Of a DNA stretch of 64,000 nt, positions 1-64,000 are shown one piece after another. The DNA comes from a virus. Lineage: Duplodnaviria; Heunggongvirae; Uroviricota; Caudoviricetes. The translations under genes were made by a program, and so were the position numbers. Under the pieces are notes generated by a model. The model did no database searches. It was given only the letters and a program-made list of their open reading frames with translations, and had not been told where the DNA came from. Where the stretch lies: positions 66,682 to 130,681 of the IMG/VR virus record IMGVR_UViG_3300044295_000252. The stretch is one strand, 5' to 3'. The first letter of the stretch is position 1. Each line of letters opens with the position of its first letter.

Positions 1-2
1 AC

Positions 3-107
3 TTCAAACATCTTCGCAAGACAGCACATACACACAACCCAGTGGATGATGCTCGTGGTAATGCCGAGGCCATGTTGGCTCTAGGCACAATGGGTCTACG
101 TATCTAA
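3..107 (+). CDS. 3' end of an upstream gene (C-terminal fragment ...[15 protein letters not shown]); function unknown
   Basis: Open frame runs from the window edge to TAA at 105-107. No start inside the window. Confidence 0.3.
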
Positions 108-126
108 AGGAGAGTTTGGCAACATT

Positions 127-342
127 ATGGCAAAAGAAGAAGCCCTTAAGTTCACTGGCGAAATAGTAGAAACCTTACCCAACGCCATGTGGCGAGTAAA
201 ACTAACCAATGGTCCAGTAGTTTTGGCCTATTTGGGCGGTAAGTTACGTAAGTTTGACATCAATATTGGGCTAGGCGACCAAGTTGATCTTGAGTTCAGC
301 CCATACGATTTAACTAAGGGGCGAATCGTATATCGTAACTAA
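127..342 (+). CDS. infA: Translation initiation factor IF-1 (S1-like OB fold)
   Basis: 71 aa, [26 protein letters not shown]....GD.V..E.SPYDL.KGRIV.R. Aligns residue-for-residue with bacterial IF-1. AAGGAGAG SD 8 nt upstream. Confidence 0.9.
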
Positions 343-393
343 ATACTAAACTATGTGGCGCATAATTGATTGGTCAAAAGTGGAGGCAAGATT

Positions 394-594
394 ATGATTA
401 CGTCAGCACATGCCAAAGATAATGGTGCATATAAAGAGTATCAACAGCAACATCATACACAACAGGTATATGAACCAGCTGCATTTGATCCCAGTGATGG
501 CGAATTGACCAATCCGGAGATCTGTGCGTATGCCTTAGTTGCGGTATTTGCGTTAGTAATAGTATGGCGCTTATTTAAAGGAGACAAATCATGA
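394..594 (+). CDS. small hydrophobic/membrane protein
   Basis: GTGGAGG SD before ATG at 394 (the track ORF starts earlier at 370). C-terminal hydrophobic helix AYALVAVFALVIVWRLF. Confidence 0.4.
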   Translation: MITSAHAKDNGAYKEYQQQHHTQQVYEPAAFDPSDGELTNPEICAYALVAVFALVIVWRLFKGDKS

Positions 595-872
595 ACCGTC
601 TTGCAATTTTGGCACTGTTGATGTTTAGTAGCACCGCATTTGCACATGGTTACGGCCACGGCCATCATGGTCCACACTATAATTGGGTGGCACCAGTTAT
701 AATTGGCAGTGCCATAGGATATGGTATAGGTCGGTATTACAATCCGCCAGTAGTGGTGCAACAATCCCCCGTTTATGTAGAGACACAGCCCACCTATAAC
801 TGTACAGAGTGGCACGAAGTAATACAGCCGGATGGCAGAATCACTAGGGAAAGGACCTGTTATCAAAGATAA
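591..872 (+). CDS. secreted small protein with signal peptide, Gly/His/Tyr-rich N-terminus and Cys pair
   Basis: N-terminal MNRLAILALLMFSSTAFA signal-like sequence. ATGA overlap with the upstream ORF. Confidence 0.5.
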   Translation: MNRLAILALLMFSSTAFAHGYGHGHHGPHYNWVAPVIIGSAIGYGIGRYYNPPVVVQQSPVYVETQPTYNCTEWHEVIQPDGRITRERTCYQR

Positions 873-885
873 CTTGTAATATAGT

Positions 886-1287
886 ATGATGGAATGTGGA
901 ATTACCGAAGATCATTTTGAAAACAAACGCGATGCTATTACAGAAACGATTATACACAATTTTATAAAATTCGCGTATAAAAAACTACATATTCACGATC
1001 CGCATCCCAAAATCATATTCAGTTACGATCTTCCTACTACAAAACAGTTACACAGAACTGGCAGCTATGATCGTCATACTAATACCATTACAGTATATGC
1101 TAAAAATCGTAACCTAGTTGATATACTACGCACATTATGTCACGAAATAGCACATAAACGGCAAGCAGAAGAGGGCAGAATACATCAAAAAAGCCCTCCC
1201 GGCAGCAAATTAGAACGAGAAGCAGACGAAATAGCAGGATATCTAATTAAATTATACGCTGCAAAGCATAGAGAAATCTTTCAGTAA
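886..1287 (+). CDS. small HExxH-motif protein (putative zinc metallopeptidase-like)
   Basis: HEIAH motif at aa 86-90. 133 aa. Followed by an intrinsic terminator. Confidence 0.45.
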   Translation: MMECGITEDHFENKRDAITETIIHNFIKFAYKKLHIHDPHPKIIFSYDLPTTKQLHRTGSYDRHTNTITVYAKNRNLVDILRTLCHEIAHKRQAEEGRIHQKSPPGSKLEREADEIAGYLIKLYAAKHREIFQ

Positions 1288-1289
1288 AA

Positions 1290-1320
1290 GACCACGGTTC
1301 AACGCCGTGGTCGTTTTTTG
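1290..1320 (+). terminator. rho-independent terminator (GACCACGG..CCGTGGTC stem + TTTTTT)
   Basis: 8-bp perfect stem and a U-run directly after the stop codon at 1285-1287. Confidence 0.75.
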
Positions 1321-1349
1321 GCTAAATACCATTATTAGGGTTTTTAGCC

Positions 1350-3773
1350 ATGAGTATAAATTTAGTTAATGTTGGCGCAGCAGCCAATGACGGCACTGGC
1401 GACAATTTACGTGCCGCTTTTACCAGAGTCAATGAGAATTTTGCCAACGTTATTCTGGCTAATACCAACGCGATTTTTACCCAAGTTGCGATAACTGCAA
1501 CTACTCCCAGTATAAATCAAACAACAGGTGCAGTAACTATAGCAGGTGGTTTGGGTGTAGCTGGCAACATTTTCGCTGCTAATATAAACGTAACCGGAAC
1601 CGCTATAGTAGCTGGTACTAATTTAGCTGATTTAATCAGCACGGTTGGCGCATTCAGTGCAAACTATGTCAGTGTGCTTAATAAAACAGATTTGGTTAGT
1701 AATGCGGTAAGTGTAGTATCAGTTGCCGCGGCCTCGATTGAGACCCATGTAAACGCTGTAAGCCAAGCATTATCTAATGAAATCAGTAACAGAAGATCAG
1801 CTAGTTCGGATCTAGAAACTCACATCGATGCAGTAAGTAATGCTGTATCAGTAATAAGCAATGCAGTTTCAGTGGTGTCTGTAGCCGCAGCAAATGCTAT
1901 AAGTATTGCAAACGCAGCTAGTAACGCAGTTTCTGTGGAAATTGGCAATAGACAAAGTGCCAGCGCAGCTCTTGAAACACACGTTAATGCAGTAAGCAAT
2001 GCGGTATCCGTTGTAAGTAATGCAGTTTCAGTAGTAAGTGCTGCTCAGTTAAGTACATGGAATGCGGTTAGCAATGAAATATCAGTGAGAGCAGCAGCCA
2101 GTGCCGCGCTAGAAACACACGTTAATACTGTAAGTAATGCGGTATCTGTAGAAACAGCTAATAGAATAAGTGCTGATAATGCGGTTAGCGCAGCAGCTCA
2201 AAGCGCAATTAATACGGTTAGTAATGCAGTATCCGTAGAAACAGCCAATAGAATCAGTGCTGATAATGCAGTTAGTGCAGCAGCTCAAAGTGCAATTAAT
2301 ACGGTTAGTAATGCAGTTTCGATAGTTAGTGCTGCTCAGTTAAGTACTTGGAATGCGGTTAGCAACGAAATATCCGCACGAGCAGCAGCCAGTGCGGCTT
2401 TAGAAACTCATATTAACACAGTAAGTGCAGCAGTAAACACCGTAAGCAATACAGTTTCAAATGAGATCAGTGTAAGAGCAGCAGCCAGTGCAGCATTAGA
2501 AACTCATATCAACACAGTAAGTGCCGCAATTAATACGGTTAGCAATTCACTAAGTGTGGAGACTGCCAACCGAACAAGTGCAGATAGTTACTTAAGCAAC
2601 AGAATTGATACTATTATAGTTGGCGGTGGCGTTAGTGTGACCAGTGCTAAACTTAATACTGCCAGTGTAGCTTTGCAAAGTGCAATTAACACAGTAAGTG
2701 CAGGTCTTGTTAATGAAACCAGTAACAGGTTATCAGCTATAAACATCGTAAGTAATGCAGTGTCAATTGTGTCAGTGGCAGCGGCAAATGCAACCAGTAT
2801 TGCAAATGCGGCAAGTAATGCGGTATCAGTGGAAATTGCTAATCGCATCAGCGCAGATAACGCAGTAAGCGCCGCAGCACAATCAGCAATCAATACTGTA
2901 AGCAATGCAGTATCTATTGTATCAGTAGCAGCAGCAAATGCAACCAGTATTGCAAATGCCGCCAGTAATGCAGTATCAGTAGAAATTGCTAACAGACAAT
3001 CAGCTAGTGCCGCACTGGAAACTCATATCAATACGATTAGCAATGCGGTATCGATAGTTAGTGCAGCAGCAGCTTCGGTAGAAACTCATACCAATACTGT
3101 GAGTAATGCAGTTTCAATAGTTAGTGCCGCACAACTCAGTACTTGGAACGCGGTAAGTAATGAGATTTCTGCAAGAGCAGCAGCTAGTGCAGCATTAGAA
3201 GCACATATCAATACAGTAAGTGCATCAGCCGGAAATTTAAGTGGCAACGTATCCATAGGTGGTGCATTAACTGTAAATTCTGGCAACAGTTTGGGAAATG
3301 TTACTGCAATACTAAATGGTGGCACAAGTGGTGTAGGAAATATAGGCTCCAGTAGTAAAACCTTCAATACTGTATTTGCTGTAGCAACTACTGCTCAATA
3401 TGCTGACCTAGCTGAAAATTACCTTGCCGATTCGGCCTACGAGGTTGGTACTGTATTAGATTTTGGTGGTGATTATGAAGTAACATTATCTAATACTGCA
3501 ATGAGCAAACGTATCGCTGGTGTAGTTAGTAACAAACCTGCGTATCTTATGAATCAAGGTTTAAATGGTGGCAATGTTGTTACAGTGGCCTTAATGGGCA
3601 GAGTTCCATGTAAAGTACGAGGTTGTGTGGCCAAAGGTGATCTATTAGTTAGTGATGGCACTGGCTATGCTGTGGTCAATAATGAGCCTGTGATTGGCAG
3701 TGTAATAGGTAAATCATTAGCTGACTCTAATAACGAAACTAATGTTATAGAAGTTGTAGTGGGTGTAAGATAG
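1350..3773 (+). CDS. Tail fibre / long fibre protein with low-complexity Ser/Ala/Asn/Val repeat shaft
   Basis: 807 aa. Conserved fibre-like N-terminus (MSINLVNVGAAANDGTGDNLRAAF..). The ~500-aa shaft is built from degenerate ~29-aa repeats (VSNAVSV..ETHINTVS). Globular C-terminal domain. Confidence 0.75.
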   Translation: MSINLVNVGAAANDGTGDNLRAAFTRVNENFANVILANTNAIFTQVAITATTPSINQTTGAVTIAGGLGVAGNIFAANINVTGTAIVAGTNLADLISTVGAFSANYVSVLNKTDLVSNAVSVVSVAAASIETHVNAVSQALSNEISNRRSASSDLETHIDAVSNAVSVISNAVSVVSVAAANAISIANAASNAVSVEIGNRQSASAALETHVNAVSNAVSVVSNAVSVVSAAQLSTWNAVSNEISVRAAASAALETHVNTVSNAVSVETANRISADNAVSAAAQSAINTVSNAVSVETANRISADNAVSAAAQSAINTVSNAVSIVSAAQLSTWNAVSNEISARAAASAALETHINTVSAAVNTVSNTVSNEISVRAAASAALETHINTVSAAINTVSNSLSVETANRTSADSYLSNRIDTIIVGGGVSVTSAKLNTASVALQSAINTVSAGLVNETSNRLSAINIVSNAVSIVSVAAANATSIANAASNAVSVEIANRISADNAVSAAAQSAINTVSNAVSIVSVAAANATSIANAASNAVSVEIANRQSASAALETHINTISNAVSIVSAAAASVETHTNTVSNAVSIVSAAQLSTWNAVSNEISARAAASAALEAHINTVSASAGNLSGNVSIGGALTVNSGNSLGNVTAILNGGTSGVGNIGSSSKTFNTVFAVATTAQYADLAENYLADSAYEVGTVLDFGGDYEVTLSNTAMSKRIAGVVSNKPAYLMNQGLNGGNVVTVALMGRVPCKVRGCVAKGDLLVSDGTGYAVVNNEPVIGSVIGKSLADSNNETNVIEVVVGVR
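2131..2304 (+). repeat. near-identical 87-bp tandem duplication (x2) inside the fibre gene; part of a larger degenerate repeat field ~1690-3230
   Basis: Unit gtaagtaatgcggtatctgtagaaacagctaatagaataagtgctgataatgcggttagcgcagcagctcaaagcgcaattaatacg is repeated with only a few synonymous changes. Further diverged copies sit at ~2770-3000. Confidence 0.8.
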
Positions 3774-3803
3774 CAAATAAATACAGTATATTTGGAATAA
3801 CAT

Positions 3804-6257
3804 ATGACATATTCGGTAGCCTCAACAATTCTGCGTGACGATTACAATATTTTTGCTACAGGAGCCGCAAATGGCTCGGCTACCAATAGTGGCAATGTAA
3901 ACAATCTATGGGGTACTGGTAACAGTCAGTATGGTTGGGGGCAAAGCACTACTATAAGTGCAGTTAGTGCAGGTAATACAATAACCGCTGCTCAATGGAG
4001 CACACTATCCAGTAGAATTAACAGTATTCGCAGCCATCAAACCGGAACTGGAGTAACCTTTACTAATACAACTGGTGGTGCTACCAGTAATTTCACAGCA
4101 GGGCAAGTTGTTTATCATGTTAGTAATTTGAGTAGCGCATTAAGCACCGCTTATACCGCAGCCAATACCGCTAGTGCTACAACTGGCAGCATGGCCTGTT
4201 ACTCAACTGCACAACAGGGTTCAACAACTACATCTAGTGCATATTTGGATAATATGCAACCCACCGAACTATACATGAGTTTTACCTGGACCAGTGCTGC
4301 CGCTATGCGTTATTTTTTCAACTCTGGTGGTTATTTGGAATTTGCCTTCAACGTATTAAACGCAGGCGGATCCAGTAAGAATGCAAGCTGGGCAAATTTA
4401 GCACAGGATTTAGGAACTATAAGATTTGGTGGTCTTGCTACCGCATATACAGGATATAGTGGTACTTGGAATACCAACACTAGTTATGGTCTAAATAACG
4501 TTCCTACAACAGAAACACTGTGGTGGAAAAAATATAATGATACCGGTGTAGCTGATTATAACAACAACTATATTCAATGTACTGTATATAACAGTGGTGC
4601 TACCATTTATTTCCACGTAACTGCCGTGGATGTAGCGGCAGATGATGGCACCGCTGCTGATTACATTTACAGCAATCTTGACTGGACCGGCAAAGTTTAT
4701 GAAGCTGGACAAACTTATATCACAAAGACCTGGGGCACTGTTTCTACAAGTACGTTCCCGGCATTTACTTCGGTTACAAATAGTTTAAGATTTAGGGGAT
4801 CTGCTTCTGCTTATTTGAGCAGAACTAATGGAACACCTAGCAGTACTAAAATTTTTACTTTAAGTTTTTGGTTAAAGCGTGGGAATTTGGGAACGCGTCA
4901 ATCTTTATATACCGAAGCAGTTGTACCAACCAACAACGGCATATTAATGTACCTAACTACTTCTGATACCTTACAGTGTCAAGTCAATGTTAACGGCACT
5001 GCTTATGTGACGCAAACAAGCGCCGTTTTACGTGATCCATCTGCTTGGTATCATATAGTTTATACTCTTGATACAACTCAAACTTCGGCCACCGATAGAG
5101 TAGTTTGGTATATAAATGGCAAGGTTGCCTCACTAAAAACACTTCAATATCCTAGCCAAAATGATGATCCTAAGGTAAACGCATCTGGATATACTACTTG
5201 GATTGGAATCTATAATGACGTAGCCTCATATCTTCTTGATGGTTATCTATCAGAAGTATATATGATTGACGGACAAGCTCTGGGTCCAAATGAATTTGCT
5301 GCGATTGACTCACATGGTGTTTACAGTCCAATTAGCTATACTGGTACCTATGGTAACAATGGCTTTTATTTAAATTTTGCAGATAATTCGGCACTAACTA
5401 CCTCCTCCAATGCAGGACTAGGCAAAGATACTTCGGGCAAGGGAAATTATTGGACTACAAATAATATTTCCATCACTTCGGGCATAACATATGATAGCAT
5501 GATTGATGTTCCAGTAAATGCTGCAAGTGGAACGCGACCCAGTGGGAACTATGCGGTTTTGAATAGTGCTTATTCTAGTTACTATGGAAATCCTTCATCT
5601 GGTTCACCTAATAATGTAGAAGGAAATTTAGGAACTTATTATAAAAGGACAGTTTCAACCATAGCCTTACCTCCAATAACCGCAGGTTCAACTAAAAAAA
5701 TATATTGGGAAATTAGAAGTGCTCAAAACGAAACGCATTCAAATGGTTATAGTTCAACTGCATATCCTAGATTTGGAATTGTTGCATTAGAACAAGGGGG
5801 TGCGAATGGCAGTGAAGGTGCTGGTTTTAATTTGTATTCATATTGGGATGCTCCTCCTGCAGCAGGCAATAATGTTGTATACCAAGTATTTGGTGGGTCA
5901 CAGACAGTTCTTAGTGGGCAAACATATTATGTGGATGGCGATATCATTATGTTTGCGTATGATGCAGCAACCGGAAAATTATGGCATGGTCGCAATGGTG
6001 TTTGGTACAATTCTGGTGATCCGGTGACAGGAACTAATCCGGCTGCTACACTATCTTCGTCATATACCTACGCGCCATATATTGAGGGTACAGCTTATAA
6101 TAATGCGTCATTGGTTACTAGAATTAATTTTGGTCAACTGCCGTTTAGAGGACCATTGGTTTCTGGCTCCGGAACTACCTATACCGGTACAGGTGCCGCG
6201 CCCACCGGATACGTCGCGCTCTGTATTCCAAACTTAACAGCACCAACAATAGGATAA
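3804..6257 (+). CDS. Structural / receptor-binding protein with concanavalin-A-like (LamG_3) lectin domain
   Basis: 817 aa. Motifs LRFRGSASAYLSRT, FTLSFWLKRG, DPSAWYHIVYTLD and VWYINGK are typical of the LamG/ConA-like jelly roll. Paralogous to the next gene. Confidence 0.7.
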   Translation: MTYSVASTILRDDYNIFATGAANGSATNSGNVNNLWGTGNSQYGWGQSTTISAVSAGNTITAAQWSTLSSRINSIRSHQTGTGVTFTNTTGGATSNFTAGQVVYHVSNLSSALSTAYTAANTASATTGSMACYSTAQQGSTTTSSAYLDNMQPTELYMSFTWTSAAAMRYFFNSGGYLEFAFNVLNAGGSSKNASWANLAQDLGTIRFGGLATAYTGYSGTWNTNTSYGLNNVPTTETLWWKKYNDTGVADYNNNYIQCTVYNSGATIYFHVTAVDVAADDGTAADYIYSNLDWTGKVYEAGQTYITKTWGTVSTSTFPAFTSVTNSLRFRGSASAYLSRTNGTPSSTKIFTLSFWLKRGNLGTRQSLYTEAVVPTNNGILMYLTTSDTLQCQVNVNGTAYVTQTSAVLRDPSAWYHIVYTLDTTQTSATDRVVWYINGKVASLKTLQYPSQNDDPKVNASGYTTWIGIYNDVASYLLDGYLSEVYMIDGQALGPNEFAAIDSHGVYSPISYTGTYGNNGFYLNFADNSALTTSSNAGLGKDTSGKGNYWTTNNISITSGITYDSMIDVPVNAASGTRPSGNYAVLNSAYSSYYGNPSSGSPNNVEGNLGTYYKRTVSTIALPPITAGSTKKIYWEIRSAQNETHSNGYSSTAYPRFGIVALEQGGANGSEGAGFNLYSYWDAPPAAGNNVVYQVFGGSQTVLSGQTYYVDGDIIMFAYDAATGKLWHGRNGVWYNSGDPVTGTNPAATLSSSYTYAPYIEGTAYNNASLVTRINFGQLPFRGPLVSGSGTTYTGTGAAPTGYVALCIPNLTAPTIG

Positions 6258-6264
6258 TTTAGCA

Positions 6265-8751
6265 ATGGCATTAGCAAATACATATTTTAACACTGGAACC
6301 TATACCGCGAATGGATACTATCAGCGTATTGGTATACCAACCAAACGTGCGGCATATAATTTACAAGCGTCAAGATCACTGAGATTTCGGGCGAGTGCGT
6401 CTGCGTATTTGAATAGGACTTTTGGGACACCAACTAACGCAAATAAATGGACGTGGAGTGGCTGGGTAAAACGAGGCGTTTTTGGGTTTCAGTCATTATT
6501 TGGGGCAAACGATTTTAACGGGGGTGCGAATACTTCTACTCATCTTTTTTGGATGGGCAGTTCCTCAAGCGAAGTATTTACATTTCAATGGTATAACGGC
6601 GGGTATGTTTCAAGCGTAGCAACAGCAGCGGTTTATCGTGACCCGTCTGCTTGGTATCACCTAGTTTGTGCTTATGATTCAACACAAGCAACGGCAGCAA
6701 ATCGTGTCATTTTGTATGTAAATGGTGTGCAACAAAGTGTTACGTCTTATTCCGGCGGTGCTGCAACATATCCTAGTCAAAATACATCTAGTTTTATTGA
6801 TACCGCAACCGGCCATAGAATTGGTGGGTATTCTAATGGTTATTTCGACGGCTATCTCACCGAGATCAACTTCATTGACGGTCAAGCCCTAACTCCATCA
6901 TCATTTGGTGAATATAATTCTGATAATATTTGGGTACCAAAAACATTTTCTGGTACTTATGGTAATAATGGATTTTATCTTCCATTTAGTGACAATTCAG
7001 CATTAACAACTGCTTCAAATGCAGGACTAGGCAAAGATTTCTCAGGCAATGCAAATTATTGGGTCACAAATAACATTTCTATTACTTCGGGCAGTACATA
7101 TGACAGCATGATTGACGCACCAACTGATGCGGCAAGTGCTACTCAACCTGCTGGTAATTATGCAACTATAAATCCTATTAATTATTTAGGTATACCAGCT
7201 ACCGCAGCTAACACAGTTGTAGATGGCAACCTTAATGCTACAATGGTAGTAGGTACATATTATAACGTTTGTGCTTCTTCTATCGCTCTTCCAAGATCAG
7301 GCAAATATTATTTTGAGGTCAAGTATGCCTCAGGAGGAACAAATGGTGCTTCAGTTGGAGTATTTTCTAATTCTTATGCAGGTACGATAGCCGGAGCAGG
7401 TTGTTTTGGTGTAGATTGGAACGCTAGTGCTCAATATGTTATGCATAATGGTACAAATAGCAGCAGTGCGGATGCTAATTGTCCAAGTGCTAGCGGTCAA
7501 ACCATAGCGGTAGCAGTGGACATGACCGCAGGTCTAATATGGATAGGTTCTGATAGGGCATCGTCTGGAACTATTGCTTGGATGAACAGTGGTGCGCCGG
7601 GATCAGGCACCGGAGCACTAATTTCTATTTCGGGCGGTGGCGGACTTTATGCAGATTGGACCCTAGGTACTAGCGATTGGTATTTTGCATTTACTGGTGC
7701 TTATAGTGGTGGGCAAGTTATGCAAGCAAATTTTGGTCAAAGACCGTTCCTTAATACACCACCAACTGGTTTTTCAGCACTATGTACAGCAAACATCACT
7801 GCCCCGCCCGATGCTTCAAAATGGTTTAATGGAGCAGCACCAGATTTATTATGGATCAAGGATCGTACATCAACATATGGTCATGCAATAGTTGATAGTG
7901 TACGTGGGTTTGAAATGACTTTAAAATCTAATGCTTCTGATGCTGAAGTCAGCATTCCAGATGTATCGGATGTTAATAAATTTGGTATGACCGTAATTGG
8001 TGATACCAATTATCGAGTTAATAAATCCACTGACAAATATGTATATTGGGCTTGGAAAGGCGGCGGCACAGCAGTAACAAATAATGACGGAAACAGAACT
8101 GCATCAGTCAGCGCAAGCACAACTGCTGGTTTTAGCGTTGTAACTTACACATTTTCTACTTCTGCAACAAACACAATTGGGCACGGTCTTGGTGTTGCGC
8201 CATCCATGATTCTGATGAGAAACAGAACTCAAGCATACAACTGGGATGTTTACCATGTTTCGGTGGGGTATACGCAACGACTTATTTTGAACAGCACTAG
8301 TGCAGCAACCTCGGGTTATTGGGCTGCAACACCAACAAACACAGTATTTTCTGTAAGTGCTAGTGATGCTTTAGACAACGATAATATGGTCGCCTATTGC
8401 TTCGCCCCCATAGCCGGATATAGCGCATTTGGCAGTTACACCGGCAACGGCAGCGCAGATGGCCCGTTTGTGTATTGTGGTTTTATACCGCGTTGGATTT
8501 TAATTAAAAGAACAGACTCTACTGCTAATTGGTATTTGTATGACACATCAAGAGCACCATACAACACGACTAATGCATGGCTACAGCCAAACACAACTTC
8601 CGCTGAAAACTCAGCAACCACGTGGGAATTTGATTTGCTTTCCAGTGGATTTAAAGTTCGCAACAACGGTGCTTTTTCAAACGCATCAAGCGGAACTTAC
8701 ATTTACGCCGCATTTGCCGAAACCCCGTTTAACTACAGTCGCGCACGTTGA
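6265..8751 (+). CDS. Paralogous structural / receptor-binding protein with LamG-like domain
   Basis: 828 aa. Shares a ~250-aa block with 3804..6257 (LRFRASASAYLNRT..DPSAWYHLV..YGNNGFYLPFSDNSALTTASNAGLGKD..NYW.TNNISITSG.TYDSMID). Confidence 0.7.
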   Translation: MALANTYFNTGTYTANGYYQRIGIPTKRAAYNLQASRSLRFRASASAYLNRTFGTPTNANKWTWSGWVKRGVFGFQSLFGANDFNGGANTSTHLFWMGSSSSEVFTFQWYNGGYVSSVATAAVYRDPSAWYHLVCAYDSTQATAANRVILYVNGVQQSVTSYSGGAATYPSQNTSSFIDTATGHRIGGYSNGYFDGYLTEINFIDGQALTPSSFGEYNSDNIWVPKTFSGTYGNNGFYLPFSDNSALTTASNAGLGKDFSGNANYWVTNNISITSGSTYDSMIDAPTDAASATQPAGNYATINPINYLGIPATAANTVVDGNLNATMVVGTYYNVCASSIALPRSGKYYFEVKYASGGTNGASVGVFSNSYAGTIAGAGCFGVDWNASAQYVMHNGTNSSSADANCPSASGQTIAVAVDMTAGLIWIGSDRASSGTIAWMNSGAPGSGTGALISISGGGGLYADWTLGTSDWYFAFTGAYSGGQVMQANFGQRPFLNTPPTGFSALCTANITAPPDASKWFNGAAPDLLWIKDRTSTYGHAIVDSVRGFEMTLKSNASDAEVSIPDVSDVNKFGMTVIGDTNYRVNKSTDKYVYWAWKGGGTAVTNNDGNRTASVSASTTAGFSVVTYTFSTSATNTIGHGLGVAPSMILMRNRTQAYNWDVYHVSVGYTQRLILNSTSAATSGYWAATPTNTVFSVSASDALDNDNMVAYCFAPIAGYSAFGSYTGNGSADGPFVYCGFIPRWILIKRTDSTANWYLYDTSRAPYNTTNAWLQPNTTSAENSATTWEFDLLSSGFKVRNNGAFSNASSGTYIYAAFAETPFNYSRAR

Positions 8752-8792
8752 TAAATTTGACGCGGTATCAGTAATCGTGCTAAATTATTAGC

Positions 8793-9113
8793 ATGCGCGA
8801 TGAAGACTTAATTAAACTATCCAAACTACGGATTGATCAACAAGCCAGTAAACTGGCACTGGCCGAACGTGTTGAGCAGCAATTGTTGGTCACTCATAAT
8901 GGTGGTCTATTCAAAGCTACAACAGAATTGATCACTTTCCTCACCATTTGGACCGATCCCGTTTTATATTTGCGTGATAGCTACAATAATCCCATACGTG
9001 TTGATAGAGAACAATTGCTGATGGAATGCAAAGCCGCATATTGCGCAGCTATGAACGACTGGTATTGTGAATATGAACAAATTAAAAGTCAGCGACGACT
9101 TGGAGATCAGTAA
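8793..9113 (+). CDS. hypothetical protein
   Basis: 106-aa ORF with ATGA-type coupling to the next gene. Confidence 0.45.
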   Translation: MRDEDLIKLSKLRIDQQASKLALAERVEQQLLVTHNGGLFKATTELITFLTIWTDPVLYLRDSYNNPIRVDREQLLMECKAAYCAAMNDWYCEYEQIKSQRRLGDQ

Positions 9114-9931
9114 TGCCAACGCAGGGTGTGATTCTACATGCATTTGGCGCTGGAAGATTTGATTATTACGCCCTAGCAGATACCTGCGCACGTTTGGTGA
9201 CTAAATTTTTGTCACTGCCCATTACATTGGTAACTGACCGTGATACTCAAAACAGTCTTTATGATCGTGTTATAGTTTGTGACAGCCAGTCCAATTACCA
9301 ACGTTGGTTACGTAATAACGACGGCAACACTCAACAAACGATTAACTATACTTATCGTAATGATACTAGATCTCGCAGCCTTGAGTTCAGTCCTTACGAT
9401 CGTACAATACTGTTAGACTCTGATTATTTGGTATTGAACAGTCAATTGCTGAAATATCTACAGGTTGATGCAGCTTTGCAATGTCCATGGCGTGCTTACG
9501 ATGTCACCAACCGCAACAGTTATACTGGTTTTGCTAGGATCAAAAATACTATTGCACAGGCCTGGGCTACTGTTGTGATATTTGATAAAAGCTCAGCAGC
9601 TAAATCTATCTTTGCGCATTGGCGTATGATACAGGACAATTACGAATATTATCGCGAACTGTTGGGAACTAGGGAACATTTTAGAAATGACTATGCCCTT
9701 AGTCTAGCAGCCTACACTATGACGGGCTGCGCGCCCATTACTGAACAATTACCGCCCATGCACATGTTACCCGGTGACAGTTATATTGAAACAATTAGGC
9801 CTGACGGCACTGTCATTATCAACTGTGACGACAAGATCATAAAGTTGAGCAGGACCAATTTACATGTCATGAATAAATTGTGTTTACAAACACCCTGTAT
9901 TCTAGAGGACATCGATGCCATCACAGCGTAA
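9113..9931 (+). CDS. hypothetical protein, paralogue A (possible nucleotide-sugar transferase-like)
   Basis: 272 aa. N-terminal pattern (F.A..DY.AL....A..I......P..LV.D) is shared with the next ORF. No catalytic motif identified. Confidence 0.5.
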   Translation: MPTQGVILHAFGAGRFDYYALADTCARLVTKFLSLPITLVTDRDTQNSLYDRVIVCDSQSNYQRWLRNNDGNTQQTINYTYRNDTRSRSLEFSPYDRTILLDSDYLVLNSQLLKYLQVDAALQCPWRAYDVTNRNSYTGFARIKNTIAQAWATVVIFDKSSAAKSIFAHWRMIQDNYEYYRELLGTREHFRNDYALSLAAYTMTGCAPITEQLPPMHMLPGDSYIETIRPDGTVIINCDDKIIKLSRTNLHVMNKLCLQTPCILEDIDAITA

Positions 9932-10730
9932 GTTTACTGCACAGCGGGGTTTCTTGACCTTTGCACAAAACAGCGAAACCGTTGATTACTTGGAATTATC
10001 ACGGCAACAGGCTGCTAGTATTCGCATGTACATGAAGGACTGGCCCATAGCGTTAGTGGTAGATGAATCAACGGCTGCGCATCTAACTGATCGTGACCGT
10101 AAATTATTTGACCATATAATTACGTTGCGGCAAAATCTTGGCGTGTTTGCAAACGAAGCACAGGCATTTGCCCTAACACCATACAAAGAAACTATTAAGT
10201 TAGAATCAGATTTAGTACTGACTAGAAATATTTCACACTGGATGCCGGGATTTAGACATCACGACATACTGATGCCCAACAAAATTGTAAACTTTAGGAA
10301 TGAAGTCGTGGTGGATCAAACTTATCGTGACTTTTTCCGGCAAAACAATTTACCCAACGTCTATACCGGTATATATTATTTTAGATATAGTGCGACTGCA
10401 AGTGAATTTTTTAATTTAGTTTGTTCCATATTCCGCAACTGGGATACCTTCAAAAACCACTGGCGGCATAGCCCGGACCAAGCCAGCACTGATGTGGTAT
10501 TTGCCATCGCTGCCTTGTTATTTGGGCCAGAACGCTGTACTAATCCAGCACTAAGTTATCCCACCATGGTTCATATGAAGGGTGCAATAAATGGTCTAGC
10601 TGCGGATGCAGATTGGACTCAACATTTGTACAGCCAATTGAGCCAAACAGACTTAATTGTGGGATTTCATAAACAGTTTTACCCTTTTCATTTTTATCAA
10701 AAACATTGGAGACAAAATTATGGACAATGA
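9915..10730 (+). CDS. hypothetical protein, paralogue B of 9113..9931
   Basis: 271 aa. Same N-terminal architecture as the preceding ORF. 17-nt overlap with it. Confidence 0.5.
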   Translation: MPSQRKFTAQRGFLTFAQNSETVDYLELSRQQAASIRMYMKDWPIALVVDESTAAHLTDRDRKLFDHIITLRQNLGVFANEAQAFALTPYKETIKLESDLVLTRNISHWMPGFRHHDILMPNKIVNFRNEVVVDQTYRDFFRQNNLPNVYTGIYYFRYSATASEFFNLVCSIFRNWDTFKNHWRHSPDQASTDVVFAIAALLFGPERCTNPALSYPTMVHMKGAINGLAADADWTQHLYSQLSQTDLIVGFHKQFYPFHFYQKHWRQNYGQ

Positions 10731-11094
10731 GATCGAAGAGTTTTTACGTGGCATAGCTGACTTTGAAGCAAATAGACCCACAAATCCGCCGGTGATTAAT
10801 CGCGTACTGTATAACAAAATGACTGGTGCTCTCGTCAAAAAAATCACCGAAGCGTATGAAAATACAGACGACAAATTGGGTTTATTGGATGTGGATCAAA
10901 CCTATATTCATAATGAAAATCTCATGGATAATTTTTGTGTGAAGGCGGGCGCAATTTGTTTAAAAGAACGGCAAACATTAGACTACTCAAAAAAAGTTTT
11001 GATGTCTAGTGACACTGGCAAGTTTACTACAGCCAAAGACAATATGTTGTTTGTTGCAGCAGATGGCGATCGTTATGACCACAGAAAAAATTAA
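10720..11094 (+). CDS. hypothetical protein
   Basis: GGAGA SD before ATG at 10720 (track ORF starts at 10657). 124 aa. Confidence 0.4.
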   Translation: MDNEIEEFLRGIADFEANRPTNPPVINRVLYNKMTGALVKKITEAYENTDDKLGLLDVDQTYIHNENLMDNFCVKAGAICLKERQTLDYSKKVLMSSDTGKFTTAKDNMLFVAADGDRYDHRKN

Positions 11095-11971
11095 TTTAGC
11101 TGATCTGGATGTTATTTTCCTGACTTATGATGAGCCCAACAAAGAAGCTAATTGGATCGCTATACAAAATATGGTGCCATGGGCTAGACGTGTTGATGGC
11201 GTGAAGGGATCTGATGCTGCACATAAAGCAGCGGCGGCAGCTAGTCAAAGCAATAGGTTCATACTAATTGATGGTGATAACATTCCTGATGTGGGGTTCT
11301 TTGATCTACAACTGGAATTAGATGACCTTAATCGAGACTGTGTGTTTAGGTGGAAGGCCCGCAACGCGATCAACGGACTTATGTATGGCAATGGTGGCAT
11401 CAGTTGTTGGACCAAACACTTTGTCAATAATATGAGAACTCACGAAAACTCAGATGGCAGTGCAGAAACGCTGGTAGAATTTTGCTTCAATCCTCGATAC
11501 ATCGCTATGCATGACTGCTACAGTACCACTTATCCAAATCACAGTGCATTTCAGGCATGGCGTGCTGGATTTAGGGAGGGCGTGAAAATGTGCTTAGATC
11601 GTGGACGCAAGCCCAGTATTGAAGAATTCAACAGAGCAGTACATAAACGTAACTACGACAACCTATGTATTTGGCAAACTATTGGCGCTGACGTTGAATA
11701 TGGGCAAAATGCTATAGAAGGTGCAAGGCTGGGCACGTGGCTTACTATGTTGGGTGACTGGGATTATACCAAGGTCCAGGACTTTGATGAACTTAAAAAA
11801 ACCTGGGACTATTATAGTAACGATACTGATATTATAAAAATTACCCAGCAACTACAAACTAGGCTGGGATTGCCTATTATGGACCTAAGTGCCGAGCAAA
11901 GCAAATTTTTCAAACATCATTACAGAACACAATTCAAAAATAAAGGCATAATGACCTATGAGTCTAACTAA
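11063..11971 (+). CDS. hypothetical protein (contains DGD motif; possible transferase)
   Basis: ~300 aa. Start uncertain (11009, 11063 or 11075). FILIDGDNIPD motif. Confidence 0.45.
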   Translation: MAIVMTTEKINLADLDVIFLTYDEPNKEANWIAIQNMVPWARRVDGVKGSDAAHKAAAAASQSNRFILIDGDNIPDVGFFDLQLELDDLNRDCVFRWKARNAINGLMYGNGGISCWTKHFVNNMRTHENSDGSAETLVEFCFNPRYIAMHDCYSTTYPNHSAFQAWRAGFREGVKMCLDRGRKPSIEEFNRAVHKRNYDNLCIWQTIGADVEYGQNAIEGARLGTWLTMLGDWDYTKVQDFDELKKTWDYYSNDTDIIKITQQLQTRLGLPIMDLSAEQSKFFKHHYRTQFKNKGIMTYESN

Positions 11972-13388
11972 TCCTGGCGACGAAGCCACGGAAAAAGATG
12001 GCAAATTAACCAGCAAGTTTCTATCTGATGCTGAGCGGGCAAAGGAAATGTTAGATGCGGTTAGCCCCAGCTTTTGTTTAGCCAAATGGCAACAGGTTAG
12101 TTTACATTTACCAACAGGCATGAACAATAGTTGCTATCATCCACCTTTACACCCTATACCTCTAGAGTTATTGGATAATAATCCCAGTGCATTACATAAT
12201 ACTCCACATAAGAAACAACAGAGAACGATGATGTTGAATGGTCAGCGACCAAAGGAATGTAGCTATTGCTGGGCGATTGAAGATGCTGGTAATATAAGTG
12301 ATCGTCATTATCGCAGTGGCGAGCCCTGGGCCATCAAAGATTATGATTCCATCAAAGAATTGCATGGTCCGGAAGATGTGACGCCACGTTATGTGGAAGT
12401 AAACTTTAGCAACCTATGTAATTTGGAATGCAGCTATTGTAGCCCCCAGTTCAGTAGCAGTTGGATGACTCAAGCAGAGCAGTTTGGATCATATCCCACA
12501 GTACCAGCGCATAATGATCCCGGTTATTTTACTGGTGCTAGACGACCCATACCCATTAAAGAACATAATCCATACGTAGAAGCATTTTGGCGTTGGTGGC
12601 CTGAACTATATCCTCAGCTAGAGCATTTTAGAATGACTGGCGGCGAGCCACTCATGGATCTTAATACCTATCGTGTGTTTGATTACGTATTAGCTAATCC
12701 CAAACCTAATCTGCACTTGGACGTGACCAGTAACTTTAGCCAGGAGCCGCGTATCTTTAACAGATACATAGATTATGTTAGGCAGCTATGTGATGGCAAC
12801 AATATTGAACATTTCATGCAGTATGTGAGCTTGGATAGTTGGGGCGCCCAAGCGGAATACGGCAGAGCTGGATTAAATTTCAAGTTACTTTGGAACAATG
12901 TGCAGCGATATCTACAGCAAGTGCCCCATAAAAATAGTTTAACTTTTATTATTACCATGAATACGCTGGCCTTGCCCAGCTTGCAACAACTATTGCAGAA
13001 TATCTTGGACCTGCGATGCAAATATAGTCAGTCATATCAGCGAATATGGTTTGATACTCCATATCTGCGTCAACCCAGTTGGCAAAGTTTGAGAACCTTA
13101 CCAGGTGCATACAGCGATTACATAAATCGCAGTATAGCATATATGCAGACCAACATGGAAACAGAAGCCACAAGATTTCATGGCTTCAAAGACTATGAAG
13201 TTCAGCGGCTAACAAGAGTGCGTGATTGGATGTTGGGTGCTCCTGAGCATGATGCGGCACAGGATCGCGCAAATTTTTATAGATTTTTCAGTGAATATGA
13301 TCGTAGACATGGGATTGACTTCGTAACTTGGTTTCCGGAGTATAAAGAATTTTGGGATCAATGCAAATTTTATGCCAAGAATAAATAA
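11958..13388 (+). CDS. Radical SAM enzyme, paralogue 1 (Cys-rich N-terminal extension)
   Basis: CNLECSYC = Cx3Cx2C radical-SAM cluster motif. N-terminal CxxKW..G....CYHP and CSYCW..ED Cys motifs. 476 aa. Confidence 0.75.
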   Translation: MSLTNPGDEATEKDGKLTSKFLSDAERAKEMLDAVSPSFCLAKWQQVSLHLPTGMNNSCYHPPLHPIPLELLDNNPSALHNTPHKKQQRTMMLNGQRPKECSYCWAIEDAGNISDRHYRSGEPWAIKDYDSIKELHGPEDVTPRYVEVNFSNLCNLECSYCSPQFSSSWMTQAEQFGSYPTVPAHNDPGYFTGARRPIPIKEHNPYVEAFWRWWPELYPQLEHFRMTGGEPLMDLNTYRVFDYVLANPKPNLHLDVTSNFSQEPRIFNRYIDYVRQLCDGNNIEHFMQYVSLDSWGAQAEYGRAGLNFKLLWNNVQRYLQQVPHKNSLTFIITMNTLALPSLQQLLQNILDLRCKYSQSYQRIWFDTPYLRQPSWQSLRTLPGAYSDYINRSIAYMQTNMETEATRFHGFKDYEVQRLTRVRDWMLGAPEHDAAQDRANFYRFFSEYDRRHGIDFVTWFPEYKEFWDQCKFYAKNK

Positions 13389-14724
13389 CGAAACAGATTT
13401 AGAATACAAGCAACGAGTACTAGATACTAAGAGCAACAGTTTTTGTGCTGCAAAATGGTATAATGCTACAATTTGGTTGGGTAGCGGTATGACCACAAGT
13501 TGTCATCACCCATTGCCACACAAAATTGATTTACATGCTCTAAGCAATGATCCGTCTGCGTTACATAACACGTCACAAAAAATGGCGGAACGGGCTCTGA
13601 TGCAACGGGGATCTAGACCCAGTGGCTGTGAATACTGTTGGAAAATTGAAGATACAGGTAAAGATGTAGTAAGTGACAGGGTTTATAAAAGCCAAATTTA
13701 CAGTGATGAGGAGTTAGATCGTGCCTTTAACAGTGCGGCAACACAAAGAATTAGCCCGATTACACTCGAAATCGCATTCGACAGAACCTGTCAATTTGCC
13801 TGCTCATACTGCAACCCGGCCTTTAGTACAAGTTGGGTCAGAGACATATCACAATTGGGTCCATACCAAAACTTGCAAAGTGATGGTCGCAATCATTTTA
13901 CTCACGAGCATGCTAGCAGTCAGCTATACGATGTTAATGAAGTAAATCCCTATGTAGAAGCATTTTATGCTTGGTGGGAACGAGACCTCCAATACAGTCT
14001 GCGTGAATTACGTATAACTGGCGGTGAGCCATTAATGAGTCCGCATATCTGGCGTTTGTTAGAATGGTTTGAGTTAAATGGCAGTCATATTCAATTTGCC
14101 ATTAACACTAACTTAGGCGCCAAACGTGATATCATAAACAGATTCATAAGTCACGCGAAACAAATACATAAACTTCAGGTCTATACCAGTTGTGAAGCCA
14201 CTGGCACTATGGCCGAATACATTAGAGACGGATTGGTTTGGGAAGACTGGCAGTATAACTGTGAGCGTATTTGTGCAGAAGCTAAACCACAAGGGTTTCA
14301 TATGATGTGTACCATTAATGCTTTATGTTTATGGGATTTGCCTGACTTTTTATATTGGTGCATGAATATGAAAGAACGTTATGGCAGAGACTTCCCCACC
14401 TTCACACTTAATATTCTGAGATTCCCCAGTTTTCAAAGTCCACTTGTCCTACCCAAAGAGATTTTGCTAGAACGAGCCCATGAACTATCACAGTGGTTGC
14501 AGCAAAATCGTAATTCTACATTATTACATCAAATGGAAATTAATCATATTGAACGTTTAGTAGAATATCTACGCACGGTAGACAGTCCACATACTGGTGC
14601 TAGCAGCAAAGAGCAGTTAGCGCGGGACTTTAAGAACTTTTACACTCAATATGACTCTAGACGCGGCAAGAATATGCGTAAAGTTTGGCCACAGCAATTA
14701 TTAGACTGGGTTGACAGTATATGA
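13372..14724 (+). CDS. Radical SAM enzyme, paralogue 2
   Basis: CQFACSYC (Cx3Cx2C). Same N-terminal Cys motifs (CAAKW..SCHHP, CEYCWKIED). 450 aa. Collinear with paralogue 1. Confidence 0.75.
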   Translation: MPRINNETDLEYKQRVLDTKSNSFCAAKWYNATIWLGSGMTTSCHHPLPHKIDLHALSNDPSALHNTSQKMAERALMQRGSRPSGCEYCWKIEDTGKDVVSDRVYKSQIYSDEELDRAFNSAATQRISPITLEIAFDRTCQFACSYCNPAFSTSWVRDISQLGPYQNLQSDGRNHFTHEHASSQLYDVNEVNPYVEAFYAWWERDLQYSLRELRITGGEPLMSPHIWRLLEWFELNGSHIQFAINTNLGAKRDIINRFISHAKQIHKLQVYTSCEATGTMAEYIRDGLVWEDWQYNCERICAEAKPQGFHMMCTINALCLWDLPDFLYWCMNMKERYGRDFPTFTLNILRFPSFQSPLVLPKEILLERAHELSQWLQQNRNSTLLHQMEINHIERLVEYLRTVDSPHTGASSKEQLARDFKNFYTQYDSRRGKNMRKVWPQQLLDWVDSI

Positions 14725-15827
14725 CTAGTGAAACCTTCTGCTGTTTACCCTTTATGCATTTGGCTACGCATCCAAATGGCGCAATCAGTCTATGTTGCGA
14801 AGCCAGCACCCAAGGTAAAACACTAAGCAATAACATAGAAGCACATAGACCCTATAAGTTAGCACAAGATAAACTGGTTGATGCAGTAAATAGTGAAAAT
14901 TTTTGCCAGTATAGGCGCGAAATGATAGCTGGTCAATGGCCCAAGCCCTGTGTAACTTGTAAAAACAAAGAAGCACAGGGACAACAAAGTAAGAGGCAAC
15001 GAGAGAATCGTCGCTGGCTGCCCATATTCAGTGAGCAAGAATTAATTAACAGATCAAATGCTGATGGTAAACTAAACAAAATTAATTTTGGTTTTATAGA
15101 ATTACGTTTAGCTAACACCTGCAATAGTGCATGTATAACTTGTAATCCAATAAGTAGCAGTCGCTGGATACAGGATGCTGATGCATTACAAAAATGCTTG
15201 CCTTGGTATCAAAATTTTTATACAAGCGAAAACAATTGGACTAACAACCCTCAAATCTTTGATGAGATAGCAGAACATTGTTCTGAGCTTAAGGAAATTT
15301 ATATCAATGGTGGCGAGCCTACACTGATACCACAGCATTATGCCTTATTAGATCGATTAGTAGGTAATAATAGCAGCAAAAATATTCGTTTACATTACAG
15401 TATAAATTGCACTAGATTGCCCAGCGAATTGGTTGATTTGTGGTTAAGATTTAAACAAGTAAACGTCAGTTGCAGCATTGATGAACTTGCTGAACGCAAT
15501 AATTACATACGTTGGCCAACCGAATGGGGAACCGTTTTAAACACCATCAACAAATTGCGTCACCATGCTAATACTACTATAATTACTGGTATTACACAAA
15601 CTGTTAGTATTTTTAATCAACATAGACTAACAGAGTTTGAATCGTTTGTTAAAAATATGTGGCCCAAAATGAATATCTATAAAAATTATTTAACTGAGCC
15701 TCATTATCTACAGGCTAATTTGCAGGACAACACCAAGTTTAGGGAATTTGTCAAAGCCATGGATCAAATACGACAAACAGATTTTGTCAAGACCTTTCCT
15801 GAATTGTCACACTTGTTAGATGAATAA
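14721..15827 (+). CDS. Radical SAM enzyme, paralogue 3
   Basis: CNSACITC (Cx3Cx2C). N-terminal FCCLPFMHLATHPNG..SLCC motif. ATGA overlap with the upstream gene. Confidence 0.75.
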   Translation: MTSETFCCLPFMHLATHPNGAISLCCEASTQGKTLSNNIEAHRPYKLAQDKLVDAVNSENFCQYRREMIAGQWPKPCVTCKNKEAQGQQSKRQRENRRWLPIFSEQELINRSNADGKLNKINFGFIELRLANTCNSACITCNPISSSRWIQDADALQKCLPWYQNFYTSENNWTNNPQIFDEIAEHCSELKEIYINGGEPTLIPQHYALLDRLVGNNSSKNIRLHYSINCTRLPSELVDLWLRFKQVNVSCSIDELAERNNYIRWPTEWGTVLNTINKLRHHANTTIITGITQTVSIFNQHRLTEFESFVKNMWPKMNIYKNYLTEPHYLQANLQDNTKFREFVKAMDQIRQTDFVKTFPELSHLLDE

Positions 15828-17100
15828 ACCACCACAAAACTTCTGTATGGCACCGTGGACTCATACTTATATTAGTCCACAGCATGAACGTCGTATGTGT
15901 TGCGCTAGTCGCGAACCAGCTCGCGGATTTAAACAATATATAGATACCGCAGAAGGCGACAATACCTATAGACCACAATCACTAGAAGAACACTGGAACA
16001 GCGAACACATGCGTAGTGTACGTCGTCGTATGCTAAGTGAGGAAGAACTGCCAGAATGTGAAGTATGTAATACCAAAATACTCAATACCAGCGTATATAG
16101 AAGTTACTTTAACCAACTTTTCCTACACAAATATCAGCAGGTATTGACCAGCACCGATACAACTGGTCATACCACAATGACACCAGTCAGCTGGGACTAT
16201 AGATTCAGTAATCTATGCAACTTTAAATGCAGAATGTGTGGAGACATGTTAAGCAGTGCATGGGAAACAGAGAACCGTGAACAGGGCAAAACTGAAGCAT
16301 GGATGCAGCCCGATATTAGGCGACAGATACAGCAATTTACTGATCAAGTTGTGATAAAAGAATTTGTTGAGGCAATAGAAAACAAAACTATTGAGGAAAT
16401 TTATTGGGTCGGTGGTGAACCATTGATGTGGGATATACATTGGCATGCGATGAAACGTATTATTGAGTTGGGCTATGCTACGCGAGTCTATCCCAGGTAC
16501 AATACCAATCTCAGCAGAGTAACCTATCAAAACCATAACCTGTTTGATTTGCTTAAACACTACAGAGACTGGCAGATATGTGCCAGTATAGATGCAACTG
16601 GAGACACCGGCGAATATATTAGGACAGGTCTTAACTACCAGCAATGGTTAGAAAACTTTGAACAGGGTGTGGCCATACAAAGAAATAACAGACAAATGCG
16701 TATTGACCTAACACTTACATTGCCGGGAATGTTTGATCTCGACAATATTGTGGCATTGGCTGACCGCTTACAAGTAGAAATCTTGACTAAGGTCTGCTTT
16801 GCATTTGATTCCGATATATTAATGAGCCCTATGTGTTTGCCCAGACCCTTGCTGAACAATTTATTGGATCGTCAGTTAAGTAAATTAACAAATAGTCGTC
16901 ACAGAAGCCTAAAAGAAGTTTTGGAAAATATGTATCATCGCCCAGTCTTTGCAGAGCAGTGGCCTGAACAATATGCGGCTGCGGCACAGCGTGGTAAACA
17001 ACGATTGTTAAAGTTGGAATCAATTAGACACTGCAATACAAATATGTCCAAGATCCTATCTGCGGATGCCGAAATACTGGCATGGTGGGAGTCTATCTAA
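15820..17100 (+). CDS. Radical SAM enzyme, paralogue 4
   Basis: CNFKCRMC (Cx3Cx2C). N-terminal FCMAPWTHTYISP..RMCC motif. 426 aa. Confidence 0.75.
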   Translation: MNKPPQNFCMAPWTHTYISPQHERRMCCASREPARGFKQYIDTAEGDNTYRPQSLEEHWNSEHMRSVRRRMLSEEELPECEVCNTKILNTSVYRSYFNQLFLHKYQQVLTSTDTTGHTTMTPVSWDYRFSNLCNFKCRMCGDMLSSAWETENREQGKTEAWMQPDIRRQIQQFTDQVVIKEFVEAIENKTIEEIYWVGGEPLMWDIHWHAMKRIIELGYATRVYPRYNTNLSRVTYQNHNLFDLLKHYRDWQICASIDATGDTGEYIRTGLNYQQWLENFEQGVAIQRNNRQMRIDLTLTLPGMFDLDNIVALADRLQVEILTKVCFAFDSDILMSPMCLPRPLLNNLLDRQLSKLTNSRHRSLKEVLENMYHRPVFAEQWPEQYAAAAQRGKQRLLKLESIRHCNTNMSKILSADAEILAWWESI

Positions 17101-18407
17101 TGTATGATGTCTTTTATAAAACAATACCCACGGGATTGTTTGCCCACGAACGACCGGCTGACAATTTAGATCACGCCGCAGCACAATGCCGCACCAAGTT
17201 TTTTTGGTACTTGGATGGTGTAAATGATTACAGCGATTTTGACTGGCATTGGCAACCTGCGCCCTGGGAACAGGAATTTACTCATATATTTGGTACACAG
17301 TGGCAACGGGACGGTGGTGCTGTATTTAGAGCCAAAACTGTAAAAGAACCTATAGATCATTTTCAAACGGCATTTACAGCGCGCCGCAAACTCAGCAACA
17401 ATGTTATTGATATTGGTGTTGGCACTGGCAACTATTTTGCAGACGTGGAACGTGCTACGAGTTCAGCAGAGTCCAGTCATGTTTGGATCAAACACGATAT
17501 GATCGATTGTGATCAATTTGATTTCAGTTGGCATCCCGACCATTACCAGGACAACTTGATGCACATTTTTGGCAGTCGTGATGACGTGCCTGGCAGTTTA
17601 CTTTATTTGCCGGTTAAAGACTTTTGTGCATACACAGAGCAATGCCGTCAGCACCCCACAGATTCCGCTCCACAATTAGTAGATTTCGCACGAATTCGAC
17701 GCCATACCAGCGCAAAATTGCAGGAAAAACCCCTGGATATCATCTATATCAGCAACGGGGAACCTGATGCAGAGCAGTGGTACAGACATGCTGTAAATAT
17801 AGCTCACAGGCCCATTCATAGGGTCATGAATGTACCCGGCAGGGCGGAAGCATACAAGGCAGCAGCACGAATGAGCACTACTGACTGGTTCTTTACGGTG
17901 TTCGCCAAATTGTCAGTAAGTGCTAACTTTCCCTGGGACTGGCAACCCGATCGCACCGAGCGTGAGCAGCATTACATATTCCACGCCAAAAACCCCGTCA
18001 ATGGGCTTGAGTATGGGCACATGGCCCTGCTGGCCTATAATAAGCGCCTAGTACTTGAAACCAACGACTGGGGCTTAGACTTTACCCTGAGCAGGCCACA
18101 TTGCGTAGTGCCTATATTCAGTGGGACCGCATACTTTAACGCAGATCCTTTCATGACTTGGCGCACCGCATTTCGTGAAGTGCTGAAATTAGTTCATACT
18201 GATCGCACTGCGCCCACTATTCCCAACCTGTATAGATTGCAGACATGGCTCAATACCGCACAAGGACCCAATGCGGAATATTGTTTGGCTGGCGCCAAAG
18301 ATGCTGTAGCTTATTACGACGAAGTTGGTGGTGACCTGCCCAAGTTATTATTAAGCTTTGAATGGCCCTGGCTTAGGGCTCGGTTTGAAGAAACTTGCAA
18401 ATTTTAG
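17082..18407 (+). CDS. hypothetical protein (441 aa)
   Basis: Long ORF, last gene of the + strand arm. Its 3' end overlaps the 3' end of a convergent - strand gene by 35 nt. Confidence 0.5.
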   Translation: MVGVYLMYDVFYKTIPTGLFAHERPADNLDHAAAQCRTKFFWYLDGVNDYSDFDWHWQPAPWEQEFTHIFGTQWQRDGGAVFRAKTVKEPIDHFQTAFTARRKLSNNVIDIGVGTGNYFADVERATSSAESSHVWIKHDMIDCDQFDFSWHPDHYQDNLMHIFGSRDDVPGSLLYLPVKDFCAYTEQCRQHPTDSAPQLVDFARIRRHTSAKLQEKPLDIIYISNGEPDAEQWYRHAVNIAHRPIHRVMNVPGRAEAYKAAARMSTTDWFFTVFAKLSVSANFPWDWQPDRTEREQHYIFHAKNPVNGLEYGHMALLAYNKRLVLETNDWGLDFTLSRPHCVVPIFSGTAYFNADPFMTWRTAFREVLKLVHTDRTAPTIPNLYRLQTWLNTAQGPNAEYCLAGAKDAVAYYDEVGGDLPKLLLSFEWPWLRARFEETCKF

Positions 18408-19485
18408 AAGCCACTTCTTCTACTTCGGTATCTGTAAGTTCAGGATATATTGGTAAACTTAAACAAGTTTTGCAATGTTCATCTGCCATGGGATATTCGT
18501 GTGGTGCAGAATATACATTTAGATCGTAGGCTGGTAGTGGTATTTCATAGGTCAACTTTGTTTCAATTGAACAAGTGGCAAGGAAGTTTTGCAAGGTGTA
18601 TCTGCGAGGAGTATGTATCACATACTTACTATAAGCAGGAGTAATCCTGTTATCATATTGCATAGTTTGCACTACAGGACTTAAAATACTGTCATAATAT
18701 GCTGCAATATCCCGTCTGCGTTCCTGCCACTTTTCAAAGTAGTTATATTTGATCAGCATCTGTGCACAGTCAACTTCGCTCATCCTACTATTAGTGCCAG
18801 ATTCTATATGAGAACCTGCGATTCCATGTTTATGCATACTGCCTACATCCAGTGCTAATTCAAAGTCATCCGTAAGCACCATACCACCATTGCCATAATT
18901 ATTGAAATTTTTCGTAGGATCAAAACTTAAACAGCTGATGGTACCCAAACTGCCGCTGGGTCTATTTTTAAAACTAGCGCCAAAGCTTTGGGCAGCATCT
19001 TCTATTATGGGAATATCATTACCAAAAAACTTTGTTACCAGTTGAAGCTTTTCATAGTCTAATATATTACCATAGAGATTTACATACAGTACGATATCAA
19101 TTTGTTTAGGGTCCTGAATTTTGTCCAGATCCAACAAACCATTGGCATCAATATCGCAAAACACAGGTCTACAACCGGCTTCATATACTGCATTAAGTGT
19201 TGCTATAAAACTAACCGTAGGAACCAATACACGCGGAATGTCTACAGGCCTTCTATTCTTTAAAGCTCTTAGCGCAAATATTAGTGCTTCAGTGCCACTG
19301 TGTACCGGTATGGCATGTGACCTACCGCAATGCCACTTCATTCTGGAGACAAAACGTGGAGAACTTCCGCTGTCCATCAACATGCCGGATTTCAATACCG
19401 CGTCTGTGACCGACAATATTTCTTCGCGTATTCGACTATACTGGCGCGCTATGCCATAAAGAGGTATTTTGTAAGTACCATTCAT
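18373..19485 (-). CDS. PLP-dependent sugar aminotransferase (DegT/DnrJ/EryC1/StrS family)
   Basis: Family-typical N-terminus (IPL.....QY..I..EI..A...VL.SG). LSFDPTKNF..GNGGMVLTDD block with the active-site Lys. Start probably at MNGTYKIPL (19485; track start 19539). Confidence 0.8.
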   Translation of the reverse strand: MNGTYKIPLYGIARQYSRIREEILSVTDAVLKSGMLMDSGSSPRFVSRMKWHCGRSHAIPVHSGTEALIFALRALKNRRPVDIPRVLVPTVSFIATLNAVYEAGCRPVFCDIDANGLLDLDKIQDPKQIDIVLYVNLYGNILDYEKLQLVTKFFGNDIPIIEDAAQSFGASFKNRPSGSLGTISCLSFDPTKNFNNYGNGGMVLTDDFELALDVGSMHKHGIAGSHIESGTNSRMSEVDCAQMLIKYNYFEKWQERRRDIAAYYDSILSPVVQTMQYDNRITPAYSKYVIHTPRRYTLQNFLATCSIETKLTYEIPLPAYDLNVYSAPHEYPMADEHCKTCLSLPIYPELTDTEVEEVASKICKFLQTEP

Positions 19486-20425
19486 AGTATCGTTTAAATC
19501 CTTCTTCCACGTTGATCTGTGGATTAAATTCAAAATCACTTTTTGCTTGTTGGATATTTAAATTTCCTCTACTGGGGTAATTGCCGTCACGATCCAACAC
19601 ATGAATATTTCCGCGACCCACAATATCCACAATCAGCTTTGCCGCTGACAATAAGGTGTGCTGCCTGCAATCACTGCGAGTAATATTGTAGATCTTGCCT
19701 GCGGTATTTGTTGATAACGCAGCCTGTACTATGCCACTAGCAGTATCATCCACATGTGTAAAGTCCAATACCTCGCTGGAACCGTGTACCTTAATGGTTT
19801 CGTCGCGCAGTGCAGAAACTATGAACTTACTTACTACACGGTCTTCCACGTCATATTCACCATAGACCGCACTGGGCCTAATAATCACGTATTCCATGCC
19901 GGTTCTGCGGCTGTAATCCTTTACCAATTGCTCACCAGCATATTTGAGTATTGCATATTGACCCTGCGGTCTACAGGTGTCAGACTCGGTAACTCCACTG
20001 GTAAAGTCACCATATACCATGCTGCTACTAATATAGACAAAACGTTTTACCTTATGCCTAGCAGCGTGTTCAAGCAAGTTTATTAGTCCAGATATCATTA
20101 CTTCCGAAGCATATACAGGATTAATGGCCACAGCTCTTTGCCTAGGAAAACCTGCTAAATGTATTACGGTGTCAGCCGTGGCTCTACAGTAAGCTACATC
20201 AATCAATTTGGTATCAGTAATGTTAAATGCTATGGACTTTGAATTAGTCTTTTTTTCACGTAACTGCATTACCGCATTTAATTGATTTCTTGGCAAAATA
20301 TCGTAATCTGTCCTATTGTCCACGTCATAAACTGTATGACCCTGATCCAATAGTAATTTAACTACATTATGTCCAATAAATCCCATACCGCCTGTAGTTA
20401 AGAAATTCATGTGTCTGTACCCCAA
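19436..20425 (-). CDS. NAD-dependent sugar epimerase/dehydratase (SDR family)
   Basis: GGMGFIGHNVVKLL Rossmann motif. YAILKYAGEQ (YxxxK catalytic dyad). 329 aa. Confidence 0.85.
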   Translation of the reverse strand: MGYRHMNFLTTGGMGFIGHNVVKLLLDQGHTVYDVDNRTDYDILPRNQLNAVMQLREKKTNSKSIAFNITDTKLIDVAYCRATADTVIHLAGFPRQRAVAINPVYASEVMISGLINLLEHAARHKVKRFVYISSSMVYGDFTSGVTESDTCRPQGQYAILKYAGEQLVKDYSRRTGMEYVIIRPSAVYGEYDVEDRVVSKFIVSALRDETIKVHGSSEVLDFTHVDDTASGIVQAALSTNTAGKIYNITRSDCRQHTLLSAAKLIVDIVGRGNIHVLDRDGNYPSRGNLNIQQAKSDFEFNPQINVEEGFKRYYEWYLQNTSLWHSAPV

Positions 20426-20625
20426 CGCAATAGATAGTAAGTATAATCTTCTGCATTTAATGATCCTGTGACCGCTACGTGATTTCTATAATCATGCATT
20501 TGAAAGCATACATGAATTTTAGGTTCTCCTATCACATGCTGCATAACCCAAGTACCCTTTTCAGTTTGTTGCCATTCTGATATGGGAAATGCAGCATAGA
20601 CATAAGGATCCTCCACATCGCCCAT
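20407..20625 (-). CDS. hypothetical small protein
   Basis: Track ORF 20407..20706 overlaps thyX by 43 nt. Likely starts at internal Met (MGDVED). Confidence 0.35.
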   Translation of the reverse strand: MGDVEDPYVYAAFPISEWQQTEKGTWVMQHVIGEPKIHVCFQMHDYRNHVAVTGSLNAEDYTYYLLRWGTDT

Positions 20626-20663
20626 GGTAAATTTGTGTAAAACTATATTATCAACCTGTTGAA

Positions 20664-21332
20664 CTAAATGGTCAGCGGAAATATGCCAGCTATAACTTGA
20701 GCACATGCTTTAGCAATCTCCTGATGTTCCTTTTGCGTCCCATTAGCCTGTCGTAATTCAATATAGTGAATAAATGAGCGCAGTGTACCACTCATATACA
20801 TGCGTGATACCGTTAGACCTTCTGGCAATACTGCACGAGCTTGTTCCTTTGCAATACCTTGACTGATTGCCCAAGCATAGGTTTCACGTGCCTTAGCTAT
20901 CATGTCATGTTGTAGATCCTGCCATTTATCTGCTATTGTTTGAGCTTGTGCATCCGACAAATCCATATCAATACTATTTTGTCTATTTTTATTGTCTTGT
21001 AAACGTGCTTCACGTGTGACAAAATCCAGATCTCGTGTGGGATCTGCATAGCGTTGGCTAAACTCCTGGAAGCTGAAACTACGATGGCGCAATATTTGAC
21101 GTGCGATATCACGAGTTGTTTCTATTTCCACACATGCACTGACCATTTCCAGTGGTGACCAGTGTTTATTTTTGATCAGATAACGAATTAGTCGTTCGCT
21201 GGTTTCAGTGTTGAACTGGTTACTGGGGTTACTAACTCGCGCACAATATGCTACTAGATCCATAGCATCTAGTATGTTTTGATCACGGAATTCGGGGGTG
21301 GGTTGGCTGTAGCTTACTAGCTTTACTTTCAT
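20664..21332 (-). CDS. thyX: Flavin-dependent thymidylate synthase ThyX
   Basis: RHRSFSFQEFSQRY = ThyX signature (RHRxxSxxxxSxRY). 222 aa. Confidence 0.9.
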   Translation of the reverse strand: MKVKLVSYSQPTPEFRDQNILDAMDLVAYCARVSNPSNQFNTETSERLIRYLIKNKHWSPLEMVSACVEIETTRDIARQILRHRSFSFQEFSQRYADPTRDLDFVTREARLQDNKNRQNSIDMDLSDAQAQTIADKWQDLQHDMIAKARETYAWAISQGIAKEQARAVLPEGLTVSRMYMSGTLRSFIHYIELRQANGTQKEHQEIAKACAQVIAGIFPLTI

Positions 21333-21382
21333 AATAGTCTCCTTGGTAATATTATAGACTTTTATGTCTACAAGATCAACTT

Positions 21383-21718
21383 TTAAGGAACCTTTTTGAG
21401 CAAACGTTTTGTGGTTGGGCTCACAGTAGCTATAATCTTTTCTTTAAGTACATGGAAGTCAACGTCACTGATAACATTATTGAGACTAGTTAATCTATCA
21501 TTTAATCTAGTTTCTATTTGTTCAGGATTCATACCTTCTTCTAGCATTTCCTGAATGTTTACAGTGACTTGACTGCCATCTACAAAATTAATAATTACTG
21601 TTTCCAGTAGTTCTACTGGAATTTCTTTTTTATCAACTTCTTTAAGAATGTTGTCCCAGTCCGCAAGTACGATTGCATCAAGCCGTAGTGATCGTTTTTT
21701 CTTCTTGCGAGCTGGCAT
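21383..21718 (-). CDS. hypothetical protein
   Basis: 111-aa ORF in the - strand operon. Confidence 0.45.
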   Translation of the reverse strand: MPARKKKKRSLRLDAIVLADWDNILKEVDKKEIPVELLETVIINFVDGSQVTVNIQEMLEEGMNPEQIETRLNDRLTSLNNVISDVDFHVLKEKIIATVSPTTKRLLKKVP

Positions 21719-22388
21719 TTGACTTTGACATTTCTTGGGCTTCTTTTTCTAAACGACGAGCTTCTTCGGTCAACATCTTTGCTTCTGCTCGCATTTTCTT
21801 GGCCTGTTCTATACGTTGTTTCGCCAACTGCGTGTTGTCTAAAACATCGGTTGCTGCGGTATTGGGTTCTGGCTTAATGGTTGCTGTTTTAGCCTGTGGC
21901 TTGGTTTTATCACGCATGCCCATTTGAGAATCTAATTCTGCCAACTTCTTAACTGCTTCTTCACCTTCATTCATTTTCTTTAGAAGATTGTTTAATTCGT
22001 CCAGTCGCACATTGCTAGTGGGAGTAGGCGTAATAATAACTTGGTTTGTGGGAACCTTTTTAATCCAGCCTTCTGAATGCAGTGTAGTAAGCATATTGCG
22101 TCCATCCTTCATAAGGCTGCGATGTAGAACTTCATTTAGTTCTTTAGCAGATTGCCCCTGAGGACTTTCTAATACCATTATAAGATCGTCATGATATTGA
22201 CGCGGTAATGTTTCTGTATATGTGACTAGACACATATCGTCCACACCGGGAATAGTGGTCCATAACACAATAACCTTCTTGCTGTTATGTTTACCTACAT
22301 GTTTAACGAAGTTCATAAATTTTCCTTTATTAATTGGTTTCAGCTGGTGCTTCTGGCTGAGCAGCGGTCTCGGGTTCGTTTTTGGCAC
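21678..22388 (-). CDS. hypothetical protein with Lys/Glu-rich coiled-coil C-terminus
   Basis: 236 aa. C-terminal 80 aa strongly charged (AKQRIEQAKKMRAEAKMLTEEARRLEKEAQEM). Confidence 0.5.
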   Translation of the reverse strand: MPKTNPRPLLSQKHQLKPINKGKFMNFVKHVGKHNSKKVIVLWTTIPGVDDMCLVTYTETLPRQYHDDLIMVLESPQGQSAKELNEVLHRSLMKDGRNMLTTLHSEGWIKKVPTNQVIITPTPTSNVRLDELNNLLKKMNEGEEAVKKLAELDSQMGMRDKTKPQAKTATIKPEPNTAATDVLDNTQLAKQRIEQAKKMRAEAKMLTEEARRLEKEAQEMSKSNASSQEEKTITTA

Positions 22389-22596
22389 CGCTTTGTTTTA
22401 AGAATGCCATGGTTTTGTCATATAAAGCACCTACTCCAGCTAGTTCTTCCGCTCTGAAAGCACCACGCTGAGTACATACTTCTACGATTTGGCAGAACGC
22501 CTTGAGATCTGCAAGATTGAGACTTACAGCGTCTACTTCCGTAGTTGAAGTAGACGTAACAGTATTATTAGTTTGATCCATGTTTTTTCCTTTCAC
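22330..22596 (-). CDS. hypothetical protein
   Basis: 88-aa ORF. Confidence 0.4.
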   Translation of the reverse strand: MKGKNMDQTNNTVTSTSTTEVDAVSLNLADLKAFCQIVEVCTQRGAFRAEELAGVGALYDKTMAFLKQSGAKNEPETAAQPEAPAETN

Positions 22597-22630
22597 ATTT
22601 ATTTAATGTGATTGGCTGGATCAAAAATTT

Positions 22631-22909
22631 TTATTTTGAAAAGGTACCTAAACTCAAACCAAATAGTGTAGCTTCTTCGGCTAGTTCAAATCCTATGGTA
22701 AAACGATTACTGGTAATTGAACCTATCAAATCGCTGGCCGCAATATTTCTTTTACCACAATAGAATCTACCCTGTAGATTTTCATATATCCAATCAACAA
22801 CAGAGTCTATGTGGTCAGAGTTCAACTGAATAGTGACAAAATAAGGAGGGCAGTAAGCCACCCTCCTTAAATTGTAGGCGTTCAGCGGATTGATGTTGCT
22901 GTCTAACAT
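22631..22909 (-). CDS. hypothetical protein
   Basis: 92-aa ORF. Single-nucleotide stop/start overlap with the upstream gene. Confidence 0.45.
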   Translation of the reverse strand: MLDSNINPLNAYNLRRVAYCPPYFVTIQLNSDHIDSVVDWIYENLQGRFYCGKRNIAASDLIGSITSNRFTIGFELAEEATLFGLSLGTFSK

Positions 22910-24198
22910 TACCCTTTGAGATCGGCCGCTTGGTCGTAATGCGCAGTTTGTCCAAACGGTGCAACAATCTTGTCATTGCCATGAACGACAAAGATGGTGT
23001 CACAATAATCAGGATCTCCCCAGGAACCGCAGGGATAGCCATCAGTGAAAAAAACTAGTTTCTTGGGCTCAATGCCTTGCTCTTTCAAGTGATCCCAAAC
23101 ACACTCAAACATCGTGCCACCGCCACCATGCGGCTGATACGTGCCAATATCTTCCCCACTATCGCTGGTAAAGACCTGCGGGTTATACACAGTCGTATCA
23201 AAACTGAGAACATGCAAACGGTATTCTTCAAACTGATCCGTGATGCCTTTGATCTCAGTCAAAAAGTCACGAGCCTGTTCGCTACTAATACTACCGCTCA
23301 TGTCAATTGCAACACAGATGTCAATTTGCTCACCCGGCTTCATACCCGGCAACACTGCATCCATGTGCCAGCCCCTGCGGCTGGGACGCGCCCAGGTGAA
23401 GTCACTCTTAAGTGTAGCTTGGATCTGTTGACGAATAAGCTCACGCCAGTTCATCTTAGGATTAGTCATAGAGTCAATCATGCGTTTGACTCCTGACGGC
23501 AAGTTACCAGCACCCACAGCCTGCGCAGCCTGCAACACCGCAGCCTTCATTTCGTCCTTGATCTGCTGACGTTCTTCGGCACTAAGTTTGGGACGACCCT
23601 TGCCTTTCTTATCACCGTTGCCTTCGCTGTCACCTGAACCTTCGCCATCATCGTCATCATCCAAGTGCTCATCCAGTATCTGATCCATGAGCTGATCCAT
23701 ATCAATCTTCTCAGCATTTTCGTAGAGCAGATCATAAACTTCTTCCCAGCTCATGCCATCATATTTTGCATCATACAAAATAGGCACTTTGGTGATACGT
23801 TCGCCTACCCGCTGTTTAATCAGGTCTGCGTTAACGACATAATCCTGTGCCGCATTGCTAAGACGCGGATCGTGACGTTCGGTGCGACGACCCAAGTGGT
23901 CATAAACACAATGCAGGAGCTCATGCCCAAACAAGAATTCTACTTCTTTTTGGCTCAGCATGTTGACGAACTCAGTATTGTAATAGAAATTACGTCCATC
24001 TGTAGCCGCAGTAGGACACCATTCGTCAGCATTGACCAAAATTAAACGAGTAGCCAAGTTACCATAAAACGGTGACTTGAGCAACAGTGCGATACGCGCA
24101 GTGATCAGCTTCTCAACGACCTTAGCATCCAGTTTAGGATCTGTAGGTTTTACGCGAGCTTGCCGCGCTTGTTTAGTGGTAGTAACGCCTTGTGCCAT
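22909..24198 (-). CDS. VWA-domain protein with N-terminal HExxH metallopeptidase-like domain (MoxR partner, DUF2201-like)
   Basis: FGHELLHCVYDH zinc-binding motif. Acidic linker (DDDDGEGSGDSEGNGD). C-terminal VWA with DMSGSIS MIDAS motif. Immediately downstream of the MoxR ATPase. Confidence 0.8.
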   Translation of the reverse strand: MAQGVTTTKQARQARVKPTDPKLDAKVVEKLITARIALLLKSPFYGNLATRLILVNADEWCPTAATDGRNFYYNTEFVNMLSQKEVEFLFGHELLHCVYDHLGRRTERHDPRLSNAAQDYVVNADLIKQRVGERITKVPILYDAKYDGMSWEEVYDLLYENAEKIDMDQLMDQILDEHLDDDDDGEGSGDSEGNGDKKGKGRPKLSAEERQQIKDEMKAAVLQAAQAVGAGNLPSGVKRMIDSMTNPKMNWRELIRQQIQATLKSDFTWARPSRRGWHMDAVLPGMKPGEQIDICVAIDMSGSISSEQARDFLTEIKGITDQFEEYRLHVLSFDTTVYNPQVFTSDSGEDIGTYQPHGGGGTMFECVWDHLKEQGIEPKKLVFFTDGYPCGSWGDPDYCDTIFVVHGNDKIVAPFGQTAHYDQAADLKG

Positions 24199-24224
24199 GT
24201 GTCAGTCTCCTAGTTAATGTCGCT

Positions 24225-24253
24225 ATTATACGTTGGTTTGGACTCAAAGTCAA
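24225..24253 (-). promoter_or_regulatory. sigma70-type promoter (-35 TTGACT 24248-24253, 17-nt spacer, -10 TATAAT 24225-24230) + AGGAGA SD
   Basis: Reverse-complement reads TTGACTttgagtccaaaccaacgTATAATagcg. Member of the conserved promoter/5'UTR cassette family. Confidence 0.7.
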
Positions 24254-24300
24254 TTGAAACGTTGTCTGCAAAATCAAGCAATTATAAGTCATTGATTATT

Positions 24301-24340
24301 ACACAAAAAACACGGGGGAGTTTTTAGGCTCCCCCGCTGA
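24301..24340 (-). terminator. rho-independent terminator after the MoxR gene (GGGGGAG/CTCCCCC stem, then GUGUUUUUUGUGU)
   Basis: - strand transcript: gggggagccuaaaaacucccccguguuuuuugugu. Confidence 0.75.
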
Positions 24341-24367
24341 TAACGGAAAGTTGACTAGGACATCCCG

Positions 24368-25468
24368 TTAAACACTTGCCGCTGCTACGACGTAGCGGCC
24401 AAATCTCTTGTGAAACTCTGCAAAATTGCTCAGCTTGCCCGGAGTAATAGGCAGGTTATAGGTAGTGATTGCAGTGCGAGCACCCAGCACCACCAGCTCA
24501 GTGCTGAAGTTTGCCATCATATACTCAAAGAAATTATCCACCATTTTATGCCAAGCATCAAGCTTGCCATTAGCCTTGTCGTGCACATCTTTGAGCTCGT
24601 AGCACATGCTAATTGTCAGCGAATACATTGCGCTGATTTCTTTGATCTTGAGATCTTTAACCTTACCCTGCAGGATTTCCACCGGGTTAGGCAGTTGGCT
24701 GCTGATCTTGCGATGTGCCATGAACTTGCGAGCAAGACCTTCGCCTACTGCACCAGAGATCAGATTCATCAGCGTATCATTGTCCACGCTTTCGTCTGCA
24801 ACCAATTCGCTAACAAAACTCCAGCTTCGCGGAGTAGCGAATGAACGGCTGGAGCTCTTGGGATCAAAGTCAAACAGGTCCTGTTTAGCAAAGCCCAGGT
24901 AGCCGATAACGTCCTTGTGGATCGTGTTCAGGATTGCCCACTCTTCCCAGCTTTCGTGATCCACGCGCATTTCCAAGTGGACGAAACGGTTAGCCAAGGG
25001 GCTGGGCATGCGATACACCACACCCTTGTCGCTGTCACGATTGCCAGCAGCAACGATCACCACATTGTCAGGCAAAACATACTTGCCAACGCGACGATTA
25101 AGCACCAGCTGATAACCTGCTGCCTGAATCGCAGGCGCAGCGGAATTCATTTCGTCCAGGAACAGAACGATAATGGGATACTGCGACGCAAGTTCAGCGT
25201 CCGGCAGTTCAATGGGCGGAGCCCAGTCCATAACGCCTTTGTCTTTGTTGAAGAAGGGGATACCACGCAAGTCAGTAGGCTCCATAGTAGCCATGCGCAG
25301 GTCAATCATGTGACCGCCCATCTCGCGAGTAATTTCAGCGATCATATCGCTCTTGCCAATTCCGGGCGGACCCCAGAGGAAAACCGGGCGTTTGGATTTG
25401 AAGCAGCGAATCAGTGCCCGCTTGGCAGCGCGGCTGGTAACAGTAAGATTTTGTGAAGCAGTGCTCAT
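24368..25468 (-). CDS. MoxR-family AAA+ ATPase
   Basis: Walker A LWGPPGIGKS and Walker B VLFLDEMN. Typical MoxR length (366 aa). Confidence 0.85.
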   Translation of the reverse strand: MSTASQNLTVTSRAAKRALIRCFKSKRPVFLWGPPGIGKSDMIAEITREMGGHMIDLRMATMEPTDLRGIPFFNKDKGVMDWAPPIELPDAELASQYPIIVLFLDEMNSAAPAIQAAGYQLVLNRRVGKYVLPDNVVIVAAGNRDSDKGVVYRMPSPLANRFVHLEMRVDHESWEEWAILNTIHKDVIGYLGFAKQDLFDFDPKSSSRSFATPRSWSFVSELVADESVDNDTLMNLISGAVGEGLARKFMAHRKISSQLPNPVEILQGKVKDLKIKEISAMYSLTISMCYELKDVHDKANGKLDAWHKMVDNFFEYMMANFSTELVVLGARTAITTYNLPITPGKLSNFAEFHKRFGRYVVAAASV

Positions 25469-25553
25469 TTATTTCTCCTAGTAAGAGTTAGTTAACGTAT
25501 TACAGAAACGATTATATGCTAGTTTGCGCAGAATGTCAACCGCTTTTTTCAAA

Positions 25554-25709
25554 TTATTGAACAGTGGCGGGCATGGCATGCGTTGCGCGACGATCCATGC
25601 TAGTGAAAATTTCCAAATCTTCAGCACTAAGCACAAAAGCTTTGGTGCTTTGATCCATGAGCTCCTGCAGAGCCTCCATGAGTTCTTCCGGGAAAGCATT
25701 AGGATCCAT
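25554..25709 (-). CDS. small acidic protein (51 aa), not in the ORF track
   Basis: MDPNAFPEELMEALQELMDQSTKAFVLSAEDLEIFTSMDRRATHAMPATVQ. ATG lies 1 nt after the TAA of the upstream gene (translational coupling). Competes with overlapping track ORFs 25478..25699(-) and 25524..25733(+). Confidence 0.35.
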   Translation of the reverse strand: MDPNAFPEELMEALQELMDQSTKAFVLSAEDLEIFTSMDRRATHAMPATVQ

Positions 25710-25710
25710 G

Positions 25711-25986
25711 TTATACACGCTCCAGCATGCTAGCAGACACGCGCCAACGCCCAGTGCCCGTGTTCACGATCACGTTCTTGCGACCCACCTTTTCCACACG
25801 ACCCTGGATCACATTACCACTGCGGCTGTTGGTGAACTTAACCTGCGTACCAATTACCATGCTGCCTACGTTACGGCGCGTGATTTGTGCTCGCACGAAT
25901 TGCACGACTTGGCTAATAGTGTTGAGCTCATCGTTAGTAAAGTTACCTGCCAGGATTGCACTGCGAACATCATGAACAGTTTTCAT
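25711..25986 (-). CDS. hypothetical protein (91 aa)
   Basis: Directly downstream of a consensus promoter cassette with a CTCCTT (AAGGAG) SD. Confidence 0.55.
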   Translation of the reverse strand: MKTVHDVRSAILAGNFTNDELNTISQVVQFVRAQITRRNVGSMVIGTQVKFTNSRSGNVIQGRVEKVGRKNVIVNTGTGRWRVSASMLERV

Positions 25987-26016
25987 TTACGGCTCCTTGT
26001 TGTTAACTATACCACT

Positions 26017-26044
26017 ATTATACAGTTATTGATCAAAATGTCAA
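26017..26044 (-). promoter_or_regulatory. sigma70-type promoter cassette (-35 TTGACA 26039-26044, 16-nt spacer, -10 TATAAT 26017-26022)
   Basis: Reverse-complement reads TTGACAttttgatcaataactgTATAATagtggtatagttaacaacaaggagcc ATG. Confidence 0.75.
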
Positions 26045-26064
26045 CCAAAATGAAATCTTAAAAT

Positions 26065-26388
26065 TCAAGCACTTACCGTCACTGCATCCAGTGGCGGCAT
26101 ATAATGCGGTTGCTCTGCAGCCATGAGTTGTTCTAAAGCATTGAAATCACTGTGTTTATCGCGCACCAGGGCCAACACGCTGTCCTGATGCAGAACCGTG
26201 CAGTGCATGCCTAAAAGCGAATCGTGAGCTATTTGGAACGGGCTAGCAGACACCGCAGGATCCCAATCGCTGAATGCAGGGCCGCGAAACTCAACCCAGC
26301 TGCGCTCGCCAGAGTACCAAGCCTGTATCATACCCGCTGCACCGCCACGCGGCATGTAAAGAAGTATGGTGTTGCGATCCAGTTTCAT
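26065..26388 (-). CDS. hypothetical protein (107 aa)
   Basis: Starts exactly 7 nt downstream of a -10 box (leaderless configuration). Confidence 0.5.
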   Translation of the reverse strand: MKLDRNTILLYMPRGGAAGMIQAWYSGERSWVEFRGPAFSDWDPAVSASPFQIAHDSLLGMHCTVLHQDSVLALVRDKHSDFNALEQLMAAEQPHYMPPLDAVTVSA

Positions 26389-26394
26389 ACCGCT

Positions 26395-26423
26395 ATTATA
26401 CGACTTGGTTCACCAAATGTCAA
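26395..26423 (-). promoter_or_regulatory. sigma70-type promoter (-35 TTGACA 26418-26423, 17-nt spacer, -10 TATAAT 26395-26400), leaderless relative to ATG 26388
   Basis: Reverse-complement reads TTGACAtttggtgaaccaagtcgTATAATagcggt ATG. No SD. The predicted +1 coincides with the A of ATG. Confidence 0.65.
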
Positions 26424-26444
26424 TATCTATCCATGTAAGGTTTG

Positions 26445-26675
26445 TCATGACCATTTCAGCACAAACCAATCTCTGTCAGCGGCATCACGGAACCAAAAGT
26501 GGTGATCGTCCCACCACCAACGCATACGTAGTCCCCACCTACCGGGGCCAAATGAATCCTGACACCACTGCACCATTGCGGCTTTGTTTCCCTCACCATA
26601 CGCGAATGGCGTGACGAGGAAATAGGGTATGCCCCAGATTTCGCCAGTGTTGTTTATTAGTTCGGCACGTGGCAT
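26445..26675 (-). CDS. FxL(R/K)W small-protein family, member A1
   Basis: C-terminus ...FRDAADRDWFVLKWS. Start probably at internal Met (track ORF extends to 26810, overlapping A2). Confidence 0.5.
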   Translation of the reverse strand: MPRAELINNTGEIWGIPYFLVTPFAYGEGNKAAMVQWCQDSFGPGRWGLRMRWWWDDHHFWFRDAADRDWFVLKWS

Positions 26676-26731
26676 ATAGGGTGTAAAAATGTATGATTGC
26701 CCTGAGGTAATGGTGCCGCCATATTTTGCCG

Positions 26732-26896
26732 TTAGTTTTGCCAACGCAGCAAGTACCAAGTATAATGTGATTCCTCGCGGAAGTAAAGATGGCCGCGATG
26801 ACGCCACCATGTACCACCTTTAACCGGTAGTCCAAATGCTGTGCGACACCATTGCATCCTAGCCCAGGCCTCGGGCATTTTAGCTTTGTAAACCAT
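26732..26896 (-). CDS. FxL(R/K)W small-protein family, member A2
   Basis: C-terminus ...YFREESHYTWYLLRWQN. The track N-terminus MVCVEVAV is a frame-shadow of the upstream LRW codons; real start is at MVYKAK. Confidence 0.55.
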   Translation of the reverse strand: MVYKAKMPEAWARMQWCRTAFGLPVKGGTWWRHRGHLYFREESHYTWYLLRWQN

Positions 26897-27144
26897 CACC
26901 GCCACCTCAACACAAACCACTCAAGATCTTCTTTGCGACTGAACGCTATTTCACCAAACCGAATATTGTCGGTCCAGCGAGTCTCAGCAGTCCAGGGCCG
27001 CCAACCCGGTGCACCAAATGTATGGTAGCACCATTCACCAATCGCGTCAAGATCGGCATCCTTTAGATCCTTTAGGCCAAAGGCGGCCACATAACTCCTG
27101 GTGCGCCCTGGTATTATGGGTTCGGTATAGGTATGGATAAACAT
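26896..27144 (-). CDS. FxL(R/K)W small-protein family, member A3
   Basis: C-terminus ...FSRKEDLEWFVLRWR. Start at MFIHTY. Confidence 0.55.
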   Translation of the reverse strand: MFIHTYTEPIIPGRTRSYVAAFGLKDLKDADLDAIGEWCYHTFGAPGWRPWTAETRWTDNIRFGEIAFSRKEDLEWFVLRWR

Positions 27145-27359
27145 CACATCCACTTCAGCGCAAACCAACTGGCATCAGCAGCCAGTTCAAAGTACCAGAG
27201 ATTCCCGGCCCCGTCCCAATAAAATCTACCAGGACTCTCCTGCCATTGGCACCAATGTTTGATTTCCGGTGCGCGCCAGCGTTGTCGCGTATGTTTGGGT
27301 AGATCCACCACATGCCATGTGGCCAGGCGAGCTCGTTTGCTTTTGTTCCAGTGTTTCAT
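27144..27359 (-). CDS. FxL(R/K)W small-protein family, member A4
   Basis: C-terminus ...FELAADASWFALKWM. Confidence 0.55.
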   Translation of the reverse strand: MKHWNKSKRARLATWHVVDLPKHTRQRWRAPEIKHWCQWQESPGRFYWDGAGNLWYFELAADASWFALKWM

Positions 27360-27362
27360 GGT

Positions 27363-27575
27363 TCACATCCACCTCAGTGCAAACAGTGTAGCTAATTTTT
27401 CATCAGTAATATCGAACAAATATCCTGCATAGTCGTTGGGGTCTACGTAGTATCGGCAGGCCCAACCCTTCCCGGCCATTCCTATCCGGCTACCGGTATT
27501 ATTTATTGGCCCAACGTATTTTTCAAGCCATTCTACCATGCCTTCAATATCTTCATTTTGCGTATGTATTTTCAC
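27363..27575 (-). CDS. FxL(R/K)W small-protein family, member A5 (paralogue of B6)
   Basis: C-terminus ...DITDEKLATLFALRWM. Probable GTG start in a GTGA overlap with the upstream stop. Shares ..TQNED..GMVEWL..Y.GP.. with 42445..42666. Confidence 0.55.
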   Translation of the reverse strand: MKIHTQNEDIEGMVEWLEKYVGPINNTGSRIGMAGKGWACRYYVDPNDYAGYLFDITDEKLATLFALRWM

Positions 27576-27754
27576 ACCCACCTCAGAACAAACCAATCGT
27601 GATTGGATTTGACTTGGAACACATATCCACCAGACCCCATTTGCAGCATAAAGTATTCGACATCAGTTTGCTTCATCCACTGCTCAACTTCGACAAAATC
27701 TTGGGAGTTTGGACAATGATAGATTCCCGGAAATCGTGTACGTTTAACTTTCAT
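27572..27754 (-). CDS. FxL(R/K)W small-protein family, member A6
   Basis: C-terminus ...KSNHDWFVLRWV. ATGA overlap with the upstream gene. Confidence 0.55.
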   Translation of the reverse strand: MKVKRTRFPGIYHCPNSQDFVEVEQWMKQTDVEYFMLQMGSGGYVFQVKSNHDWFVLRWV

Positions 27755-27951
27755 AGCCATTTCAATATAAACATAGTAGCGTGGGCGCTATCCTTAAAAT
27801 AAAAATCCAGTGTTCCACGACGCTCAACTATGTTCCATTGATTATATAACAAACCTACATTTTCGGTCAACCATCCACGTATTTCATAATACTGCTGGAT
27901 ATCTGGAAAATTGATTCGGTGCGGCCAAATATCTTTTTTCAAACGTCTCAT
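27751..27951 (-). CDS. FxL(R/K)W small-protein family, member A7
   Basis: C-terminus ...FKDSAHATMFILKWL. ATGA overlap. Confidence 0.55.
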   Translation of the reverse strand: MRRLKKDIWPHRINFPDIQQYYEIRGWLTENVGLLYNQWNIVERRGTLDFYFKDSAHATMFILKWL

Positions 27952-28379
27952 GACCATCTCAGGGCAAAGAGCAAGTAATCCTGCTGATCCTTGAAAGCAA
28001 AAAACACATAGTCACCGCCACCCATCTCATCCATATGCCAACGTTGACTCCACTGATTCCATGATACTCTGTGTGATTCTGATCTGAATTTTCCCTGACA
28101 GTTTGCCCGGCACCAGTCATCAATTTCGTCGGCTCCGTACCTGACTCCACCGGGACCATAATCACTAATCAGACGGTAAGCATAGTGGTGCTGGGATTCG
28201 ATGCAGTGAACGTAGGCATAGCCTTGATACCAATTGGTGATGTCACTGGCGCGGCGTACGATGTCGGGATCATACCAACGATGATACTGCGCCCAGTTTT
28301 CGCAGTGGTGTCGTCTAAGGAAACGCTGGTCCCGCCATTCTCGATACCGTTGTCGTATCAGTTTGATGGGATTTTTCAT
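27948..28379 (-). CDS. FxL(R/K)W small-protein family, member A8 (larger, 143 aa)
   Basis: C-terminus ...FKDQQDYLLFALRWS. Start at MKNPIKL. Trp/Cys-rich N-terminal half. Confidence 0.55.
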   Translation of the reverse strand: MKNPIKLIRQRYREWRDQRFLRRHHCENWAQYHRWYDPDIVRRASDITNWYQGYAYVHCIESQHHYAYRLISDYGPGGVRYGADEIDDWCRANCQGKFRSESHRVSWNQWSQRWHMDEMGGGDYVFFAFKDQQDYLLFALRWS

Positions 28380-28570
28380 AGCCACCTCAACACAAACCAC
28401 TCAGCATCTTCACTGCGTTCAAATTTCACCGCATGTTGGAAATTGTGGATATAAAATTCCCCACCATCATGCTGGCAAAGCCATGTATATTGTTCGTCGG
28501 TCAATGATTCATTCAAACGAATATTGATCCAATGCAAACTCGGAGACGCATAGTCTCGATGATGTTTCAT
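28376..28570 (-). CDS. FxL(R/K)W small-protein family, member A9
   Basis: C-terminus ...FERSEDAEWFVLRWL. ATGA overlap. Confidence 0.55.
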   Translation of the reverse strand: MKHHRDYASPSLHWINIRLNESLTDEQYTWLCQHDGGEFYIHNFQHAVKFERSEDAEWFVLRWL

Positions 28571-28794
28571 GACCACCTCAGTGCAAACAACATGGCATCA
28601 GCGTCCGAGCGGAAAAATCCCGTGAGTTTACGGCCAACATACAGACGAATATCATATTCACCCTGGAGATTTTTCTGGCACCACGCATCATAGATGTTCT
28701 GCCCAGCTAGCCAACTAAGAGGCGCAGGAACCGTCACAGTGTGAAATCCCTGCGCCAACAGTTTCTCCCGGTTCTCAAATACGCGGATGCCCAT
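28567..28794 (-). CDS. FxL(R/K)W small-protein family, member A10
   Basis: C-terminus ...FRSDADAMLFALRWS. Start probably at MGIRVF, 5 nt after the stop of the upstream gene. Confidence 0.5.
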   Translation of the reverse strand: MGIRVFENREKLLAQGFHTVTVPAPLSWLAGQNIYDAWCQKNLQGEYDIRLYVGRKLTGFFRSDADAMLFALRWS

Positions 28795-28799
28795 GCTGT

Positions 28800-29846
28800 T
28801 TACCCATGTTTCAAGAGATACTGGTTTGAAACCGCTTTCCAATGTGCTTGGCTGTCCAGAGCCTTGAACACCAGACCCTCGCGCAGTTTGTTGTAATTCA
28901 ACTCACTATTGCCATCAGCATATTCCAGGACCTGGTCAACCGAACAATTCCCAAGTGTCGCGCAGATATTGATCACGGGCACATGTTTGAGTCCCAAATG
29001 ATCCACAAGTTCCTGGCGATCCCTGGGGCTAATATACTGACCCTTAACCACATCGTAGATGCTGTAAACATAAAAGTCCTGACCCTTTATGCCATAGTGA
29101 TTGCCCTGCACACCTTCGCCAATCAACTCACCCTGGATGGCGATGTTGTCCAGTCCCAGCGCCTGCATCCGTGCTTCAATGTCATACTTGCGAGCCTGGG
29201 CCCAAAGAGTATTACCTTCAGTTTCTTTGAGGTTGAGATTGCGGCTGCACACCAGGAACTCACCATCAATTATGGCTGCGGTCATGCTAGAACCTTCCAG
29301 CTTTTCCGTGACTTCATAGTCCAGTTCTTTGAGCTGGGGCCATTCGCTGACGAGGTTCTGGATACGTTCTTCATCAGTTTTAGGCACAGCACTGGGCCAC
29401 GCGCCCTTGACCACACCCGCTAACTGTGCGGGAACGGGCGGCTCATATTTGATGATGCCCAACCGTTCCGACACATCCATGCCAACAAAGTATTCCATGA
29501 GGCCTGCCACAGACAGTGGTAATATCAGATCCTGGCTCAGCTGTTTACGCAGACGCACAGTGCGAAGTCGTTCACCACTAATGCCTTCAAACTCGCTGGG
29601 CTCTCGGCCCTTGCTGAGGAACGGTGCCAAAGCATGGGGAATCCAGCTGTCTACTTCACAGTAGATCACTGGGTCACCCACTTTGAATTCGCCTTTCTTT
29701 ACCACCACAGTCCAACCATCCACCACCGCGCATTCAATGGCGTCAGCATCGGGGATGGCACGGATTTCTGCGATACATCTGATCGTTGCTAATTTTCTCA
29801 TGTTATTCCTCAACTTTTGTGATGCGGACTTCAACCGTGACGTCAA
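28800..29846 (-). CDS. putative RNA ligase (nucleotidyltransferase superfamily, phage Rnl-like)
   Basis: N-terminus KLATIRCIAEIRAIPDADAIE..DGWTVVVKKGEFKVGD is characteristic of the RNA_ligase family. KLEGS resembles the KxDG adenylation motif I. 348 aa. Confidence 0.5.
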   Translation of the reverse strand: MTSRLKSASQKLRNNMRKLATIRCIAEIRAIPDADAIECAVVDGWTVVVKKGEFKVGDPVIYCEVDSWIPHALAPFLSKGREPSEFEGISGERLRTVRLRKQLSQDLILPLSVAGLMEYFVGMDVSERLGIIKYEPPVPAQLAGVVKGAWPSAVPKTDEERIQNLVSEWPQLKELDYEVTEKLEGSSMTAAIIDGEFLVCSRNLNLKETEGNTLWAQARKYDIEARMQALGLDNIAIQGELIGEGVQGNHYGIKGQDFYVYSIYDVVKGQYISPRDRQELVDHLGLKHVPVINICATLGNCSVDQVLEYADGNSELNYNKLREGLVFKALDSQAHWKAVSNQYLLKHG

Positions 29847-30300
29847 AATTATCCTTTAGATCGTCCAATTCCAACAGGCCACAGCGAGTGCAGCGTGGAC
29901 CGTATTCTGCGCTGTAGAGCCCGTTGGCGACATCATGGTCTGAGCAGCTGGTTCTGCTGTGCGGCACCAACTCTAACAGTGTGTCACGATGTTTGAGCAC
30001 CAGATCAAGACGCTGTTGCCGTTCTGCCAACCTGGCCTGTCTGGCTTCTTCGGCCCTGCGCTTGAGTTCATCCTGCAATTCTTTGTCGGTTACTTTGGTG
30101 AGATCCATGTTTCTCTCCTTATCACGTTCAAACAATCCAGATTCTGGTGTGGGATATGTATACCAGGGGCCATACATGCGCTGGAACTCCTGGGCCCAAC
30201 GCCATTGTTCACGACGACCAGCTTCGTTGCGCGAAAATTGCAGCATGTGATTCCATTTGGGGAATCCATGATATCGGCCATTAAGCTTTACGTATTTCAT
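29803..30300 (-). CDS. hypothetical protein with C-terminal CxxC..CxxC zinc ribbon-like pairs
   Basis: Start taken as MKYVKLNGRY (ATG 30298-30300), 8 nt downstream of a -10 box (leaderless). The track start at 30342 would lie beyond the promoter. Confidence 0.45.
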   Translation of the reverse strand: MKYVKLNGRYHGFPKWNHMLQFSRNEAGRREQWRWAQEFQRMYGPWYTYPTPESGLFERDKERNMDLTKVTDKELQDELKRRAEEARQARLAERQQRLDLVLKHRDTLLELVPHSRTSCSDHDVANGLYSAEYGPRCTRCGLLELDDLKDNFDVTVEVRITKVEE

Positions 30301-30307
30301 ATGGCAT

Positions 30308-30336
30308 ATTATATGCAAAATACACCAAAATGTCAA
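30308..30336 (-). promoter_or_regulatory. sigma70-type promoter (-35 TTGACA 30331-30336, 17-nt spacer, -10 TATAAT 30308-30313), leaderless
   Basis: Reverse-complement reads TTGACAttttggtgtattttgcaTATAATatgccat ATG. Confidence 0.6.
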
Positions 30337-30383
30337 TATCAACTACGTATAAAGAAGCCCGTGGAATCAATAGGTTAGCAGAT

Positions 30384-30590
30384 CTAGTGCGAACATCTTA
30401 AAGCAAACATCATGGCGTCGTCTGCTGATTCAAAACACCAAACTAGCTGGTCACTGGTTACGTAATTGATCATTTCACCAGACAAATTGTCCTCGCACCA
30501 ATCCAATAGGGCAAATAGGTCATTAGTGTGGAAAAGCATTTTGGTCCTAACCTGATGCTGGGACTCAAATAAATCATTAATTTTGCTCAT
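30384..30590 (-). CDS. FxL(R/K)W small-protein family, member A11 (outlier; ends ..MMFALRCSH)
   Basis: C-terminus FESADDAMMFALRCSH. Confidence 0.5.
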   Translation of the reverse strand: MSKINDLFESQHQVRTKMLFHTNDLFALLDWCEDNLSGEMINYVTSDQLVWCFESADDAMMFALRCSH

Positions 30591-30596
30591 TGTATA

Positions 30597-30875
30597 TCAC
30601 GCCCCAAACAGCAACGTCAACATCAGGAAGCATCGTTCAGCAGAATCGCGGCTACGATAACGCCACTTACAGCCCAACGCACCACTTTTGTTACGGTCAG
30701 GATCACAAATGTCGCGAGCCTGTTCCTTCTGTTCTTTAGTTAAACTGTCGCGCAGATGGGGATAAGAGAGATTTTTGATCTCGTAGCAGGGGCGGCGTAT
30801 TCCACCGTTGCCCGGGCCGCGTCGTTTGACCTCTACCAGTTCAAAGAGTTTATTACGTTGCAGGACGCGATTCAT
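30597..30875 (-). CDS. hypothetical basic protein
   Basis: Start at MNRVLQ chosen so as not to overlap the pilin gene (track ORF extends to 30935). Confidence 0.35.
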   Translation of the reverse strand: MNRVLQRNKLFELVEVKRRGPGNGGIRRPCYEIKNLSYPHLRDSLTKEQKEQARDICDPDRNKSGALGCKWRYRSRDSAERCFLMLTLLFGA

Positions 30876-30876
30876 G

Positions 30877-31140
30877 TTAGTTACAGCGGATACCGTGACC
30901 CTGATCATCCAGGATCTGCCGCACAGAACCATCACTGCCGGCGATGAATTTGAAACCTTCCATGCAGCGTATATCAGTGTTGGACTGCTGGCTCACACTG
31001 CCCAAGCTTGACATTGGAACCATGCGACGCTCCACACTTATAGGTTGGCCAAAGATCGCGGGCAATGCGATAGCGGAAATGATGCCAACAATCGTAATTA
31101 CTATCATGAGTTCAATCAAAGTAAATCCCTGCTGTCGCAT
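30877..31140 (-). CDS. Type IV pilin / pseudopilin-like protein (prepilin N-methylation motif)
   Basis: MRQQG|FTLIELMIVITIVGIISAIALPA is a canonical class III signal with cleavage after Gly, Phe+1 and Glu+5. A C-terminal Cys pair (disulfide loop) is present. AGGAGAATAAC SD before ATG at 31138-31140. The upstream gene ends ..GGAGAATAA. Confidence 0.7.
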   Translation of the reverse strand: MRQQGFTLIELMIVITIVGIISAIALPAIFGQPISVERRMVPMSSLGSVSQQSNTDIRCMEGFKFIAGSDGSVRQILDDQGHGIRCN

Positions 31141-31141
31141 G

Positions 31142-31417
31142 TTATTCTCCTGGTTCATATTTCTTTTTGAGTTTGAGATACAATTGGTATTCGGCCTTTT
31201 CTTCCGCTTGTTTCTGCTTCAGATGATCACGTTCCATGGCCTGTTGGACATATAGCTTCAAATCACCGCCCTGCAGACCTTTTTTGCGATAACCTTCGGC
31301 GGCGTGTCTAGCTTCAGTGCTATAGCAATCCCACCGAACATCTTTGATACCGGCGCTTTCACATATTGCAGCCCACTCATCCATGTCATCATACCATCTT
31401 GAAATACCGTCACTCAT
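31142..31417 (-). CDS. hypothetical protein
   Basis: 91-aa ORF with a charged C-terminus. Confidence 0.45.
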   Translation of the reverse strand: MSDGISRWYDDMDEWAAICESAGIKDVRWDCYSTEARHAAEGYRKKGLQGGDLKLYVQQAMERDHLKQKQAEEKAEYQLYLKLKKKYEPGE

Positions 31418-31430
31418 TGTTATTCCCGTG

Positions 31431-31595
31431 TTAAACTAGGTAGAGCCACAATACAAAAACTGGAAACCCGGCAAACACCATACCCAAAAACGCTCTAAGG
31501 GCTAGCAATGCATCATTGGTTACTACCCCTGCCAATCCGGTTATGCAGCCTATTACTAAGATGCTGAATCCCAGTGCTTCCAGTATTTGTTTCAT
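31431..31595 (-). CDS. small membrane protein (54 aa, 2 predicted TM helices), not in track
   Basis: MKQILEALGFSILVIGCITGLAGVVTNDALLALRAFLGMVFAGFPVFVLWLYLV. ATG overlaps the TAA of the SPFH gene (TAATG). Confidence 0.4.
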   Translation of the reverse strand: MKQILEALGFSILVIGCITGLAGVVTNDALLALRAFLGMVFAGFPVFVLWLYLV

Positions 31596-32383
31596 TATTT
31601 GCCCATCATCAGCGCGTTGAAGTTGGCGGGAACAACAATGGTCTGCACCTTGCCGTTCTTGATACCTTCACTAATATTTAAGGCGGCCTGAGCCTGCATG
31701 AACTGGATACTTTGGCTGCTTTGATTTGCCAAGGCATTCATACGACGTGCTTCAGCTTCCGCTGTTTTTACCTCAACTTCTTTGCGTTGCAGTTCGTTTT
31801 TGGCCTTGACCAGCTCATTGGCACTGGCCACCACGGTGTCAGCAGGCAGGATGTTCTTGATCAAGACCTGGCTCACAGTTACTACACCATCCAGTTTTTC
31901 GTCACGTAGACTGTGCTGGATATGTGTTTTCACGCTTTCTTCCATGTCCTGACGATGATCATTCATGGTCAGTGCTTCATATTCACGCGCACTCTTGTAT
32001 ACTGCGTTCTTGGCCACTTGCTGGATGTAGTTATACATCAAGTAGATTTCGCCATGTTCCTGGGCATGGAAGCCGCGATTCATGGAACCATAAATTTCGC
32101 TGACCTGTTGTGGATTGATGTTGTAGACCACGACCAAGTCAAAGTCCTTCATGGTGCTGTTATCTTTGGCCACGGGATGCAGATCATCCACAGCCGCATT
32201 CACGTTCTTGACCGGGAACATGAGCACATCCCCAATCAAGGTCTGATTGAACGAACCCGGCATCAATTCGCCTGGCTGGATCTGTTTGTCCCAGCCAATA
32301 CGCACACCCACATCACCTGTTTGAACACGAGTGCAACCCGAAGCCAAAACTACCAACGCTGCCACTGCAAAAAGCTTTTTCAT
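31595..32383 (-). CDS. SPFH/band-7 (prohibitin-like) domain lipoprotein
   Basis: Lipoprotein signal MKKLFAVAALVVLASGC. SPFH-like core with a coiled-coil tail (ELQRKEVEVKTAEAEARRMNALA). Confidence 0.65.
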   Translation of the reverse strand: MKKLFAVAALVVLASGCTRVQTGDVGVRIGWDKQIQPGELMPGSFNQTLIGDVLMFPVKNVNAAVDDLHPVAKDNSTMKDFDLVVVYNINPQQVSEIYGSMNRGFHAQEHGEIYLMYNYIQQVAKNAVYKSAREYEALTMNDHRQDMEESVKTHIQHSLRDEKLDGVVTVSQVLIKNILPADTVVASANELVKAKNELQRKEVEVKTAEAEARRMNALANQSSQSIQFMQAQAALNISEGIKNGKVQTIVVPANFNALMMGK

Positions 32384-32585
32384 TTGTTGCTCCTTAGAAT
32401 AGAATTACGATTGCCATTAAAAACCCAGTTGCCAACACCGCACACAGAATACTATATGCGGCCACTTTAGTCAACCGCCATCGCTCCAACTGATTCAGTG
32501 CGCGATAACCGTTGATGCTGCAATAGAAAATCAAAAATACAATCAAAAACGACAAAAACATGCGAATCATACCGCCTCCTTTATT

Positions 32586-33038
32586 TTACCAACTCCACCA
32601 AAACACAATCCTCGATCCATCTAGATCATCAATGGGAAGATTTTCAAGGCACATCTTGCGAATAGCAGTGACCAAATGTCTGGGCCATTTCATGTCACTG
32701 TGTTCATAGGTTCCACGTTTGGCAAACTTTTCTGCCAGTTCATACAGATAATCCCATTCTTCATCGTTGTCTGGATACGGGAAATAAACTACTTGGTAAC
32801 TATCATTGTGTAGGTTTTCACCAAACAGTTCGGTATAAACGTGCCAGTAATTTCTATAGTCTCGACTTTCCAATGCTCCAACCCATTTGCCGTCTTTGAA
32901 ATAGCCACCGTGTAAATCCGTCAGTGGTTCGATACCATCCTGGATCAACAGTTTATTTAGGTTTTTCAATATGATGGGACCAACATCTTTGATCCAATCA
33001 TAGGTTGTGATTGTTTTGGATTTCATATTATTCCGCAA
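32586..33038 (-). CDS. hypothetical protein
   Basis: 150-aa ORF. Confidence 0.5.
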   Translation of the reverse strand: MRNNMKSKTITTYDWIKDVGPIILKNLNKLLIQDGIEPLTDLHGGYFKDGKWVGALESRDYRNYWHVYTELFGENLHNDSYQVVYFPYPDNDEEWDYLYELAEKFAKRGTYEHSDMKWPRHLVTAIRKMCLENLPIDDLDGSRIVFWWSW

Positions 33039-33324
33039 ACTGTTCTCTCAAAAATACTTCGGGATCATCCTCGCCAGTTTCTTCATCATACCAACTGCAC
33101 CAGTCGGCATTGCCCTCGCCGTCAAAGTTGGTATCCCACATTTCCAGTCCACCCGCATTGCAGTAATCGGGCTTGATGTTGTTGTCAAACTGGAATGCAT
33201 CATAGCGAGCTAATACCGCCATGATTTTAACGCCTTCGGCCACAGTGTCAACCCCCACGTGGAAAGGCTTGCCAGGTACTTGTGGGATCCACCATACTCG
33301 TAATCGTGTATTCATTGTGACCAT
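33028..33324 (-). CDS. hypothetical protein
   Basis: 98-aa ORF, Trp/acidic-rich. Confidence 0.45.
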   Translation of the reverse strand: MVTMNTRLRVWWIPQVPGKPFHVGVDTVAEGVKIMAVLARYDAFQFDNNIKPDYCNAGGLEMWDTNFDGEGNADWCSWYDEETGEDDPEVFLREQFAE

Positions 33325-33665
33325 TTCCTCTTCAAAAGATAAGCGGTTAGATTTGGGCCTTGGGCTCGAATCAGATTGTGTGGTGACCTAAAATCTACCT
33401 CGGGTTGGAACCGTGTATCGCGCCGGCTGTTGAATTCGCGCACCCCCACTCGCTTTGAACTGATACTGACGATCTGTCCCAGGCGTGGCACTTTGGTGCA
33501 GCAATAAACTACCCAGTCGCCCAGAGCTAGTGGGTCGCCCCAAAAATCCAGTGTTTCTTTCACGGTGCGGGCTTCTTTAGCAGATACATGGTCACTTCCT
33601 GCGCATCCACTTTCAGCACTTCGTGCCCATACTTGCGATCGGCTCTTGCTTCGCCTGTGCGCCAA
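33312..33665 (-). CDS. hypothetical protein
   Basis: 117-aa ORF. 5' end uncertain (overlaps the next ORF). Confidence 0.4.
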   Translation of the reverse strand: MAHRRSKSRSQVWARSAESGCAGSDHVSAKEARTVKETLDFWGDPLALGDWVVYCCTKVPRLGQIVSISSKRVGVREFNSRRDTRFQPEVDFRSPHNLIRAQGPNLTAYLLKRKWSQ

Positions 33666-33826
33666 TTTCGGTTGCTGTGGTCGTAACCTACGATCATGAC
33701 CTGTCTTTGGCCCAAGCGAACCACGCGCCCAACTTGGAATAGGTTGTTACGACTGTAGACCACGAAATCATCTATCGTGACATCGCGTCCAAAATAGTCC
33801 TGATGTTTGGGCAGTTCTTTGGTCAT
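33560..33826 (-). CDS. hypothetical protein
   Basis: 88-aa ORF. Confidence 0.4.
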   Translation of the reverse strand: MTKELPKHQDYFGRDVTIDDFVVYSRNNLFQVGRVVRLGQRQVMIVGYDHSNRNWRTGEARADRKYGHEVLKVDAQEVTMYLLKKPAP

Positions 33827-34230
33827 TATCGTGTTTCCTGAGTATGTTTACAAGCGCGCCGGAATGTGAATCCTGGGCAGGTGCAGCGACGTTGACCCTG
33901 TTCTTCAGTGACCGTATAAACCGCGCCCCGGCTGCCCTCTACTTGCCATACGCGCACCTGGGACTCAGTACCCTTACGAGCCGCTGCTGAGCCGTCTGCA
34001 TACTCCAGCGCAATCACACGATTCAACGCAATGACACGGGTGGGCATTTGACGATCCTGGGGCGTGAGCAGCATAAAGCTACCTTCCGGCACTGTGCGGT
34101 CCGTGCGTCCTACAGTGCCTTCATATATGGTGTCGTTCCATTCGTTCTTGGCATAATAGTTATATTCGCGAAAGCGCGTGGTCACGCGAACGGTCTTGCC
34201 CACTGTGGGCGATGTAAATTGCGTAGTCAC
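33826..34230 (-). CDS. hypothetical protein (GTG start)
   Basis: GTG at 34228-34230 preceded by a GGAGCAG SD and a consensus promoter. C-terminal CxC..C..H cluster. Confidence 0.5.
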   Translation of the reverse strand: MTTQFTSPTVGKTVRVTTRFREYNYYAKNEWNDTIYEGTVGRTDRTVPEGSFMLLTPQDRQMPTRVIALNRVIALEYADGSAAARKGTESQVRVWQVEGSRGAVYTVTEEQGQRRCTCPGFTFRRACKHTQETR

Positions 34231-34257
34231 AGTCTGCTCCTTGTTAACTATTAGCTA

Positions 34258-34285
34258 ATTATACATGAACCAGTGAAAAAGTCAA
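34258..34285 (-). promoter_or_regulatory. sigma70-type promoter (-35 TTGACT 34280-34285, 16-nt spacer, -10 TATAAT 34258-34263)
   Basis: Reverse-complement reads TTGACTttttcactggttcatgTATAATtagc. Confidence 0.65.
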
Positions 34286-34293
34286 GTAAACGG

Positions 34294-34854
34294 TTAAGGA
34301 CCAACTTGTAGAAATTCTCGCAGGTCCTGCAAGGTAGTTTGAAAGTCACCTGTATGATGAATTCCGTATCCGCCTGCAGCACGCCATTCATTAATATTAG
34401 TGATGCGATCGTCTATTAGTACTTGTCCCGGCGCGGCGCGCCGTTGTTTATCCTGGCTATAAGGACCGAACCAAACAGGAATTCCAGGAAAGTGATTATT
34501 AGCCCAGTGCACCTTGTCCTCAAACGCATAAGGAAAATCATTGCGGCGAGGTACTGCGGTTAGAAATTTCACTTCATATTGCGACACTTGAGCCAGTGCC
34601 AACACTCGTGCCACCAATTCCTGCGCATAGGGCAAGGGCTGGAGATCACGATAAATGCGTTGAATTTGTATAAGCTGTCGCCAGTCTTCGTCGGGCCAGC
34701 GTTGACCCTCCGGCAAGTCGCGTCCCACTACCGACTTGACAAAACTCTGCCAGTCCGCAACAACACCATCCATGTCTAGAAAGATTGTTTTATTCATAAG
34801 ACTGTTTGCGATGTTTGGCGTTGCGTTTGAAGTCTTTTGCGCTGCGAACAACAC
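34294..34854 (-). CDS. 5'(3')-deoxyribonucleotidase-like HAD phosphatase (NT5C family)
   Basis: IFLDMDGVVADW = HAD motif I (DxDGV). ~186 aa. Real start may be at MNKTIF (34797). Confidence 0.65.
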   Translation of the reverse strand: MLFAAQKTSNATPNIANSLMNKTIFLDMDGVVADWQSFVKSVVGRDLPEGQRWPDEDWRQLIQIQRIYRDLQPLPYAQELVARVLALAQVSQYEVKFLTAVPRRNDFPYAFEDKVHWANNHFPGIPVWFGPYSQDKQRRAAPGQVLIDDRITNINEWRAAGGYGIHHTGDFQTTLQDLREFLQVGP

Positions 34855-34904
34855 GAGCGCGATATTTGGGGGTACGCAGATCTTTCGCGACTGCGTTACG
34901 CGGC

Positions 34905-35117
34905 TTAGGCGAAGTCATAGACGTATTCACTCGTTTTACCAATTCTGGTTACCTCAACGTTGCCAAACTGGCGTTTGTGAACCAGTTTATGATAAATGCT
35001 GCGAGCTTGATCTTCGGTGATGCGATCCACAAACAGGGAACCATAGCTGAAGCCTGCAACACCATGACCGTTTAGTGCAGGCTCAATTGTTTCCAACACC
35101 CGAGTTTCAAATCCCAT
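34905..35117 (-). CDS. hypothetical protein (70 aa)
   Basis: Preceded by a promoter cassette with CTCCTT SD. Confidence 0.5.
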   Translation of the reverse strand: MGFETRVLETIEPALNGHGVAGFSYGSLFVDRITEDQARSIYHKLVHKRQFGNVEVTRIGKTSEYVYDFA

Positions 35118-35147
35118 GCTAGCTCTCCTTGTTATTAACTATACCGC

Positions 35148-35175
35148 TATTATACAGGAATCAATCAAAATGTCA
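35148..35175 (-). promoter_or_regulatory. sigma70-type promoter cassette (-35 TTGACA 35170-35175, 16-nt spacer, -10 TATAAT 35148-35153)
   Basis: Reverse-complement reads TTGACAttttgattgattcctgTATAATagcggtatagttaataacaaggagagc ATG. Confidence 0.8.
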
Positions 35176-35208
35176 ACCGAAATCTGCGTCAGCTAAGTTG
35201 TTGATTTA

Positions 35209-35475
35209 TTAGGCGAAATAAGCTACGAGATTGCGCGTCTCGGTCTGCACGTAGACGCAGTTTGCTTCCGCGTCATATTTGTGCAGAGGATTCTTCATGA
35301 TTTTATTGAAGACGATTTTCACGCTGCGATCCGAAATTTCGTCCTCGGCAACCGGATAACCCTGCTCTGCCGCAGCTTTCTCAACGTGGGCAGAGGCCAT
35401 TCGGTATTGGCCATTGCAGCCACACATGCAGCCGGGTTTACCAGTATAAACACGAGTCACGTTTTTGAGTTCCAT
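35209..35475 (-). CDS. hypothetical protein (88 aa; CMCGCNGQY motif)
   Basis: Preceded by a promoter cassette. Confidence 0.5.
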   Translation of the reverse strand: MELKNVTRVYTGKPGCMCGCNGQYRMASAHVEKAAAEQGYPVAEDEISDRSVKIVFNKIMKNPLHKYDAEANCVYVQTETRNLVAYFA

Positions 35476-35506
35476 TTCGCTGCTCCTTGTCGTTAACTAT
35501 ACCGCT

Positions 35507-35534
35507 ATTATACAGGAATCAACCAAAATGTCAA
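35507..35534 (-). promoter_or_regulatory. sigma70-type promoter cassette (-35 TTGACA 35529-35534, 16-nt spacer, -10 TATAAT 35507-35512)
   Basis: Nearly identical over ~75 nt to the cassette at 35120-35200. Confidence 0.8.
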
Positions 35535-35562
35535 CCGAAATCTGCGTCAGCTAAGTGCTTGA

Positions 35563-35796
35563 TTAGGCATATTTTTTCAAAGCGTAAAGCAAGACATCGT
35601 CACGATCCACCTTGCAGATCTCCAGCCCTTTGCGTTTAGATGGACGTGAGCTCTTGCTGGGGCTCAGCAGCTGGACTCGCACCATTTGTTTACTCTCCAC
35701 TTCCAGCACTTCATAGAGCAGGTTGTAGGACACCACATAGTCGCCCACCACAATAGGACGACCGATCATGTCCAGGGCATGTTCGATATGCTGCAT
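35563..35796 (-). CDS. hypothetical protein
   Basis: 77-aa ORF. Confidence 0.45.
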   Translation of the reverse strand: MQHIEHALDMIGRPIVVGDYVVSYNLLYEVLEVESKQMVRVQLLSPSKSSRPSKRKGLEICKVDRDDVLLYALKKYA

Positions 35797-35798
35797 TA

Positions 35799-36020
35799 TT
35801 AGATCAACCCGCCAGCTTTGAACAAGCGACGCATGATCTCATCCGGATCATCCTCTGCACCCGCCATCATTTTGTCCCAGTCTTTTTTGGACTGGATCAT
35901 TTCATGATTGTATTGGTTCCAGGCTTGAGTATCCACTTGCAATTGGCCCGGGGCGATTTCGGTCACCATGTCCTGGGGCGGATTTGGGATAGTGAACGTA
36001 GGTTGTTTACGCTTTGCCAT
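35799..36020 (-). CDS. hypothetical protein
   Basis: 73-aa ORF. Confidence 0.45.
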   Translation of the reverse strand: MAKRKQPTFTIPNPPQDMVTEIAPGQLQVDTQAWNQYNHEMIQSKKDWDKMMAGAEDDPDEIMRRLFKAGGLI

Positions 36021-36046
36021 GCTGTTGCTCCTTGGGGTTAAGTTTA

Positions 36047-36349
36047 TTAATCACCGCTGTCAATATCATATACGTCATCGCAGTGAACACAGGTATATCG
36101 CGTGAGACAGTTTCCTGCCTTTGCACCACGATAATCATGCACACAGGGCTGACCATCTCGATTCAGGGGCACACGACCCTTGGGCGAAGAAAACATATAC
36201 TGAGCACCGCAGTTGGTGCAGTCCACAGTGTCATCTTCTGCACGATAACCGTACCAACCATGCTTGACACCATACTCACGAAGATTGTCCGGGCAGGGCC
36301 GGTGACCAGTTCCTTTACAAACAGGGCAAACACCTTTAACTCGTTCCAT
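36047..36349 (-). CDS. Cys-rich zinc-ribbon protein
   Basis: CPVCKGTGHRPC .. CTNCGAQY .. CVHCDDVYDIDSGD (multiple CxxC pairs). Preceded by a promoter cassette. Confidence 0.5.
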   Translation of the reverse strand: MERVKGVCPVCKGTGHRPCPDNLREYGVKHGWYGYRAEDDTVDCTNCGAQYMFSSPKGRVPLNRDGQPCVHDYRGAKAGNCLTRYTCVHCDDVYDIDSGD

Positions 36350-36378
36350 TTCTAACTCCTAGTATTAACGATGCAGCT

Positions 36379-36406
36379 ATTATACATGAATGGTCCGGAA
36401 TGTCAA
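36379..36406 (-). promoter_or_regulatory. sigma70-type promoter (-35 TTGACA 36401-36406, 16-nt spacer, -10 TATAAT 36379-36384)
   Basis: Reverse-complement reads TTGACAttccggaccattcatgTATAATagctgcatcgttaatactaggagttag ATG. Confidence 0.75.
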
Positions 36407-36407
36407 G

Positions 36408-36450
36408 CCAAAGAAAAAGCCCGCCAGCAGCGAGCTTTTTTCTTTTGATT
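36408..36450 (-). terminator. probable intrinsic terminator for the outer-membrane-protein gene (hairpin flanked by A- and T-runs)
   Basis: - strand transcript: aaaaaagcucgcugcuggcgggcuuuuucuuugg. Imperfect stem. Confidence 0.5.
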
Positions 36451-36458
36451 TCAATTAC

Positions 36459-37172
36459 TTAGAATGCTTTAGCTACAGAAAACACTATTGCATTTTTGTA
36501 AAGTTTTTCACCAGCTACTGTATCTGCTGCCTTGGCTGCTGCACTTAGGCCTAGGTTCTTGTAAACATGAGCACCAACGTCAAGACCTGCAATGTTGTAG
36601 GTTGCGCCTACTTTGACGTCATTGTAAGCAAGATCTTTGTGACTTGAAACAATAGTGCGACCAATATGTGCATTAGCAGTTAGTTTGGCTGCGATGGGCA
36701 TATTCAAATCAGCTTGAACATATTTGCTGTTCTTGCTGTTACTTGCGCCAAAGTAATCGCCCAGTGACTGACTATATTTCACACTTACTGGACCAGTGGC
36801 AACACCAGCATAGACTTCGTGTGTATTACTTGCGCTGTTAAATTTATTACCAGCGCGGCTATAAAAATAGTTATAGCTACCAACATCAACAGTTACGCCC
36901 TTAATAACTTCTTTGCGGAAGCCTGCATAAAGGTCGTTTTCCATGCCAATGCTGTCAGTATAAAGCTGATTGCTTACACTGCTGTTCCAGTTACCAATAT
37001 AGAAGCCACTTTTATCTGCATAGTCAACACCACCCTGCAGAGCTTGTGAATTCTGTGTTTGGCTAATACCACGGAAACGGTAATCGGTAGTTACGCTTAC
37101 ATTACCGGTCACTTGAGCTTGTGCTACTGTGGCCACAAGCAAAGCCATTGCTGCAAAAAACATGTTTTTCAT
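36459..37172 (-). CDS. outer-membrane beta-barrel protein (porin-like; TorF/Gcw_chp-like)
   Basis: Signal peptide MKNMFFAAMALLVATVAQA. VTTDYRFRGISQT motif. Alternating amphipathic beta-strands. C-terminal ...VAKAF with terminal Phe (OMP beta-signal). Confidence 0.65.
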   Translation of the reverse strand: MKNMFFAAMALLVATVAQAQVTGNVSVTTDYRFRGISQTQNSQALQGGVDYADKSGFYIGNWNSSVSNQLYTDSIGMENDLYAGFRKEVIKGVTVDVGSYNYFYSRAGNKFNSASNTHEVYAGVATGPVSVKYSQSLGDYFGASNSKNSKYVQADLNMPIAAKLTANAHIGRTIVSSHKDLAYNDVKVGATYNIAGLDVGAHVYKNLGLSAAAKAADTVAGEKLYKNAIVFSVAKAF

Positions 37173-37376
37173 ATCTATTTCCTTTAATTAAAGTTAATAC
37201 CTTAAACCAATATTTAGTGTATAACAACTGCTGAGAAAAGTAAACAGTTAATTATGCCAAAACAATGGCACATCGAAATGTGCCACTGTGGTAGTTGGGT
37301 AACAAGGCCTATTTCCCGCCCCGTGAGGTTTACGCCGCTAGGCGAAGATCCTCAGAATAAACGTTGTCATTTGCGT

Positions 37377-37574
37377 TTATAGTTTTGCTTCATTAACGAC
37401 GATCGCCTGTCGTGCTGTCTGTTCCGTTACTCCTTGCCCTGTCGAAACCTTGTCACCCCCATCAGAAAGAATCTCTTTCATAACCTCAACTCGTCCATCT
37501 ATGTGTTCGTAAATACCATATTGTATGTTATCACAAACAAATAAGATTCTTCTAAGTTTTGGTTTAGCCTGCAT
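37377..37574 (-). CDS. hypothetical small protein (66 aa; MQAKPKLRRILFV..)
   Basis: Weak. Lies in a ~500-nt mostly noncoding, structured region. Start abuts the tRNA-like 3' element. Confidence 0.25.
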   Translation of the reverse strand: MQAKPKLRRILFVCDNIQYGIYEHIDGRVEVMKEILSDGGDKVSTGQGVTEQTARQAIVVNEAKL

Positions 37575-37587
37575 AAAAAATCCCTTT

Positions 37588-37615
37588 TGGTGGAGGTGAG
37601 GAGAATCGAACTCCT
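37588..37615 (-). ncRNA. tRNA 3'-half-like element (T-arm AGGAG-TTCGATT-CTCCT + CACCTCC-A-CCA); no complete cloverleaf
   Basis: Reverse-complement of 37588-37615 is aggagttcgattctcctcacctccacca. No matching 5' acceptor strand (GGAGGTG) within 500 nt. Confidence 0.3.
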
Positions 37616-37699
37616 GTCCAGAACACATTTTACTTCACTTCATACAGCAATAGACTACAGTATATATTTATTTTTAACCAAGGTCAAATTAAAGTCATT

Positions 37700-38008
37700 T
37701 TATGATTGCGGCTGAAGTTGTTTTTTTAAGTCGTCAACCGTCTTTACTATATCTAATTCCTGTGGTTTGGAATGCGGATTTAATGGTAATGGTAATTGTT
37801 GCCATTCTGATTCTGATACTGAACTCACCAGCGCAAGTTCATAAGCATGACCATCGGAGCCATAAAACTCCACAGTATCAAAACCAACTAAACTGTGCGC
37901 GGCCCGTTCTGCTACACGAGATAATTCCTGCAATGCAGCTGGTTCTGCCACAATATATGCTCTGGTTTTGGGCCCTGAATGCGAATATAAATGTAGTCTT
38001 GCTTTCAT
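37700..38008 (-). CDS. hypothetical protein (102 aa)
   Basis: ATGA overlap with the DnaE-like gene. Confidence 0.45.
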   Translation of the reverse strand: MKARLHLYSHSGPKTRAYIVAEPAALQELSRVAERAAHSLVGFDTVEFYGSDGHAYELALVSSVSESEWQQLPLPLNPHSKPQELDIVKTVDDLKKQLQPQS

Positions 38009-39681
38009 GTTATATGTGCTATGTCTTTTAGGTTAAGTTTTTTACTTTTATATACGGTAACATATTCGCTATTGTTTTTATAGCCTAGTTTGCCCATTCC
38101 CCATAATATAGGCTGTTCATGGAAACTGGCAGCATGTGGCAACACTACGTCCAAATACCTGCCATTGCCAGTACCCAACGTGGCAAAGGTAATATATTCC
38201 TTTGGTCCACTTTTGAAGACTCTATAATTAGCAATAAGACCACAAAACTCAATTTGCCCTGGGCGTCTTACTTCCTGACACACAGGTATAAATCTGTGAC
38301 TATGCCAGCGTCCATTCGCCATAAGATCGTTTATTTCATTACCTTCCATAATAGCGGGCACTGCGCCAGCTAGTTTGGCCTCCTGATAATATACCCAATG
38401 AGCATATGATCCCTGACAGTGTTTTAATGTGGCACGCCAAAACTTTTCAGGATTGTGTGCCTTTTGATAAGCTAGAGCCCAGATTAATCTTCCCAAATTA
38501 GTGGCATGTGCTCTACATAGACCAAAATGACTTAGCTCACGCAGTGCTAATAATACCTCATCACGTCTGGGATTATCACCCACCATTTGCATAAACTCAA
38601 ATATTTTTTCCTCGTTCTTTTTTGCGAATGCTCTGCGCCACATATCTGCTTCATATTGATTACAGCCCAATATCTCACCAATTAGCATTATGGCATCATC
38701 CTCAAACACAATATGATCGTTGAAACTATCCTGACTCCAGTCCTGGAAACTATTTGCGCGACGACGACCCATAGTAGCTACTGGTCTAATCAGGGCGGTA
38801 GCTAAAACACAATCCGAACGTGTGCGGGTTTTTAAGGCTCTGAACAATCTTTTCATAGCTGGACTTTCGCCTTGAGTAACACCTAACGTATTACCAGTCA
38901 TCAATAATTGAGCAGTATCATAGTCTTCTTCTGGATATGATAAAAGATCTCGTTGTTCTATCTCCCACAATTGACTTAATCCACGATTAGCTAAAATGTC
39001 TATTTTAAAATGTTCTAAATCCTCAATCTCATATTTGTCTAATAAAATTTGATTTTTTGCATTGATTAGGCTTTTTGGTACACTACGGTCAAAAATCAAT
39101 ATTCCACCACAGTGTTTACTGATGGCTCTTTTTTTGCCCTGCAACTTGTTGGCAAGACGTTCTGCTTCTGCAACGTATTGTTCTTCTACGACATCAGCAA
39201 GTTTAAAATTCCTTTTCAGCTTACCTTTTGCGCCATAGCGTTTTGCAGCTTCGCGTATTGCACTCTTTTCTTTATAGGTAACATAATTGCTTACTCGTGC
39301 ACTTTGCCCAGGCCAACGTTTGAATATTCTATTCATTACAGTTTCCTGTTGCCAATGTGGGAAATCTAGATCAATGTCTGGCAAGTCATCACGTTTTGGA
39401 TTCATAAAACGTGATAATGGAATTCTTTCCTGCACAGGATCTACATCGCTTATACCGAGAAGATAGCAGACAAGACTACTGCCTGCAGATCCGCGTGTGA
39501 TGTGTGGTATATCTTTTGTGAGATCTAATATTTCGCGAACACGAAGAAAATGTTTCGCAAATCCTAACTTTGCAATGATTTCTAATTCTTCTTCTAGTCT
39601 TTTTGAATATTCTTCTGTATTAGATAATTGTCTTGTGAATAGAGATATAAGTTTTTCAAGTTCATCAAATCTGTCGCCCAT
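38005..39681 (-). CDS. DNA polymerase III alpha (DnaE, C-family)-like catalytic protein lacking the PHP domain
   Basis: ELEIIAKLGFAKHFLRV, TRGSAGSSLVCYLLGISDVDP and RFMNPKRDDLPDIDLDF match the DnaE palm with catalytic Asp residues. C-terminal OB-like segment. Only 558 aa. Confidence 0.75.
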   Translation of the reverse strand: MGDRFDELEKLISLFTRQLSNTEEYSKRLEEELEIIAKLGFAKHFLRVREILDLTKDIPHITRGSAGSSLVCYLLGISDVDPVQERIPLSRFMNPKRDDLPDIDLDFPHWQQETVMNRIFKRWPGQSARVSNYVTYKEKSAIREAAKRYGAKGKLKRNFKLADVVEEQYVAEAERLANKLQGKKRAISKHCGGILIFDRSVPKSLINAKNQILLDKYEIEDLEHFKIDILANRGLSQLWEIEQRDLLSYPEEDYDTAQLLMTGNTLGVTQGESPAMKRLFRALKTRTRSDCVLATALIRPVATMGRRRANSFQDWSQDSFNDHIVFEDDAIMLIGEILGCNQYEADMWRRAFAKKNEEKIFEFMQMVGDNPRRDEVLLALRELSHFGLCRAHATNLGRLIWALAYQKAHNPEKFWRATLKHCQGSYAHWVYYQEAKLAGAVPAIMEGNEINDLMANGRWHSHRFIPVCQEVRRPGQIEFCGLIANYRVFKSGPKEYITFATLGTGNGRYLDVVLPHAASFHEQPILWGMGKLGYKNNSEYVTVYKSKKLNLKDIAHIT

Positions 39682-39751
39682 AGAATGCCTTTAAGTGCCA
39701 TAATATAGGATATTTATTTAGATGATCTGTTGAAATGTATTTTCTTTCACA

Positions 39752-39985
39752 TCAACGTTTATGAACACGCGGTCTAAATCGTTGATTGTATCGTACCTTT
39801 TTACGGCGGTTTCGACCCAGTGAACTTACACCAGTGACTCCACGAATACTTCTAAAACAATCACACCAATACATTCTATTACGACGATCCGCAGCATGAT
39901 AATTTCTACGATTCTGAAATAGCATGCGAATACCCACCATGCTTTGCCCCGGTCCCCAGTGTAGCATTTCTAGTGTTGTAATCAT
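39752..39985 (-). CDS. small highly basic protein (77 aa)
   Basis: Arg/Lys-rich (RRNRMYWCD...GRNRRKKVRYNQRFRPRVHKR). Uncertain. Confidence 0.3.
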   Translation of the reverse strand: MITTLEMLHWGPGQSMVGIRMLFQNRRNYHAADRRNRMYWCDCFRSIRGVTGVSSLGRNRRKKVRYNQRFRPRVHKR

Positions 39986-40174
39986 AGCAAAAAGTTGAGC
40001 AGTAGTTTGTATAGCCTTAACCTGGGTCCGGATACTCCTGGTAGTGCTATTTTTGTCGCTGCTCCAGCTGCCGTCCTCTAAAGACGCAGTGCCCGTTGAT
40101 CGAAATCAAACGAGGTTAGTGTTCCTTGTATTTACACAGCCTACGCTAATTATAGTTCAAAGTCAACCTATATA

Positions 40175-41065
40175 TTACCAAACGATATATCCGCGACAAT
40201 AACCATAGGGACGATTTGCAGCATCAGTAAATGCCTGCTGCCAATTACTACGCTGATACCCCTGTGTCCAAAAATGATCAACATTAAGATCACCACTGCT
40301 GATCCAGCGTTGGGCCATACGCATACAGCTGATGAACTGTGGATTGCGCGGGCTTGGAAACATAACAGTAGCAGCCCGCCACAACAAATATTCATATGTG
40401 GTTGTAACCGCAGGATGTTTTGATGCAGCCTGTATCAACAGTCCATTTTCTTTTAAATTACTATGCTCGGTATCATTACCTAGATCAATTACTACATCAT
40501 AATCCTGACTGGTTCCCATTAGCAAACGATCGCCCCATAATTCCAAATTATGACTACCCAGTACATCAATACAGTTAAATTCCACGTGGTTCTGTAGCAG
40601 TGTGTGATATGCTACCCAGCTTAAAAATCCAGATCCTTTAATTAGTATACTGCGTTCTGGTCCACTACGTTCAGCAATTTCCCTAATACATTGCATAATA
40701 ACGTTCACACCACAGGCCACTGGTTCCAGTATGTAACGCTGATGCGGTTCTGGTACCGCGACATAAGTGCCGTAACGAGCATTATAATAATCTGCATAAG
40801 CAGGCTCGCCTCTAGTAGCCACATAATCACCCACACCCACATCAATAATATTTGATCCCACTGCTGTTACTTGGCCCAGTCCTTCGTGCCCCTGCATGTG
40901 TATGGGCAGCGGACCAAAACGACCCTGCATCATGTCTATGTCGCTGCGGCACACTCCAGTCATTACCGCACGAACTTCGATTTCATCTTTGCCAATATCA
41001 GGTTTATCCCAAGCGGTTTCAGTGAATTCGCCAGTACCGGCGGTCTGCAGAATCTTAACCTTCAT
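40175..41065 (-). CDS. Zn-dependent alcohol dehydrogenase-like (MDR superfamily) oxidoreductase
   Basis: GVCRSD catalytic-zinc motif, GHEG, Rossmann region (IKGSGFLSW). 296 aa. Confidence 0.7.
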   Translation of the reverse strand: MKVKILQTAGTGEFTETAWDKPDIGKDEIEVRAVMTGVCRSDIDMMQGRFGPLPIHMQGHEGLGQVTAVGSNIIDVGVGDYVATRGEPAYADYYNARYGTYVAVPEPHQRYILEPVACGVNVIMQCIREIAERSGPERSILIKGSGFLSWVAYHTLLQNHVEFNCIDVLGSHNLELWGDRLLMGTSQDYDVVIDLGNDTEHSNLKENGLLIQAASKHPAVTTTYEYLLWRAATVMFPSPRNPQFISCMRMAQRWISSGDLNVDHFWTQGYQRSNWQQAFTDAANRPYGYCRGYIVW

Positions 41066-41315
41066 TGTATTGCTCTCCTAAGTATTTCAATATAAAAAAT
41101 GTCTTCATAGATTCATCATAAAAATCCAAGCAAAAAACTACCCTATACTGATAGTCAATTAAATTAGCGTTCCAATAGGTTCCACTATGCCGTCTTACTG
41201 TGCAGCCCAATTCACGTCGCATCACATAAGTGATATTAATGCGTGGACCATATTCGGCCGATAATCGAGTGTATAGTGCAGCCCACTGCTCTGGAGTGAA
41301 TTCTAAGGGTTTCAT
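41055..41315 (-). CDS. hypothetical protein
   Basis: 86-aa ORF. Confidence 0.45.
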   Translation of the reverse strand: MKPLEFTPEQWAALYTRLSAEYGPRINITYVMRRELGCTVRRHSGTYWNANLIDYQYRVVFCLDFYDESMKTFFILKYLGEQYNEG

Positions 41316-41545
41316 TCTGTGAATTGATTACGACCCAACATAAAGAAGTCAACTTCGGCTTCACTGCTAAAGGCAAAACCAAAAGGATCGCCTCGCCAAC
41401 CGCGCACCACTCGAACGTCTAGTCCGCGCTCACGCGCCCAGGCCAGTGTTTCGGCTACGAAATCGTCACTAAATATTTTGCCTTCTTCCTCAGTAACCAT
41501 CAGTGGAAATTCTGTGATTGGATGTGGTCTGACTTTAAGTTTCAT
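41312..41545 (-). CDS. small protein, divergent member B1 of the second array
   Basis: ..FGFAFSSEAEVDFFML.. resembles the family motif but is not terminal. Confidence 0.4.
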   Translation of the reverse strand: MKLKVRPHPITEFPLMVTEEEGKIFSDDFVAETLAWARERGLDVRVVRGWRGDPFGFAFSSEAEVDFFMLGRNQFTE

Positions 41546-41546
41546 A

Positions 41547-41762
41547 TTAAGCGTATTTCAATAAAAATAGTGTGCGATCTTCGTTGGTATCAAAACAAAG
41601 GTCCACAGTTCTTGGTTGTCCTTGACCCCACTCAAGATGATAATTGCCGGGATGCACCTCTTTGAATACTGTTTCCATTTCTTTAAGAGTTACATCATCC
41701 GCAGGCTCATGAGCAAATGTTTCTTGTAGATGCCACATTGATTCTTCATATCGCATTGGCAT
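41547..41762 (-). CDS. FxL(R/K)W small-protein family, member B2
   Basis: C-terminus ...FDTNEDRTLFLLKYA. Confidence 0.5.
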   Translation of the reverse strand: MPMRYEESMWHLQETFAHEPADDVTLKEMETVFKEVHPGNYHLEWGQGQPRTVDLCFDTNEDRTLFLLKYA

Positions 41763-41793
41763 ATAATAAACAATTTTCCTATCTCAGTCAAGC

Positions 41794-42006
41794 TCACTGC
41801 CAACGTAAGATGAAAAGTGTAGCATCCTCTTCTCGGTCAAATCTTATATAAGGATCCCAACGACTAGTCTGTGCATTATACTCACGGTAAACCCAATCGT
41901 CAAAGTCAACAAAAGGATCAACACTATCTGATCTTGAAACCCAAACGTTATCGTAAAAATAATCAACTAACTTTTCAGAATATAATGTTTTAAGTATCTT
42001 AGTCAT
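41794..42006 (-). CDS. FxL(R/K)W small-protein family, member B3
   Basis: C-terminus ...FDREEDATLFILRWQ. Confidence 0.55.
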   Translation of the reverse strand: MTKILKTLYSEKLVDYFYDNVWVSRSDSVDPFVDFDDWVYREYNAQTSRWDPYIRFDREEDATLFILRWQ

Positions 42007-42226
42007 ATTGCTGTGCTAATATTTCAAATAATGTTGCATATTCGCTAAAGGGTTCGATGTGGAAACTGAACGTCCCACGCCAAACTATTCGTTTATAGCA
42101 CTGTTCCATCCAGACCCAACGATTACCAATGGTGCGATGTGGCAGTAGGGCAAAGGTCTTGTACCAGTTGATCTCTACGTTGACTATGGGATCACGCTCT
42201 AACACGAATTGGTATTTTCCTTTCAT
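41999..42226 (-). CDS. small protein, member B4 (divergent C-terminus ..ATLFEILAQQYD)
   Basis: Start at MKGKYQF. The track N-terminus MVRTEVA is the frame-shadow artefact. Confidence 0.45.
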   Translation of the reverse strand: MKGKYQFVLERDPIVNVEINWYKTFALLPHRTIGNRWVWMEQCYKRIVWRGTFSFHIEPFSEYATLFEILAQQYD

Positions 42227-42441
42227 AGCCACCTCAGTGCGAACCATACCTGTTGTTCTTTGGTCCTAAAGTACCAGGGCTTTTCAAAAACCGCATTGAT
42301 AAAAACATCATCTTCTCCCCAACCCTGTTGTCTACACCATTCACGCATTAGATTCCAATGTCGAAATTGTTCATGGGGGATGTCACTGGGGAATCTTGGC
42401 GTCACTCCGGGCCCACAGGCTTGAAATTTACGTTCGTCCAT
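42223..42441 (-). CDS. FxL(R/K)W small-protein family, member B5
   Basis: C-terminus ...FRTKEQQVWFALRWL. ATGA overlap. Confidence 0.55.
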   Translation of the reverse strand: MDERKFQACGPGVTPRFPSDIPHEQFRHWNLMREWCRQQGWGEDDVFINAVFEKPWYFRTKEQQVWFALRWL

Positions 42442-42444
42442 AGT

Positions 42445-42666
42445 TCACACCCACCTCAGGGTAAATAATGTTGCTAATTTTTCATCAGGAATATCCACTG
42501 TACAAATTATATCTATACCGTCTATGCCATGGGCTAAACCATATCGCAAAGACCAATCCTGCCCGGACAGGCCTCTAGCGGTATCGGCAGCGGTCACTGG
42601 CCCAATGTATTTTATGAGCCAGTCTACCATGCCGTCCCAGTCCTCATTTTGCGTGGAGATTTTCAT
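42445..42666 (-). CDS. FxL(R/K)W small-protein family, member B6 (paralogue of A5)
   Basis: C-terminus ...DIPDEKLATLFTLRWV. Start at MKISTQNED. ATGA overlap. Confidence 0.55.
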   Translation of the reverse strand: MKISTQNEDWDGMVDWLIKYIGPVTAADTARGLSGQDWSLRYGLAHGIDGIDIICTVDIPDEKLATLFTLRWV

Positions 42667-43046
42667 GCCCATTTCATCGCTGTTATTGTGGCCCATTTGC
42701 CTTTGCCCCAAATAAATTTAACTTCCAGCCCGGTAAATTTATGCTGCAAATTCCAAGCGCGACCACGACGGCCAACATTGGCTTCTAACCATGTGAGTAG
42801 AGCAGATAAATTATCCGGATACTTTAGTGTGATCACCGTGCCGGGAACCCAATCCCAATATTTGTTACTGCACCAACGTTGGAATCTTCGCCAACGTGAT
42901 ATACGACCCATAGTAAACATTTGACCTGCAGACCCTGTCATTGGTTGTGTGTTTATTAGTTCATTAGCTATTAGATTGGGCAGAACCTTGCGTATCATGG
43001 GTAAAATTACTTTCTGTATTTCCTTTATTTCTTTATCTTCACTCAT
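42663..43046 (-). CDS. FxL(R/K)W-related small protein, member B7 (ends ..ITAMKWA)
   Basis: 127 aa. C-terminus ...KWATITAMKWA. Confidence 0.5.
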   Translation of the reverse strand: MSEDKEIKEIQKVILPMIRKVLPNLIANELINTQPMTGSAGQMFTMGRISRWRRFQRWCSNKYWDWVPGTVITLKYPDNLSALLTWLEANVGRRGRAWNLQHKFTGLEVKFIWGKGKWATITAMKWA

Positions 43047-43279
43047 TGTGGCCACCTCAATAATGTCATGGTCAATTGCTCATCGGTGATCAATGCTCTG
43101 CAATCTTCTTTGCCGACACCGTTTATACAATAGACCATATCGTCGTCATCACCAAACGTGTTCCTGATCCAGCGTAAAATTTCACTGCCTCGACGGCCGT
43201 AAAATACACATTCCCAGCGACCATGATAGTAGCTGCTGGGATGAAAGTCCGCGTCACGAATATAAACAGATGGTTTCAT
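43043..43279 (-). CDS. FxL(R/K)W small-protein family, member B8
   Basis: C-terminus ...ITDEQLTMTLLRWPQ. Confidence 0.5.
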   Translation of the reverse strand: MKPSVYIRDADFHPSSYYHGRWECVFYGRRGSEILRWIRNTFGDDDDMVYCINGVGKEDCRALITDEQLTMTLLRWPQ

Positions 43280-43282
43280 TCT

Positions 43283-43579
43283 CTACGACCATTTCAACAC
43301 AAACAACGTCATATCCGACTCATTGAAAAATTCCAAGTGGCACCTGCCATCAACTTTTGTCAACACCGCACCTTGGTCAAATAACCAATCACCAAACTTA
43401 CGATACCGTATACTGTCCCACAAATGCACATTTGGTTTTGGTGGTGGCACCATATAATTTTGATACTGTGCAACGTACCCCGAGTCCGTCAGAAACTGTT
43501 GTGCAGCATTGCGTAAACAAGCCTCAGATTCCAGTTTGGCCAATTTCATGTCACTTATGTCCAGCGCAATACGAACCAA
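43283..43579 (-). CDS. FxL(R/K)W small-protein family, member B9
   Basis: C-terminus ...FNESDMTLFVLKWS. 5' end uncertain. Confidence 0.5.
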   Translation of the reverse strand: MVRIALDISDMKLAKLESEACLRNAAQQFLTDSGYVAQYQNYMVPPPKPNVHLWDSIRYRKFGDWLFDQGAVLTKVDGRCHLEFFNESDMTLFVLKWS

Positions 43580-43740
43580 GTTTCCTGCTGCGGGGTATCA
43601 AACAACAATCCACCAAAGCCATCGGGATAACCACCATATTCCTGTTCGATGAAATCCAAGACCTGGGTAATGTCTGCATGCCCGCGTTCTCGCAGAAGAT
43701 GCAACATTACCTTATGTTTGTAATCGTCAAAGTTGATCAC
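43555..43740 (-). CDS. FxL(R/K)W small-protein family, member B10
   Basis: C-terminus ...FDTPQQETWFVLRWT. ATGA overlap. Confidence 0.55.
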   Translation of the reverse strand: MINFDDYKHKVMLHLLRERGHADITQVLDFIEQEYGGYPDGFGGLLFDTPQQETWFVLRWT

Positions 43741-43961
43741 GAGAACTTCAATGCAAACATTATAGCATCTTGCTCGCGAGCAAAACTGTATATTAGTTCT
43801 TTGGCAGTATGCTCCACATGCCAGGGTCTGGATTCGTCAACCAAGTCTCGAAATTTAGCATAGGTTCCCACATTATCTACCATCCAAGCATTTATAGGAC
43901 TTTCGTTTATATAACGATTTGGCTTGTTAGGCTGCCGTAACACTATTCTAGCTGCAATCAT
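43737..43961 (-). CDS. FxL(R/K)W small-protein family, member B11
   Basis: C-terminus ...FAREQDAIMFALKFS. ATGA overlap. Confidence 0.55.
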   Translation of the reverse strand: MIAARIVLRQPNKPNRYINESPINAWMVDNVGTYAKFRDLVDESRPWHVEHTAKELIYSFAREQDAIMFALKFS

Positions 43962-44167
43962 GACCACCTCAACAAAAATAACGCCACATCCTCTTCTTTG
44001 GCAAACTTTATCCAGCCACCGTGATAATCCCAGCGACGGTCATTGGCGGGATTGCCAAATGTAGCAAAACACCAACCAAGCACATAAGGTGATGCAATAC
44101 TTCCCGGGGTCCAATAGGTTTCCCAGGCAAATTCACGGTCAGGTCTATGTCGAAAATCCCAGTTCAT
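43958..44167 (-). CDS. FxL(R/K)W small-protein family, member B12
   Basis: C-terminus ...FAKEEDVALFLLRWS. Confidence 0.55.
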   Translation of the reverse strand: MNWDFRHRPDREFAWETYWTPGSIASPYVLGWCFATFGNPANDRRWDYHGGWIKFAKEEDVALFLLRWS

Positions 44168-44168
44168 A

Positions 44169-44399
44169 TTAACCAACAGGTATACTAGACAATTTTACCC
44201 AAAAGAATTCCCGGTCATCAAAATGGTTTTGATCCTGTCGATCTTTGATGACCCGCACCGTACCATCATTGGACTCGGCCCAGGCCTTTTCGGCCATCGC
44301 CAATACCCGCATGGGCATGTTTAGATCATTTACTTCGCCCACATGTATTAGATAATGCGGCGGTGGCAAATGTTTTGGCAGTTTAAAATAATAGTTCAT
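44169..44399 (-). CDS. small protein B13 (no terminal motif)
   Basis: 77 aa, embedded in the array. ATGA overlap with the upstream member. Confidence 0.45.
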   Translation of the reverse strand: MNYYFKLPKHLPPPHYLIHVGEVNDLNMPMRVLAMAEKAWAESNDGTVRVIKDRQDQNHFDDREFFWVKLSSIPVG

Positions 44400-44770
44400 T
44401 GCCATTTAAGATGGAACAAAGTGAGTTCTTCGTCGCTTTGCAAATAAATGGTGCTATGGTAACGTGGCCCGCGTGGTTTGGTGCGAGTATCAAAAGACCA
44501 TTTTGTCCAGCTACGTTTCCTACCATGTTCATTCCACCACTGATATTCCACGGCCGGCCCCCAAGTGGCATAACACCACTCTCTTACGCCAAGAAACTCT
44601 TCAACTTCCATTCTAATCTGCCATTTGAAATAGCCAAACAGATCGTTTCTGGCGTCAATCTTACGTATAAGAAAAGATTTCACTGGTGCTGTTCCCATAT
44701 AAGCCTGTAGGATAGGATGTATCTTATATGCGGCCTGTTTGCCAATACGATACCACTTATTTGAGTTCAT
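44396..44770 (-). CDS. FxL(R/K)W small-protein family, member B14 (124 aa)
   Basis: C-terminus ...LQSDEELTLFHLKWQ. Start probably at MNSNKW. Confidence 0.5.
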   Translation of the reverse strand: MNSNKWYRIGKQAAYKIHPILQAYMGTAPVKSFLIRKIDARNDLFGYFKWQIRMEVEEFLGVREWCYATWGPAVEYQWWNEHGRKRSWTKWSFDTRTKPRGPRYHSTIYLQSDEELTLFHLKWQ

Positions 44771-45644
44771 CAATGATTTTGTGGATCCACAGATCACATT
44801 GTTGTTGACGATACCAAAAGTCATCATCGGCTAAATGATCCACGCAGTCCTTGATCATGTTGCCATACACATAATCAGGGCAAAGTCCAAGATCAAACCG
44901 CGATATGATGCCAGCGGTATAGAAGCTAACTTGCACATTGTCATCATCCAAACTGCGCCAGTCTGCAGTGATATCAATGTTGTAGTCAGGCCGCTCAAAG
45001 GCAACATGAACAAAGTCATCAACATCATACACGCCCTGGGGATTTATAGTGCCATAATCAGTACTGGTCAAATCACTGAGCCGCCAGTTTTGGCTACGCA
45101 TACTGCCGCTGGGCATCAAGGACTCATAGTCAGGTACGACGGCAGCTACAATACTCAGCAGGTGCGGCAATAGGTCACGGCTCACTCCGCCCCACGCATA
45201 TTGCCTCTGAGTAAACCAACTACCGGGACTGGGCACACGATCGTGATTGATCCAGTTCAGACGTATCAGTCGAGTTACCGGCAACATCGCTTGCCACTCA
45301 GCTATCCAGGGTCGCCACTGATTATTTTTGACCATTGTGATACGCTTATAGGGAAACGTATTGATCAAATTACGCCACCGTTGTTCAGTTTGCAGACCGG
45401 GCTTTTCCACGAATACGATGTTGCTGCGCTCAGCTACGCGATATGCAAGCTCTTCGTGAGTAAAATTGGGTGTACAAATATGCGCGACATCATAGTTCTG
45501 TGTCAGCGCAGAGTCAAGGTTGAGATATGTTGCATACTTATTGGTATCTGGATCTACGGTTACAACGTCATAGCCCAGAATCTCTAGCTGTTGTTTATAC
45601 AGTTTACCAATGCCCATACCTACTACCAATGCCTGTCTATTCAT
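44757..45644 (-). CDS. Gfo/Idh/MocA-family NAD(P)-dependent oxidoreductase
   Basis: N-terminal Rossmann fold VVGMGIGKLY. Conserved EKP motif (VFVEKP). 295 aa. Confidence 0.65.
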   Translation of the reverse strand: MNRQALVVGMGIGKLYKQQLEILGYDVVTVDPDTNKYATYLNLDSALTQNYDVAHICTPNFTHEELAYRVAERSNIVFVEKPGLQTEQRWRNLINTFPYKRITMVKNNQWRPWIAEWQAMLPVTRLIRLNWINHDRVPSPGSWFTQRQYAWGGVSRDLLPHLLSIVAAVVPDYESLMPSGSMRSQNWRLSDLTSTDYGTINPQGVYDVDDFVHVAFERPDYNIDITADWRSLDDDNVQVSFYTAGIISRFDLGLCPDYVYGNMIKDCVDHLADDDFWYRQQQCDLWIHKIIDELK

Positions 45645-45661
45645 AATAGTCTCCTGCGGTT

Positions 45662-45690
45662 ATTATAGCAAGTATGCGGTCGAATGTCAA
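45662..45690 (-). promoter_or_regulatory. sigma70-type promoter (-35 TTGACA 45685-45690, 17-nt spacer, -10 TATAAT 45662-45667) + CAGGAG SD
   Basis: Reverse-complement reads TTGACAttcgaccgcatacttgcTATAATaaccgcaggagactatt ATG. Confidence 0.7.
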
Positions 45691-45704
45691 TTGCTGATGT
45701 GAGT

Positions 45705-45726
45705 GGGGGCGGTATTGCACCGCCCC
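45705..45726 (-). other. strong GC hairpin (GGGGGCGG-tattgca-CCGCCCC) between two - strand genes; possible terminator or processing site without a U-tract
   Basis: 8-bp GC stem. Lies between the stop of 45747..46055 and the next promoter. Confidence 0.35.
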
Positions 45727-45746
45727 TGTTTTACGCTGCGCAGTGA

Positions 45747-46055
45747 TTAGGCAGCTTGAGTGGTTTTGGTCTTAGCTTTAGCTTTGACCTTGACATTGAC
45801 ACCACTGACTTTAACGGTCTTAGCACCGTTATACTTCTCGTTCGCTGCTTCGATAGCTTCGCGAGCTTCGCCAGTGAACTGGGTTTGTTCCATAAGAAAC
45901 TTGACCGCATCGCCCTTGCTCATTGCTTTGGGCAGTTCAATCAAGTTAACGTCGGTCTGTCCGTTTTTGACCATGAGCTTGACGCGCAACATGTCATTAG
46001 CGAAACGAACCTTAGTCTTGCCATTGCTTTTGCTTGTACCAGTTACTTTGAACAT
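45747..46055 (-). CDS. hypothetical protein with Lys-rich C-terminal tail
   Basis: ..VKVSGVNVKVKAKAKTKTTQAA. CTCCTT SD. Preceded by a promoter with a TACAAT -10. Confidence 0.5.
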   Translation of the reverse strand: MFKVTGTSKSNGKTKVRFANDMLRVKLMVKNGQTDVNLIELPKAMSKGDAVKFLMEQTQFTGEAREAIEAANEKYNGAKTVKVSGVNVKVKAKAKTKTTQAA

Positions 46056-46100
46056 CAGTTTCTCCTTAGAGTTGAATTAACAAAAATTACTACTGCACAC

Positions 46101-46129
46101 ATTGTAACAAATCGGTATCCTAGTGTCAA
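46101..46129 (-). promoter_or_regulatory. sigma70-type promoter (-35 TTGACA 46124-46129, 17-nt spacer, -10 TACAAT 46101-46106)
   Basis: Reverse-complement reads TTGACActaggataccgatttgtTACAATgtgtgcag. Confidence 0.55.
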
Positions 46130-46147
46130 CCATTTGTTGCAATTATT

Positions 46148-46276
46148 TTGACCAAAATTAACCAAGACTAAACAGGGCCAGTATAAACATATAAAGCCCC
46201 AGCAAGCTGATTAGCGCAGGTACTACAATATCTACAGACAGATAAGGAAGTATGCTTTGGATGCTGTTTTGGATCA
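46148..46276 (-). CDS. micro-ORF, 42-aa hydrophobic peptide (not in track)
   Basis: GGGAGAA SD. MKQMIQNSIQSILPYLSVDIVVPALISLLGLYMFILALFSLG. Confidence 0.3.
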
Positions 46277-46478
46277 TTTGTTTCATAGGTTCTCCCGGTA
46301 AATTTAGCTTTAGGCTCGCTTTGCGTCCACAAAAGATTCCACCATAGTTTCCAGGGTGCGATTCAGTTGGTCTGCGGCAATATTAGCAGCGAATTCGGTC
46401 TTGAAAGAAGCCACCAGTTCACTGCCAAAAAACACGTTGTGGTGCTCGCCCATGGTAAAAACACGAAAATTTTTCATA

Positions 46479-46664
46479 TCAGTCCTCTTTGTTGTTCAGA
46501 ATGGTCAGGATTTCGCGGGCCAATTCGATACGGCCGTCAAACTTGCCACAGCCATATTCATAATCCCCAGGTTCGAAATTCGCCACGCGATCCTGCACAG
46601 TCTTTTGGGCTGCATAGTATTCCACATACTGGCGAATCTCTTTGAGCTTTTGCTTTTGGTCCAT
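46479..46664 (-). CDS. hypothetical small protein (61 aa)
   Basis: Start at MDQKQKL (the track ORF starts further upstream at 46742, overlapping the micro-ORF 46667..46786). Confidence 0.4.
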   Translation of the reverse strand: MDQKQKLKEIRQYVEYYAAQKTVQDRVANFEPGDYEYGCGKFDGRIELAREILTILNNKED

Positions 46665-46666
46665 GA

Positions 46667-46786
46667 CTAGAGCATCCCGCCAATTCGCATGATCACCAAC
46701 ACAAGACCAGCACCTGCGAAAATTCCAGTGATGATGCCCCAAACAAAAGCTTCATCCAACGACATTTTACCTCGGAGGAACAACAT
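46667..46786 (-). CDS. micro-ORF, 39-aa membrane peptide (not in track)
   Basis: AAGGAGAATCGC SD. MLFLRGKMSLDEAFVWGIITGIFAGAGLVLVIMRIGGML. Confidence 0.35.
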   Translation of the reverse strand: MLFLRGKMSLDEAFVWGIITGIFAGAGLVLVIMRIGGML

Positions 46787-46797
46787 GCGATTCTCCT

Positions 46798-46980
46798 TTA
46801 TTTGCCATTCACAGTGATTTCACCACGGATAACCCCTGCCAGGATAATCACAGCGATCCACTCATTCAAGCCGTAACCAATATTGAGCGCGGGAAACAAG
46901 GTATTCAGTGCCCAGATCGTAGCCAACGGACCAAGGATGATCAGGGCCACAACCAGTAACAGCACAAAAAAGTATTTCAT
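46798..46980 (-). CDS. small membrane protein (60 aa, 2 TM)
   Basis: AAGGAG SD. Strongly hydrophobic sequence. Confidence 0.5.
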   Translation of the reverse strand: MKYFFVLLLVVALIILGPLATIWALNTLFPALNIGYGLNEWIAVIILAGVIRGEITVNGK

Positions 46981-46990
46981 TGAAATCTCC

Positions 46991-47326
46991 TTAGACAGTG
47001 TAACGATGACCGGTCAGCACATTGACCATAGTGGTGCCAGCGCCAAACTCTGCCCGGGCCTCGGCGCGTTCTTCGGCACTGGGGCCTTTGTAGTTAGCGC
47101 GGTATTCTGCCAGAAAAGCCGCAGTGTCAGCATCACGCGCCCCAGCACTGTTTTCACGTTCTTGCAGCGTAATCCAGCCCAGGGACTGAAAGCATTCCAG
47201 CATGTCGTCGAAAGGAACACGATCATTGCTGTTCCAACGCACATGCGGGCCAAACTCTGCGCTGGTGAAATCGATGTAGAACGCGTCTTTGTGTTTCTTT
47301 GCGCTAGCCAGTGTCCATGCATCCAT
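46991..47326 (-). CDS. hypothetical protein (111 aa)
   Basis: Start reassigned to MDAWTLAS (47324-47326), 7 nt downstream of a CTCCTT SD and a promoter cassette. The track start (47377) would lie inside the promoter. Confidence 0.55.
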   Translation of the reverse strand: MDAWTLASAKKHKDAFYIDFTSAEFGPHVRWNSNDRVPFDDMLECFQSLGWITLQERENSAGARDADTAAFLAEYRANYKGPSAEERAEARAEFGAGTTMVNVLTGHRYTV

Positions 47327-47356
47327 CGTCTGCTCCTTGTTATTAACTATACCGCT

Positions 47357-47384
47357 ATTATACAGGTTTTGACCCAAATGTCAA
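47357..47384 (-). promoter_or_regulatory. sigma70-type promoter cassette (-35 TTGACA 47379-47384, 16-nt spacer, -10 TATAAT 47357-47362)
   Basis: Reverse-complement reads TTGACAtttgggtcaaaacctgTATAATagcggtatagttaataacaaggagcagacg ATG. Confidence 0.8.
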
Positions 47385-47425
47385 CCGAAATAGTGGCATA
47401 GTTAATTATCAATTGAATCAAGCAG

Positions 47426-48556
47426 TTAAAACACATTCCATTCTTCTTCGGGCTCAACGGGCGAATCTTCACCGGTTGTTTGCGAGTAAGCTAACAGAAT
47501 GCCATCACGTATCACAACCCTTAGGGAATTACTATAACCAGAATGCCCATCCATATATTTGGAAGTTAAACGTTTTACCAACAAGTTGGCGCTGTCTTCT
47601 CCGTAACTACACAAAACGGGACCTAGCTTGTCGTCCCAATCCAGAGGAATAGGCTTGTCAGACATTAATGCCGACTCATAAATACTACCCATAGCAACCA
47701 ACAGATAAGAATTTACAGGTTGGTCAGGCCAGTATTTTGTAATAAATTTTAGAGAGCGATCAAGAATTACTCCTGGTTGTACCGATTTTCTTGCAGTTTT
47801 GTTAAAGACCTCGTATGCAGAATCAATATGTCCCAAATTGCGCGGCTTTTTGAAAGTTTTATTTTTAACAGGAATAACTCCATATTTGTCAAAAATTGCC
47901 TGCACTGCACATTCAAATTCAAAGCCCGTATCTACCATGATTAGGTGTGAATCATAAGTATCAATTTTCTTTTTACCTGACCCGTTGGTGATTTTAAAAC
48001 AAAGTGCAGCCTTTTTAAGCAATTCCTTCAAAATTACTTTGGGATCACGCTTGTCTTCTGGATCAGCCTGAATGTAACTAATCTTCAGATGCGTATAGCC
48101 TTGGCGCAGGCAAAGCATACTGGTATGGTTGCCGTCCCAAATAATATATCTGCCTGTAACGGGGCACTTAATGCAATAAATTGTTGCCACTGCCATATCT
48201 ATGAAAATGCGTTCATGTTTGGCGATATGCCGTGGAATTATGTTGCGATTGCAACTGACAAGAACCATCATATCTTTTGACTCAACCCATGCAGTAGTAG
48301 GTATGTCATATTTGCCTACACAGTCCTGCACCGTGGGATTTACCCAACCCCGTGGCCGTGGGTCAAAGGTATTTCTAACTTTGGGTGCAGTGCCCAAAAT
48401 TGCATTCACTGCTCGCAAAATATCTTCGGTTGGAATCGCTTCGTCCGGATAATTACGACGCATCTCCCTAAAATTAATTGTATCCATATTGATGGTGAAT
48501 GGATACGCCCAGTTAGCAACAAATGCGTTCAACTTTCTTTTCAATGAAAAATGCAT
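47426..48556 (-). CDS. hypothetical protein (376 aa; possible ParB/Srx-like N-terminal region)
   Basis: DGNHT motif in a region that loosely resembles the ParB/sulfiredoxin fold. Not conclusive. Confidence 0.45.
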   Translation of the reverse strand: MHFSLKRKLNAFVANWAYPFTINMDTINFREMRRNYPDEAIPTEDILRAVNAILGTAPKVRNTFDPRPRGWVNPTVQDCVGKYDIPTTAWVESKDMMVLVSCNRNIIPRHIAKHERIFIDMAVATIYCIKCPVTGRYIIWDGNHTSMLCLRQGYTHLKISYIQADPEDKRDPKVILKELLKKAALCFKITNGSGKKKIDTYDSHLIMVDTGFEFECAVQAIFDKYGVIPVKNKTFKKPRNLGHIDSAYEVFNKTARKSVQPGVILDRSLKFITKYWPDQPVNSYLLVAMGSIYESALMSDKPIPLDWDDKLGPVLCSYGEDSANLLVKRLTSKYMDGHSGYSNSLRVVIRDGILLAYSQTTGEDSPVEPEEEWNVF

Positions 48557-48565
48557 GATATGTCC

Positions 48566-49060
48566 TTATTTTGTGATTGGGTTAAGTAGTGGGATAGATC
48601 CCGAAAGATTGATACATTTTTCTAGCAAAAACTTTTCTAGTGCTTTGTGGAAAGTGGCCCTAAATATCCTTTCTCGGCCGCCAATTATAACCGTTTTTTC
48701 TGTTATTTCACATTGTCTTGCCCAGATGCTAACATCTTTGAAGTCTTTTAATGCTTCTCGAACAAATAACATACCTTTGCCACGCCTATATCCTCCCAAT
48801 CTGCAACTGCTATTGGGCGCGGGCTGGTTTAATTCTCCTGAATACCTTATGCCCAAGGGCAGTCCAGATTCTCCAATTCTTACCACGGTTTTACCTTGCG
48901 TGATCAAATACACATTGCTATCATGCGGAGAAAATAATAGATCCAAATTTGCTCTGCAAAAAGACCATTCTAGGTTAGGATGACATACTACATCTGCAAC
49001 ATGTTGAAACCCGTCGCAAATATAATTGTCAATGTTGAAAACTGGATGTATATCAGTCAT
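48566..49060 (-). CDS. hypothetical protein
   Basis: 164-aa ORF. ATGA overlap with the FkbM gene. Confidence 0.45.
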   Translation of the reverse strand: MTDIHPVFNIDNYICDGFQHVADVVCHPNLEWSFCRANLDLLFSPHDSNVYLITQGKTVVRIGESGLPLGIRYSGELNQPAPNSSCRLGGYRRGKGMLFVREALKDFKDVSIWARQCEITEKTVIIGGRERIFRATFHKALEKFLLEKCINLSGSIPLLNPITK

Positions 49061-49851
49061 TCTAACACGCGAACTGTCTTGGGAACCTCAGCGGCCACTG
49101 CAATACTTTTATGTACAAAAAATCGTTCAATACATTTAGGCACACGAGTGTATTCAGTGCCCTCGGCGGTAATTTTACGACTCTTGACATAATATGCAGC
49201 AAAGTCACGCTGAATCATCCAGTCGTAAATGTCTTTGATATCACGCCTAGCACGTTTTAGCGCAGGTTCATAGACCTCCAGTTGCATGATGGGTTTATCA
49301 CGCAGAATGGTCTGCTCTGCACCACGCAACACATCCAGCTCATAGCCCTCGACGTCGATTTTCATGATGTCAACGTCCACTAGGTTCAGCGCGTCCAGTG
49401 GAACGATCGTCATGGTTTCAGTTTTACTGCGAGTTTTGCTGACGTCAGATACCCTAGCGTTGGCGCCGCAGGTATTGCTACTCAGCGTAATCAGTGCCGT
49501 TTCATGCTGCGCGCCAATACCTTGGTTATATGCAGTGACGTTTTTCAAATCGTTTTGTTCAATGTTCTTTTCCAACAGTTTGAACGTATCAGTCACAGGT
49601 TCAAATGCGTGGATATGTTGGCAAAAGTGGCTTAGTGCCCAGGTAATCTCGCCAATATTTGCGCCAATGTCGCAAGCGGTTCTTGCGGTAGGCTTCATGA
49701 ACTTGAGGAAGTTATTGTAGCCTTTGTTCTTGGCTCCGCGAATCACAGTATTTTGCACGTAATCACCGCGTGGTACCCAATAACCAGGTCCATAAGGTGT
49801 GGCAACAAAAATGTGATTGGGATCGTTGTTTAGATGTGCTAGTGGTGTCAT
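49057..49851 (-). CDS. FkbM-family SAM-dependent methyltransferase
   Basis: DIGANIGEITWAL (SAM-binding motif I) and MKIDVEGYELDVLRGAE (FkbM-family signature). 264 aa. Confidence 0.7.
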   Translation of the reverse strand: MTPLAHLNNDPNHIFVATPYGPGYWVPRGDYVQNTVIRGAKNKGYNNFLKFMKPTARTACDIGANIGEITWALSHFCQHIHAFEPVTDTFKLLEKNIEQNDLKNVTAYNQGIGAQHETALITLSSNTCGANARVSDVSKTRSKTETMTIVPLDALNLVDVDIMKIDVEGYELDVLRGAEQTILRDKPIMQLEVYEPALKRARRDIKDIYDWMIQRDFAAYYVKSRKITAEGTEYTRVPKCIERFFVHKSIAVAAEVPKTVRVLE

Positions 49852-49888
49852 TGATTTCTCCGGTATTCCATATATAGTGCTGGTGCGA

Positions 49889-50227
49889 TCATTGTTTATT
49901 TTTGTTGCTCAAATAGCTGCGCAACAGTCGTTCAATGTTGGCACCACCCACTATATTAGCACTATGCACAGCAAAGTCAAATTCACTGGGCAACACCGCA
50001 TGATCCAGATCCTGCTCTACGATCCAGCGAGCAAAATCCATGCCCGTGGCAACATCAGCGCCGAGATCGTGATCAAAGCTGATGAACTGAGGCCAGCCCT
50101 GTTCTGCAATAATAGTCTGCGCTTCCGCTACACTGCGAGCAATGGTCCACAAGGGCAAGTAACCCTGAGGAAATCGCTCGTCGTCCAGGAACAGAATATA
50201 AGCGTCAGATTTTTTCCTGCGCGGCAT
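49889..50227 (-). CDS. hypothetical protein (possible receiver/CheY-like fold)
   Basis: Start at MPRRKK to abut the upstream gene. ILFLDDE .. SFDHDLG pattern. Confidence 0.35.
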   Translation of the reverse strand: MPRRKKSDAYILFLDDERFPQGYLPLWTIARSVAEAQTIIAEQGWPQFISFDHDLGADVATGMDFARWIVEQDLDHAVLPSEFDFAVHSANIVGGANIERLLRSYLSNKNKQ

Positions 50228-50228
50228 A

Positions 50229-50918
50229 TTAGCTACGCTCCATACGCATACGAGCCAAAAACTTGTTATGCTCGTCGGTTTCAGTTTGTTCGCGATCCGC
50301 CGCAGCTTCCCGACGCTGCATCGCTCGTTCCGCCTGTTCAACTTGTTGCTTAACTGCGACGTCAATCAAGTCCATTTGCACTTTGACGGGACCATAAAGC
50401 GTTTCGTCGTCGCTTTCCAACAGATCATAATACTGCTCTTCTAGCACCATTCGCTGTTCCAGCAAGTTACCCACGTCCTGGCCCAGGTAGGGATTGGCTT
50501 TAGCCGGACCTGTGGGTTCAGCTTCCAGTTCTTCGCGAGTCTTGTCATACCGGGCCCACGCGCCGGCCCAAGCTTTACCGCACTGTTCAGTGGGCATCTG
50601 CGGTTTGGGTTGCGCTGCCTTAGCCTGTGCCACCAGCAGCAATTGCCCAGCGTAGATTTCAATGCGCATCTTGCCTGTGCGATCCAGCATGCGCCAGTAG
50701 GCGATTTGTTTAGTAGTCAAGTAGCCACGGCTCTGATAGAACTTGGCCATGGACGAACCCATACGGGCGTGACAGGGTCTGAATCCCTCGCCATTGCGAT
50801 AGCGAGTTTCTTCAGTGGCTTGCTCGCTGTCAGTTTGACGGTTGTTCAGCGCAACAATAGCACGAGCAACAGCCTTATCATTCTTTTTCAACAGTTCAAC
50901 GATATCTTGTTTGTTCAC
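50229..50918 (-). CDS. hypothetical protein (GTG start)
   Basis: GTG at 50916-50918 with an AGGAGC SD and a promoter cassette. 229 aa. Confidence 0.5.
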   Translation of the reverse strand: MNKQDIVELLKKNDKAVARAIVALNNRQTDSEQATEETRYRNGEGFRPCHARMGSSMAKFYQSRGYLTTKQIAYWRMLDRTGKMRIEIYAGQLLLVAQAKAAQPKPQMPTEQCGKAWAGAWARYDKTREELEAEPTGPAKANPYLGQDVGNLLEQRMVLEEQYYDLLESDDETLYGPVKVQMDLIDVAVKQQVEQAERAMQRREAAADREQTETDEHNKFLARMRMERS

Positions 50919-50947
50919 GCTAGCTCCTATTCGTTAACTATACCGCT

Positions 50948-50975
50948 ATTATACGCGTCTTAACCAGAATGTCAA
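50948..50975 (-). promoter_or_regulatory. sigma70-type promoter cassette (-35 TTGACA 50970-50975, 16-nt spacer, -10 TATAAT 50948-50953)
   Basis: Reverse-complement reads TTGACAttctggttaagacgcgTATAATagcggtatagttaacgaataggagctagc GTG. Confidence 0.8.
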
Positions 50976-50993
50976 CCGAAATTTTAAGTGTTG

Positions 50994-51527
50994 CTAGTCC
51001 TTGAATAGATTGGGGAATTTTTCACCAACAAAATCATGCACTTGCTCTTGGGTCATGTCGCCGAGATCCTTGCCGCCCTGCACTGTCACGGCCCTTGAGC
51101 AGAGTTTCGCCAGTTTCGCACCCGCTACATCGTCATCACAGACCGCCACAGTGACACGCCCCAGTGACCCCATCCAGGGCCGCAATTGCCGGGGATCGTT
51201 GCCCAGAACCGCCACCGCAGGCAAGCCCAGGTTATGCAGCTTACACGCATCAAACACACCTTGGGTCACGAACAATACATCACTGCGAAAGTGCCAAGTC
51301 TCCAAGCCCCAGACCGCCAGCTTGTTTTTGGCCCAGGTAAAGTAGCGACCTTCTCGCGGATCATTGCGACATGTTTTGGGCGCAAAGGGGCGATACTGCT
51401 GATAGCCAGCCCACTGCCCCGACAGATTCCACAGGGCAAAACAAGCGGTCTCATCGTCCCAGCTCACAGTGTAGAGGCTGGGATCAAGTCCGCGTTCCAG
51501 TAGATGTGTCTTAACGTCCATGGCCAT
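50994..51527 (-). CDS. Toprim-domain protein (DnaG-primase-like Toprim only)
   Basis: VTQGVFDACKLHNLGLPAVAVLGNDP ... VCDDDVAGAKLA matches the Toprim E/DxD layout (Glu replaced by Gln). No primase catalytic core. Confidence 0.4.
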   Translation of the reverse strand: MAMDVKTHLLERGLDPSLYTVSWDDETACFALWNLSGQWAGYQQYRPFAPKTCRNDPREGRYFTWAKNKLAVWGLETWHFRSDVLFVTQGVFDACKLHNLGLPAVAVLGNDPRQLRPWMGSLGRVTVAVCDDDVAGAKLAKLCSRAVTVQGGKDLGDMTQEQVHDFVGEKFPNLFKD

Positions 51528-51528
51528 A

Positions 51529-51556
51529 TACTAGCAAATGGATGGCCAAAAGTCAA
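51529..51556 (-). promoter_or_regulatory. possible promoter (-35 TTGACT 51551-51556, 16-nt spacer, -10 TAGTAT 51529-51534)
   Basis: Weaker -10. Would give a leaderless transcript starting at Met3 of the Toprim ORF. Confidence 0.35.
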
Positions 51557-51562
51557 CCAAAA

Positions 51563-52459
51563 TTAGTTACGTATAACCATATGATTTTTTATAATCTTAC
51601 CGTAAAATTCCATTTGTTCGCTGTGCCATAGGTTAAATTGATTGATATTTAACAAATTCATTATTAGCCCAGCACGTTCAGTATCTGCGGCAAAATCCTC
51701 GTCCTTGGATATACGATTAATAAAATTGACCCAGTAAGACTTTTCAACTTGGGACATATTTTTAGGTATAGCAAACAAAGCATAGGCAGTCGTTTTCATT
51801 TCCCTACCAAATGTTTCTTTAAAAGTTGGCACCCCCTGCAGTTGGGCGAATTTATGTTGACTGTTAACAGCCAAAATCTTTACGTTTTTATTGTTTAATA
51901 AGGGACTTATACCTGTCAAATTTGTCATTGAAAAATCAGTTTGTTTAGATAATACACTTAAAACAGACTGCGCGCCGCCGTTATAGGGGATAGGGCGTGC
52001 ACGGACGGATGCAGTTTCTAAAAATTCCAAAATTCCAATATGATTGAAAGACCCAGATGTAGAATACAACAGCTCTTTCCCTTGCATTATTTTTATGAGC
52101 TCATGCACAGTTTTAATTTCCAAAAAACTATGTGCAAACAAAATATTAGGTGAACTGCCTAATACCATTAAATCAAAACGTTCAGAAAAATTAAATGATT
52201 TTTCATCTGAGTAAAGTAAAGGGTCAGTTATGGCGAAACTCATGCCCATAGATATTAAATATCTTTTTTTTACTGCTTGGTCAAATTGTTGAATGGATCT
52301 TCCTTGATTTTGATTGATCACAATAGAATTTTTTTCATATTTTGATATGAGCCTAGCTATGGTATCACTCCAACCACCAGCCGCATATGGCACATAGATT
52401 ACATTTTGAGCGTGGGATATTTGGATAGAAAGCAAGAATAGGAATATAAGTAGCTTCAT
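51563..52459 (-). CDS. TctC/Bug-family periplasmic solute-binding protein-like (signal peptide)
   Basis: Signal peptide MKLLIFLFLLSIQISHA. IYVPYAAGGWSDTIARLISK matches the Bug/TctC N-terminal signature. The gene opens an AT-rich island. Confidence 0.5.
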   Translation of the reverse strand: MKLLIFLFLLSIQISHAQNVIYVPYAAGGWSDTIARLISKYEKNSIVINQNQGRSIQQFDQAVKKRYLISMGMSFAITDPLLYSDEKSFNFSERFDLMVLGSSPNILFAHSFLEIKTVHELIKIMQGKELLYSTSGSFNHIGILEFLETASVRARPIPYNGGAQSVLSVLSKQTDFSMTNLTGISPLLNNKNVKILAVNSQHKFAQLQGVPTFKETFGREMKTTAYALFAIPKNMSQVEKSYWVNFINRISKDEDFAADTERAGLIMNLLNINQFNLWHSEQMEFYGKIIKNHMVIRN

Positions 52460-53331
52460 AATGTTAAATCATTAATTATTTCTTTTACAGACTTAATGGA
52501 ATAAATGTAATCAATCGCGGTTCCAGCCAAAATATGACCTTGAGAGCCGCTGTTTAACCCTGTATATAAACTCTCAGTATGATTCATTTCTTCAGATTCA
52601 ACGTGCGATAAAATTAAGGCATTTTGTTTGTTGTATTTTCCAACCATTTCCTTCACATCTTTACTAAAACTGCTGACAACTTTTAGTTTTGCTTCCTCTG
52701 AAACTTTGCTTTCCTTGGAAAAAGCAAATAATGTTCCAATCCCAACTGCACACGCACCAATTTCCATCAACTGTAATATTTGAGATTTTGAATGTATACC
52801 GCCCGAGGGGATTAAACATTTTTCCGGAAACTTTTGTTTATAATCTATCAGCATAACATCTAAGGAATCTGTTGTGTTGCCTATTCTACCAGCAGCTTTA
52901 GAAGATTTAAAAATTAACCCATCATAAAAATCAAGATTATCTAAATACGATGTACTTTTCAAAAGCACTTTACATCCCAAATTTTTAATTTTTTCAAAAT
53001 TATTTTTCCTTTGTGTTGTGGTGATTTCGGCTCTATGTAATAGTTCACAATGACTAACCATTTTCAAAGCTTCAAGAACGTCATGGGAATTTAAGTTATC
53101 TTCGGGTACACTGAATAATAAATTTTTACCTTTTGATATCTTTTGAAATAAACTTAAATCGTTAACTAGCAAGTTATAATTTATTTTTCCGTTGTTCCTA
53201 TATGAGGACAAGGATAAACTGGGGAATGCTCCGGCTTTGAATACACTCAGAGCCAATTTTAAATCTGAAACACCATTCATGGGTAGACATATGATAGGAT
53301 GTTTACAATCAAAAAAATTTTCACAACTCAT
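52456..53331 (-). CDS. NMO/FabK-like FMN-dependent TIM-barrel oxidoreductase
   Basis: IICLPMNGVSDLKLALSVFKAGAF and GACAVGIGTLFAFSKES resemble the nitronate monooxygenase/enoyl-ACP reductase II family. Confidence 0.5.
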   Translation of the reverse strand: MSCENFFDCKHPIICLPMNGVSDLKLALSVFKAGAFPSLSLSSYRNNGKINYNLLVNDLSLFQKISKGKNLLFSVPEDNLNSHDVLEALKMVSHCELLHRAEITTTQRKNNFEKIKNLGCKVLLKSTSYLDNLDFYDGLIFKSSKAAGRIGNTTDSLDVMLIDYKQKFPEKCLIPSGGIHSKSQILQLMEIGACAVGIGTLFAFSKESKVSEEAKLKVVSSFSKDVKEMVGKYNKQNALILSHVESEEMNHTESLYTGLNSGSQGHILAGTAIDYIYSIKSVKEIINDLTL

Positions 53332-54532
53332 AAAGCTTAGATCTTATTTTAAAAATTGATTTGGGGTACAAGACGTTTTGATAGGAAAAATAATCCTCAA
53401 TCCAATTTGGTTGAATAGTATTACTTAAGTATTTTAAGCCATCTAAAAATATTTTTACTTGAGGTTCGTTACCTTTAGTCCAAAACCATGAATCCCTTGA
53501 ACTAAGGAAATTGCCCGTAATTGATTTAGTTATAAGCCTATTTGATATATCCCAGTAGGGATAAATCAATGTTTTAAAATTGTCTATTTCTAATAATTTT
53601 CTGCCCTGCCACAAAACAAACGCATTCTCGTCTTTTATTGATTGATTTTTCAATGAGTTTCTAATATTATCATTATTTGACAAGAAGTTTTTTATTATAT
53701 GCGCTTGTTTGATAATGATTTTAGCAGAAGCTGAAGTCGGTCCCCAGTAAAACAATTCATTTGATATAGAATTGTGATTTGAAGTTTGTTGTGGTCTTAA
53801 TGAAAAAATCCCATCTATCACATCAAGGAAATAGAAGAAAAATTTGCCATTTTTTATAGTCAATTTAGGCTTTTCTCCGCCCCACAGCAAACACACCCTC
53901 TTGCCGGATTCGGTTATTCTTTGCCATTCCGGAACAAGATTTTCTAATTCACCTTTAGCTTGGCAATATGCGCTGCCATAATTATTGATCCAATGTATGA
54001 AGTCTAATTGCGTATTTTTATTGTAAAATTTTAAGGTTTGTTCGGTGATGTCCAACAACCTTATTTTAGTTTTCAGTTTATATTGTTCAATCAAATTTTC
54101 TATTTTTGGCTTGCCTACGTTAAATACTTCAAAATTATGGAAACTATTTTGATTTCTAGACCCATTCATATTCGTTAAACAACATACTTCATCTAAATAA
54201 ATATTATTTCTAACAAAAGTCTCAAGTATATTGCCCGAATCTGCACCACCACCGTACATCAAAATTATGTAATCAAACCTATGTCTTAATTCTAATGCTT
54301 TGTCAATATAACATGCTTCTAAAGATACGCTGGGTTCCTGTTTCCAATCAAACGAACTAAAAAAATCGTCGTGGTAATGCCAACTTACATCTCGAGGATC
54401 ATTGGTTAAAAGCATTAGATCATACTTATTATTAAATTTTAAGTTTTGAAAAAGATAATAACCATAATAGTCAGTATCTGGCGAAAGAATAGATGTCATT
54501 TTACTAAAATAGTTATTTTGTTCTTGCTTCAT
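53321..54532 (-). CDS. hypothetical protein (403 aa), AT-rich
   Basis: Long ORF. No recognised motifs. Confidence 0.5.
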   Translation of the reverse strand: MKQEQNNYFSKMTSILSPDTDYYGYYLFQNLKFNNKYDLMLLTNDPRDVSWHYHDDFFSSFDWKQEPSVSLEACYIDKALELRHRFDYIILMYGGGADSGNILETFVRNNIYLDEVCCLTNMNGSRNQNSFHNFEVFNVGKPKIENLIEQYKLKTKIRLLDITEQTLKFYNKNTQLDFIHWINNYGSAYCQAKGELENLVPEWQRITESGKRVCLLWGGEKPKLTIKNGKFFFYFLDVIDGIFSLRPQQTSNHNSISNELFYWGPTSASAKIIIKQAHIIKNFLSNNDNIRNSLKNQSIKDENAFVLWQGRKLLEIDNFKTLIYPYWDISNRLITKSITGNFLSSRDSWFWTKGNEPQVKIFLDGLKYLSNTIQPNWIEDYFSYQNVLYPKSIFKIRSKLYEL

Positions 54533-55643
54533 ATTTCTTTATCATAGATTCGTAATGTTTAAAACTTTTTGCTTTAGGTGCACAGACGCCGCAGAAACAA
54601 GTAGGTTTGCGACACTGAATAACGGGTAACGTGTCAGCACTTAGTTGAGTTCGCAATCGATCCAATATAGCATCAGGGTCAGACAAATTACCAATGGGGC
54701 TTACTGTACCATCAAAATTCATTTTACAATCTTTATTGACATAAACATCACCATATACTTGTTTAACGAAAAGAAAGAACCAGTTCACACTGCAATACCA
54801 ACCACTGAACTTATTTTGAACGAAGAAGTCACGTTTTTTGAAGTTTTGATCCATGCAAACTTGTCTACCACCGCAACAGGCTCTGCCCACTTGGGTTAAG
54901 TCAGTTTGCGACTGTTGTGGTGTAATCTCTATGGATGTTTTGTAGCTGTGATCCTTATATAATTGATTAAACCACGCTATCTGCTGCTCATTATATGTGA
55001 AATGTTGCCAATGTGGTGGATGATCCAGTTGTCGCGGCAATGATGCAACATTGTGCTCACGTAACCAAGCCAACATCTGCTGCGCATCAGCAAATAATTC
55101 AGGTTCTGTATGCATTAACACGATACATTTCAATGAACGTCCACTATCGCGCAACATCAGCAAATTATCTCGGAATTGTTGCTTTTGTTTGGCTGAATTC
55201 TCTGTGTGGTAGCTAACCGTAAAGTGGTCAATCAGTGGGATAATGGCACTTAGTTTCTTCTTGGATACAATTGCATTAGTGGTGTTGGCAATACTAAGTG
55301 ACCAACGATCCTGATACTGCTGATGTTTGCTTTTTGCAGCTTGTAATATTTCCACAATGTGAGGATGTGCTAGTGCTTCACCTCCATATACATTTAGGTT
55401 GGCACTTCGCAGTGAAGGCAGTTTATACTGCATGTATAAGTCTGCATATTGATACATAAAGTCCAGACCCTGCAAACATTTCTCTAATGGCGGATGTTGT
55501 GTAGTGTTATCATGTCCACCATTATAACCAGTGCCGCAATAGGTACAGTCCAAATTACACTTTTGGGTTAATTCCCAGTCTAATAAGAATCCCATTTTGT
55601 TATTGGGATCTGGGAATGGTTCAAGGACAGAGAATGATTGCAT
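54513..55643 (-). CDS. Radical SAM enzyme, paralogue 5
   Basis: CNLDCTYC (Cx3Cx2C) near the N-terminus. C-terminal Cys-rich region (CCGGRQVC .. CRKPTCFCGVC) is SPASM/twitch-like. Confidence 0.7.
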   Translation of the reverse strand: MQSFSVLEPFPDPNNKMGFLLDWELTQKCNLDCTYCGTGYNGGHDNTTQHPPLEKCLQGLDFMYQYADLYMQYKLPSLRSANLNVYGGEALAHPHIVEILQAAKSKHQQYQDRWSLSIANTTNAIVSKKKLSAIIPLIDHFTVSYHTENSAKQKQQFRDNLLMLRDSGRSLKCIVLMHTEPELFADAQQMLAWLREHNVASLPRQLDHPPHWQHFTYNEQQIAWFNQLYKDHSYKTSIEITPQQSQTDLTQVGRACCGGRQVCMDQNFKKRDFFVQNKFSGWYCSVNWFFLFVKQVYGDVYVNKDCKMNFDGTVSPIGNLSDPDAILDRLRTQLSADTLPVIQCRKPTCFCGVCAPKAKSFKHYESMIKKYEARTK

Positions 55644-55719
55644 ACTGTAGTTTATAATGTACCACTTGTTAAGTCAAACACATTTATTTAAGTGTTTGTC
55701 TGCTTCTATAAGTAAAAAC

Positions 55720-57024
55720 ATGCCGGATAAAAAGATCTTTTGTAATGTGCCCTGGACCAATACTCATATATACTGGGATGGCGGTTTTGGTGCATGCTGT
55801 AGTGAGAAAACCAAACCCTACACGGAGGCTCAATCACAACAATATAACATAAAGAACATGAATATAGTTCAGTGGTATAATTCAGATGCCATGAAACAAA
55901 TGCGAAACCAAATCAAAAGTTCTGACAAGTTACCTCAGTGCCGTGGCTGTTATCACGAAGAACAGCATGGCTATGAAAGCCGACGTATCAAAGAGAATTT
56001 CAAAAGTGTTATCTTTACTGAGCATAACTTTGATCGCAGTTATCAACAAAGTCCTGGCTATGTTGCATTTGAACATGATGGTGACGCTGAAATGCCTGTG
56101 GATTGGCATGTGGATCTAGGCAATGAATGTAATTTGGCCTGTAAGATGTGCAACCCTAACGCCAGCAGCATCGTAGCAACTCAATACAAACGATGGCAAC
56201 TGTGGGATGCCCCTGTTAATGTAACGTGGACCAGAGACGATGCAGCTTGGAACCGATTCCTGACTGATATAGTGGCAATTGAAAAACTGAACCGTGTGCA
56301 TTTTATGGGCGGCGAACCCGCAATATCCAAACGATTTGTGGAATTTCTCCAATACATGATAGATCACGATAGAACTGATGTTAGCATCAGCTTTGTTACT
56401 AACGGAACCATCATTAACGATAACCTACTTGACTTGTTGCAGCGTTTCAGAACCTTTGACATTGAGGTTAGTATTGAAGCCATGTCAGTTAACAATCACT
56501 ACATTAGGCAGGGCAGCGATACTGAGCAGGTTAAGTCTAATATTCTATATCTAAAAGGTCTACAAAGCGACAAGTTTCATTTGATATTACGCTCGGTGCC
56601 ACAATTGTTAAACGTCAATAACTATGACCAATATATACGCTGGGCCTGGGATCAGCAATTGCCTGTATCTGGAATACCGTTGACAAGGCCAGCACACTAC
56701 GCTATCGCAGTTCTTCCCAGTGATTTACGTGAACGTTTCATACCACAATATCAGGCTTTGACGGCATTTTTACGGACTCAAATAACTGACGCAAATAGAT
56801 TGTATACTGGGCGCAGTGTTAGTGGGCTAGCATCGCAGTTGATACGCGAAGCTGAATCCGTAATTGCTATGTTGCGTTCACCGGAACCCAGCGATGTGGA
56901 ACAATTACGACATGAATTGACTGCAGATATGATGCGTTGGGACACTGTTTACAAATTAAATGCGCTGGATTTTTATCCAGAATACCGAGATTTCTTTTTG
57001 AAATATGGCTACATACCTCACTGA
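55720..57024 (+). CDS. Radical SAM enzyme, paralogue 6 (same family as 14721 and 15820 proteins)
   Basis: N-terminal FCNVPWTNTHIYWDGG..ACC motif. CNLACKMC (Cx3Cx2C). Start placed at MPDKK (track ORF starts at 55657). Divergently oriented to paralogue 5. Confidence 0.7.
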   Translation: MPDKKIFCNVPWTNTHIYWDGGFGACCSEKTKPYTEAQSQQYNIKNMNIVQWYNSDAMKQMRNQIKSSDKLPQCRGCYHEEQHGYESRRIKENFKSVIFTEHNFDRSYQQSPGYVAFEHDGDAEMPVDWHVDLGNECNLACKMCNPNASSIVATQYKRWQLWDAPVNVTWTRDDAAWNRFLTDIVAIEKLNRVHFMGGEPAISKRFVEFLQYMIDHDRTDVSISFVTNGTIINDNLLDLLQRFRTFDIEVSIEAMSVNNHYIRQGSDTEQVKSNILYLKGLQSDKFHLILRSVPQLLNVNNYDQYIRWAWDQQLPVSGIPLTRPAHYAIAVLPSDLRERFIPQYQALTAFLRTQITDANRLYTGRSVSGLASQLIREAESVIAMLRSPEPSDVEQLRHELTADMMRWDTVYKLNALDFYPEYRDFFLKYGYIPH

Positions 57025-57481
57025 CTTTGCCATTACTATAGAACCCATATATGACAACCTGCCGCCAAAGGTACAGGTGGGAATGGATCATGAACTGTCC
57101 ACACTTGAACTGTTAACGACGCATACCTTCATCTATAGTTTAGATTTAGCCGAAGGTTTGCATAGTATATCTGTATCATTAGTAGACAAGCTTAATAATG
57201 ATCGCACTCAAGCGGTTAAGATCACTCGCATAGAATTTGAGGGGATCAGTACCAGCAACATGCACTATGCGGGGCGATATTATCCCAAATACCCACAGCC
57301 CTGGCTAAGTCAGCAAAGGGTTCAACCATCAGCTTGTTTACAGGGCTGTGACTATTTGGGATGGAATGGCACGTGGCAGTTAGAATTTACTGTGCCAATT
57401 TTTACGTGGATACACAAATTGGAACATTTGGGCTGGATATATCACACAGCACCACTTAAATTGCCGTCGCTGGCGTCTTGA
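57005..57481 (+). CDS. hypothetical protein (158 aa)
   Basis: Only + strand ORF in this stretch, downstream of the + strand radical-SAM gene. Overlaps the 3' end of a - strand gene by 26 nt. Confidence 0.4.
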   Translation: MATYLTDFAITIEPIYDNLPPKVQVGMDHELSTLELLTTHTFIYSLDLAEGLHSISVSLVDKLNNDRTQAVKITRIEFEGISTSNMHYAGRYYPKYPQPWLSQQRVQPSACLQGCDYLGWNGTWQLEFTVPIFTWIHKLEHLGWIYHTAPLKLPSLAS

Positions 57482-58154
57482 GAATCTGCCACATGAGTTC
57501 TTTTTCACGATAGCGGGTAAGCCCGGGCCAATCTGCGGCAAAGATTTGAACGCTGTAGCCAAAACTTTGATGACCATCCTTATAATGACCACCACCACCG
57601 GTACCAGAATAGATGCGGCAACGACGACCTTTGAACAGGTCACTGCCTAGGTAGGTACCATCCCACTCCTCGGGCCACTTGACGCGCCATTTGGCATAAC
57701 CAGTCCAGCCTGGATAGCCGCGTGGTGCCGGAGTACCATCAGGAAGTTTCTCCCTACCTCCCCAGTTGGTAACGCCATTGTGCGGGCAGGAGTGAGTGTT
57801 GCTGACCTCGGGGTGCCAGCGCATATTGAATTCAGTAAACTCCACCAGTTCGGGAACCGGGCAAACTACACCTTTATGTCGTTTACCAACTTCTTTCCAA
57901 TCCCATTCGTTACGTGCGGCTTCGGCCCAAAAATGTTTTTGGTTCTCAATGATGAACTGGGGCAAGTCAGCGATGCTCATTTCACGATTCTGGGCCGCAG
58001 TCCACCAAGACTGAGCTATGTCGTTTTCAATTTGGATCTTACGCTGCTCGCGACGCTGACGCGCCAGCTTGTTGAGATGGCTCTTATACTTTTTCTCATC
58101 TTCAAACAGTTTACCAGTTAAGTCGCACTTCCAGACTAAAACACGAGACATCAC
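57456..58154 (-). CDS. hypothetical protein (232 aa), Trp-rich
   Basis: GGAG SD. No recognised motifs. Confidence 0.5.
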   Translation of the reverse strand: MMSRVLVWKCDLTGKLFEDEKKYKSHLNKLARQRREQRKIQIENDIAQSWWTAAQNREMSIADLPQFIIENQKHFWAEAARNEWDWKEVGKRHKGVVCPVPELVEFTEFNMRWHPEVSNTHSCPHNGVTNWGGREKLPDGTPAPRGYPGWTGYAKWRVKWPEEWDGTYLGSDLFKGRRCRIYSGTGGGGHYKDGHQSFGYSVQIFAADWPGLTRYREKELMWQILKTPATAI

Positions 58155-58194
58155 ATGCTCCAGTTATAGATTATGCCTAGTATAACACTGTTGG

Positions 58195-58228
58195 CGGAAA
58201 AAAGCAAGAGCCGGTGTCACCGGCCCCT
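58195..58228 (-). terminator. rho-independent terminator after nadV (GCCGGTG-a-CACCGGC stem then UCUUGCUUUUUU)
   Basis: - strand transcript: ggccggugacaccggcucuugcuuuuuucc. Confidence 0.7.
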
Positions 58229-58234
58229 GCCATC

Positions 58235-59614
58235 TTAGCCCTGCGCTGCGCGATCGCGGACGGCTTGGAACGTGGTTTGATTCACCAGTTCACCATTGCG
58301 ATAAACCACTTGCAGGAGATCCTTGCTGACTTGGCTGTCGCTGTAACTTACCGTTTGGAAATCACCGCCCGGTTCGCGGATCAGTTGCAGACGACCACGC
58401 TTGCTGCGTTTACCCGAATCCGTAACCGGATCCTTGTAAACATCAACCCAAGCACCGTTGATGTATGCAGACGAACACTTCATAGCAAATTTCAGTGAGT
58501 CGCGATTGATCTGTTGTAGCAAAGCACCACCCTGACCAAAGGCCACGTTGTCTGCACTGTATCCAGCCATTTGCAGGCTCAGCAGGATACCACGGATCGA
58601 AACATCGTCGATGCCATCGCCCTGGATGATACGCACGTTGTTGAGGACGCGATAGCCCTTGCTGTTTACAGTGTGACCAAAATGTTGATCAAGGATACGC
58701 GCACACTTAGTGACCACTTCTGCAGGGTTACCACTGTCAGGACGAATCACGACCATTGCACCACTATCGATCACTTCCTGCTTGAGTTCCGTTCCCCACA
58801 GTTTACAGGCATTGTAAATGTCGTAACTGTCACTGACACAGGCCAGCAATGCACCGGGTTTAGCATACCGGTTCAGCATGTTGCGATATGCATCAACTTC
58901 GTTCTCACGACCCCAGCTGGTAACCGTTGAGTGTTCCATGGCCGGGATACTGAAACCACACACTTCAGCATCGTAGTATTCCATGGCAGCAAGGATACCG
59001 GCCATGGTATCAGTGCCCATGAAGTTCACCAAGTGAGCCGCACCACCCAGGGCCGCGCTTTCCTGGCTGCTGACACCACGCGCACCAAAGTCATGCAGCT
59101 TGAAGTTGATCAGTGCGGGATCACCAGTTTCTTCCAGGCCACGCAGGATGATTTGCCGACTCATGTAGCTGTTGGTGGCCACAGTGGTGGGATACCACAC
59201 TGCGCGAAGCAGGGCAGTTTCCAAGTAGCTGGTGAGCCAGTAACATTTGGGATCGGTGTTGACGATCGTGACCAGCACGTTTTGGGTTTCGATCACGGTA
59301 CCTTCCCGCACTGCGCGGATCTCCACCGGCAGTCGACCGTTGTGTTGTTTGACGATGTATTCCCAGCCCTCGCGATTGAAGGGCTCGCCGTGTGCAGTGA
59401 TAATTTTTTCTGCGATGTCGATGTCCGCCATCGTGACCGGGGTAGTGAGATATTCACGCAGGAAAGCCTGCAGGCCAAAAAACACAGTGCGATCCCAGCG
59501 TCCACCACGCGACTCGATGTAGCTGTAGATGTATTCGGTTCCGGGCGGCATTTGGTTGAATTGCGAACACTTATAGGAATCTGTGTTCAACAGGATATTT
59601 TTTGCTAGTTTCAT
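58235..59614 (-). CDS. nadV: Nicotinamide phosphoribosyltransferase (NAMPT/NadV)
   Basis: N-terminus ..LNTDSYKCSQFNQ.. and overall ~460-aa NAPRTase-family architecture. Paired with the NadM-Nudix gene. Confidence 0.85.
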   Translation of the reverse strand: MKLAKNILLNTDSYKCSQFNQMPPGTEYIYSYIESRGGRWDRTVFFGLQAFLREYLTTPVTMADIDIAEKIITAHGEPFNREGWEYIVKQHNGRLPVEIRAVREGTVIETQNVLVTIVNTDPKCYWLTSYLETALLRAVWYPTTVATNSYMSRQIILRGLEETGDPALINFKLHDFGARGVSSQESAALGGAAHLVNFMGTDTMAGILAAMEYYDAEVCGFSIPAMEHSTVTSWGRENEVDAYRNMLNRYAKPGALLACVSDSYDIYNACKLWGTELKQEVIDSGAMVVIRPDSGNPAEVVTKCARILDQHFGHTVNSKGYRVLNNVRIIQGDGIDDVSIRGILLSLQMAGYSADNVAFGQGGALLQQINRDSLKFAMKCSSAYINGAWVDVYKDPVTDSGKRSKRGRLQLIREPGGDFQTVSYSDSQVSKDLLQVVYRNGELVNQTTFQAVRDRAAQG

Positions 59615-59678
59615 TTTGATAAACTCCTTATCAGTTATGCCCAGCTCTATTGCCAGGACTTTTTGCTACTGTAACAAT

Positions 59679-59707
59679 ATTATAGCACCATTGCCATAAT
59701 ATGTCAA
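59679..59707 (-). promoter_or_regulatory. sigma70-type promoter (-35 TTGACA 59702-59707, 17-nt spacer, -10 TATAAT 59679-59684)
   Basis: Reverse-complement reads TTGACAtattatggcaatggtgcTATAATattgttacag. ~65-nt 5'UTR to nadV. Confidence 0.65.
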
Positions 59708-59869
59708 CCTACTTGATTTCACGTGAGATTTCTGCAAGATACAAAAACGGATGACCAGACTGTTCACGCCGATATTCGTTGACTGCATCCGCATCCTCAA
59801 ACTCTTTTGTGAAGGCACTTTCAACTACATCGGTGTCATCGTACCTAACCTCGAATGTTACTTGCATGG

Positions 59870-60268
59870 TCATTTCAGCAACCATTTTTTCAATGCTGCC
59901 AATTCTTCCCGGCTGATCTTTTGCATTGCAGATTCAGCCAGGGCACGTTGGCGAGCCTGTTCCTGCTCTTTGGCTTCACGTTTGCGGTCTGCCTCTTCAT
60001 GCTCATCCCACCAGTCAGCCAAATCACGCGAAGTGGCGTCACGCCCATTGTAAACAATGGTGTTGAGTTGATCCTCGGTCATCCCGCGTATGGTTTTGCA
60101 CAACACCGGCACATAGTCATCAGTGCAATAACTATTCTTTGCGGCTTCCCTAAGTTTTTGGGATACCGGAATATCCAGTTGTTGGTTAACGAACATCAGC
60201 AATCGTGCGGTTCGTTGCAGTTGGATCTCTTTATTGGTCGGATCCATGTAATCGCTGCGGCAGGGCAT
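59870..60268 (-). CDS. hypothetical protein (133 aa)
   Basis: Start at MPCRSDYM with an AAGGAGA SD (track start 60370 overlaps the upstream gene by 100 nt). Confidence 0.45.
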   Translation of the reverse strand: MPCRSDYMDPTNKEIQLQRTARLLMFVNQQLDIPVSQKLREAAKNSYCTDDYVPVLCKTIRGMTEDQLNTIVYNGRDATSRDLADWWDEHEEADRKREAKEQEQARQRALAESAMQKISREELAALKKWLLK

Positions 60269-60269
60269 G

Positions 60270-60479
60270 TTATTCTCCTTTGGCAAAAGTGATGTGAACA
60301 CCATCAAAATACGTGACTTTTTCCTCACAGGGGCCATAGCCTTCATAGCGTGTGCCAATTTTGAATTCAACTTTGGCTACTTTGCGCCTGGTATCAGCTT
60401 CAACAGCTTCGCGGATCAGCGTTTCCAATTCTTTCTTGCCGATATCCGCTGTGGCCAAAATGTCTATTGTGGTTTTCAT
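60270..60479 (-). CDS. hypothetical protein (69 aa)
   Basis: Tightly packed in the operon. Confidence 0.45.
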   Translation of the reverse strand: MKTTIDILATADIGKKELETLIREAVEADTRRKVAKVEFKIGTRYEGYGPCEEKVTYFDGVHITFAKGE

Positions 60480-60787
60480 TCTAGTTCTCCTAAATTTCGT
60501 TCAGTTACTCGTCCCACACCCTGTTGCCGTGCTACCATTTCAGCAGGTACTCGATGTTGTGGATATTGTTCACGCTCCACGCGATATGCACCACGACCAT
60601 TTTTGCCACGCCACATTTCCCAGACCACACAAACCAGTTCACCTGGAAAGGCACAGCGATCTCGGGGAAAGTAACGGTCCCTGGTGCTATTTTGCCAACG
60701 CATGCGGACCCGATAGTTCTTGGCACCGGTGCTGAGCAGTTCGCCCAATTCCCAGTCATAATCCCAGAGATAGTAGATTGGTGTCAT
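60476..60787 (-). CDS. hypothetical protein (103 aa), Trp/Arg-rich
   Basis: ATGA overlap with the downstream gene. Confidence 0.45.
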   Translation of the reverse strand: MTPIYYLWDYDWELGELLSTGAKNYRVRMRWQNSTRDRYFPRDRCAFPGELVCVVWEMWRGKNGRGAYRVEREQYPQHRVPAEMVARQQGVGRVTERNLGELE

Positions 60788-60796
60788 GCTGTCTCC

Positions 60797-61003
60797 TTAA
60801 AATTTGATTCCAAGTTCTACTGCTTCTTTTTCATAGCCCGTCGGTATATGATCCAGTTCAACTTCTGCAACACTGCTGAGACCCGCAATCAGTGCAACCT
60901 TTCTTGCTACTTCGGCGTCAGTATATGTGCCAACAACACGGCTACGACTGTTGTCTTCACGAGCATAGCCACCCGTTGATTGATGCACCACGTAAATTTT
61001 CAT
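60797..61003 (-). CDS. hypothetical protein (68 aa)
   Basis: One-nucleotide spacing from the NadM stop. Confidence 0.45.
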   Translation of the reverse strand: MKIYVVHQSTGGYAREDNSRSRVVGTYTDAEVARKVALIAGLSSVAEVELDHIPTGYEKEAVELGIKF

Positions 61004-61004
61004 G

Positions 61005-62045
61005 TTATTTCCCCAGGAAGAATTGAATGATATCGTAGTGGTCTTCGAAGATCTCTTCGCTGTTCAGCGCACTGATGGGAATCCACCGAGCACATTCTGC
61101 ATCATCCGAGCCCTTTACTTTAGGCAGGTTCCATTCGCCATCATCCAAGCTAATATGAATCGCATGCGTAATGGTTCTGCCACGTTGGCTGCGTCCCGGC
61201 GCATCAAACACGCGATTGCCCACGATGCTGCCACGCAGGACCTTTTCCGGCACTTTGATGCCAGTTTCCTCACGGAGCTCACGCAGGGCTGCATCTTCCA
61301 TGGTGCGATCCGCCACGGCATCCACAAAGCCGCCAGGCAGGGCCCAGAGTCCATTGCCGGGATCAGCACCACGCCGCACCATGAGCACGTGACCCGCTTG
61401 CATGACTACAGCATCGGCAGTGACAAAGATAATGGGATAGGGATATGCAGCCTGTTGCTTCTTGTATTTTTCCAGAAACTCACGCTCACGCACCACTTGA
61501 TTGTATTCAGGGCTGTCCTTGAACCAACGCAGGTATGCCAGGGTAGTTTCCGGTACCACGCCACGGAACCAATTGAGATTGCACAGTTCGGGTGTGAAGT
61601 AAATTTTGCGGATCTCAGTGGCGTTGAGATTTTCAATCAAGTCCTGTTGCACGAAAGTCCACTGCGGGAACATGTTGAGATAGTAGCTGCTGTCGTCTTT
61701 CTTGTGGCCAAACAGTGCCACACTGTCACCATCCTGTGTGTGTCGAGCCACCAATTCCTGCACACGCACCACCCAGGCCGCATCATTATACATGGTGTCA
61801 ATGTTGTGCTCAATGTGGAACCGGGCACCAGTTGATTGTTCAATCTTAGCCAAAGCTTCGATTAGCATGGCGCTGCGTTCACGGCTGAGCCAGGGATTTT
61901 TAAAGGTGCGCGGACGACAGGCGCTGCCCACGATCACTACCACTGTATCAGCTTGTTCGCCAGCACGTCGCAGCATCTCCACGTGGGCGTTGTGGACAGG
62001 TTGGAAACGTCCCACACACACCGCAACATCATATTTCTTATTCAT
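61005..62045 (-). CDS. Bifunctional NMN adenylyltransferase / Nudix ADP-ribose pyrophosphatase (NadM-Nudix, NatV-like)
   Basis: VCVGRFQPVHNAH (HxGH nucleotidyltransferase motif). Nudix box GGFVDAVADRTMEDAALRELREETGI. 346 aa. Confidence 0.85.
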   Translation of the reverse strand: MNKKYDVAVCVGRFQPVHNAHVEMLRRAGEQADTVVVIVGSACRPRTFKNPWLSRERSAMLIEALAKIEQSTGARFHIEHNIDTMYNDAAWVVRVQELVARHTQDGDSVALFGHKKDDSSYYLNMFPQWTFVQQDLIENLNATEIRKIYFTPELCNLNWFRGVVPETTLAYLRWFKDSPEYNQVVREREFLEKYKKQQAAYPYPIIFVTADAVVMQAGHVLMVRRGADPGNGLWALPGGFVDAVADRTMEDAALRELREETGIKVPEKVLRGSIVGNRVFDAPGRSQRGRTITHAIHISLDDGEWNLPKVKGSDDAECARWIPISALNSEEIFEDHYDIIQFFLGK

Positions 62046-62106
62046 GATAGCATAACTCCTATGCTGTTAATGCGAAGCGGGTCTATCCCACCTGCATGTT
62101 TATTTA

Positions 62107-62134
62107 TGTGCTAATTATACACGCTGACGATTAT
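62107..62134 (-). promoter_or_regulatory. sigma70-type promoter (-35 TTGACA 62129-62134, 16-nt spacer, -10 TATAAT 62107-62112)
   Basis: Reverse-complement reads TTGACAaataatcgtcagcgtgTATAATtagcac. ~60 nt upstream of the NadM-Nudix start. Confidence 0.65.
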
Positions 62135-62400
62135 TTGTCAACTTCTTTTTTCCGTGCGTAGAACACTGGGTCATAGTCACGATCCACAGTCCAGTCGCCC
62201 AGGACCACACCGTTCTCGTCCCAGATCCTTAGGGTCAGTGGCCACTGACTTTCCCATCCGTCGTGATTGCTGTGATAGTCGTTGGCACAATCCTCCACTA
62301 ACCACTCAGAGGATTCAATATCCCACTGTGATTTAAATTCAATCGCATGTTCAAATGCGATGTCAGGACTATATTCAACTGGATAATAACGTACCAACAT
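62131..62400 (-). CDS. hypothetical protein (89 aa), acidic/Trp-rich
   Basis: First gene downstream of the tRNA. Confidence 0.5.
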   Translation of the reverse strand: MLVRYYPVEYSPDIAFEHAIEFKSQWDIESSEWLVEDCANDYHSNHDGWESQWPLTLRIWDENGVVLGDWTVDRDYDPVFYARKKEVDK

Positions 62401-62418
62401 CCTATTACTCCCTGTATT

Positions 62419-62685
62419 TGGTGGGCCCTGTAGGATTCGAACCTACGACCAAGCGATTCTGGTTTGTGTGAGTTTCCTCACTCCCTGGACTTTGCCTTCA
62501 CCATTGCTTGCGCTTTAGGTGGGTGCCGTCAAGTCTCTACACGTTCCTATCTCTAGGCTTCGCTCGGCGTTGCCATATGTTACCACTTAGGTTTCACCGA
62601 ATTTGACACCATTCACTCGGGCAGTTTCCTGATCCGGTGCACGATTCCATGAGTCGCCTGCTCTAACCAACTGAGCTAAGAGCCC
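62419..62685 (-). tRNA. tRNA-Ile2 (anticodon CAU, lysidine-type) gene interrupted by a group I intron. Exon 1 is 62649-62685, exon 2 is 62419-62458, CCA encoded
   Basis: Spliced product GGGCTCTTAGCTCAGTTGGTTAGAGCAGGCGACTCAT|AATCGCTTGGTCGTAGGTTCGAATCCTACAGGGCCCACCA folds as a canonical cloverleaf. Its D- and anticodon-arms match E. coli ileX as recalled. Confidence 0.85.
62459..62648 (-). other. Group I self-splicing intron (subgroup IC3, Azoarcus/cyanobacterial tRNA-intron type), 190 nt, inserted after anticodon position 36
   Basis: The 5' exon ends in U and the intron ends in G (omega-G). Core blocks AUGGUGUCAAAUUCGGUGAAACCUAAG, UAUGGCAACGCCGAGCGAAGC and GUGUAGAGACUUGACGGCACCCACCUAAAGC match the Azoarcus pre-tRNA-Ile ribozyme core. 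Confidence 0.8.
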
Positions 62686-62694
62686 TTAATGTCT

Positions 62695-62723
62695 ATTGTA
62701 TGACTATTAACCGCATTTGTCAA
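62695..62723 (-). promoter_or_regulatory. sigma70-type promoter for the tRNA (-35 TTGACA 62718-62723, 17-nt spacer, -10 TACAAT 62695-62700)
   Basis: Predicted +1 is ~3 nt upstream of tRNA position 1. Divergent from the + strand gene starting at 62741. Confidence 0.6.
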
Positions 62724-62740
62724 TACCCCGCAAGCTAAAT

Positions 62741-63310
62741 ATGTTTATGAGATTACAGGAATTTGAGAAATCATATCACCAAACACTGCGCGAAAACATT
62801 GAACGCGACAATGACACTGAGTTCAATACCTGCGATTTAATGTTGATCATAGAATCACATGCTAACAACCGTTGGTCAGCACCACAGAACTACGAAGGAA
62901 TATTAGCTGAAGCATTTGATAGGCCATCTGTAGCTGTTGACACCAACCAAGTTGTTTTCCGTAGAGCAGATCCACTGTATTTTGAAACTAAGGCAAAACT
63001 TATTGACCGTAACGAATCTTTGAGAAACGGGTTACATAAGTTTATGCATCAAAAACGCTCAAACCCACTGGCACATATCAATCCCAGTGATAGAATGTTT
63101 TCACCGCAGGGGTTCTTTAGTAAATTAGTACCGGGACTTAGACATGTTCACATGCCTGGCGGTGATATAAGTTTAGTCTATAGGGTTGAAGGCAACGTCG
63201 TTTACCTATATGGATTTTTCTCTCACAAAGATTTAGGTACCGCAATGCCAGCCAATATACGTACTCAACAGAATATGGCCATTAGGTTGAAAAACTCAAC
63301 GTTTAAGTAA
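62741..63310 (+). CDS. hypothetical protein (189 aa)
   Basis: Start at MFMRLQEF. Only + strand gene in the right-hand 45 kb apart from radical-SAM paralogue 6 and its neighbour. Confidence 0.45.
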   Translation: MFMRLQEFEKSYHQTLRENIERDNDTEFNTCDLMLIIESHANNRWSAPQNYEGILAEAFDRPSVAVDTNQVVFRRADPLYFETKAKLIDRNESLRNGLHKFMHQKRSNPLAHINPSDRMFSPQGFFSKLVPGLRHVHMPGGDISLVYRVEGNVVYLYGFFSHKDLGTAMPANIRTQQNMAIRLKNSTFK

Positions 63311-63724
63311 TATCAGCTCAACACCGGCTTCTGCAAACATCTTTTCTGTTAATCGAAAACTATCTTGCCAGCGTGGATTGTCATTAAGCAAAGTGACTAC
63401 GGTTTTGATGCCGCTTTGTATCACTATACCAGCGCAGCGGCTACAGGGCATAAAGGGCCACGTGTAAAGAGTGCAGCCCTGCAAGTTTTGATTGGCAAAT
63501 ACAATGGCATTGATTTCACCATGCACTATCATTTCATATTTGATTTCACGCTGCTGAAGACGCAGATCAGAATCCTCAACACCACGTGGAAATCCATTAT
63601 ACCCGGTACTGACGATACGACGCGAATCGTCAACAATTACTGCACCTACTTTAGTGCTGGGATCTTTACTCCAGTTTGCGATATGTTCAGCTAATTTGAG
63701 AAAACGGTCATTCCAGTCAGTCAT
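63296..63724 (-). CDS. dCMP deaminase (cytidine/deoxycytidylate deaminase family)
   Basis: HGEINAI (zinc His/Glu) and PCSRCA (zinc Cys pair). 142 aa. Confidence 0.85.
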   Translation of the reverse strand: MTDWNDRFLKLAEHIANWSKDPSTKVGAVIVDDSRRIVSTGYNGFPRGVEDSDLRLQQREIKYEMIVHGEINAIVFANQNLQGCTLYTWPFMPCSRCAGIVIQSGIKTVVTLLNDNPRWQDSFRLTEKMFAEAGVELILLKR

Positions 63725-63727
63725 AGA

Positions 63728-64000
63728 TTAAATTATAGTTGCTAGGAACAAATAAGTCAACATATGAGCTGCTTGATCTACACCGAACCAACGCCAAAAA
63801 TGTGGGTGCGATTGGTTTTTTGGACCGTATTTGCTCTTAATATAGTCTATATGGTAGTGAGCTATGCCGTCAATTAAAGCCAATTGCAAGCTCAGTGACC
63901 AGCTGCCGGTTACACTTAATGCTACCAGCAATGTACCTATAGTATGATGTAAGCTATGTACTACGCCGCCCCACGCACCATAAATGCCCTTATTTTGAAT
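63728..64000 (-). CDS. membrane protein, partial (5' end beyond window)
   Basis: His-rich motifs HYHIDYIKSKYG..HFWRWF resemble fatty-acid hydroxylase/desaturase-type di-iron membrane enzymes. The ORF probably continues past position 64000. Confidence 0.35.
   Translation of the reverse strand: MQNKGIYGAWGGVVHSLHHTIGTLLVALSVTGSWSLSLQLALIDGIAHYHIDYIKSKYGPKNQSHPHFWRWFGVDQAAHMLTYLFLATII
63732..63760 (-). promoter_or_regulatory. sigma70-type promoter (-35 TTGACT 63755-63760, 17-nt spacer, -10 TATAAT 63732-63737) immediately upstream of dCMP deaminase
   Basis: Reverse-complement reads TTGACTtatttgttcctagcaacTATAATttaatctATG. Lies within the 3' end of the upstream ORF. Confidence 0.55.

Follow-up and report, generated by a model that had tools for sequence, protein, structure and literature searches.

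A putative glycan-building island with four tandem radical-SAM paralogues next to fibre-like genes of an RsoM2USA-like jumbo phage

Gene content and layout of the locus

The window analysed here, a 64,000-nucleotide stretch of a Caudoviricetes genome (IMG/VR record IMGVR_UViG_3300044295_000252), carries an unbroken plus-strand chain of ten genes (8793-18407), in which two GT8-like and four radical-SAM paralogues can be found (Table 1). Neighbouring genes overlap at each junction, by TAATG, by ATGA or by 8-20 nt. All the ORFs of the original prediction are present, and the coupled radical-SAM tandem array that it described is real, divergent and tight, with overlapping junctions. A DegT-type aminotransferase gene and an extended SDR gene converge on the chain from the minus strand. 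No 19-residue Kyte-Doolittle segment reaches 1.6 in any island protein, and the window shows no recognisable Wzx, Wzy or initiating transferase.

Adjacency to fibre genes had also been claimed, and the chain indeed lies directly 3' of genes for proteins with relatives annotated as fibre, virion structural or lectin proteins. The 807-aa fibre-like protein (Ala 20%, Ser 14%, Val 14%, Asn 12%) is encoded by a gene with tandem repeats of 87 nt and 21 nt, its C-terminal ~125 aa match a virion structural protein of PA5oct, and its relatives lie directly 5' of the island in related phage contigs. Relatives of the 817-aa protein (30-50% identity) are likewise found upstream of the island in related loci, while tblastn homologues of the 828-aa protein, annotated as fiber, virion structural or lectin, come from Pelagibacter, Methylophilales and cyanobacterial podophages.

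Some gene boundaries had to be revised. Both proteins originally left as unknowns exist, but with true sizes of 124 and 298 aa, the 145-aa and 320-aa versions being over-extended calls of the same genes. A third unknown, of 441 aa, is a real gene most likely starting at 17100, and the aminotransferase is of the DegT type on the minus strand as described, but most likely starts at 19485 rather than at the GTG giving 388 aa. The start of radical-SAM paralogue 3 was set at 14721 because the first twitch Cys is otherwise lost. Counterparts of the 106-aa protein (24-41% identity) stand in the corresponding place in 19 related loci and, as gene 354, in Ralstonia phage RsoM2USA. The 124-aa ORF has no family match in Pfam and NCBIfam profile searches, and a small ORF of about 119 aa takes its position in 45 related loci.

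Table 1. Features of the locus, with window coordinates and the basis of each assignment
Position	Strand	Assignment	Basis or remark
1350..3773	+	Fibre-like protein, 807 aa, candidate acceptor	Ala/Ser/Val/Asn repeat-rich
3804..6257	+	Laminin_G_3 (concanavalin-like) domain protein, 817 aa	Pfam PF13385, 47.8 bits
6265..8751	+	DUF7483-domain protein, 828 aa; fibre or virion structural homologue	Pfam PF24299, 335 bits
8793..9113	+	Conserved small protein, 106 aa	First gene of chain; TAATG stop/start overlap with next gene
9113..9931	+	GT8-like (glycogenin-like) GT-A transferase, paralogue 1, 272 aa	Joint profile; LLDSD at DxD position
9915..10730	+	GT8-like GT-A transferase, paralogue 2, 271 aa	Joint profile; invariant Asp (KLESD) at DxD position
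10720..11094	+	124-aa ORF	JGI gene call on identical contigs
11075..11971	+	GT-A-fold protein, 298 aa, new highly conserved family u320, putative glycosyltransferase	Fold
11958..13388	+	N-terminal-twitch radical-SAM paralogue 1, 476 aa, core conserved member	NF033640, 317.8 bits
13372..14724	+	N-terminal-twitch radical-SAM paralogue 2, 450 aa, core conserved member	NF033640, 294.5 bits
14721..15827	+	N-terminal-twitch radical-SAM paralogue 3, 368 aa, variable member	NF033640, 291.7 bits
15820..17100	+	N-terminal-twitch radical-SAM paralogue 4, 426 aa, core conserved member	NF033640, 292.4 bits
17100..18407	+	Multi-domain u441, 435 aa, paralogue of u320	u320 HMM, tblastn
18373..19485	-	DegT/DnrJ/EryC1-type PLP sugar aminotransferase, about 370 aa	Pfam PF01041, 234 bits
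19436..20410	-	Extended SDR, NAD-dependent sugar epimerase or oxidoreductase, 324 aa	Pfam Epimerase, 147.6 bits
55657..57024	+	Fifth NF033640 radical-SAM member, outside island	NF033640, 258.2 bits; Pfam N-terminal SPASM and Radical_SAM

Enzyme families of the island

The first two enzymes, originally termed GT-like, have no match in Pfam, Glyco_transf_8 included, but their joint profile (A3, gtl) matches glycogenin (GT8) with an E-value of 4e-5. The likeness covers glycogenin residues 24-134 in the nucleotide-binding half, including the DxD position, although only the N-terminal half aligns and the first Asp of the DxD is replaced by Glu in one of the paralogues. Paralogue 2 is 28% identical to RsoM2USA gene 352.

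The 298-aa and 435-aa proteins are paralogues with a GT-A glycosyltransferase fold, for which a new GT2-like family (u320/u441) is proposed. The DGDN motif is almost invariant in u320. The C-terminal part of u441 (residues 210-438 in the 441-aa numbering) matches the u320 HMM, a match that is partly circular since the underlying alignment contains this region; independent homologues match at 1e-39 to 1e-55, and tblastn connects u441 to both u320-like genes of RsoM2USA. Its N-terminal part contains two weak partial u320-like copies, and its N-terminus MYDVF agrees with that of the metagenomic fusion protein P0264. Among the structures nearest to u320 are the peptide-acting S-glycosyltransferases SunS and ThuS (GT2, glycocin), with 10-13% identity, TM-scores of about 0.3, no relationship at the sequence level and no glycocin-like precursor near the phage gene.

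As predicted, each of the four radical-SAM proteins contains a CX3CX2C motif (CNLECSYC, CQFACSYC, CNSACITC and CNFKCRMC in paralogues 1-4). Four invariant N-terminal Cys precede it, with the spacing C-x18-C-x41-C-x2-C in paralogue 1 (Cys 40/59/101/104, then C154x3Cx2C). The N-terminal signatures C[CY]HP and CxYCWxxED also described hold for paralogues 1-2, but only the Cys pattern is kept in paralogues 3-4. All four match the NCBIfam model NF033640 (N_Twi_rSAM, "twitch domain-containing radical SAM protein"; cutoff 170 bits) with 292-318 bits and E-values of 1e-87 to 1e-95, which excludes chance; when the fifth N-twitch protein of the window and RsoM2USA gp349 are included, the range is 258-318 bits, and the matches cover almost the whole model. 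The literature searched yielded no characterised NF033640 member and no reaction assigned to the family. With 16-25 bits against cutoffs of 131-284 for the QueE, NrdG and MoaA models, the proteins do not belong to these housekeeping families. The fifth member adjoins a non-twitch radical-SAM gene (54513-55643, minus strand).

The four paralogues share only 18-32% pairwise identity, the highest value being that of paralogues 1 and 2. Conservation between loci is uneven: orthologues of paralogue 1 are 55-62% identical across the clade and those of paralogue 2 54-63%, about 60% identity is shared by at least 8000 homologues of paralogue 4, and relatives of paralogue 3 in other loci reach only 22-35%. 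Paralogue 3 matches Pfam Radical_SAM (38.5 bits) and, weakly, N-terminal SPASM; in paralogue 4, Pfam SPASM is above cutoff (27.2 bits, residues 9-84). Foldseek neighbours of the AF2 model of paralogue 4 (pLDDT 88.7) comprise the peptide maturases SkfB, SuiB and EpeE as well as the small-molecule enzymes BlsE, viperin, MoaA and DesII, BtrN being absent from the top matches. Judged from this model, the radical-SAM fold does not separate peptide from sugar substrates.

Regarding the minus-strand pair, Pfam confirms the predicted aminotransferase and NAD epimerase/dehydratase. The solved structures nearest to the DegT protein are 7b0d (1e-52), then the 3-aminotransferases WbpE and QdtB; no NCBIfam equivalog cutoff is reached. 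The SDR has the motifs GGMGFIG and YAILK, and the alignment of ISSSMVYG to VSTDEVYG indicates that the Asp-Glu of true 4,6-dehydratases is missing.

Distribution, gene fusions and genomic neighbourhoods

The island can be found in the same order in at least 599 IMG/VR contigs, many of them 320-375 kb long, with 5-8 radical-SAM genes. In 80 IMG/VR loci the full order is fibre, s106, gtl, gtl, small ORF, u320, radical-SAM array, u441, degT (-), sdr (-), and in 47 of 60 related loci the DegT gene lies within three genes of a u441-like gene. The window thus holds a reduced version of an island kept by the uncultured jumbo phages of a large, RsoM2USA-like clade. Further genes of sugar pathways are present in related phage loci, namely those for a carbamoyltransferase (39 of 40), a P-loop kinase/cytidylyltransferase-like protein (P-loop kinase in 15 of 40) and an SGNH/GDSL protein. 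A dCMP deaminase is encoded within the island in 10 of 40.

RsoM2USA itself (MG752970), a cultured Ralstonia jumbo myovirus of 343.8 kb, has a version with one radical-SAM gene instead of four. Its genes 354-348, all annotated as hypothetical, follow the order seen here: small protein, two GT8-like genes, small ORF, u320 (41% identity), N-twitch radical SAM (gene 349, 37% identity to paralogue 1) and u320-like. An SDR lies upstream and no DegT is adjacent. This module belongs to the tail/structural region, just 3' of the tail sheath and virion proteins (PMC8504454); it is not directly 3' of fibre genes of the window's type, which speaks against a glycan destined for the fibre. The RsoM2USA genome paper mentions neither radical SAM nor ORF349/350. 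The original statement that no described phage system has this gene combination therefore holds for papers, none describing one having been found, but the module exists in RsoM2USA, though unannotated, and in the contigs above, and the radical-SAM family is already named in NCBIfam.

Outside phages, u320-type GT-A and N-twitch radical-SAM genes occur amid GT2 genes on Bdellovibrionota chromosomes. A Pseudobdellovibrionaceae contig carries beside dnaB, in this order, GT2, N-twitch radical SAM, GT2, GT2/GT7 and u320-like genes, and on a Halobacteriovoraceae contig a u320-like gene stands amid three radical-SAM and two GT2 genes; in Ruegeria, a u320-like gene is grouped with GT1, GT28-like and FkbM methyltransferase genes. 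Metagenomic proteins fuse radical SAM to a u320-family domain (P0264), to a GT2/Glyco_transf_7C domain (P0302) or to GNAT (P0294), and such fusions connect radical-SAM proteins of this type with sugar enzymes. Two cases speak against a glycan role: P0265, where radical SAM is joined to a subtilase fragment, and Vibrio phage K566, whose cluster of four N-twitch radical-SAM genes lacks the GT families of the island and is not close to any obvious structural gene.

It can be hypothesized that the radical-SAM paralogues directly modify the repeat-rich fibre, or another structural protein, as RiPP maturases do, through epimerisation, cross-linking (thioether or C-C) or hydroxylation, and that the GT-like proteins then add sugars or serve as scaffolds. 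SPASM/twitch enzymes are often peptide maturases, SkfB and SuiB are the best Foldseek matches of paralogue 4, an Ala/Ser/Val/Asn repeat fibre is encoded 5 kb upstream, and both the subtilase-fragment fusion and the vicinity of u320 to SunS and ThuS would suit a peptide substrate. Several NCBIfam RiPP maturase models match weakly, but these equivalogs stay far below cutoff (15-43 bits against 265-650), and the auxiliary domain lies at the N-terminus and has just four Cys, in contrast to the C-terminal seven-Cys SPASM. Searches with Pfam and NCBIfam recognised no precursor peptide or RRE domain, the fusions and bacterial neighbourhoods indicate glycosyltransferases rather than peptides, and the bacterial clusters contain no fibre-like gene. 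For the C-methylation, epimerisation or thioether formation on the fibre first suggested, no sign of a RiPP-type system was found, there being neither a C-terminal SPASM nor a Pfam-recognisable RRE or peptide-maturase domain, and direct modification of this kind is considered rather improbable.

Proposed function and comparison with known systems

The unusual amino-sugar glycosylation raised among the original options fits best with the GT-A fold of the former unknowns, the GT-radical-SAM fusions and the bacterial GT2 neighbourhoods. The island would be a soluble glycan-building and radical-tailoring system, probably decorating fibre or virion proteins, a reading given about an even chance. 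The SDR, of the NAD-dependent epimerase or oxidoreductase type, and the DegT enzyme would supply an amino sugar, and the four soluble GT-A-type proteins (two GT8/glycogenin-like, two u320/u441-type) would transfer sugars. The radical-SAM enzymes may tailor the sugar or the growing glycan by 5'-deoxyadenosyl-radical hydrogen abstraction, candidate reactions being oxidation to a keto sugar usable by the aminotransferase, epimerisation, dehydration and C-C bond formation; the three conserved paralogues would perform fixed steps and the variable one a lineage-specific step. Considering that ten overlapping plus-strand genes directly follow the fibre genes and that no membrane protein is present, a virion protein, probably a tail fibre, would be the most likely acceptor, glycosylated in the cytoplasm late in infection. 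Against this reading, DegT and SDR share a minus-strand operon with ThyX, opposite to the island, and their assignment to it is drawn from adjacency kept within one syntenic clade.

This non-structural operon is also consistent with a product not attached to the virion: a modified sugar, an oligosaccharide or an aminoglycoside-like metabolite, either soluble or used to remodel the host envelope glycan (blocking superinfection, or keeping progeny from sticking to debris). Bacterial homologues lie in chromosomal GT clusters, presumably for cell-surface glycans, and the carbamoyltransferase and kinase/nucleotidyltransferase-like protein of related loci recall antibiotic and Nod-factor pathways. 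In a cyanophage paper, a DegT, radical-SAM and amidinotransferase trio was interpreted as "antibiotic synthesis genes" (PMC12801897). However, neither membrane proteins nor a flippase, a polymerase or an initiating phosphoglycosyl transferase were recognised in the window, the plus-strand chain of ten genes shows coupling to those of the fibres, and the structural/tail-region position is kept as far as RsoM2USA; such a product seems unlikely, though the strongest of the alternatives.

With regards to nucleic acids, the GT-A proteins could glycosylate a modified base, with further changes to the attached group made by the radical-SAM, PLP and SDR enzymes. Known thymidine hypermodification pathways employ radical-SAM and PLP enzymes together with a P-loop kinase, and the glucosyltransferase of base J likewise adopts a GT-A fold. 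Thymidylate synthase genes border it (ThyX here, ThyA-family in L001), and dCMP deaminase or P-loop kinase genes occur in some related loci, as counted above. However, ThyX has a canonical RHR...S...S.R motif and a strong Thy1 match, Pfam and NCBIfam recognised no hydroxymethylase, aGPT-Pplase-like or DNA-binding domain in the island, the GT-A and radical-SAM pairing recurs in bacterial GT2 clusters, and the island is coupled to fibre rather than replication genes. The DNA alternative of the original prediction thus finds little support and is judged very improbable; it and RiPP-like fibre modification are both less likely than a glycan island.

The closest biochemical parallel to the proposed glycan island is the butirosin 2-deoxystreptamine pathway, where BtrN, a twitch radical-SAM dehydrogenase, provides the substrate of BtrS, an aminotransferase of the DegT family. 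Both systems combine a four-Cys twitch radical SAM and a PLP aminotransferase of the DegT type, the butirosin substrate being sugar-like, and the island's Cys spacing is similar to that of BtrN. However, the twitch domain is C-terminal in BtrN and N-terminal here, and sequence similarity between the two domains is marginal (E 0.008). The island proteins share with NF033640 an N-terminal domain with four Cys ahead of the CX3CX2C core, while tandem arrays of 4-8 divergent paralogues within a phage glycosyltransferase island lie outside the definition of that family. To our knowledge, the Mimivirus fibril glycans, chlorovirus PBCV-1 A64R and mycobacteriophage capsid/tail glycosylation involve no radical-SAM enzymes. 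Unlike these cases of virus-encoded virion glycosylation, the system proposed here is dominated by a radical-SAM array, which is also its most conserved part.

Gene layout and family assignment of the radical-SAM proteins

All the genes named in the original prediction are present in the ORF list. Ten plus-strand genes fill the island without intergenic space, each start overlapping the previous stop through TAATG, ATGA or 8-20 nt, and a DegT-type aminotransferase gene and an extended SDR gene converge on them from the minus strand, the 3' ends of DegT and of the 435-aa gene overlapping. A scan for consensus promoters and terminators gave hits at the level of shuffled sequence, and the island holds no informative sites. 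On the 5' side lie the genes of three proteins, each of about 810-830 aa. The first is an Ala/Ser/Val/Asn repeat protein that resembles a PA5oct virion protein at its C-terminus. A Laminin_G_3 domain is present in the second and a DUF7483 domain in the third, which has homologues in aquatic podophages annotated as fibre, virion structural or lectin proteins. In the gene of the first, tandem repeats of 87 nt (29 aa) and 21 nt (7 aa) encode NAVS-type motifs, NAVS occurring 23 times and ETH[VI][ND] seven times in the protein; these repeats could form a coiled or beta-helical shaft, or be a Ser-rich glycosylation target. The source of the window is a large phage, and its other genes include a DnaE-type polymerase, NAMPT, an RNA ligase, a MoxR/VWA pair and ThyX. 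No near-identical DNA was found among deposited phage genomes. A group I catalytic intron is also present (Rfam RF00028, 55.9 bits against a gathering score of 50).

Coordinates of the features discussed, in the window unless a related locus is named
Feature	Positions	Strand	Products
Fibre-like repeat gene	1350-3773	+	
Plus-strand genes of the island, in order	8793-18407	+	106 aa; two of 271-272 aa; 124 aa; 298 aa; four radical SAM; 435 aa
Radical-SAM paralogue 1	11958-13388	+	476 aa
Radical-SAM paralogue 2	13372-14724	+	450 aa
Radical-SAM paralogue 3	14721-15827	+	368 aa
Radical-SAM paralogue 4	15820-17100	+	426 aa
DegT-type aminotransferase	18373-19485	-	
Extended SDR	19436-20410	-	
Permuted tmRNA	37263-37701	-	
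Second radical-SAM locus	51563-59614		TctC-like, NMO/FabK-like, 403-aa unknown, both radical-SAM genes, small ORFs
Non-twitch radical-SAM gene	54513-55643	-	
Fifth N-twitch family member	55657-57024	+	
NAMPT	58235-59614	-	
Group I catalytic intron	62466-62660	-	
Extra genes, example in related locus L001	12973-15868		
Extra genes, example in related locus L026	13313-14797		

Paralogues 1-4 score 317.8, 294.5, 291.7 and 292.4 bits, respectively, on NCBIfam NF033640 (N_Twi_rSAM, "twitch domain-containing radical SAM protein"), for which the curated cutoff is a whole-protein score of 170 bits, and the fifth gene, in the second radical-SAM locus, reaches 258.2 bits. Three of the four span positions 1-2 to 393-397 of the 398 in the model, and the best stretch of the shorter paralogue 3 covers positions 1-320. 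Pairwise identity among the four is 18-32%. In an alignment of the five sequences, C154, C158 and C161 of the CX3CX2C motif and G228-G229-E230-P231 of the GGEP motif are invariant, as are the N-terminal cysteines C40, C59, C101 and C104 (paralogue 1 numbering). The SPASM model of Pfam covers residues 9-84 of paralogue 4 with 27.2 bits, above its cutoff of 21.5, and residues 29-99 of the fifth protein with 27.8 bits, and the N-terminal 80 residues of the paralogue profile align weakly with the C-terminal twitch domain of BtrN (E 0.008). Judged from their sequences, namely from the score, the cluster and GGE motifs and the four-cysteine twitch, all five are predicted to be members of NF033640. 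In public gene calls (L003, L004 and L006, identical JGI contigs), paralogue 3 is 357 aa long and has lost its first twitch cysteines. The fifth family member adjoins a non-twitch radical-SAM gene, and the NAMPT gene comes after the genes of this second locus; a cluster of four N-twitch radical-SAM genes in Vibrio phage K566 likewise lies a few genes from NAMPT.

The original prediction would have been refuted had the radical-SAM homologues all mapped to a housekeeping family, which is not the case: the four paralogues score 16-25 bits on MoaA against a cutoff of 284, 17.5-19.6 bits on QueE against 260 and, regarding the NrdG activase, 18.2 bits on NrdG2 against 131, so far below the cutoffs that all three identities are rejected. 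On the RiPP-maturase models of NCBIfam, the best scores are 15-43 bits against cutoffs of 265-650. A place among the SPASM-domain RiPP maturases is likewise not supported, the auxiliary domain being N-terminal with four cysteines and not C-terminal with seven. No Pfam, NCBIfam or PHROG match to a precursor peptide or an RRE (PqqD-like) domain was found within 8793-18407, and the 106- and 124-aa ORFs of this interval are without assigned function. Radical modification made directly on the polypeptide of the fibre, encoded 5' of the island, is considered quite unlikely. Structure-based placement in a subfamily, which had been put forward as a check, proved uninformative when run on paralogue 4 (AlphaFold model, pLDDT 88.7): the Foldseek neighbours include peptide enzymes (SkfB, SuiB, EpeE) and small-molecule enzymes (BlsE, viperin, MoaA, DesII), none of them close, and since they are generic, mixed radical-SAM cores, the fold assigns neither a functional subclass nor a substrate class.

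Glycosyltransferase-like proteins and the putative amino-sugar pair

The two 271-272-aa paralogues and related sequences were combined in a profile (A3), which matches glycogenin-1, a GT8 enzyme, with E 4e-5 over about 100 residues, spanning the nucleotide-binding half and including an invariant Asp at the DxD position. Pfam Glyco_transf_8 matches neither protein; from the profile, both are putatively GT8-like. The 298-aa protein has no sequence match in Pfam, NCBIfam or PDB. Its AlphaFold model (pLDDT 84) adopts the GT-A fold of nucleotide-diphospho-sugar transferases, with Foldseek matches to SunS, ThuS, RmlT and TarP, and a nearly invariant DGDN motif together with a GT2-like first strand favours a putative transferase. 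The 435-aa protein carries a full domain of the 298-aa type at its C-terminus and degenerate partial copies in its N-terminus; in other phages, relatives with additional copies of the domain are up to 1210 aa long. The 298- and 435-aa proteins have the Rossmann-like GT-A fold, in which a DxD motif follows the fourth strand; they fall in no curated GT2 sequence family, and their assignment as transferases and not as nucleotidyltransferases is tentative. Comparison by hhalign of the 298-aa and the 271-272-aa profiles gave no relationship, and at the profile level the two are separate GT lineages. No hydrophobic segment resembling a membrane span is present in any island protein.

Regarding the minus-strand pair, DegT scores 234 bits on Pfam PF01041 (cutoff 19.8) over model positions 3-359 of 360 and is predicted to be a full-length member of the DegT/DnrJ/EryC1/StrS sugar aminotransferase family. 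The nearest solved structures, 7b0d, WbpE and QdtB, are 3-aminotransferases and not 4-aminotransferases. Public calls (the same three contigs) give a 336-aa DegT, shorter by about 35 residues in the N-terminal part that Pfam matches. The SDR protein has the NAD-binding Gly motif and a YxxxK motif (YAILK), and its ISSSMVYG segment aligns to VSTDEVYG of the 4,6-dehydratases 2hun, 6bi4 and 1r66. It scores 144.7 bits on TIGR01181, whose cutoff is 365, and a dTDP-glucose 4,6-dehydratase (RmlB/DesIV) is rejected because the Asp-Glu pair of the catalytic Thr-Asp-Glu is absent, so that the protein would be of the epimerase or oxidoreductase type and not a 4,6-dehydratase.

Related loci, bacterial neighbourhoods and fusion proteins

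The radical-SAM and GT-A families of the island are both very abundant in metagenomes. Paralogue 4 and the 298-aa protein each have at least 8000 candidates, all with E ≤0.001 (clusters at 90% identity), at identities of about 60% and 70%, respectively, and paralogue 1 has 4,894 representative clusters (50% identity) at E 1e-3 or better. A close relative of paralogue 4 is encoded by at least 599 IMG/VR contigs, many of 320-375 kb. Across 80 IMG/VR loci, the gene order is conserved: a 5' part (fibre, small protein, two GT8-like proteins, small ORF, 298-aa GT-A protein) is followed by radical-SAM genes 1 and 2, one to four variable ones and 4, then by further genes, a multi-GT-A gene and, on the minus strand, DegT and SDR. 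Identity across related loci is 55-70% for paralogues 1, 2 and 4 and for the 298-aa protein, but only 22-35% for the middle paralogues. Complete loci have 5-8 radical-SAM genes. Among 40 related loci examined, a NodU/CmcH-type carbamoyltransferase and a 363-aa unknown (family F1), the latter directly after the last radical-SAM gene, each occur in 39, and a family of about 369 aa present in several copies (F2) in 35; all three are absent from the window. DUF6071 proteins, likewise missing from the window, and a P-loop kinase/cytidylyltransferase-like protein are usually added, an SGNH protein sometimes, and 10 of the 40 have a dCMP deaminase within the island. The F1 and F2 profiles have no match in PDB, Pfam or NCBIfam; a TEK-containing motif of F2 may recall GT10 fucosyltransferases. 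With their larger number of radical-SAM genes and their extra genes, the complete loci mark the island of the window as a reduced version.

The module extends to a cultured jumbo phage, RsoM2USA of Ralstonia (343.8 kb; PMC8504454). Here genes 354-348, all annotated as hypothetical, form a minimal version that has a single radical-SAM gene and follows the genes of the tail sheath and virion proteins. This phage was retrieved by tblastn through the 298-aa protein only; the same search with paralogue 4 against phages gave only Vibrio phage K566/K567 at 24% identity, and paralogue 3 had no match among plasmids. The window encodes a permuted (two-piece) tmRNA (Rfam tmRNA_permuted 144.7 bits, beta_tmRNA 117.7 bits) with the tag peptide ANDNVYSEDLRLAA according to ARAGORN. 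This betaproteobacterial tmRNA type and the Ralstonia host of the cultured relative hint at a betaproteobacterial host. Some contigs (L090-L108, L130, L142) were deposited within MAGs labelled Polynucleobacter, Fischerella, Haliscomenobacter, Legionellales, Rickettsiales, Neomarinimicrobiota, Bifidobacterium, Pacearchaeota and others; since the fibre genes and the entire island are present on them, they look like jumbo-phage contigs binned with bacteria, and their labels were discounted as evidence of host, being a weak hint at most.

Genuine bacterial homologues of the 298-aa protein were found by a genome scan with the alignment of its family. A Pseudobdellovibrionaceae contig has, beside dnaB, genes for GT2, N-twitch radical SAM, GT2, GT2/GT7-like and 298-aa homologue in this order; in a Halobacteriovoraceae contig, the homologue is flanked by three radical-SAM and two GT2 genes; in Ruegeria, it lies among GT1, GT28-like and FkbM methyltransferase genes; and the actinomycete relatives have GT2 and GT4 neighbours. 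Homologues of the GT-A family, which comprises the 298-aa protein and the C-terminal domain of the 435-aa one, occur at 27-37% identity in genomes of cultured roseobacters and actinomycetes, namely in L124, L125 and L129 (from Ruegeria, Cribrihabitans and Tateyamaria) and in L154-L169 (Parvibaculum, Micromonospora, Salinispora, Streptomyces, Nocardia and others), and annotated neighbours in Ruegeria, Salinispora, Actinosynnema and Saccharopolyspora include GT1, GT2, GT4 or FkbM. None of these roseobacter and actinomycete loci (L124, L125, L129, L154-L169) has a match to the radical-SAM proteins of the window.

These bacterial GT2 clusters speak against hypermodification of DNA as the role of the island, which is very improbable. 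The only points in its favour are the neighbouring thymidylate synthase and dCMP deaminase and the P-loop kinase, the latter two being present in related loci; the ThyX of the window is canonical in appearance. No base hydroxymethylase, 5-hmdU DNA kinase, aGPT-Pplase or DNA glycosyltransferase was recognised in 8793-21332 with Pfam, NCBIfam and PHROGs, whose models are not dedicated to these enzymes.

Among the best representatives of paralogue 1, several are fusions. Radical SAM is joined to a 298-aa-family domain in P0264 (local HMM E 1.5e-46), to GT2/Glyco_transf_7C in P0302, to GNAT in P0294 and to a subtilase fragment in P0265. The first of these fusions implies a partnership of the 298-aa family with a radical-SAM enzyme. 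The metagenomic proteins P0241, P0242 and P0245 have two or three complete N-twitch radical-SAM modules per chain, which suggests that adjacent paralogues work as a complex; in one of them, a paralogue-1-like and a paralogue-2-like module share 950 aa.

Proposed function and comparison with known systems

We infer, as the best-supported reading, that the island is a soluble glycan-building and radical-tailoring system acting on a virion protein, probably the fibre, although this could equally well prove right or wrong. The GT-A proteins would transfer sugars, SDR and DegT would take part in amino-sugar synthesis, and the radical-SAM paralogues would perform C-H-activating steps on the sugar or the glycan. 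A concrete precedent, as an analogy only, is the twitch enzyme BtrN: it oxidises a secondary alcohol to a ketone, which is then transaminated by the DegT-family enzyme BtrS. A virion protein would be the most likely acceptor, probably a fibre, because the island is tightly coupled to the fibre genes, because its position in the structural region is conserved as far as RsoM2USA, and because genes for membrane-associated export or assembly of polysaccharide are absent. A glycan or metabolite outside the virion is an unlikely product. Beyond the proposed tailoring of a virion glycan, N-twitch radical-SAM proteins may, with less probability, be an unrecognised class of enzymes for glycan tailoring or glycan-protein cross-linking, with obligate partners of the GT-A family and in phages with arrays of 4-8, yielding a hypermodified sugar coat on the fibre. 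Jumbo phages would then have expanded 4-8 paralogues performing successive radical steps, in a sugar-coat chemistry unlike known viral or bacterial protein glycosylation.

The fusions and the phage and bacterial neighbourhoods yield a concrete hypothesis, radical chemistry coupled with glycosyl transfer, and the one-enzyme version in RsoM2USA is a tractable cultured model that makes the question directly testable. If confirmed, radical-SAM chemistry on sugars or glycoproteins would be new to phage virion biology. It could explain the diversification of the receptor-binding surface in a widespread jumbo-phage clade, with a bearing on host range and on evasion of immunity or defence, and would provide new catalysts for carbohydrate C-H functionalisation.

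With regard to known systems, one marine T4-like environmental genome is reported to carry 12 radical-SAM genes (PMC5332604), and together with the four clustered genes of Vibrio phage K566 it indicates that radical-SAM arrays recur in large aquatic phages; the K566 cluster differs in lacking the GT families of the island. The radical-SAM family already bears a name (NF033640), and systems for glycosylation encoded by viruses are known. In the searchable literature, phages included, neither this combination of genes nor a function for the very abundant NF033640 and GT-A families of the island was found to be described. What is new is that an N-terminal-twitch radical-SAM array is partnered with a GT-A family not recognised before, and that this partnership is conserved across a very abundant clade of jumbo phages.

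Follow-up and report, generated by a model that had tools for sequence, protein, structure and literature searches.

The minus-strand genes of the window, as we call the whole 64,000-nt stretch of phage DNA analysed here, are probably served by promoters of the host RNA polymerase type, among which five to eight would form a subfamily with a portable expression cassette and four very probably give rise to leaderless mRNAs.

Promoters of the minus-strand gene block

The exact motif TTGACA-N15-19-TATAAT is found 12 times in the window, in 12/12 cases on the minus strand and with spacers of 16 or 17 nt; in the control of 100 dinucleotide shuffles the mean number of exact matches was 0.09 and the maximum was one. 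Allowing up to two mismatches and taking the context of each site into account, we obtained 20 promoters in the interval 21.3-63.8 kb, all of them intergenic, which precede open reading frames, a tRNA and a tmRNA (Table 1). This supports the assignment of the sites as sigma-70-type promoters with the same orientation as the minus-strand genes. An earlier sequence-only reading had listed 17 sites upstream of genes. All of them are present, with minor errors of coordinate (62107 should read 62114 and 35148 should read 35149, the others essentially stand), but the site at 62695 drives an intron-split tRNA and not a protein gene, and the promoters of the ATPase (25511), the tmRNA (37659) and ThyX (21351, beyond the range covered at that time) had been missed.

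Table 1. Promoters of the window, named by the low coordinate of the -10 box, and associated genes
Feature	Core	Position	Strand	Details
Promoter 63732	TTGACT-17-TATAAT, 63760-63732	63724..63760	-	ATG 63724, gap 7 from -10, no SD; leaderless candidate
dCMP deaminase gene		63296-63724	-	Pfam dCMP_cyt_deam_1 at residues 3-111; same length as PDB 7fh4, 142 aa
Promoter 62695	TTGACA-17-TACAAT, 62723-62695	62685..62723	-	9 nt upstream of tRNA gene
tRNA gene (anticodon CAT)		~62419-62685	-	split by group I intron (RF00028, 55.9 bits)
Promoter 62114	TTGACA-16-TATAAT, 62141-62114	62045..62141	-	structured leader ~62 nt, MFE -20.1, z -2.7
NMN adenylyltransferase/Nudix-like gene		61005-62045	-	downstream of promoter 62114
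Promoter 59679	TTGACA-17-TATAAT, 59707-59679	59614..59707	-	leader ~58 nt, then NadV-like gene 58235-59614
Promoter 51528 (weaker)	TTGACT-17-TAGTAT, 51556-51528	51519..51556	-	ATG 51521, gap 6; leaderless candidate, 175 aa
Promoter 50948, full cassette	ATTTCGG-TTGACA-16-TATAAT	50916..50981	-	core followed by AGCGGTATAGTTAACGAATAGGAG-N5-GTG; start codon 50918
Promoter 47357, full cassette		47324..47390	-	exact leader AGCGGTATAGTTAATAACAAGGAG; ATG 47326, ORF 46991-47326
Promoter 46101	TTGACA-17-TACAAT, 46129-46101	46053..46129	-	ATG 46055; -10 to ATG 45 nt; leader ~39 nt from inferred start site
Promoter 45662	TTGACA-17-TATAAT, 45690-45662	45642..45690	-	11-nt leader AGGAGACTATT-ATG; ATG 45644; GC stem-loop ~45700-45732 directly upstream
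Promoter 37659	TTGACC-17-TATACT	37659..37687	-	precedes two-piece tmRNA gene
Promoter 36379	TTGACA-16-TATAAT, 36406-36379	36347..36440	-	diverged leader AGCTGCATCGTTAATACTAGGAG; ATG 36349; directly preceded by terminator-like hairpin 36440-36414
Promoter 35507, full cassette		35473..35564	-	82-nt repeat copy, 94% identical to 35149 copy; ATG 35475
Promoter 35149, full cassette		35115..35206	-	82-nt repeat reference copy; exact leader; ATG 35117
Promoter 34258, diverged cassette	TTGACT-16-TATAAT	34228..34291	-	core followed by TAGCTAATAGTTAACAAGGAG-N6-GTG; start codon 34230
Promoter 30308	TTGACA-17-TATAAT, 30336-30308	30298..30336	-	ATG 30300, gap 7, no SD; leaderless candidate, 165 aa
Promoter 26395	TTGACA-17-TATAAT-AGCGGT-ATG	26386..26423	-	ATG 26388 = inferred +1; leaderless candidate, 107 aa
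Promoter 26017, full cassette		25984..26074	-	leader AGTGGTATAGTTAACAACAAGGAG; ATG 25986
Promoter 25511	TTGACA-17-TATAAT, 25539-25511	25466..25539	-	-10 to ATG 42 nt; leader ~36 nt from inferred start site; AAA ATPase gene
Promoter 24225	TTGACT-17-TATAAT, 24253-24225	24196..24337	-	diverged leader AGCGACATTAACTAGGAG; ATG 24198, vWA/DUF2201 gene; terminator-like hairpin 24337-24312 upstream
Promoter 21351 (weaker)	TTGATC-17-TATAAT	21330..21379	-	leader AAGGAGACTATT-ATG; ThyX (Pfam Thy1), ATG 21332

The window comes from an uncultured jumbo phage that belongs to a large environmental clade of such phages, remote kin of PA5oct. Across 80 related loci (1.31 Mb in total), near-consensus promoters numbered 341 on the gene strand versus 17 on the opposite one. 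PA5oct is the closest cultured relative, its ATPase being 52.6% identical to that of the window, and a comparison of the window with PA5oct found no nucleotide similarity. The tmRNA and the tRNA intron weakly hint at a proteobacterial host.

We infer the identity of the polymerase together with the exact start sites, the early timing and the strength of the promoters: the reader would be the host housekeeping (sigma-70/RpoD-type) holoenzyme, which would launch the transcription units of the minus-strand block, and the genes are presumably early or middle. Host-type promoters on presumed early genes are nothing unusual for a phage. A phage-encoded sigma-70-family factor of the same specificity may read these promoters instead. 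PA5oct depends on host RNA polymerase, which counts for the host enzyme (PMC7318152). The 32 putative promoters of PA5oct have TTGAC and TATAATA motifs (PMC7318152), and the A after the -10 box is the majority base in the present clade too. In contrast, the shared leader and the leaderless class described below are not reported for PA5oct (PMC7318152), and scanning the initial 50 kb of PA5oct (33% GC) gave no clean equivalent of the window signal.

The shared leader and the proposed cassette

A subset of the promoters is supported as having a leader conserved past the two hexamers. The near-identical leader AGYGGTATAGTTAAYRACAAGGAG exists in five copies only, those of the full cassettes in Table 1, and the alignment revealed diverged versions at about three more promoters (34258, 36379, 24225). 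The sequence-only reading had seen the same module 17 times, which is overstated because only the hexamers recur that widely, about 20 times. The search for the 24-nt leader AGCGGTATAGTTAATAACAAGGAG with up to three mismatches gave four matches versus zero expected, the fifth copy (50948) being more diverged, and the repeat search returned an 82-nt repeat in five copies and a 50-nt repeat in seven.

We propose that these five to eight promoters constitute an expression cassette that is portable, about 60-80 bp long and joined to unrelated ORFan genes. Its upstream half would consist of ATTTCGG, the -35 box TTGACA, TTTTGGT with the remainder of the spacer and the -10 box TATAAT; its downstream half would consist of the AGCGG discriminator, T-A-T, an unstructured A/U-rich 5'UTR of about 24 nt, AAGGAG and, after 5-7 nt, the start codon. 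The A of the T-A-T element, 7 nt after the -10 box, would be the start site. In sequence logos the centre of T-A-T lies 7-8 nt past the -10 box, in agreement with the published start element Y-1 R+1 Y+2 (PMC12641261). The short leaders are unstructured (folding z from -0.8 to +1.4), and clade-wide the median leader is 24 nt long with AgGAG 6-8 nt ahead of ATG. The leader can be parsed into a discriminator, the start element T-A-T, a short 5'UTR that is A/U-rich and unstructured, and a strong Shine-Dalgarno sequence. It had been suggested that the conservation goes well beyond the needs of sigma-70; this holds in so far as a subset is conserved past the hexamers, but much of the excess is accounted for by known elements, namely the discriminator, the YRY element, the unstructured A/U-rich 5'UTR and the canonical AAGGAG.

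The bases upstream of the -35 box (TTTTGG/ATTTCGG) and the spacer's 5' portion (TTTTGGT) are also conserved in a subset of promoters across the clade. Textbook sigma-70 contacts do not reach the TTTTGGT of the spacer or the bases upstream of the -35 box, which counts against the proposed explanation. Families of very strong host polymerase promoters with conservation past the two hexamers are found in the early regions of T4 and T5, where the extra conservation consists of upstream A-tracts and an extended consensus (T4) or of a conserved downstream/initially transcribed block (T5). The extra conserved positions of the window differ from these in sequence.

The cassette is most like the PeSLs (promoter-early stem-loops) of T4-type phages, usually minus their stem-loop. 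PeSLs of RB49, phi1, PST and nt-1 combine a conserved G/C stem-loop terminator with a promoter (PMC2839356, PMC4122927). In both cases repeated intergenic motifs with a sigma-70-consensus promoter accompany unrelated small ORFans in a variable region, and gene-level indels in relatives terminate beside the motifs. Contrastingly, the conservation in the window runs downstream (discriminator, start site, 5'UTR, SD) and not upstream, and a hairpin adjoins only 3/20 promoters and lies outside the repeat.

It is possible, though rather doubtful, that the repeats persist mainly as homology patches of PeSL-like mobile cassettes, by which recombination would insert, delete and swap ORFans in a hyperplastic region while gene conversion would keep the copies alike. 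The recombination-hotspot idea has circumstantial support: the copies of the 82-nt repeat at two unrelated neighbouring genes are 94% identical, and the genes downstream of the cassettes show no mutual similarity and no Pfam match. The NadV and ATPase genes, neighbours in the relative L002, are 33 kb apart in the window, and this interval holds most of the promoters. In two close pairs of relatives (L034/L039 and L024/L028) several breakpoints of indels or replacements fall within about 10-30 nt of a promoter or between duplicated SDs. However, whole-gene indels have to terminate in intergenic DNA, so breakpoints close to promoters would be seen in any case, and those examined come from a small sample without a control set; moreover, none of the examined insertions lies between two promoter copies, and leaders from the same locus show only about twice the identity of leaders from different loci. 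Recombination of PeSL copies is demonstrated in T4-type phages (PMC2839356, PMC4122927), whereas between the window copies it is hypothetical. The recombination reading fits alongside the expression cassette and is no alternative to promoter function.

Other roles considered for the leader

An unlikely reading makes the leader a sequence-specific regulatory element of the early mRNAs, recognized by a phage translational repressor or endoribonuclease (RegA-/RegB-like logic) or acting as an enhancer that contacts the ribosome past the SD. A sequence-specific role is hinted at because generic selection for a strong RBS only loosely explains the recurrence of the identical leader in other environmental phages: searches ascertained on the motif itself found there the 20-mer formed by the -10 box and the next 14 nt, with unrelated spacers and downstream genes without similarity to window ORFs, and four loci (L001, L093, L100, L103) share a further 10 nt, up to the SD. 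In ATPase neighbourhoods, too, leader text is shared despite differing spacers, as ACATACATAGACAGCAACAAACAGGAG in L013, L024 and L026 and as variants of GTAYAGTnAAYnACAAGGAGC in L025, L054, L083 and L089. On the other hand, folding gave no RNA structure and Rfam no family for the leader, the window has no antisense copy of the motif to serve as an sRNA, the orthologous vWA promoter has unlike leaders in the window, L012 and L002, and the few window proteins scanned include no candidate regulator.

It is most improbable that TATAGT (-1 to +5), which lies 11 nt downstream of the true -10 box and retains the critical A2 and T6, would re-capture sigma-70 shortly past promoter escape, as a second -10-like element, in a promoter-proximal pause with the geometry of lambda PR', where a phage factor may load at the paused polymerase: among 230 leadered promoters of the clade, TATAAT hexamers with up to one mismatch do accumulate 5 nt (24/230) and 7 nt (17/230) past the -10 box (other offsets 0-6), but TAnnnT at offset 5 occurs 29 times, near the 23.7 predicted from single-column frequencies, therefore the T-A-T start element and A/T richness explain most of the enrichment.

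Promoters adjoining the start codon

Four promoters of the window (63732, 51528, 30308, 26395) have the -10 box 6-7 nt before the ATG and no SD. Since they abut the start codon, their mRNAs should be without a leader, and we consider them very probably leaderless. The short gap at 26395, 30308 and 51528 (listed as 51529) had been correctly noticed before and only the fourth case, 63732, had gone unflagged. These promoters would have the same core with the ATG placed on the start-site A, the mRNA would start with AUG and its translation would need no Shine-Dalgarno sequence. At 26395 TATAATAGCGGTAT is common with the leadered copies, including the same discriminator, and is followed by ATG.

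The leaderless set is well supported by the clade, where 65/304 promoters have a long-ORF-opening ATG 5-7 nt past the -10 box, with a clear peak at gap 6 (47 cases, versus 13 at gap 5 and five at gap 7; the gaps on either side have 0-2 cases). ORF-opening ATGs have a second mode 22-36 nt from the box. An in-frame stop lies within 45 nt upstream in 59/65 of these cases, and the arrangement is kept in orthologues despite unrelated spacers. The clade's leaderless genes include those of thymidylate synthase (ThyA) and a 5'-3' exonuclease, and that of dCMP deaminase in the window; homology confirms the N-termini of all three, which are full length only from the leaderless ATG.

Leaderless genes are usually rare in proteobacterial-type hosts. 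The classic phage case is lambda cI transcribed from PRM, and neither T4 nor T5 is known for a sizeable class of leaderless genes. In P. aeruginosa PAO1 55/2,187 TSSs are leaderless and in phage phiKZ none (PMC8244752), while Deinococcus-Thermus (PMC12340547) and mycobacteria (PMC4633059) commonly have leaderless genes with the -10 box adjoining the ORF. The genes described here resemble the known ones in that the -10 box ends 5-7 nt before the ORF-opening AUG, no SD is present and the arrangement is kept in orthologues. Unlike the known cases, they belong to a lytic-type jumbo phage clade and include genes of core nucleotide metabolism instead of a repressor gene.

The promoter array and its phage

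An exact search of the window for TTGACA-N15-19-TATAAT gave 12 matches, all on the - strand, against 0.09 expected. The relaxed search, in which two mismatches were allowed and the context of every site was then inspected, raised this to 20 intergenic promoters (at most 2-3 mismatches) between 21.35 and 63.76 kb, with -35 and -10 hexamers at the spacing typical of sigma-70 promoters (16-18 nt), well above chance. All 20 lie on the - strand, upstream of - strand ORFs or RNA genes. The 17 sites listed by the sequence-only reading are all genuine matches on the relaxed search, but its list omitted three promoters (Table), and at site 62695 (promoters are named by the low coordinate of the -10 box) the promoter is present while its target is a split tRNA(CAT) gene and no protein gene. 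The strand bias extends to the clade: in 80 related loci oriented on the ATPase gene (1.31 Mb) we counted 341 sites on the gene strand versus 17 on the opposite one, at most one mismatch being allowed. For a jumbo phage that is uncultured, the 20 promoters amount to a ready-made map of transcription units.

Since megablast found no nucleotide-level match to 34-37 kb among GenBank phages, relatedness was set at the protein level. The AAA ATPase is 52.6% identical to that of PA5oct, a jumbo phage of Pseudomonas, and of its relatives. Several JGI and Logan metagenome contigs with 99.8-100% identity to the window encode an identical protein, an identical contig being present in JGI 3300048694, and at least 184 IMG/VR relatives, on contigs of up to 364 kb, have ATPases of 65-79% identity. 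On the ATPase similarity and the IMG/VR relatives, the window is assigned to an uncultured jumbo phage within a large environmental clade. The + strand carries tail-fibre-like and radical-SAM genes at 1-18.4 kb; beyond ~18.4 kb, up to the window end, the genes are nearly all on the - strand.

PA5oct depends on the host RNA polymerase, and motifs equivalent to those of the window array, TTGAC and TATAATA, were reported for 32 putative promoters around its transcription start sites (PMC7318152). It is PA5oct that is rifampicin-sensitive, and this is the basis of the analogy by which host RNA polymerase would be used here. The simplest reading is that the host sigma-70 holoenzyme would read the 20 promoters, and by the same analogy their timing would be early. 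A sigma-70 promoter array is ordinary and expected in the early region of a phage dependent on host RNA polymerase. A scan of the first 50 kb of PA5oct for both the promoter and the leaderless layout showed no clean equivalent in an AT-rich sequence of high background.

Table. Features of the window with their positions and strand
Feature	Position	Strand	Remark
Promoter	21351	-	before thyX; absent from sequence-only list
Promoter	25511	-	before ATPase gene; absent from sequence-only list
Promoter	37659	-	before tmRNA gene; absent from sequence-only list
Cassette copies, near-identical	26017, 35149, 35507, 47357, 50948	-	n=5
Cassette copies, diverged yet recognisable	34258, 36379, 24225	-	n=3
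Leaderless candidate	26395	-	-10 to ATG 6 nt
Leaderless candidate	30308	-	-10 to ATG 7 nt
Leaderless candidate	51528	-	-10 to ATG 6 nt
Leaderless candidate	63732	-	-10 to ATG 7 nt
Hairpins adjoining promoters	24337-24312, 36440-36414, ~45700-45732
AAA ATPase	24368-25468	-
dCMP deaminase	63296-63724	-
tmRNA, two-piece (permuted)	37263-37701	-
tRNA(CAT), split	~62419-62685	-	group I intron ~62459-62648
NMN adenylyltransferase/Nudix-like leader	62045-62113	-
NadV leader	59614-59678	-
AGGAGACTATTATGAA copies	45644-45661, 21332-21350	-
WF[VA]L[RK]W ORFs	26445-28842, 41999-44176	-
Low-GC island	51563-55643 (first part)	-
Low-GC island	55657-57481 (second part of the same island)	+
Second radical-SAM-like cluster	11958-17100	+
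807-aa repeat ORF	1350-3773	+

A probable leaderless class

The most noteworthy element of the promoter set is its conserved leaderless class. At four window promoters the ATG follows closely on the -10 box without an SD, and at one of them, 26395, the text TATAAT-AGCGGT-ATG is the core of the promoter-leader cassette, with the ATG placed exactly at the inferred +1 A of the leadered copies. Among 304 non-redundant clade promoters, ORF-opening ATGs (ORFs of 50 codons or more) fall at gaps of 5, 6 and 7 nt in 13, 47 and 5 cases, with 0-2 at neighbouring gaps and a second, broad mode at 22-36 nt. The leaderless layout, which peaks at gap 6, is found clade-wide at 65 of the 304 promoters, 59 of which have a stop codon in frame no more than 45 nt upstream of the ATG. 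The layout is retained in orthologues over many loci, the spacers of which share nothing.

For three gene families the predicted protein is complete when read from such a start codon. In relatives, where two families have well-defined N-termini, thymidylate synthase (ThyA) read from the leaderless ATG matches positions 1-266 of the 266 of its Pfam profile, and the domain of the 5'-3' exonuclease begins at residue 3. The dCMP deaminase of the window is full-length only from the ATG 7 nt past the -10: Pfam covers residues 3-111 and PDB 7fh4 is of equal length, 142 aa. Homology support for a true N-terminus comes, among the four window genes, from the dCMP deaminase, the other three being ORFans; tblastn of the four proteins against the related loci gave no orthologues, and the conservation of the layout comes from other gene families. 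The proposal of the sequence-only reading that some copies give leaderless mRNAs appears to be the best-supported part of its interpretation: the gap peak, the upstream stops, the orthologues and the N-termini agree. The promoter sites also settle several start codons where automatic gene calling would go wrong.

In P. aeruginosa PAO1 dRNA-seq gave 55 leaderless candidates among 2,187 transcription start sites, and none in the jumbo phage phiKZ (PMC8244752). A -10 box adjoining the ORF, as at the leaderless promoters here, is a pattern described as typical of Deinococcus-Thermus (PMC12340547). About one fifth of the consensus promoters in this large environmental clade lie directly against the start codon, and core nucleotide-metabolism genes are among those they drive, which suggests that leaderless translation would be a routine, conserved option for this phage clade. 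One could go further and argue that a single promoter core serves two deliberate initiation classes. The first, with the conserved ~24-nt SD leader, would carry what may be an address tag read by a phage factor; the second, with no leader, would serve particular conserved genes, among them ThyA, 5'-3' exonuclease and dCMP deaminase, whose messages would be spared or favoured when a phage- or stress-induced change alters SD-dependent initiation. We consider it doubtful that the two layouts form such a regulatory programme and are not an accident of a compact genome.

The shared leader and its cassette

The sequence-only reading described a promoter and leader module at no fewer than 17 sites, with the near-identical leader in its best copies. 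The hexamers stand at all 17 sites; the leader is near-identical in five copies and diverged in three; the text common to the other promoters is limited to the hexamers and the first bases past the -10. The observation is confirmed, and the interpretation built on it is partly supported. In the window the 24-nt leader has four matches at up to three mismatches against none expected, and the repeat search gave an 82-nt repeat in five copies and a 50-nt repeat in seven. The consensus (alignment A1) reads ATTTCGG-TTGACA-TTTTGnT...TG-TATAAT-AGCGGTATAGTTAAnAAnAAGGAG-N5-7-ATG, the six bases past the -10 forming the discriminator AGCGGT, and the transcript from the inferred +1 would be AUAGUUAAYRACAAGGAG-N5-7-AUG, with 23-25 nt to the start codon. 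The median leader of the SD-leadered clade promoters (n=136) is 24 nt. The five cassette leaders are A/U-rich, unstructured on folding (z -0.8 to +1.3) and carry a canonical AAGGAG; scanning the window with Rfam gave no match inside the leaders, and the window has no sequence complementary to the leader motif. The genes that the cassettes drive show no mutual similarity and belong to no Pfam family, so that the cassette was not carried along by gene duplication, which was rejected as the source of the repeat. From the discriminator, the start element, the unstructured leader, the AAGGAG, the unrelated genes and the lack of an Rfam match or complementary copy, we interpret the module as a compact cassette for strong expression. 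As a compact and apparently very strong promoter-RBS cassette it is a possible synthetic-biology part.

This reading leaves the recurrence of the leader behind unrelated spacers not fully explained. Other environmental contigs also carry the exact 20-mer TATAATAGYGGTATAGTTAA, likewise placed within a promoter; there the spacers are wholly different and the downstream genes have no similarity to window ORFs, and in several loci (L001, L100, L093, L103) the identity continues past it to the SD. Because these contigs were chosen by the motif, no frequency can be obtained from them; the window's own copies were not among the matches of the metagenome motif scan, the source contig evidently being absent from that collection. 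In the unbiased sample of ATPase neighbourhoods the motif occurs in only 3-6 of 284 promoters. In the same sample leader text is often common to loci with differing spacers, for example ACATACATAGACAGCAACAAACAGGAG and variants of GTAYAGTnAAYnACAAGGAGC, and the bases around the -35 (TTTTGG-TTGAC-TTTTGGT) also recur. This sharing of leader and -35 flank despite different spacers makes it likely that the leader units are under sequence-specific constraint or are frequently exchanged. A site for a specific regulator or an enhancer, as had been suggested from sequence, would fit a leader text common to loci with different spacers and unrelated genes; however, the leader of the orthologous vWA promoter differs among the window and the related loci L012 and L002, which argues against strict conservation, and we regard such a site as unlikely. 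Spacer and leader identity within versus between loci differs only ~2-fold and is confounded by orthologous promoters, and is therefore not decisive for concerted evolution.

The closest described kind of element is the PeSL of T4-type phages, a repeated unit of sigma-70 promoter and stem-loop that lies among ORFans and mediates modular shuffling (PMC2839356, PMC4122927). Like PeSLs, the cassettes are a repeated motif with a sigma-70-consensus promoter and are linked to ORFans (no Pfam family, mutually unrelated genes) in a hyperplastic region. Contrastingly, the defining stem-loop terminator, often polyG...polyC, is not part of the repeat here: it was sought and is absent from the five best copies and from the inside of the 82-nt repeat, and hairpins adjoin only three promoters. 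By its shared leader, the promoter subfamily makes up a PeSL-like expression cassette, usually without stem-loop. The region itself is plastic: the ATPase and NadV genes are ~0.9 kb apart in L002 (3419-6830) versus 33 kb in the window (25.5-58.2 kb), and this 33-kb interval, which holds most small ORFan genes and promoters, is missing between the two genes in L002. In two close pairs of loci, L034/L039 and L024/L028, several indel or replacement breakpoints lie 10-30 nt from a promoter or between duplicated SDs (no control set), and these breakpoints are not flanked by two motif copies. For the earlier idea that promoter-leader units may be recombination hotspots, these two pairs, lacking a promoter-free intergenic control, are no more than suggestive. 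In one of the pairs (L028 9195-9340 versus L024 5390-5400) one member has a mini-ORF of ~35 codons inserted directly behind a conserved promoter-leader, precisely between two copies of the leader's AAC(A)GGA SD text.

A 'start' element Y-1 R+1 Y+2, centred 7-8 nt past the -10, reportedly determines where transcription begins and makes the promoter stronger (PMC12641261). At this position the cassette and all four leaderless copies have T-A-T or C-A-T, and clade-wide these positions show base frequencies of T 48%, A 63% and T 57%. The T-A-T of the cassette, whose purine lies 7 nt past the -10, corresponds to the published element in position and sequence. Alternatively, TATAGT at -1 to +5 could act as a second -10 and cause a sigma-dependent pause of the lambda PR' type. 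It does resemble a -10 box, and hexamers within one mismatch of TATAAT are enriched clade-wide at offsets of 5 and 7 nt from the -10, but the TAnnnT count at offset 5 is near the single-column prediction and these frequencies largely explain the enrichment; we assign the pause a low probability. NAD-capping, an idea prompted by the NadV and NMN adenylyltransferase that the phage encodes, was rejected as the reason for the conserved +1 region, since a purine at -1 is reportedly preferred and the T at -1 fits poorly.

RNA genes and other features of the window

The phage encodes a two-piece tmRNA (Rfam tmRNA_permuted 144.7 bits, beta_tmRNA 117.7 bits) with its own promoter, TTGACC-17-TATACT, and with the tag peptide ANDNVYSEDLRLAA according to ARAGORN. 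The tmRNA type hints at a betaproteobacterial host; a host hint was also sought by a T-arm pattern search of genome contigs, where the matches listed come from all phyla, the pattern being too universal. The tRNA gene with anticodon CAT, which we take to be ileX-like, is split by a group I intron (RF00028, 55.9 bits) that follows the anticodon; the gene was not detected by ARAGORN and has a consensus promoter 9 nt upstream. The leaders of the two NAD-salvage genes, NMN adenylyltransferase/Nudix-like and NadV, are longer than those of other genes (58-62 nt). The former is clearly structured (z -2.7), in both a small hairpin (AUAGGAGUUAU and AUAAGGAGUUUAU) exposes the SD in its loop, and Rfam gave no family at gathering score for either.

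A second common translation-initiation text, AGGAGACTATTATGAA, is identical before two unrelated genes, a 295-aa ORF and ThyX, and promoter 24225 has the related AGGAGACTGACACATG. The low-GC island (32-37% versus ~45% elsewhere) holds radical-SAM-like and other enzyme genes, with no consensus promoter within it; in the second cluster of radical-SAM-like ORFs two have Radical_SAM/SPASM Pfam matches. The 807-aa ORF consists mostly of degenerate repeats (…NAVSVVSAA…ETHVNAVSNAVSV…) and is followed by two ORFs of ~820 aa with a common block, presumably tail fibres. At least 13 small paralogous ORFs of 62-150 aa have the conserved C-terminus WF[VA]L[RK]W-x-stop, and the DNA repeat of this family (GGTTTGTGYTGAGGTGG...TGA) overlaps the SD and start of the next gene, as might be expected of a tandem family whose members are translationally coupled.
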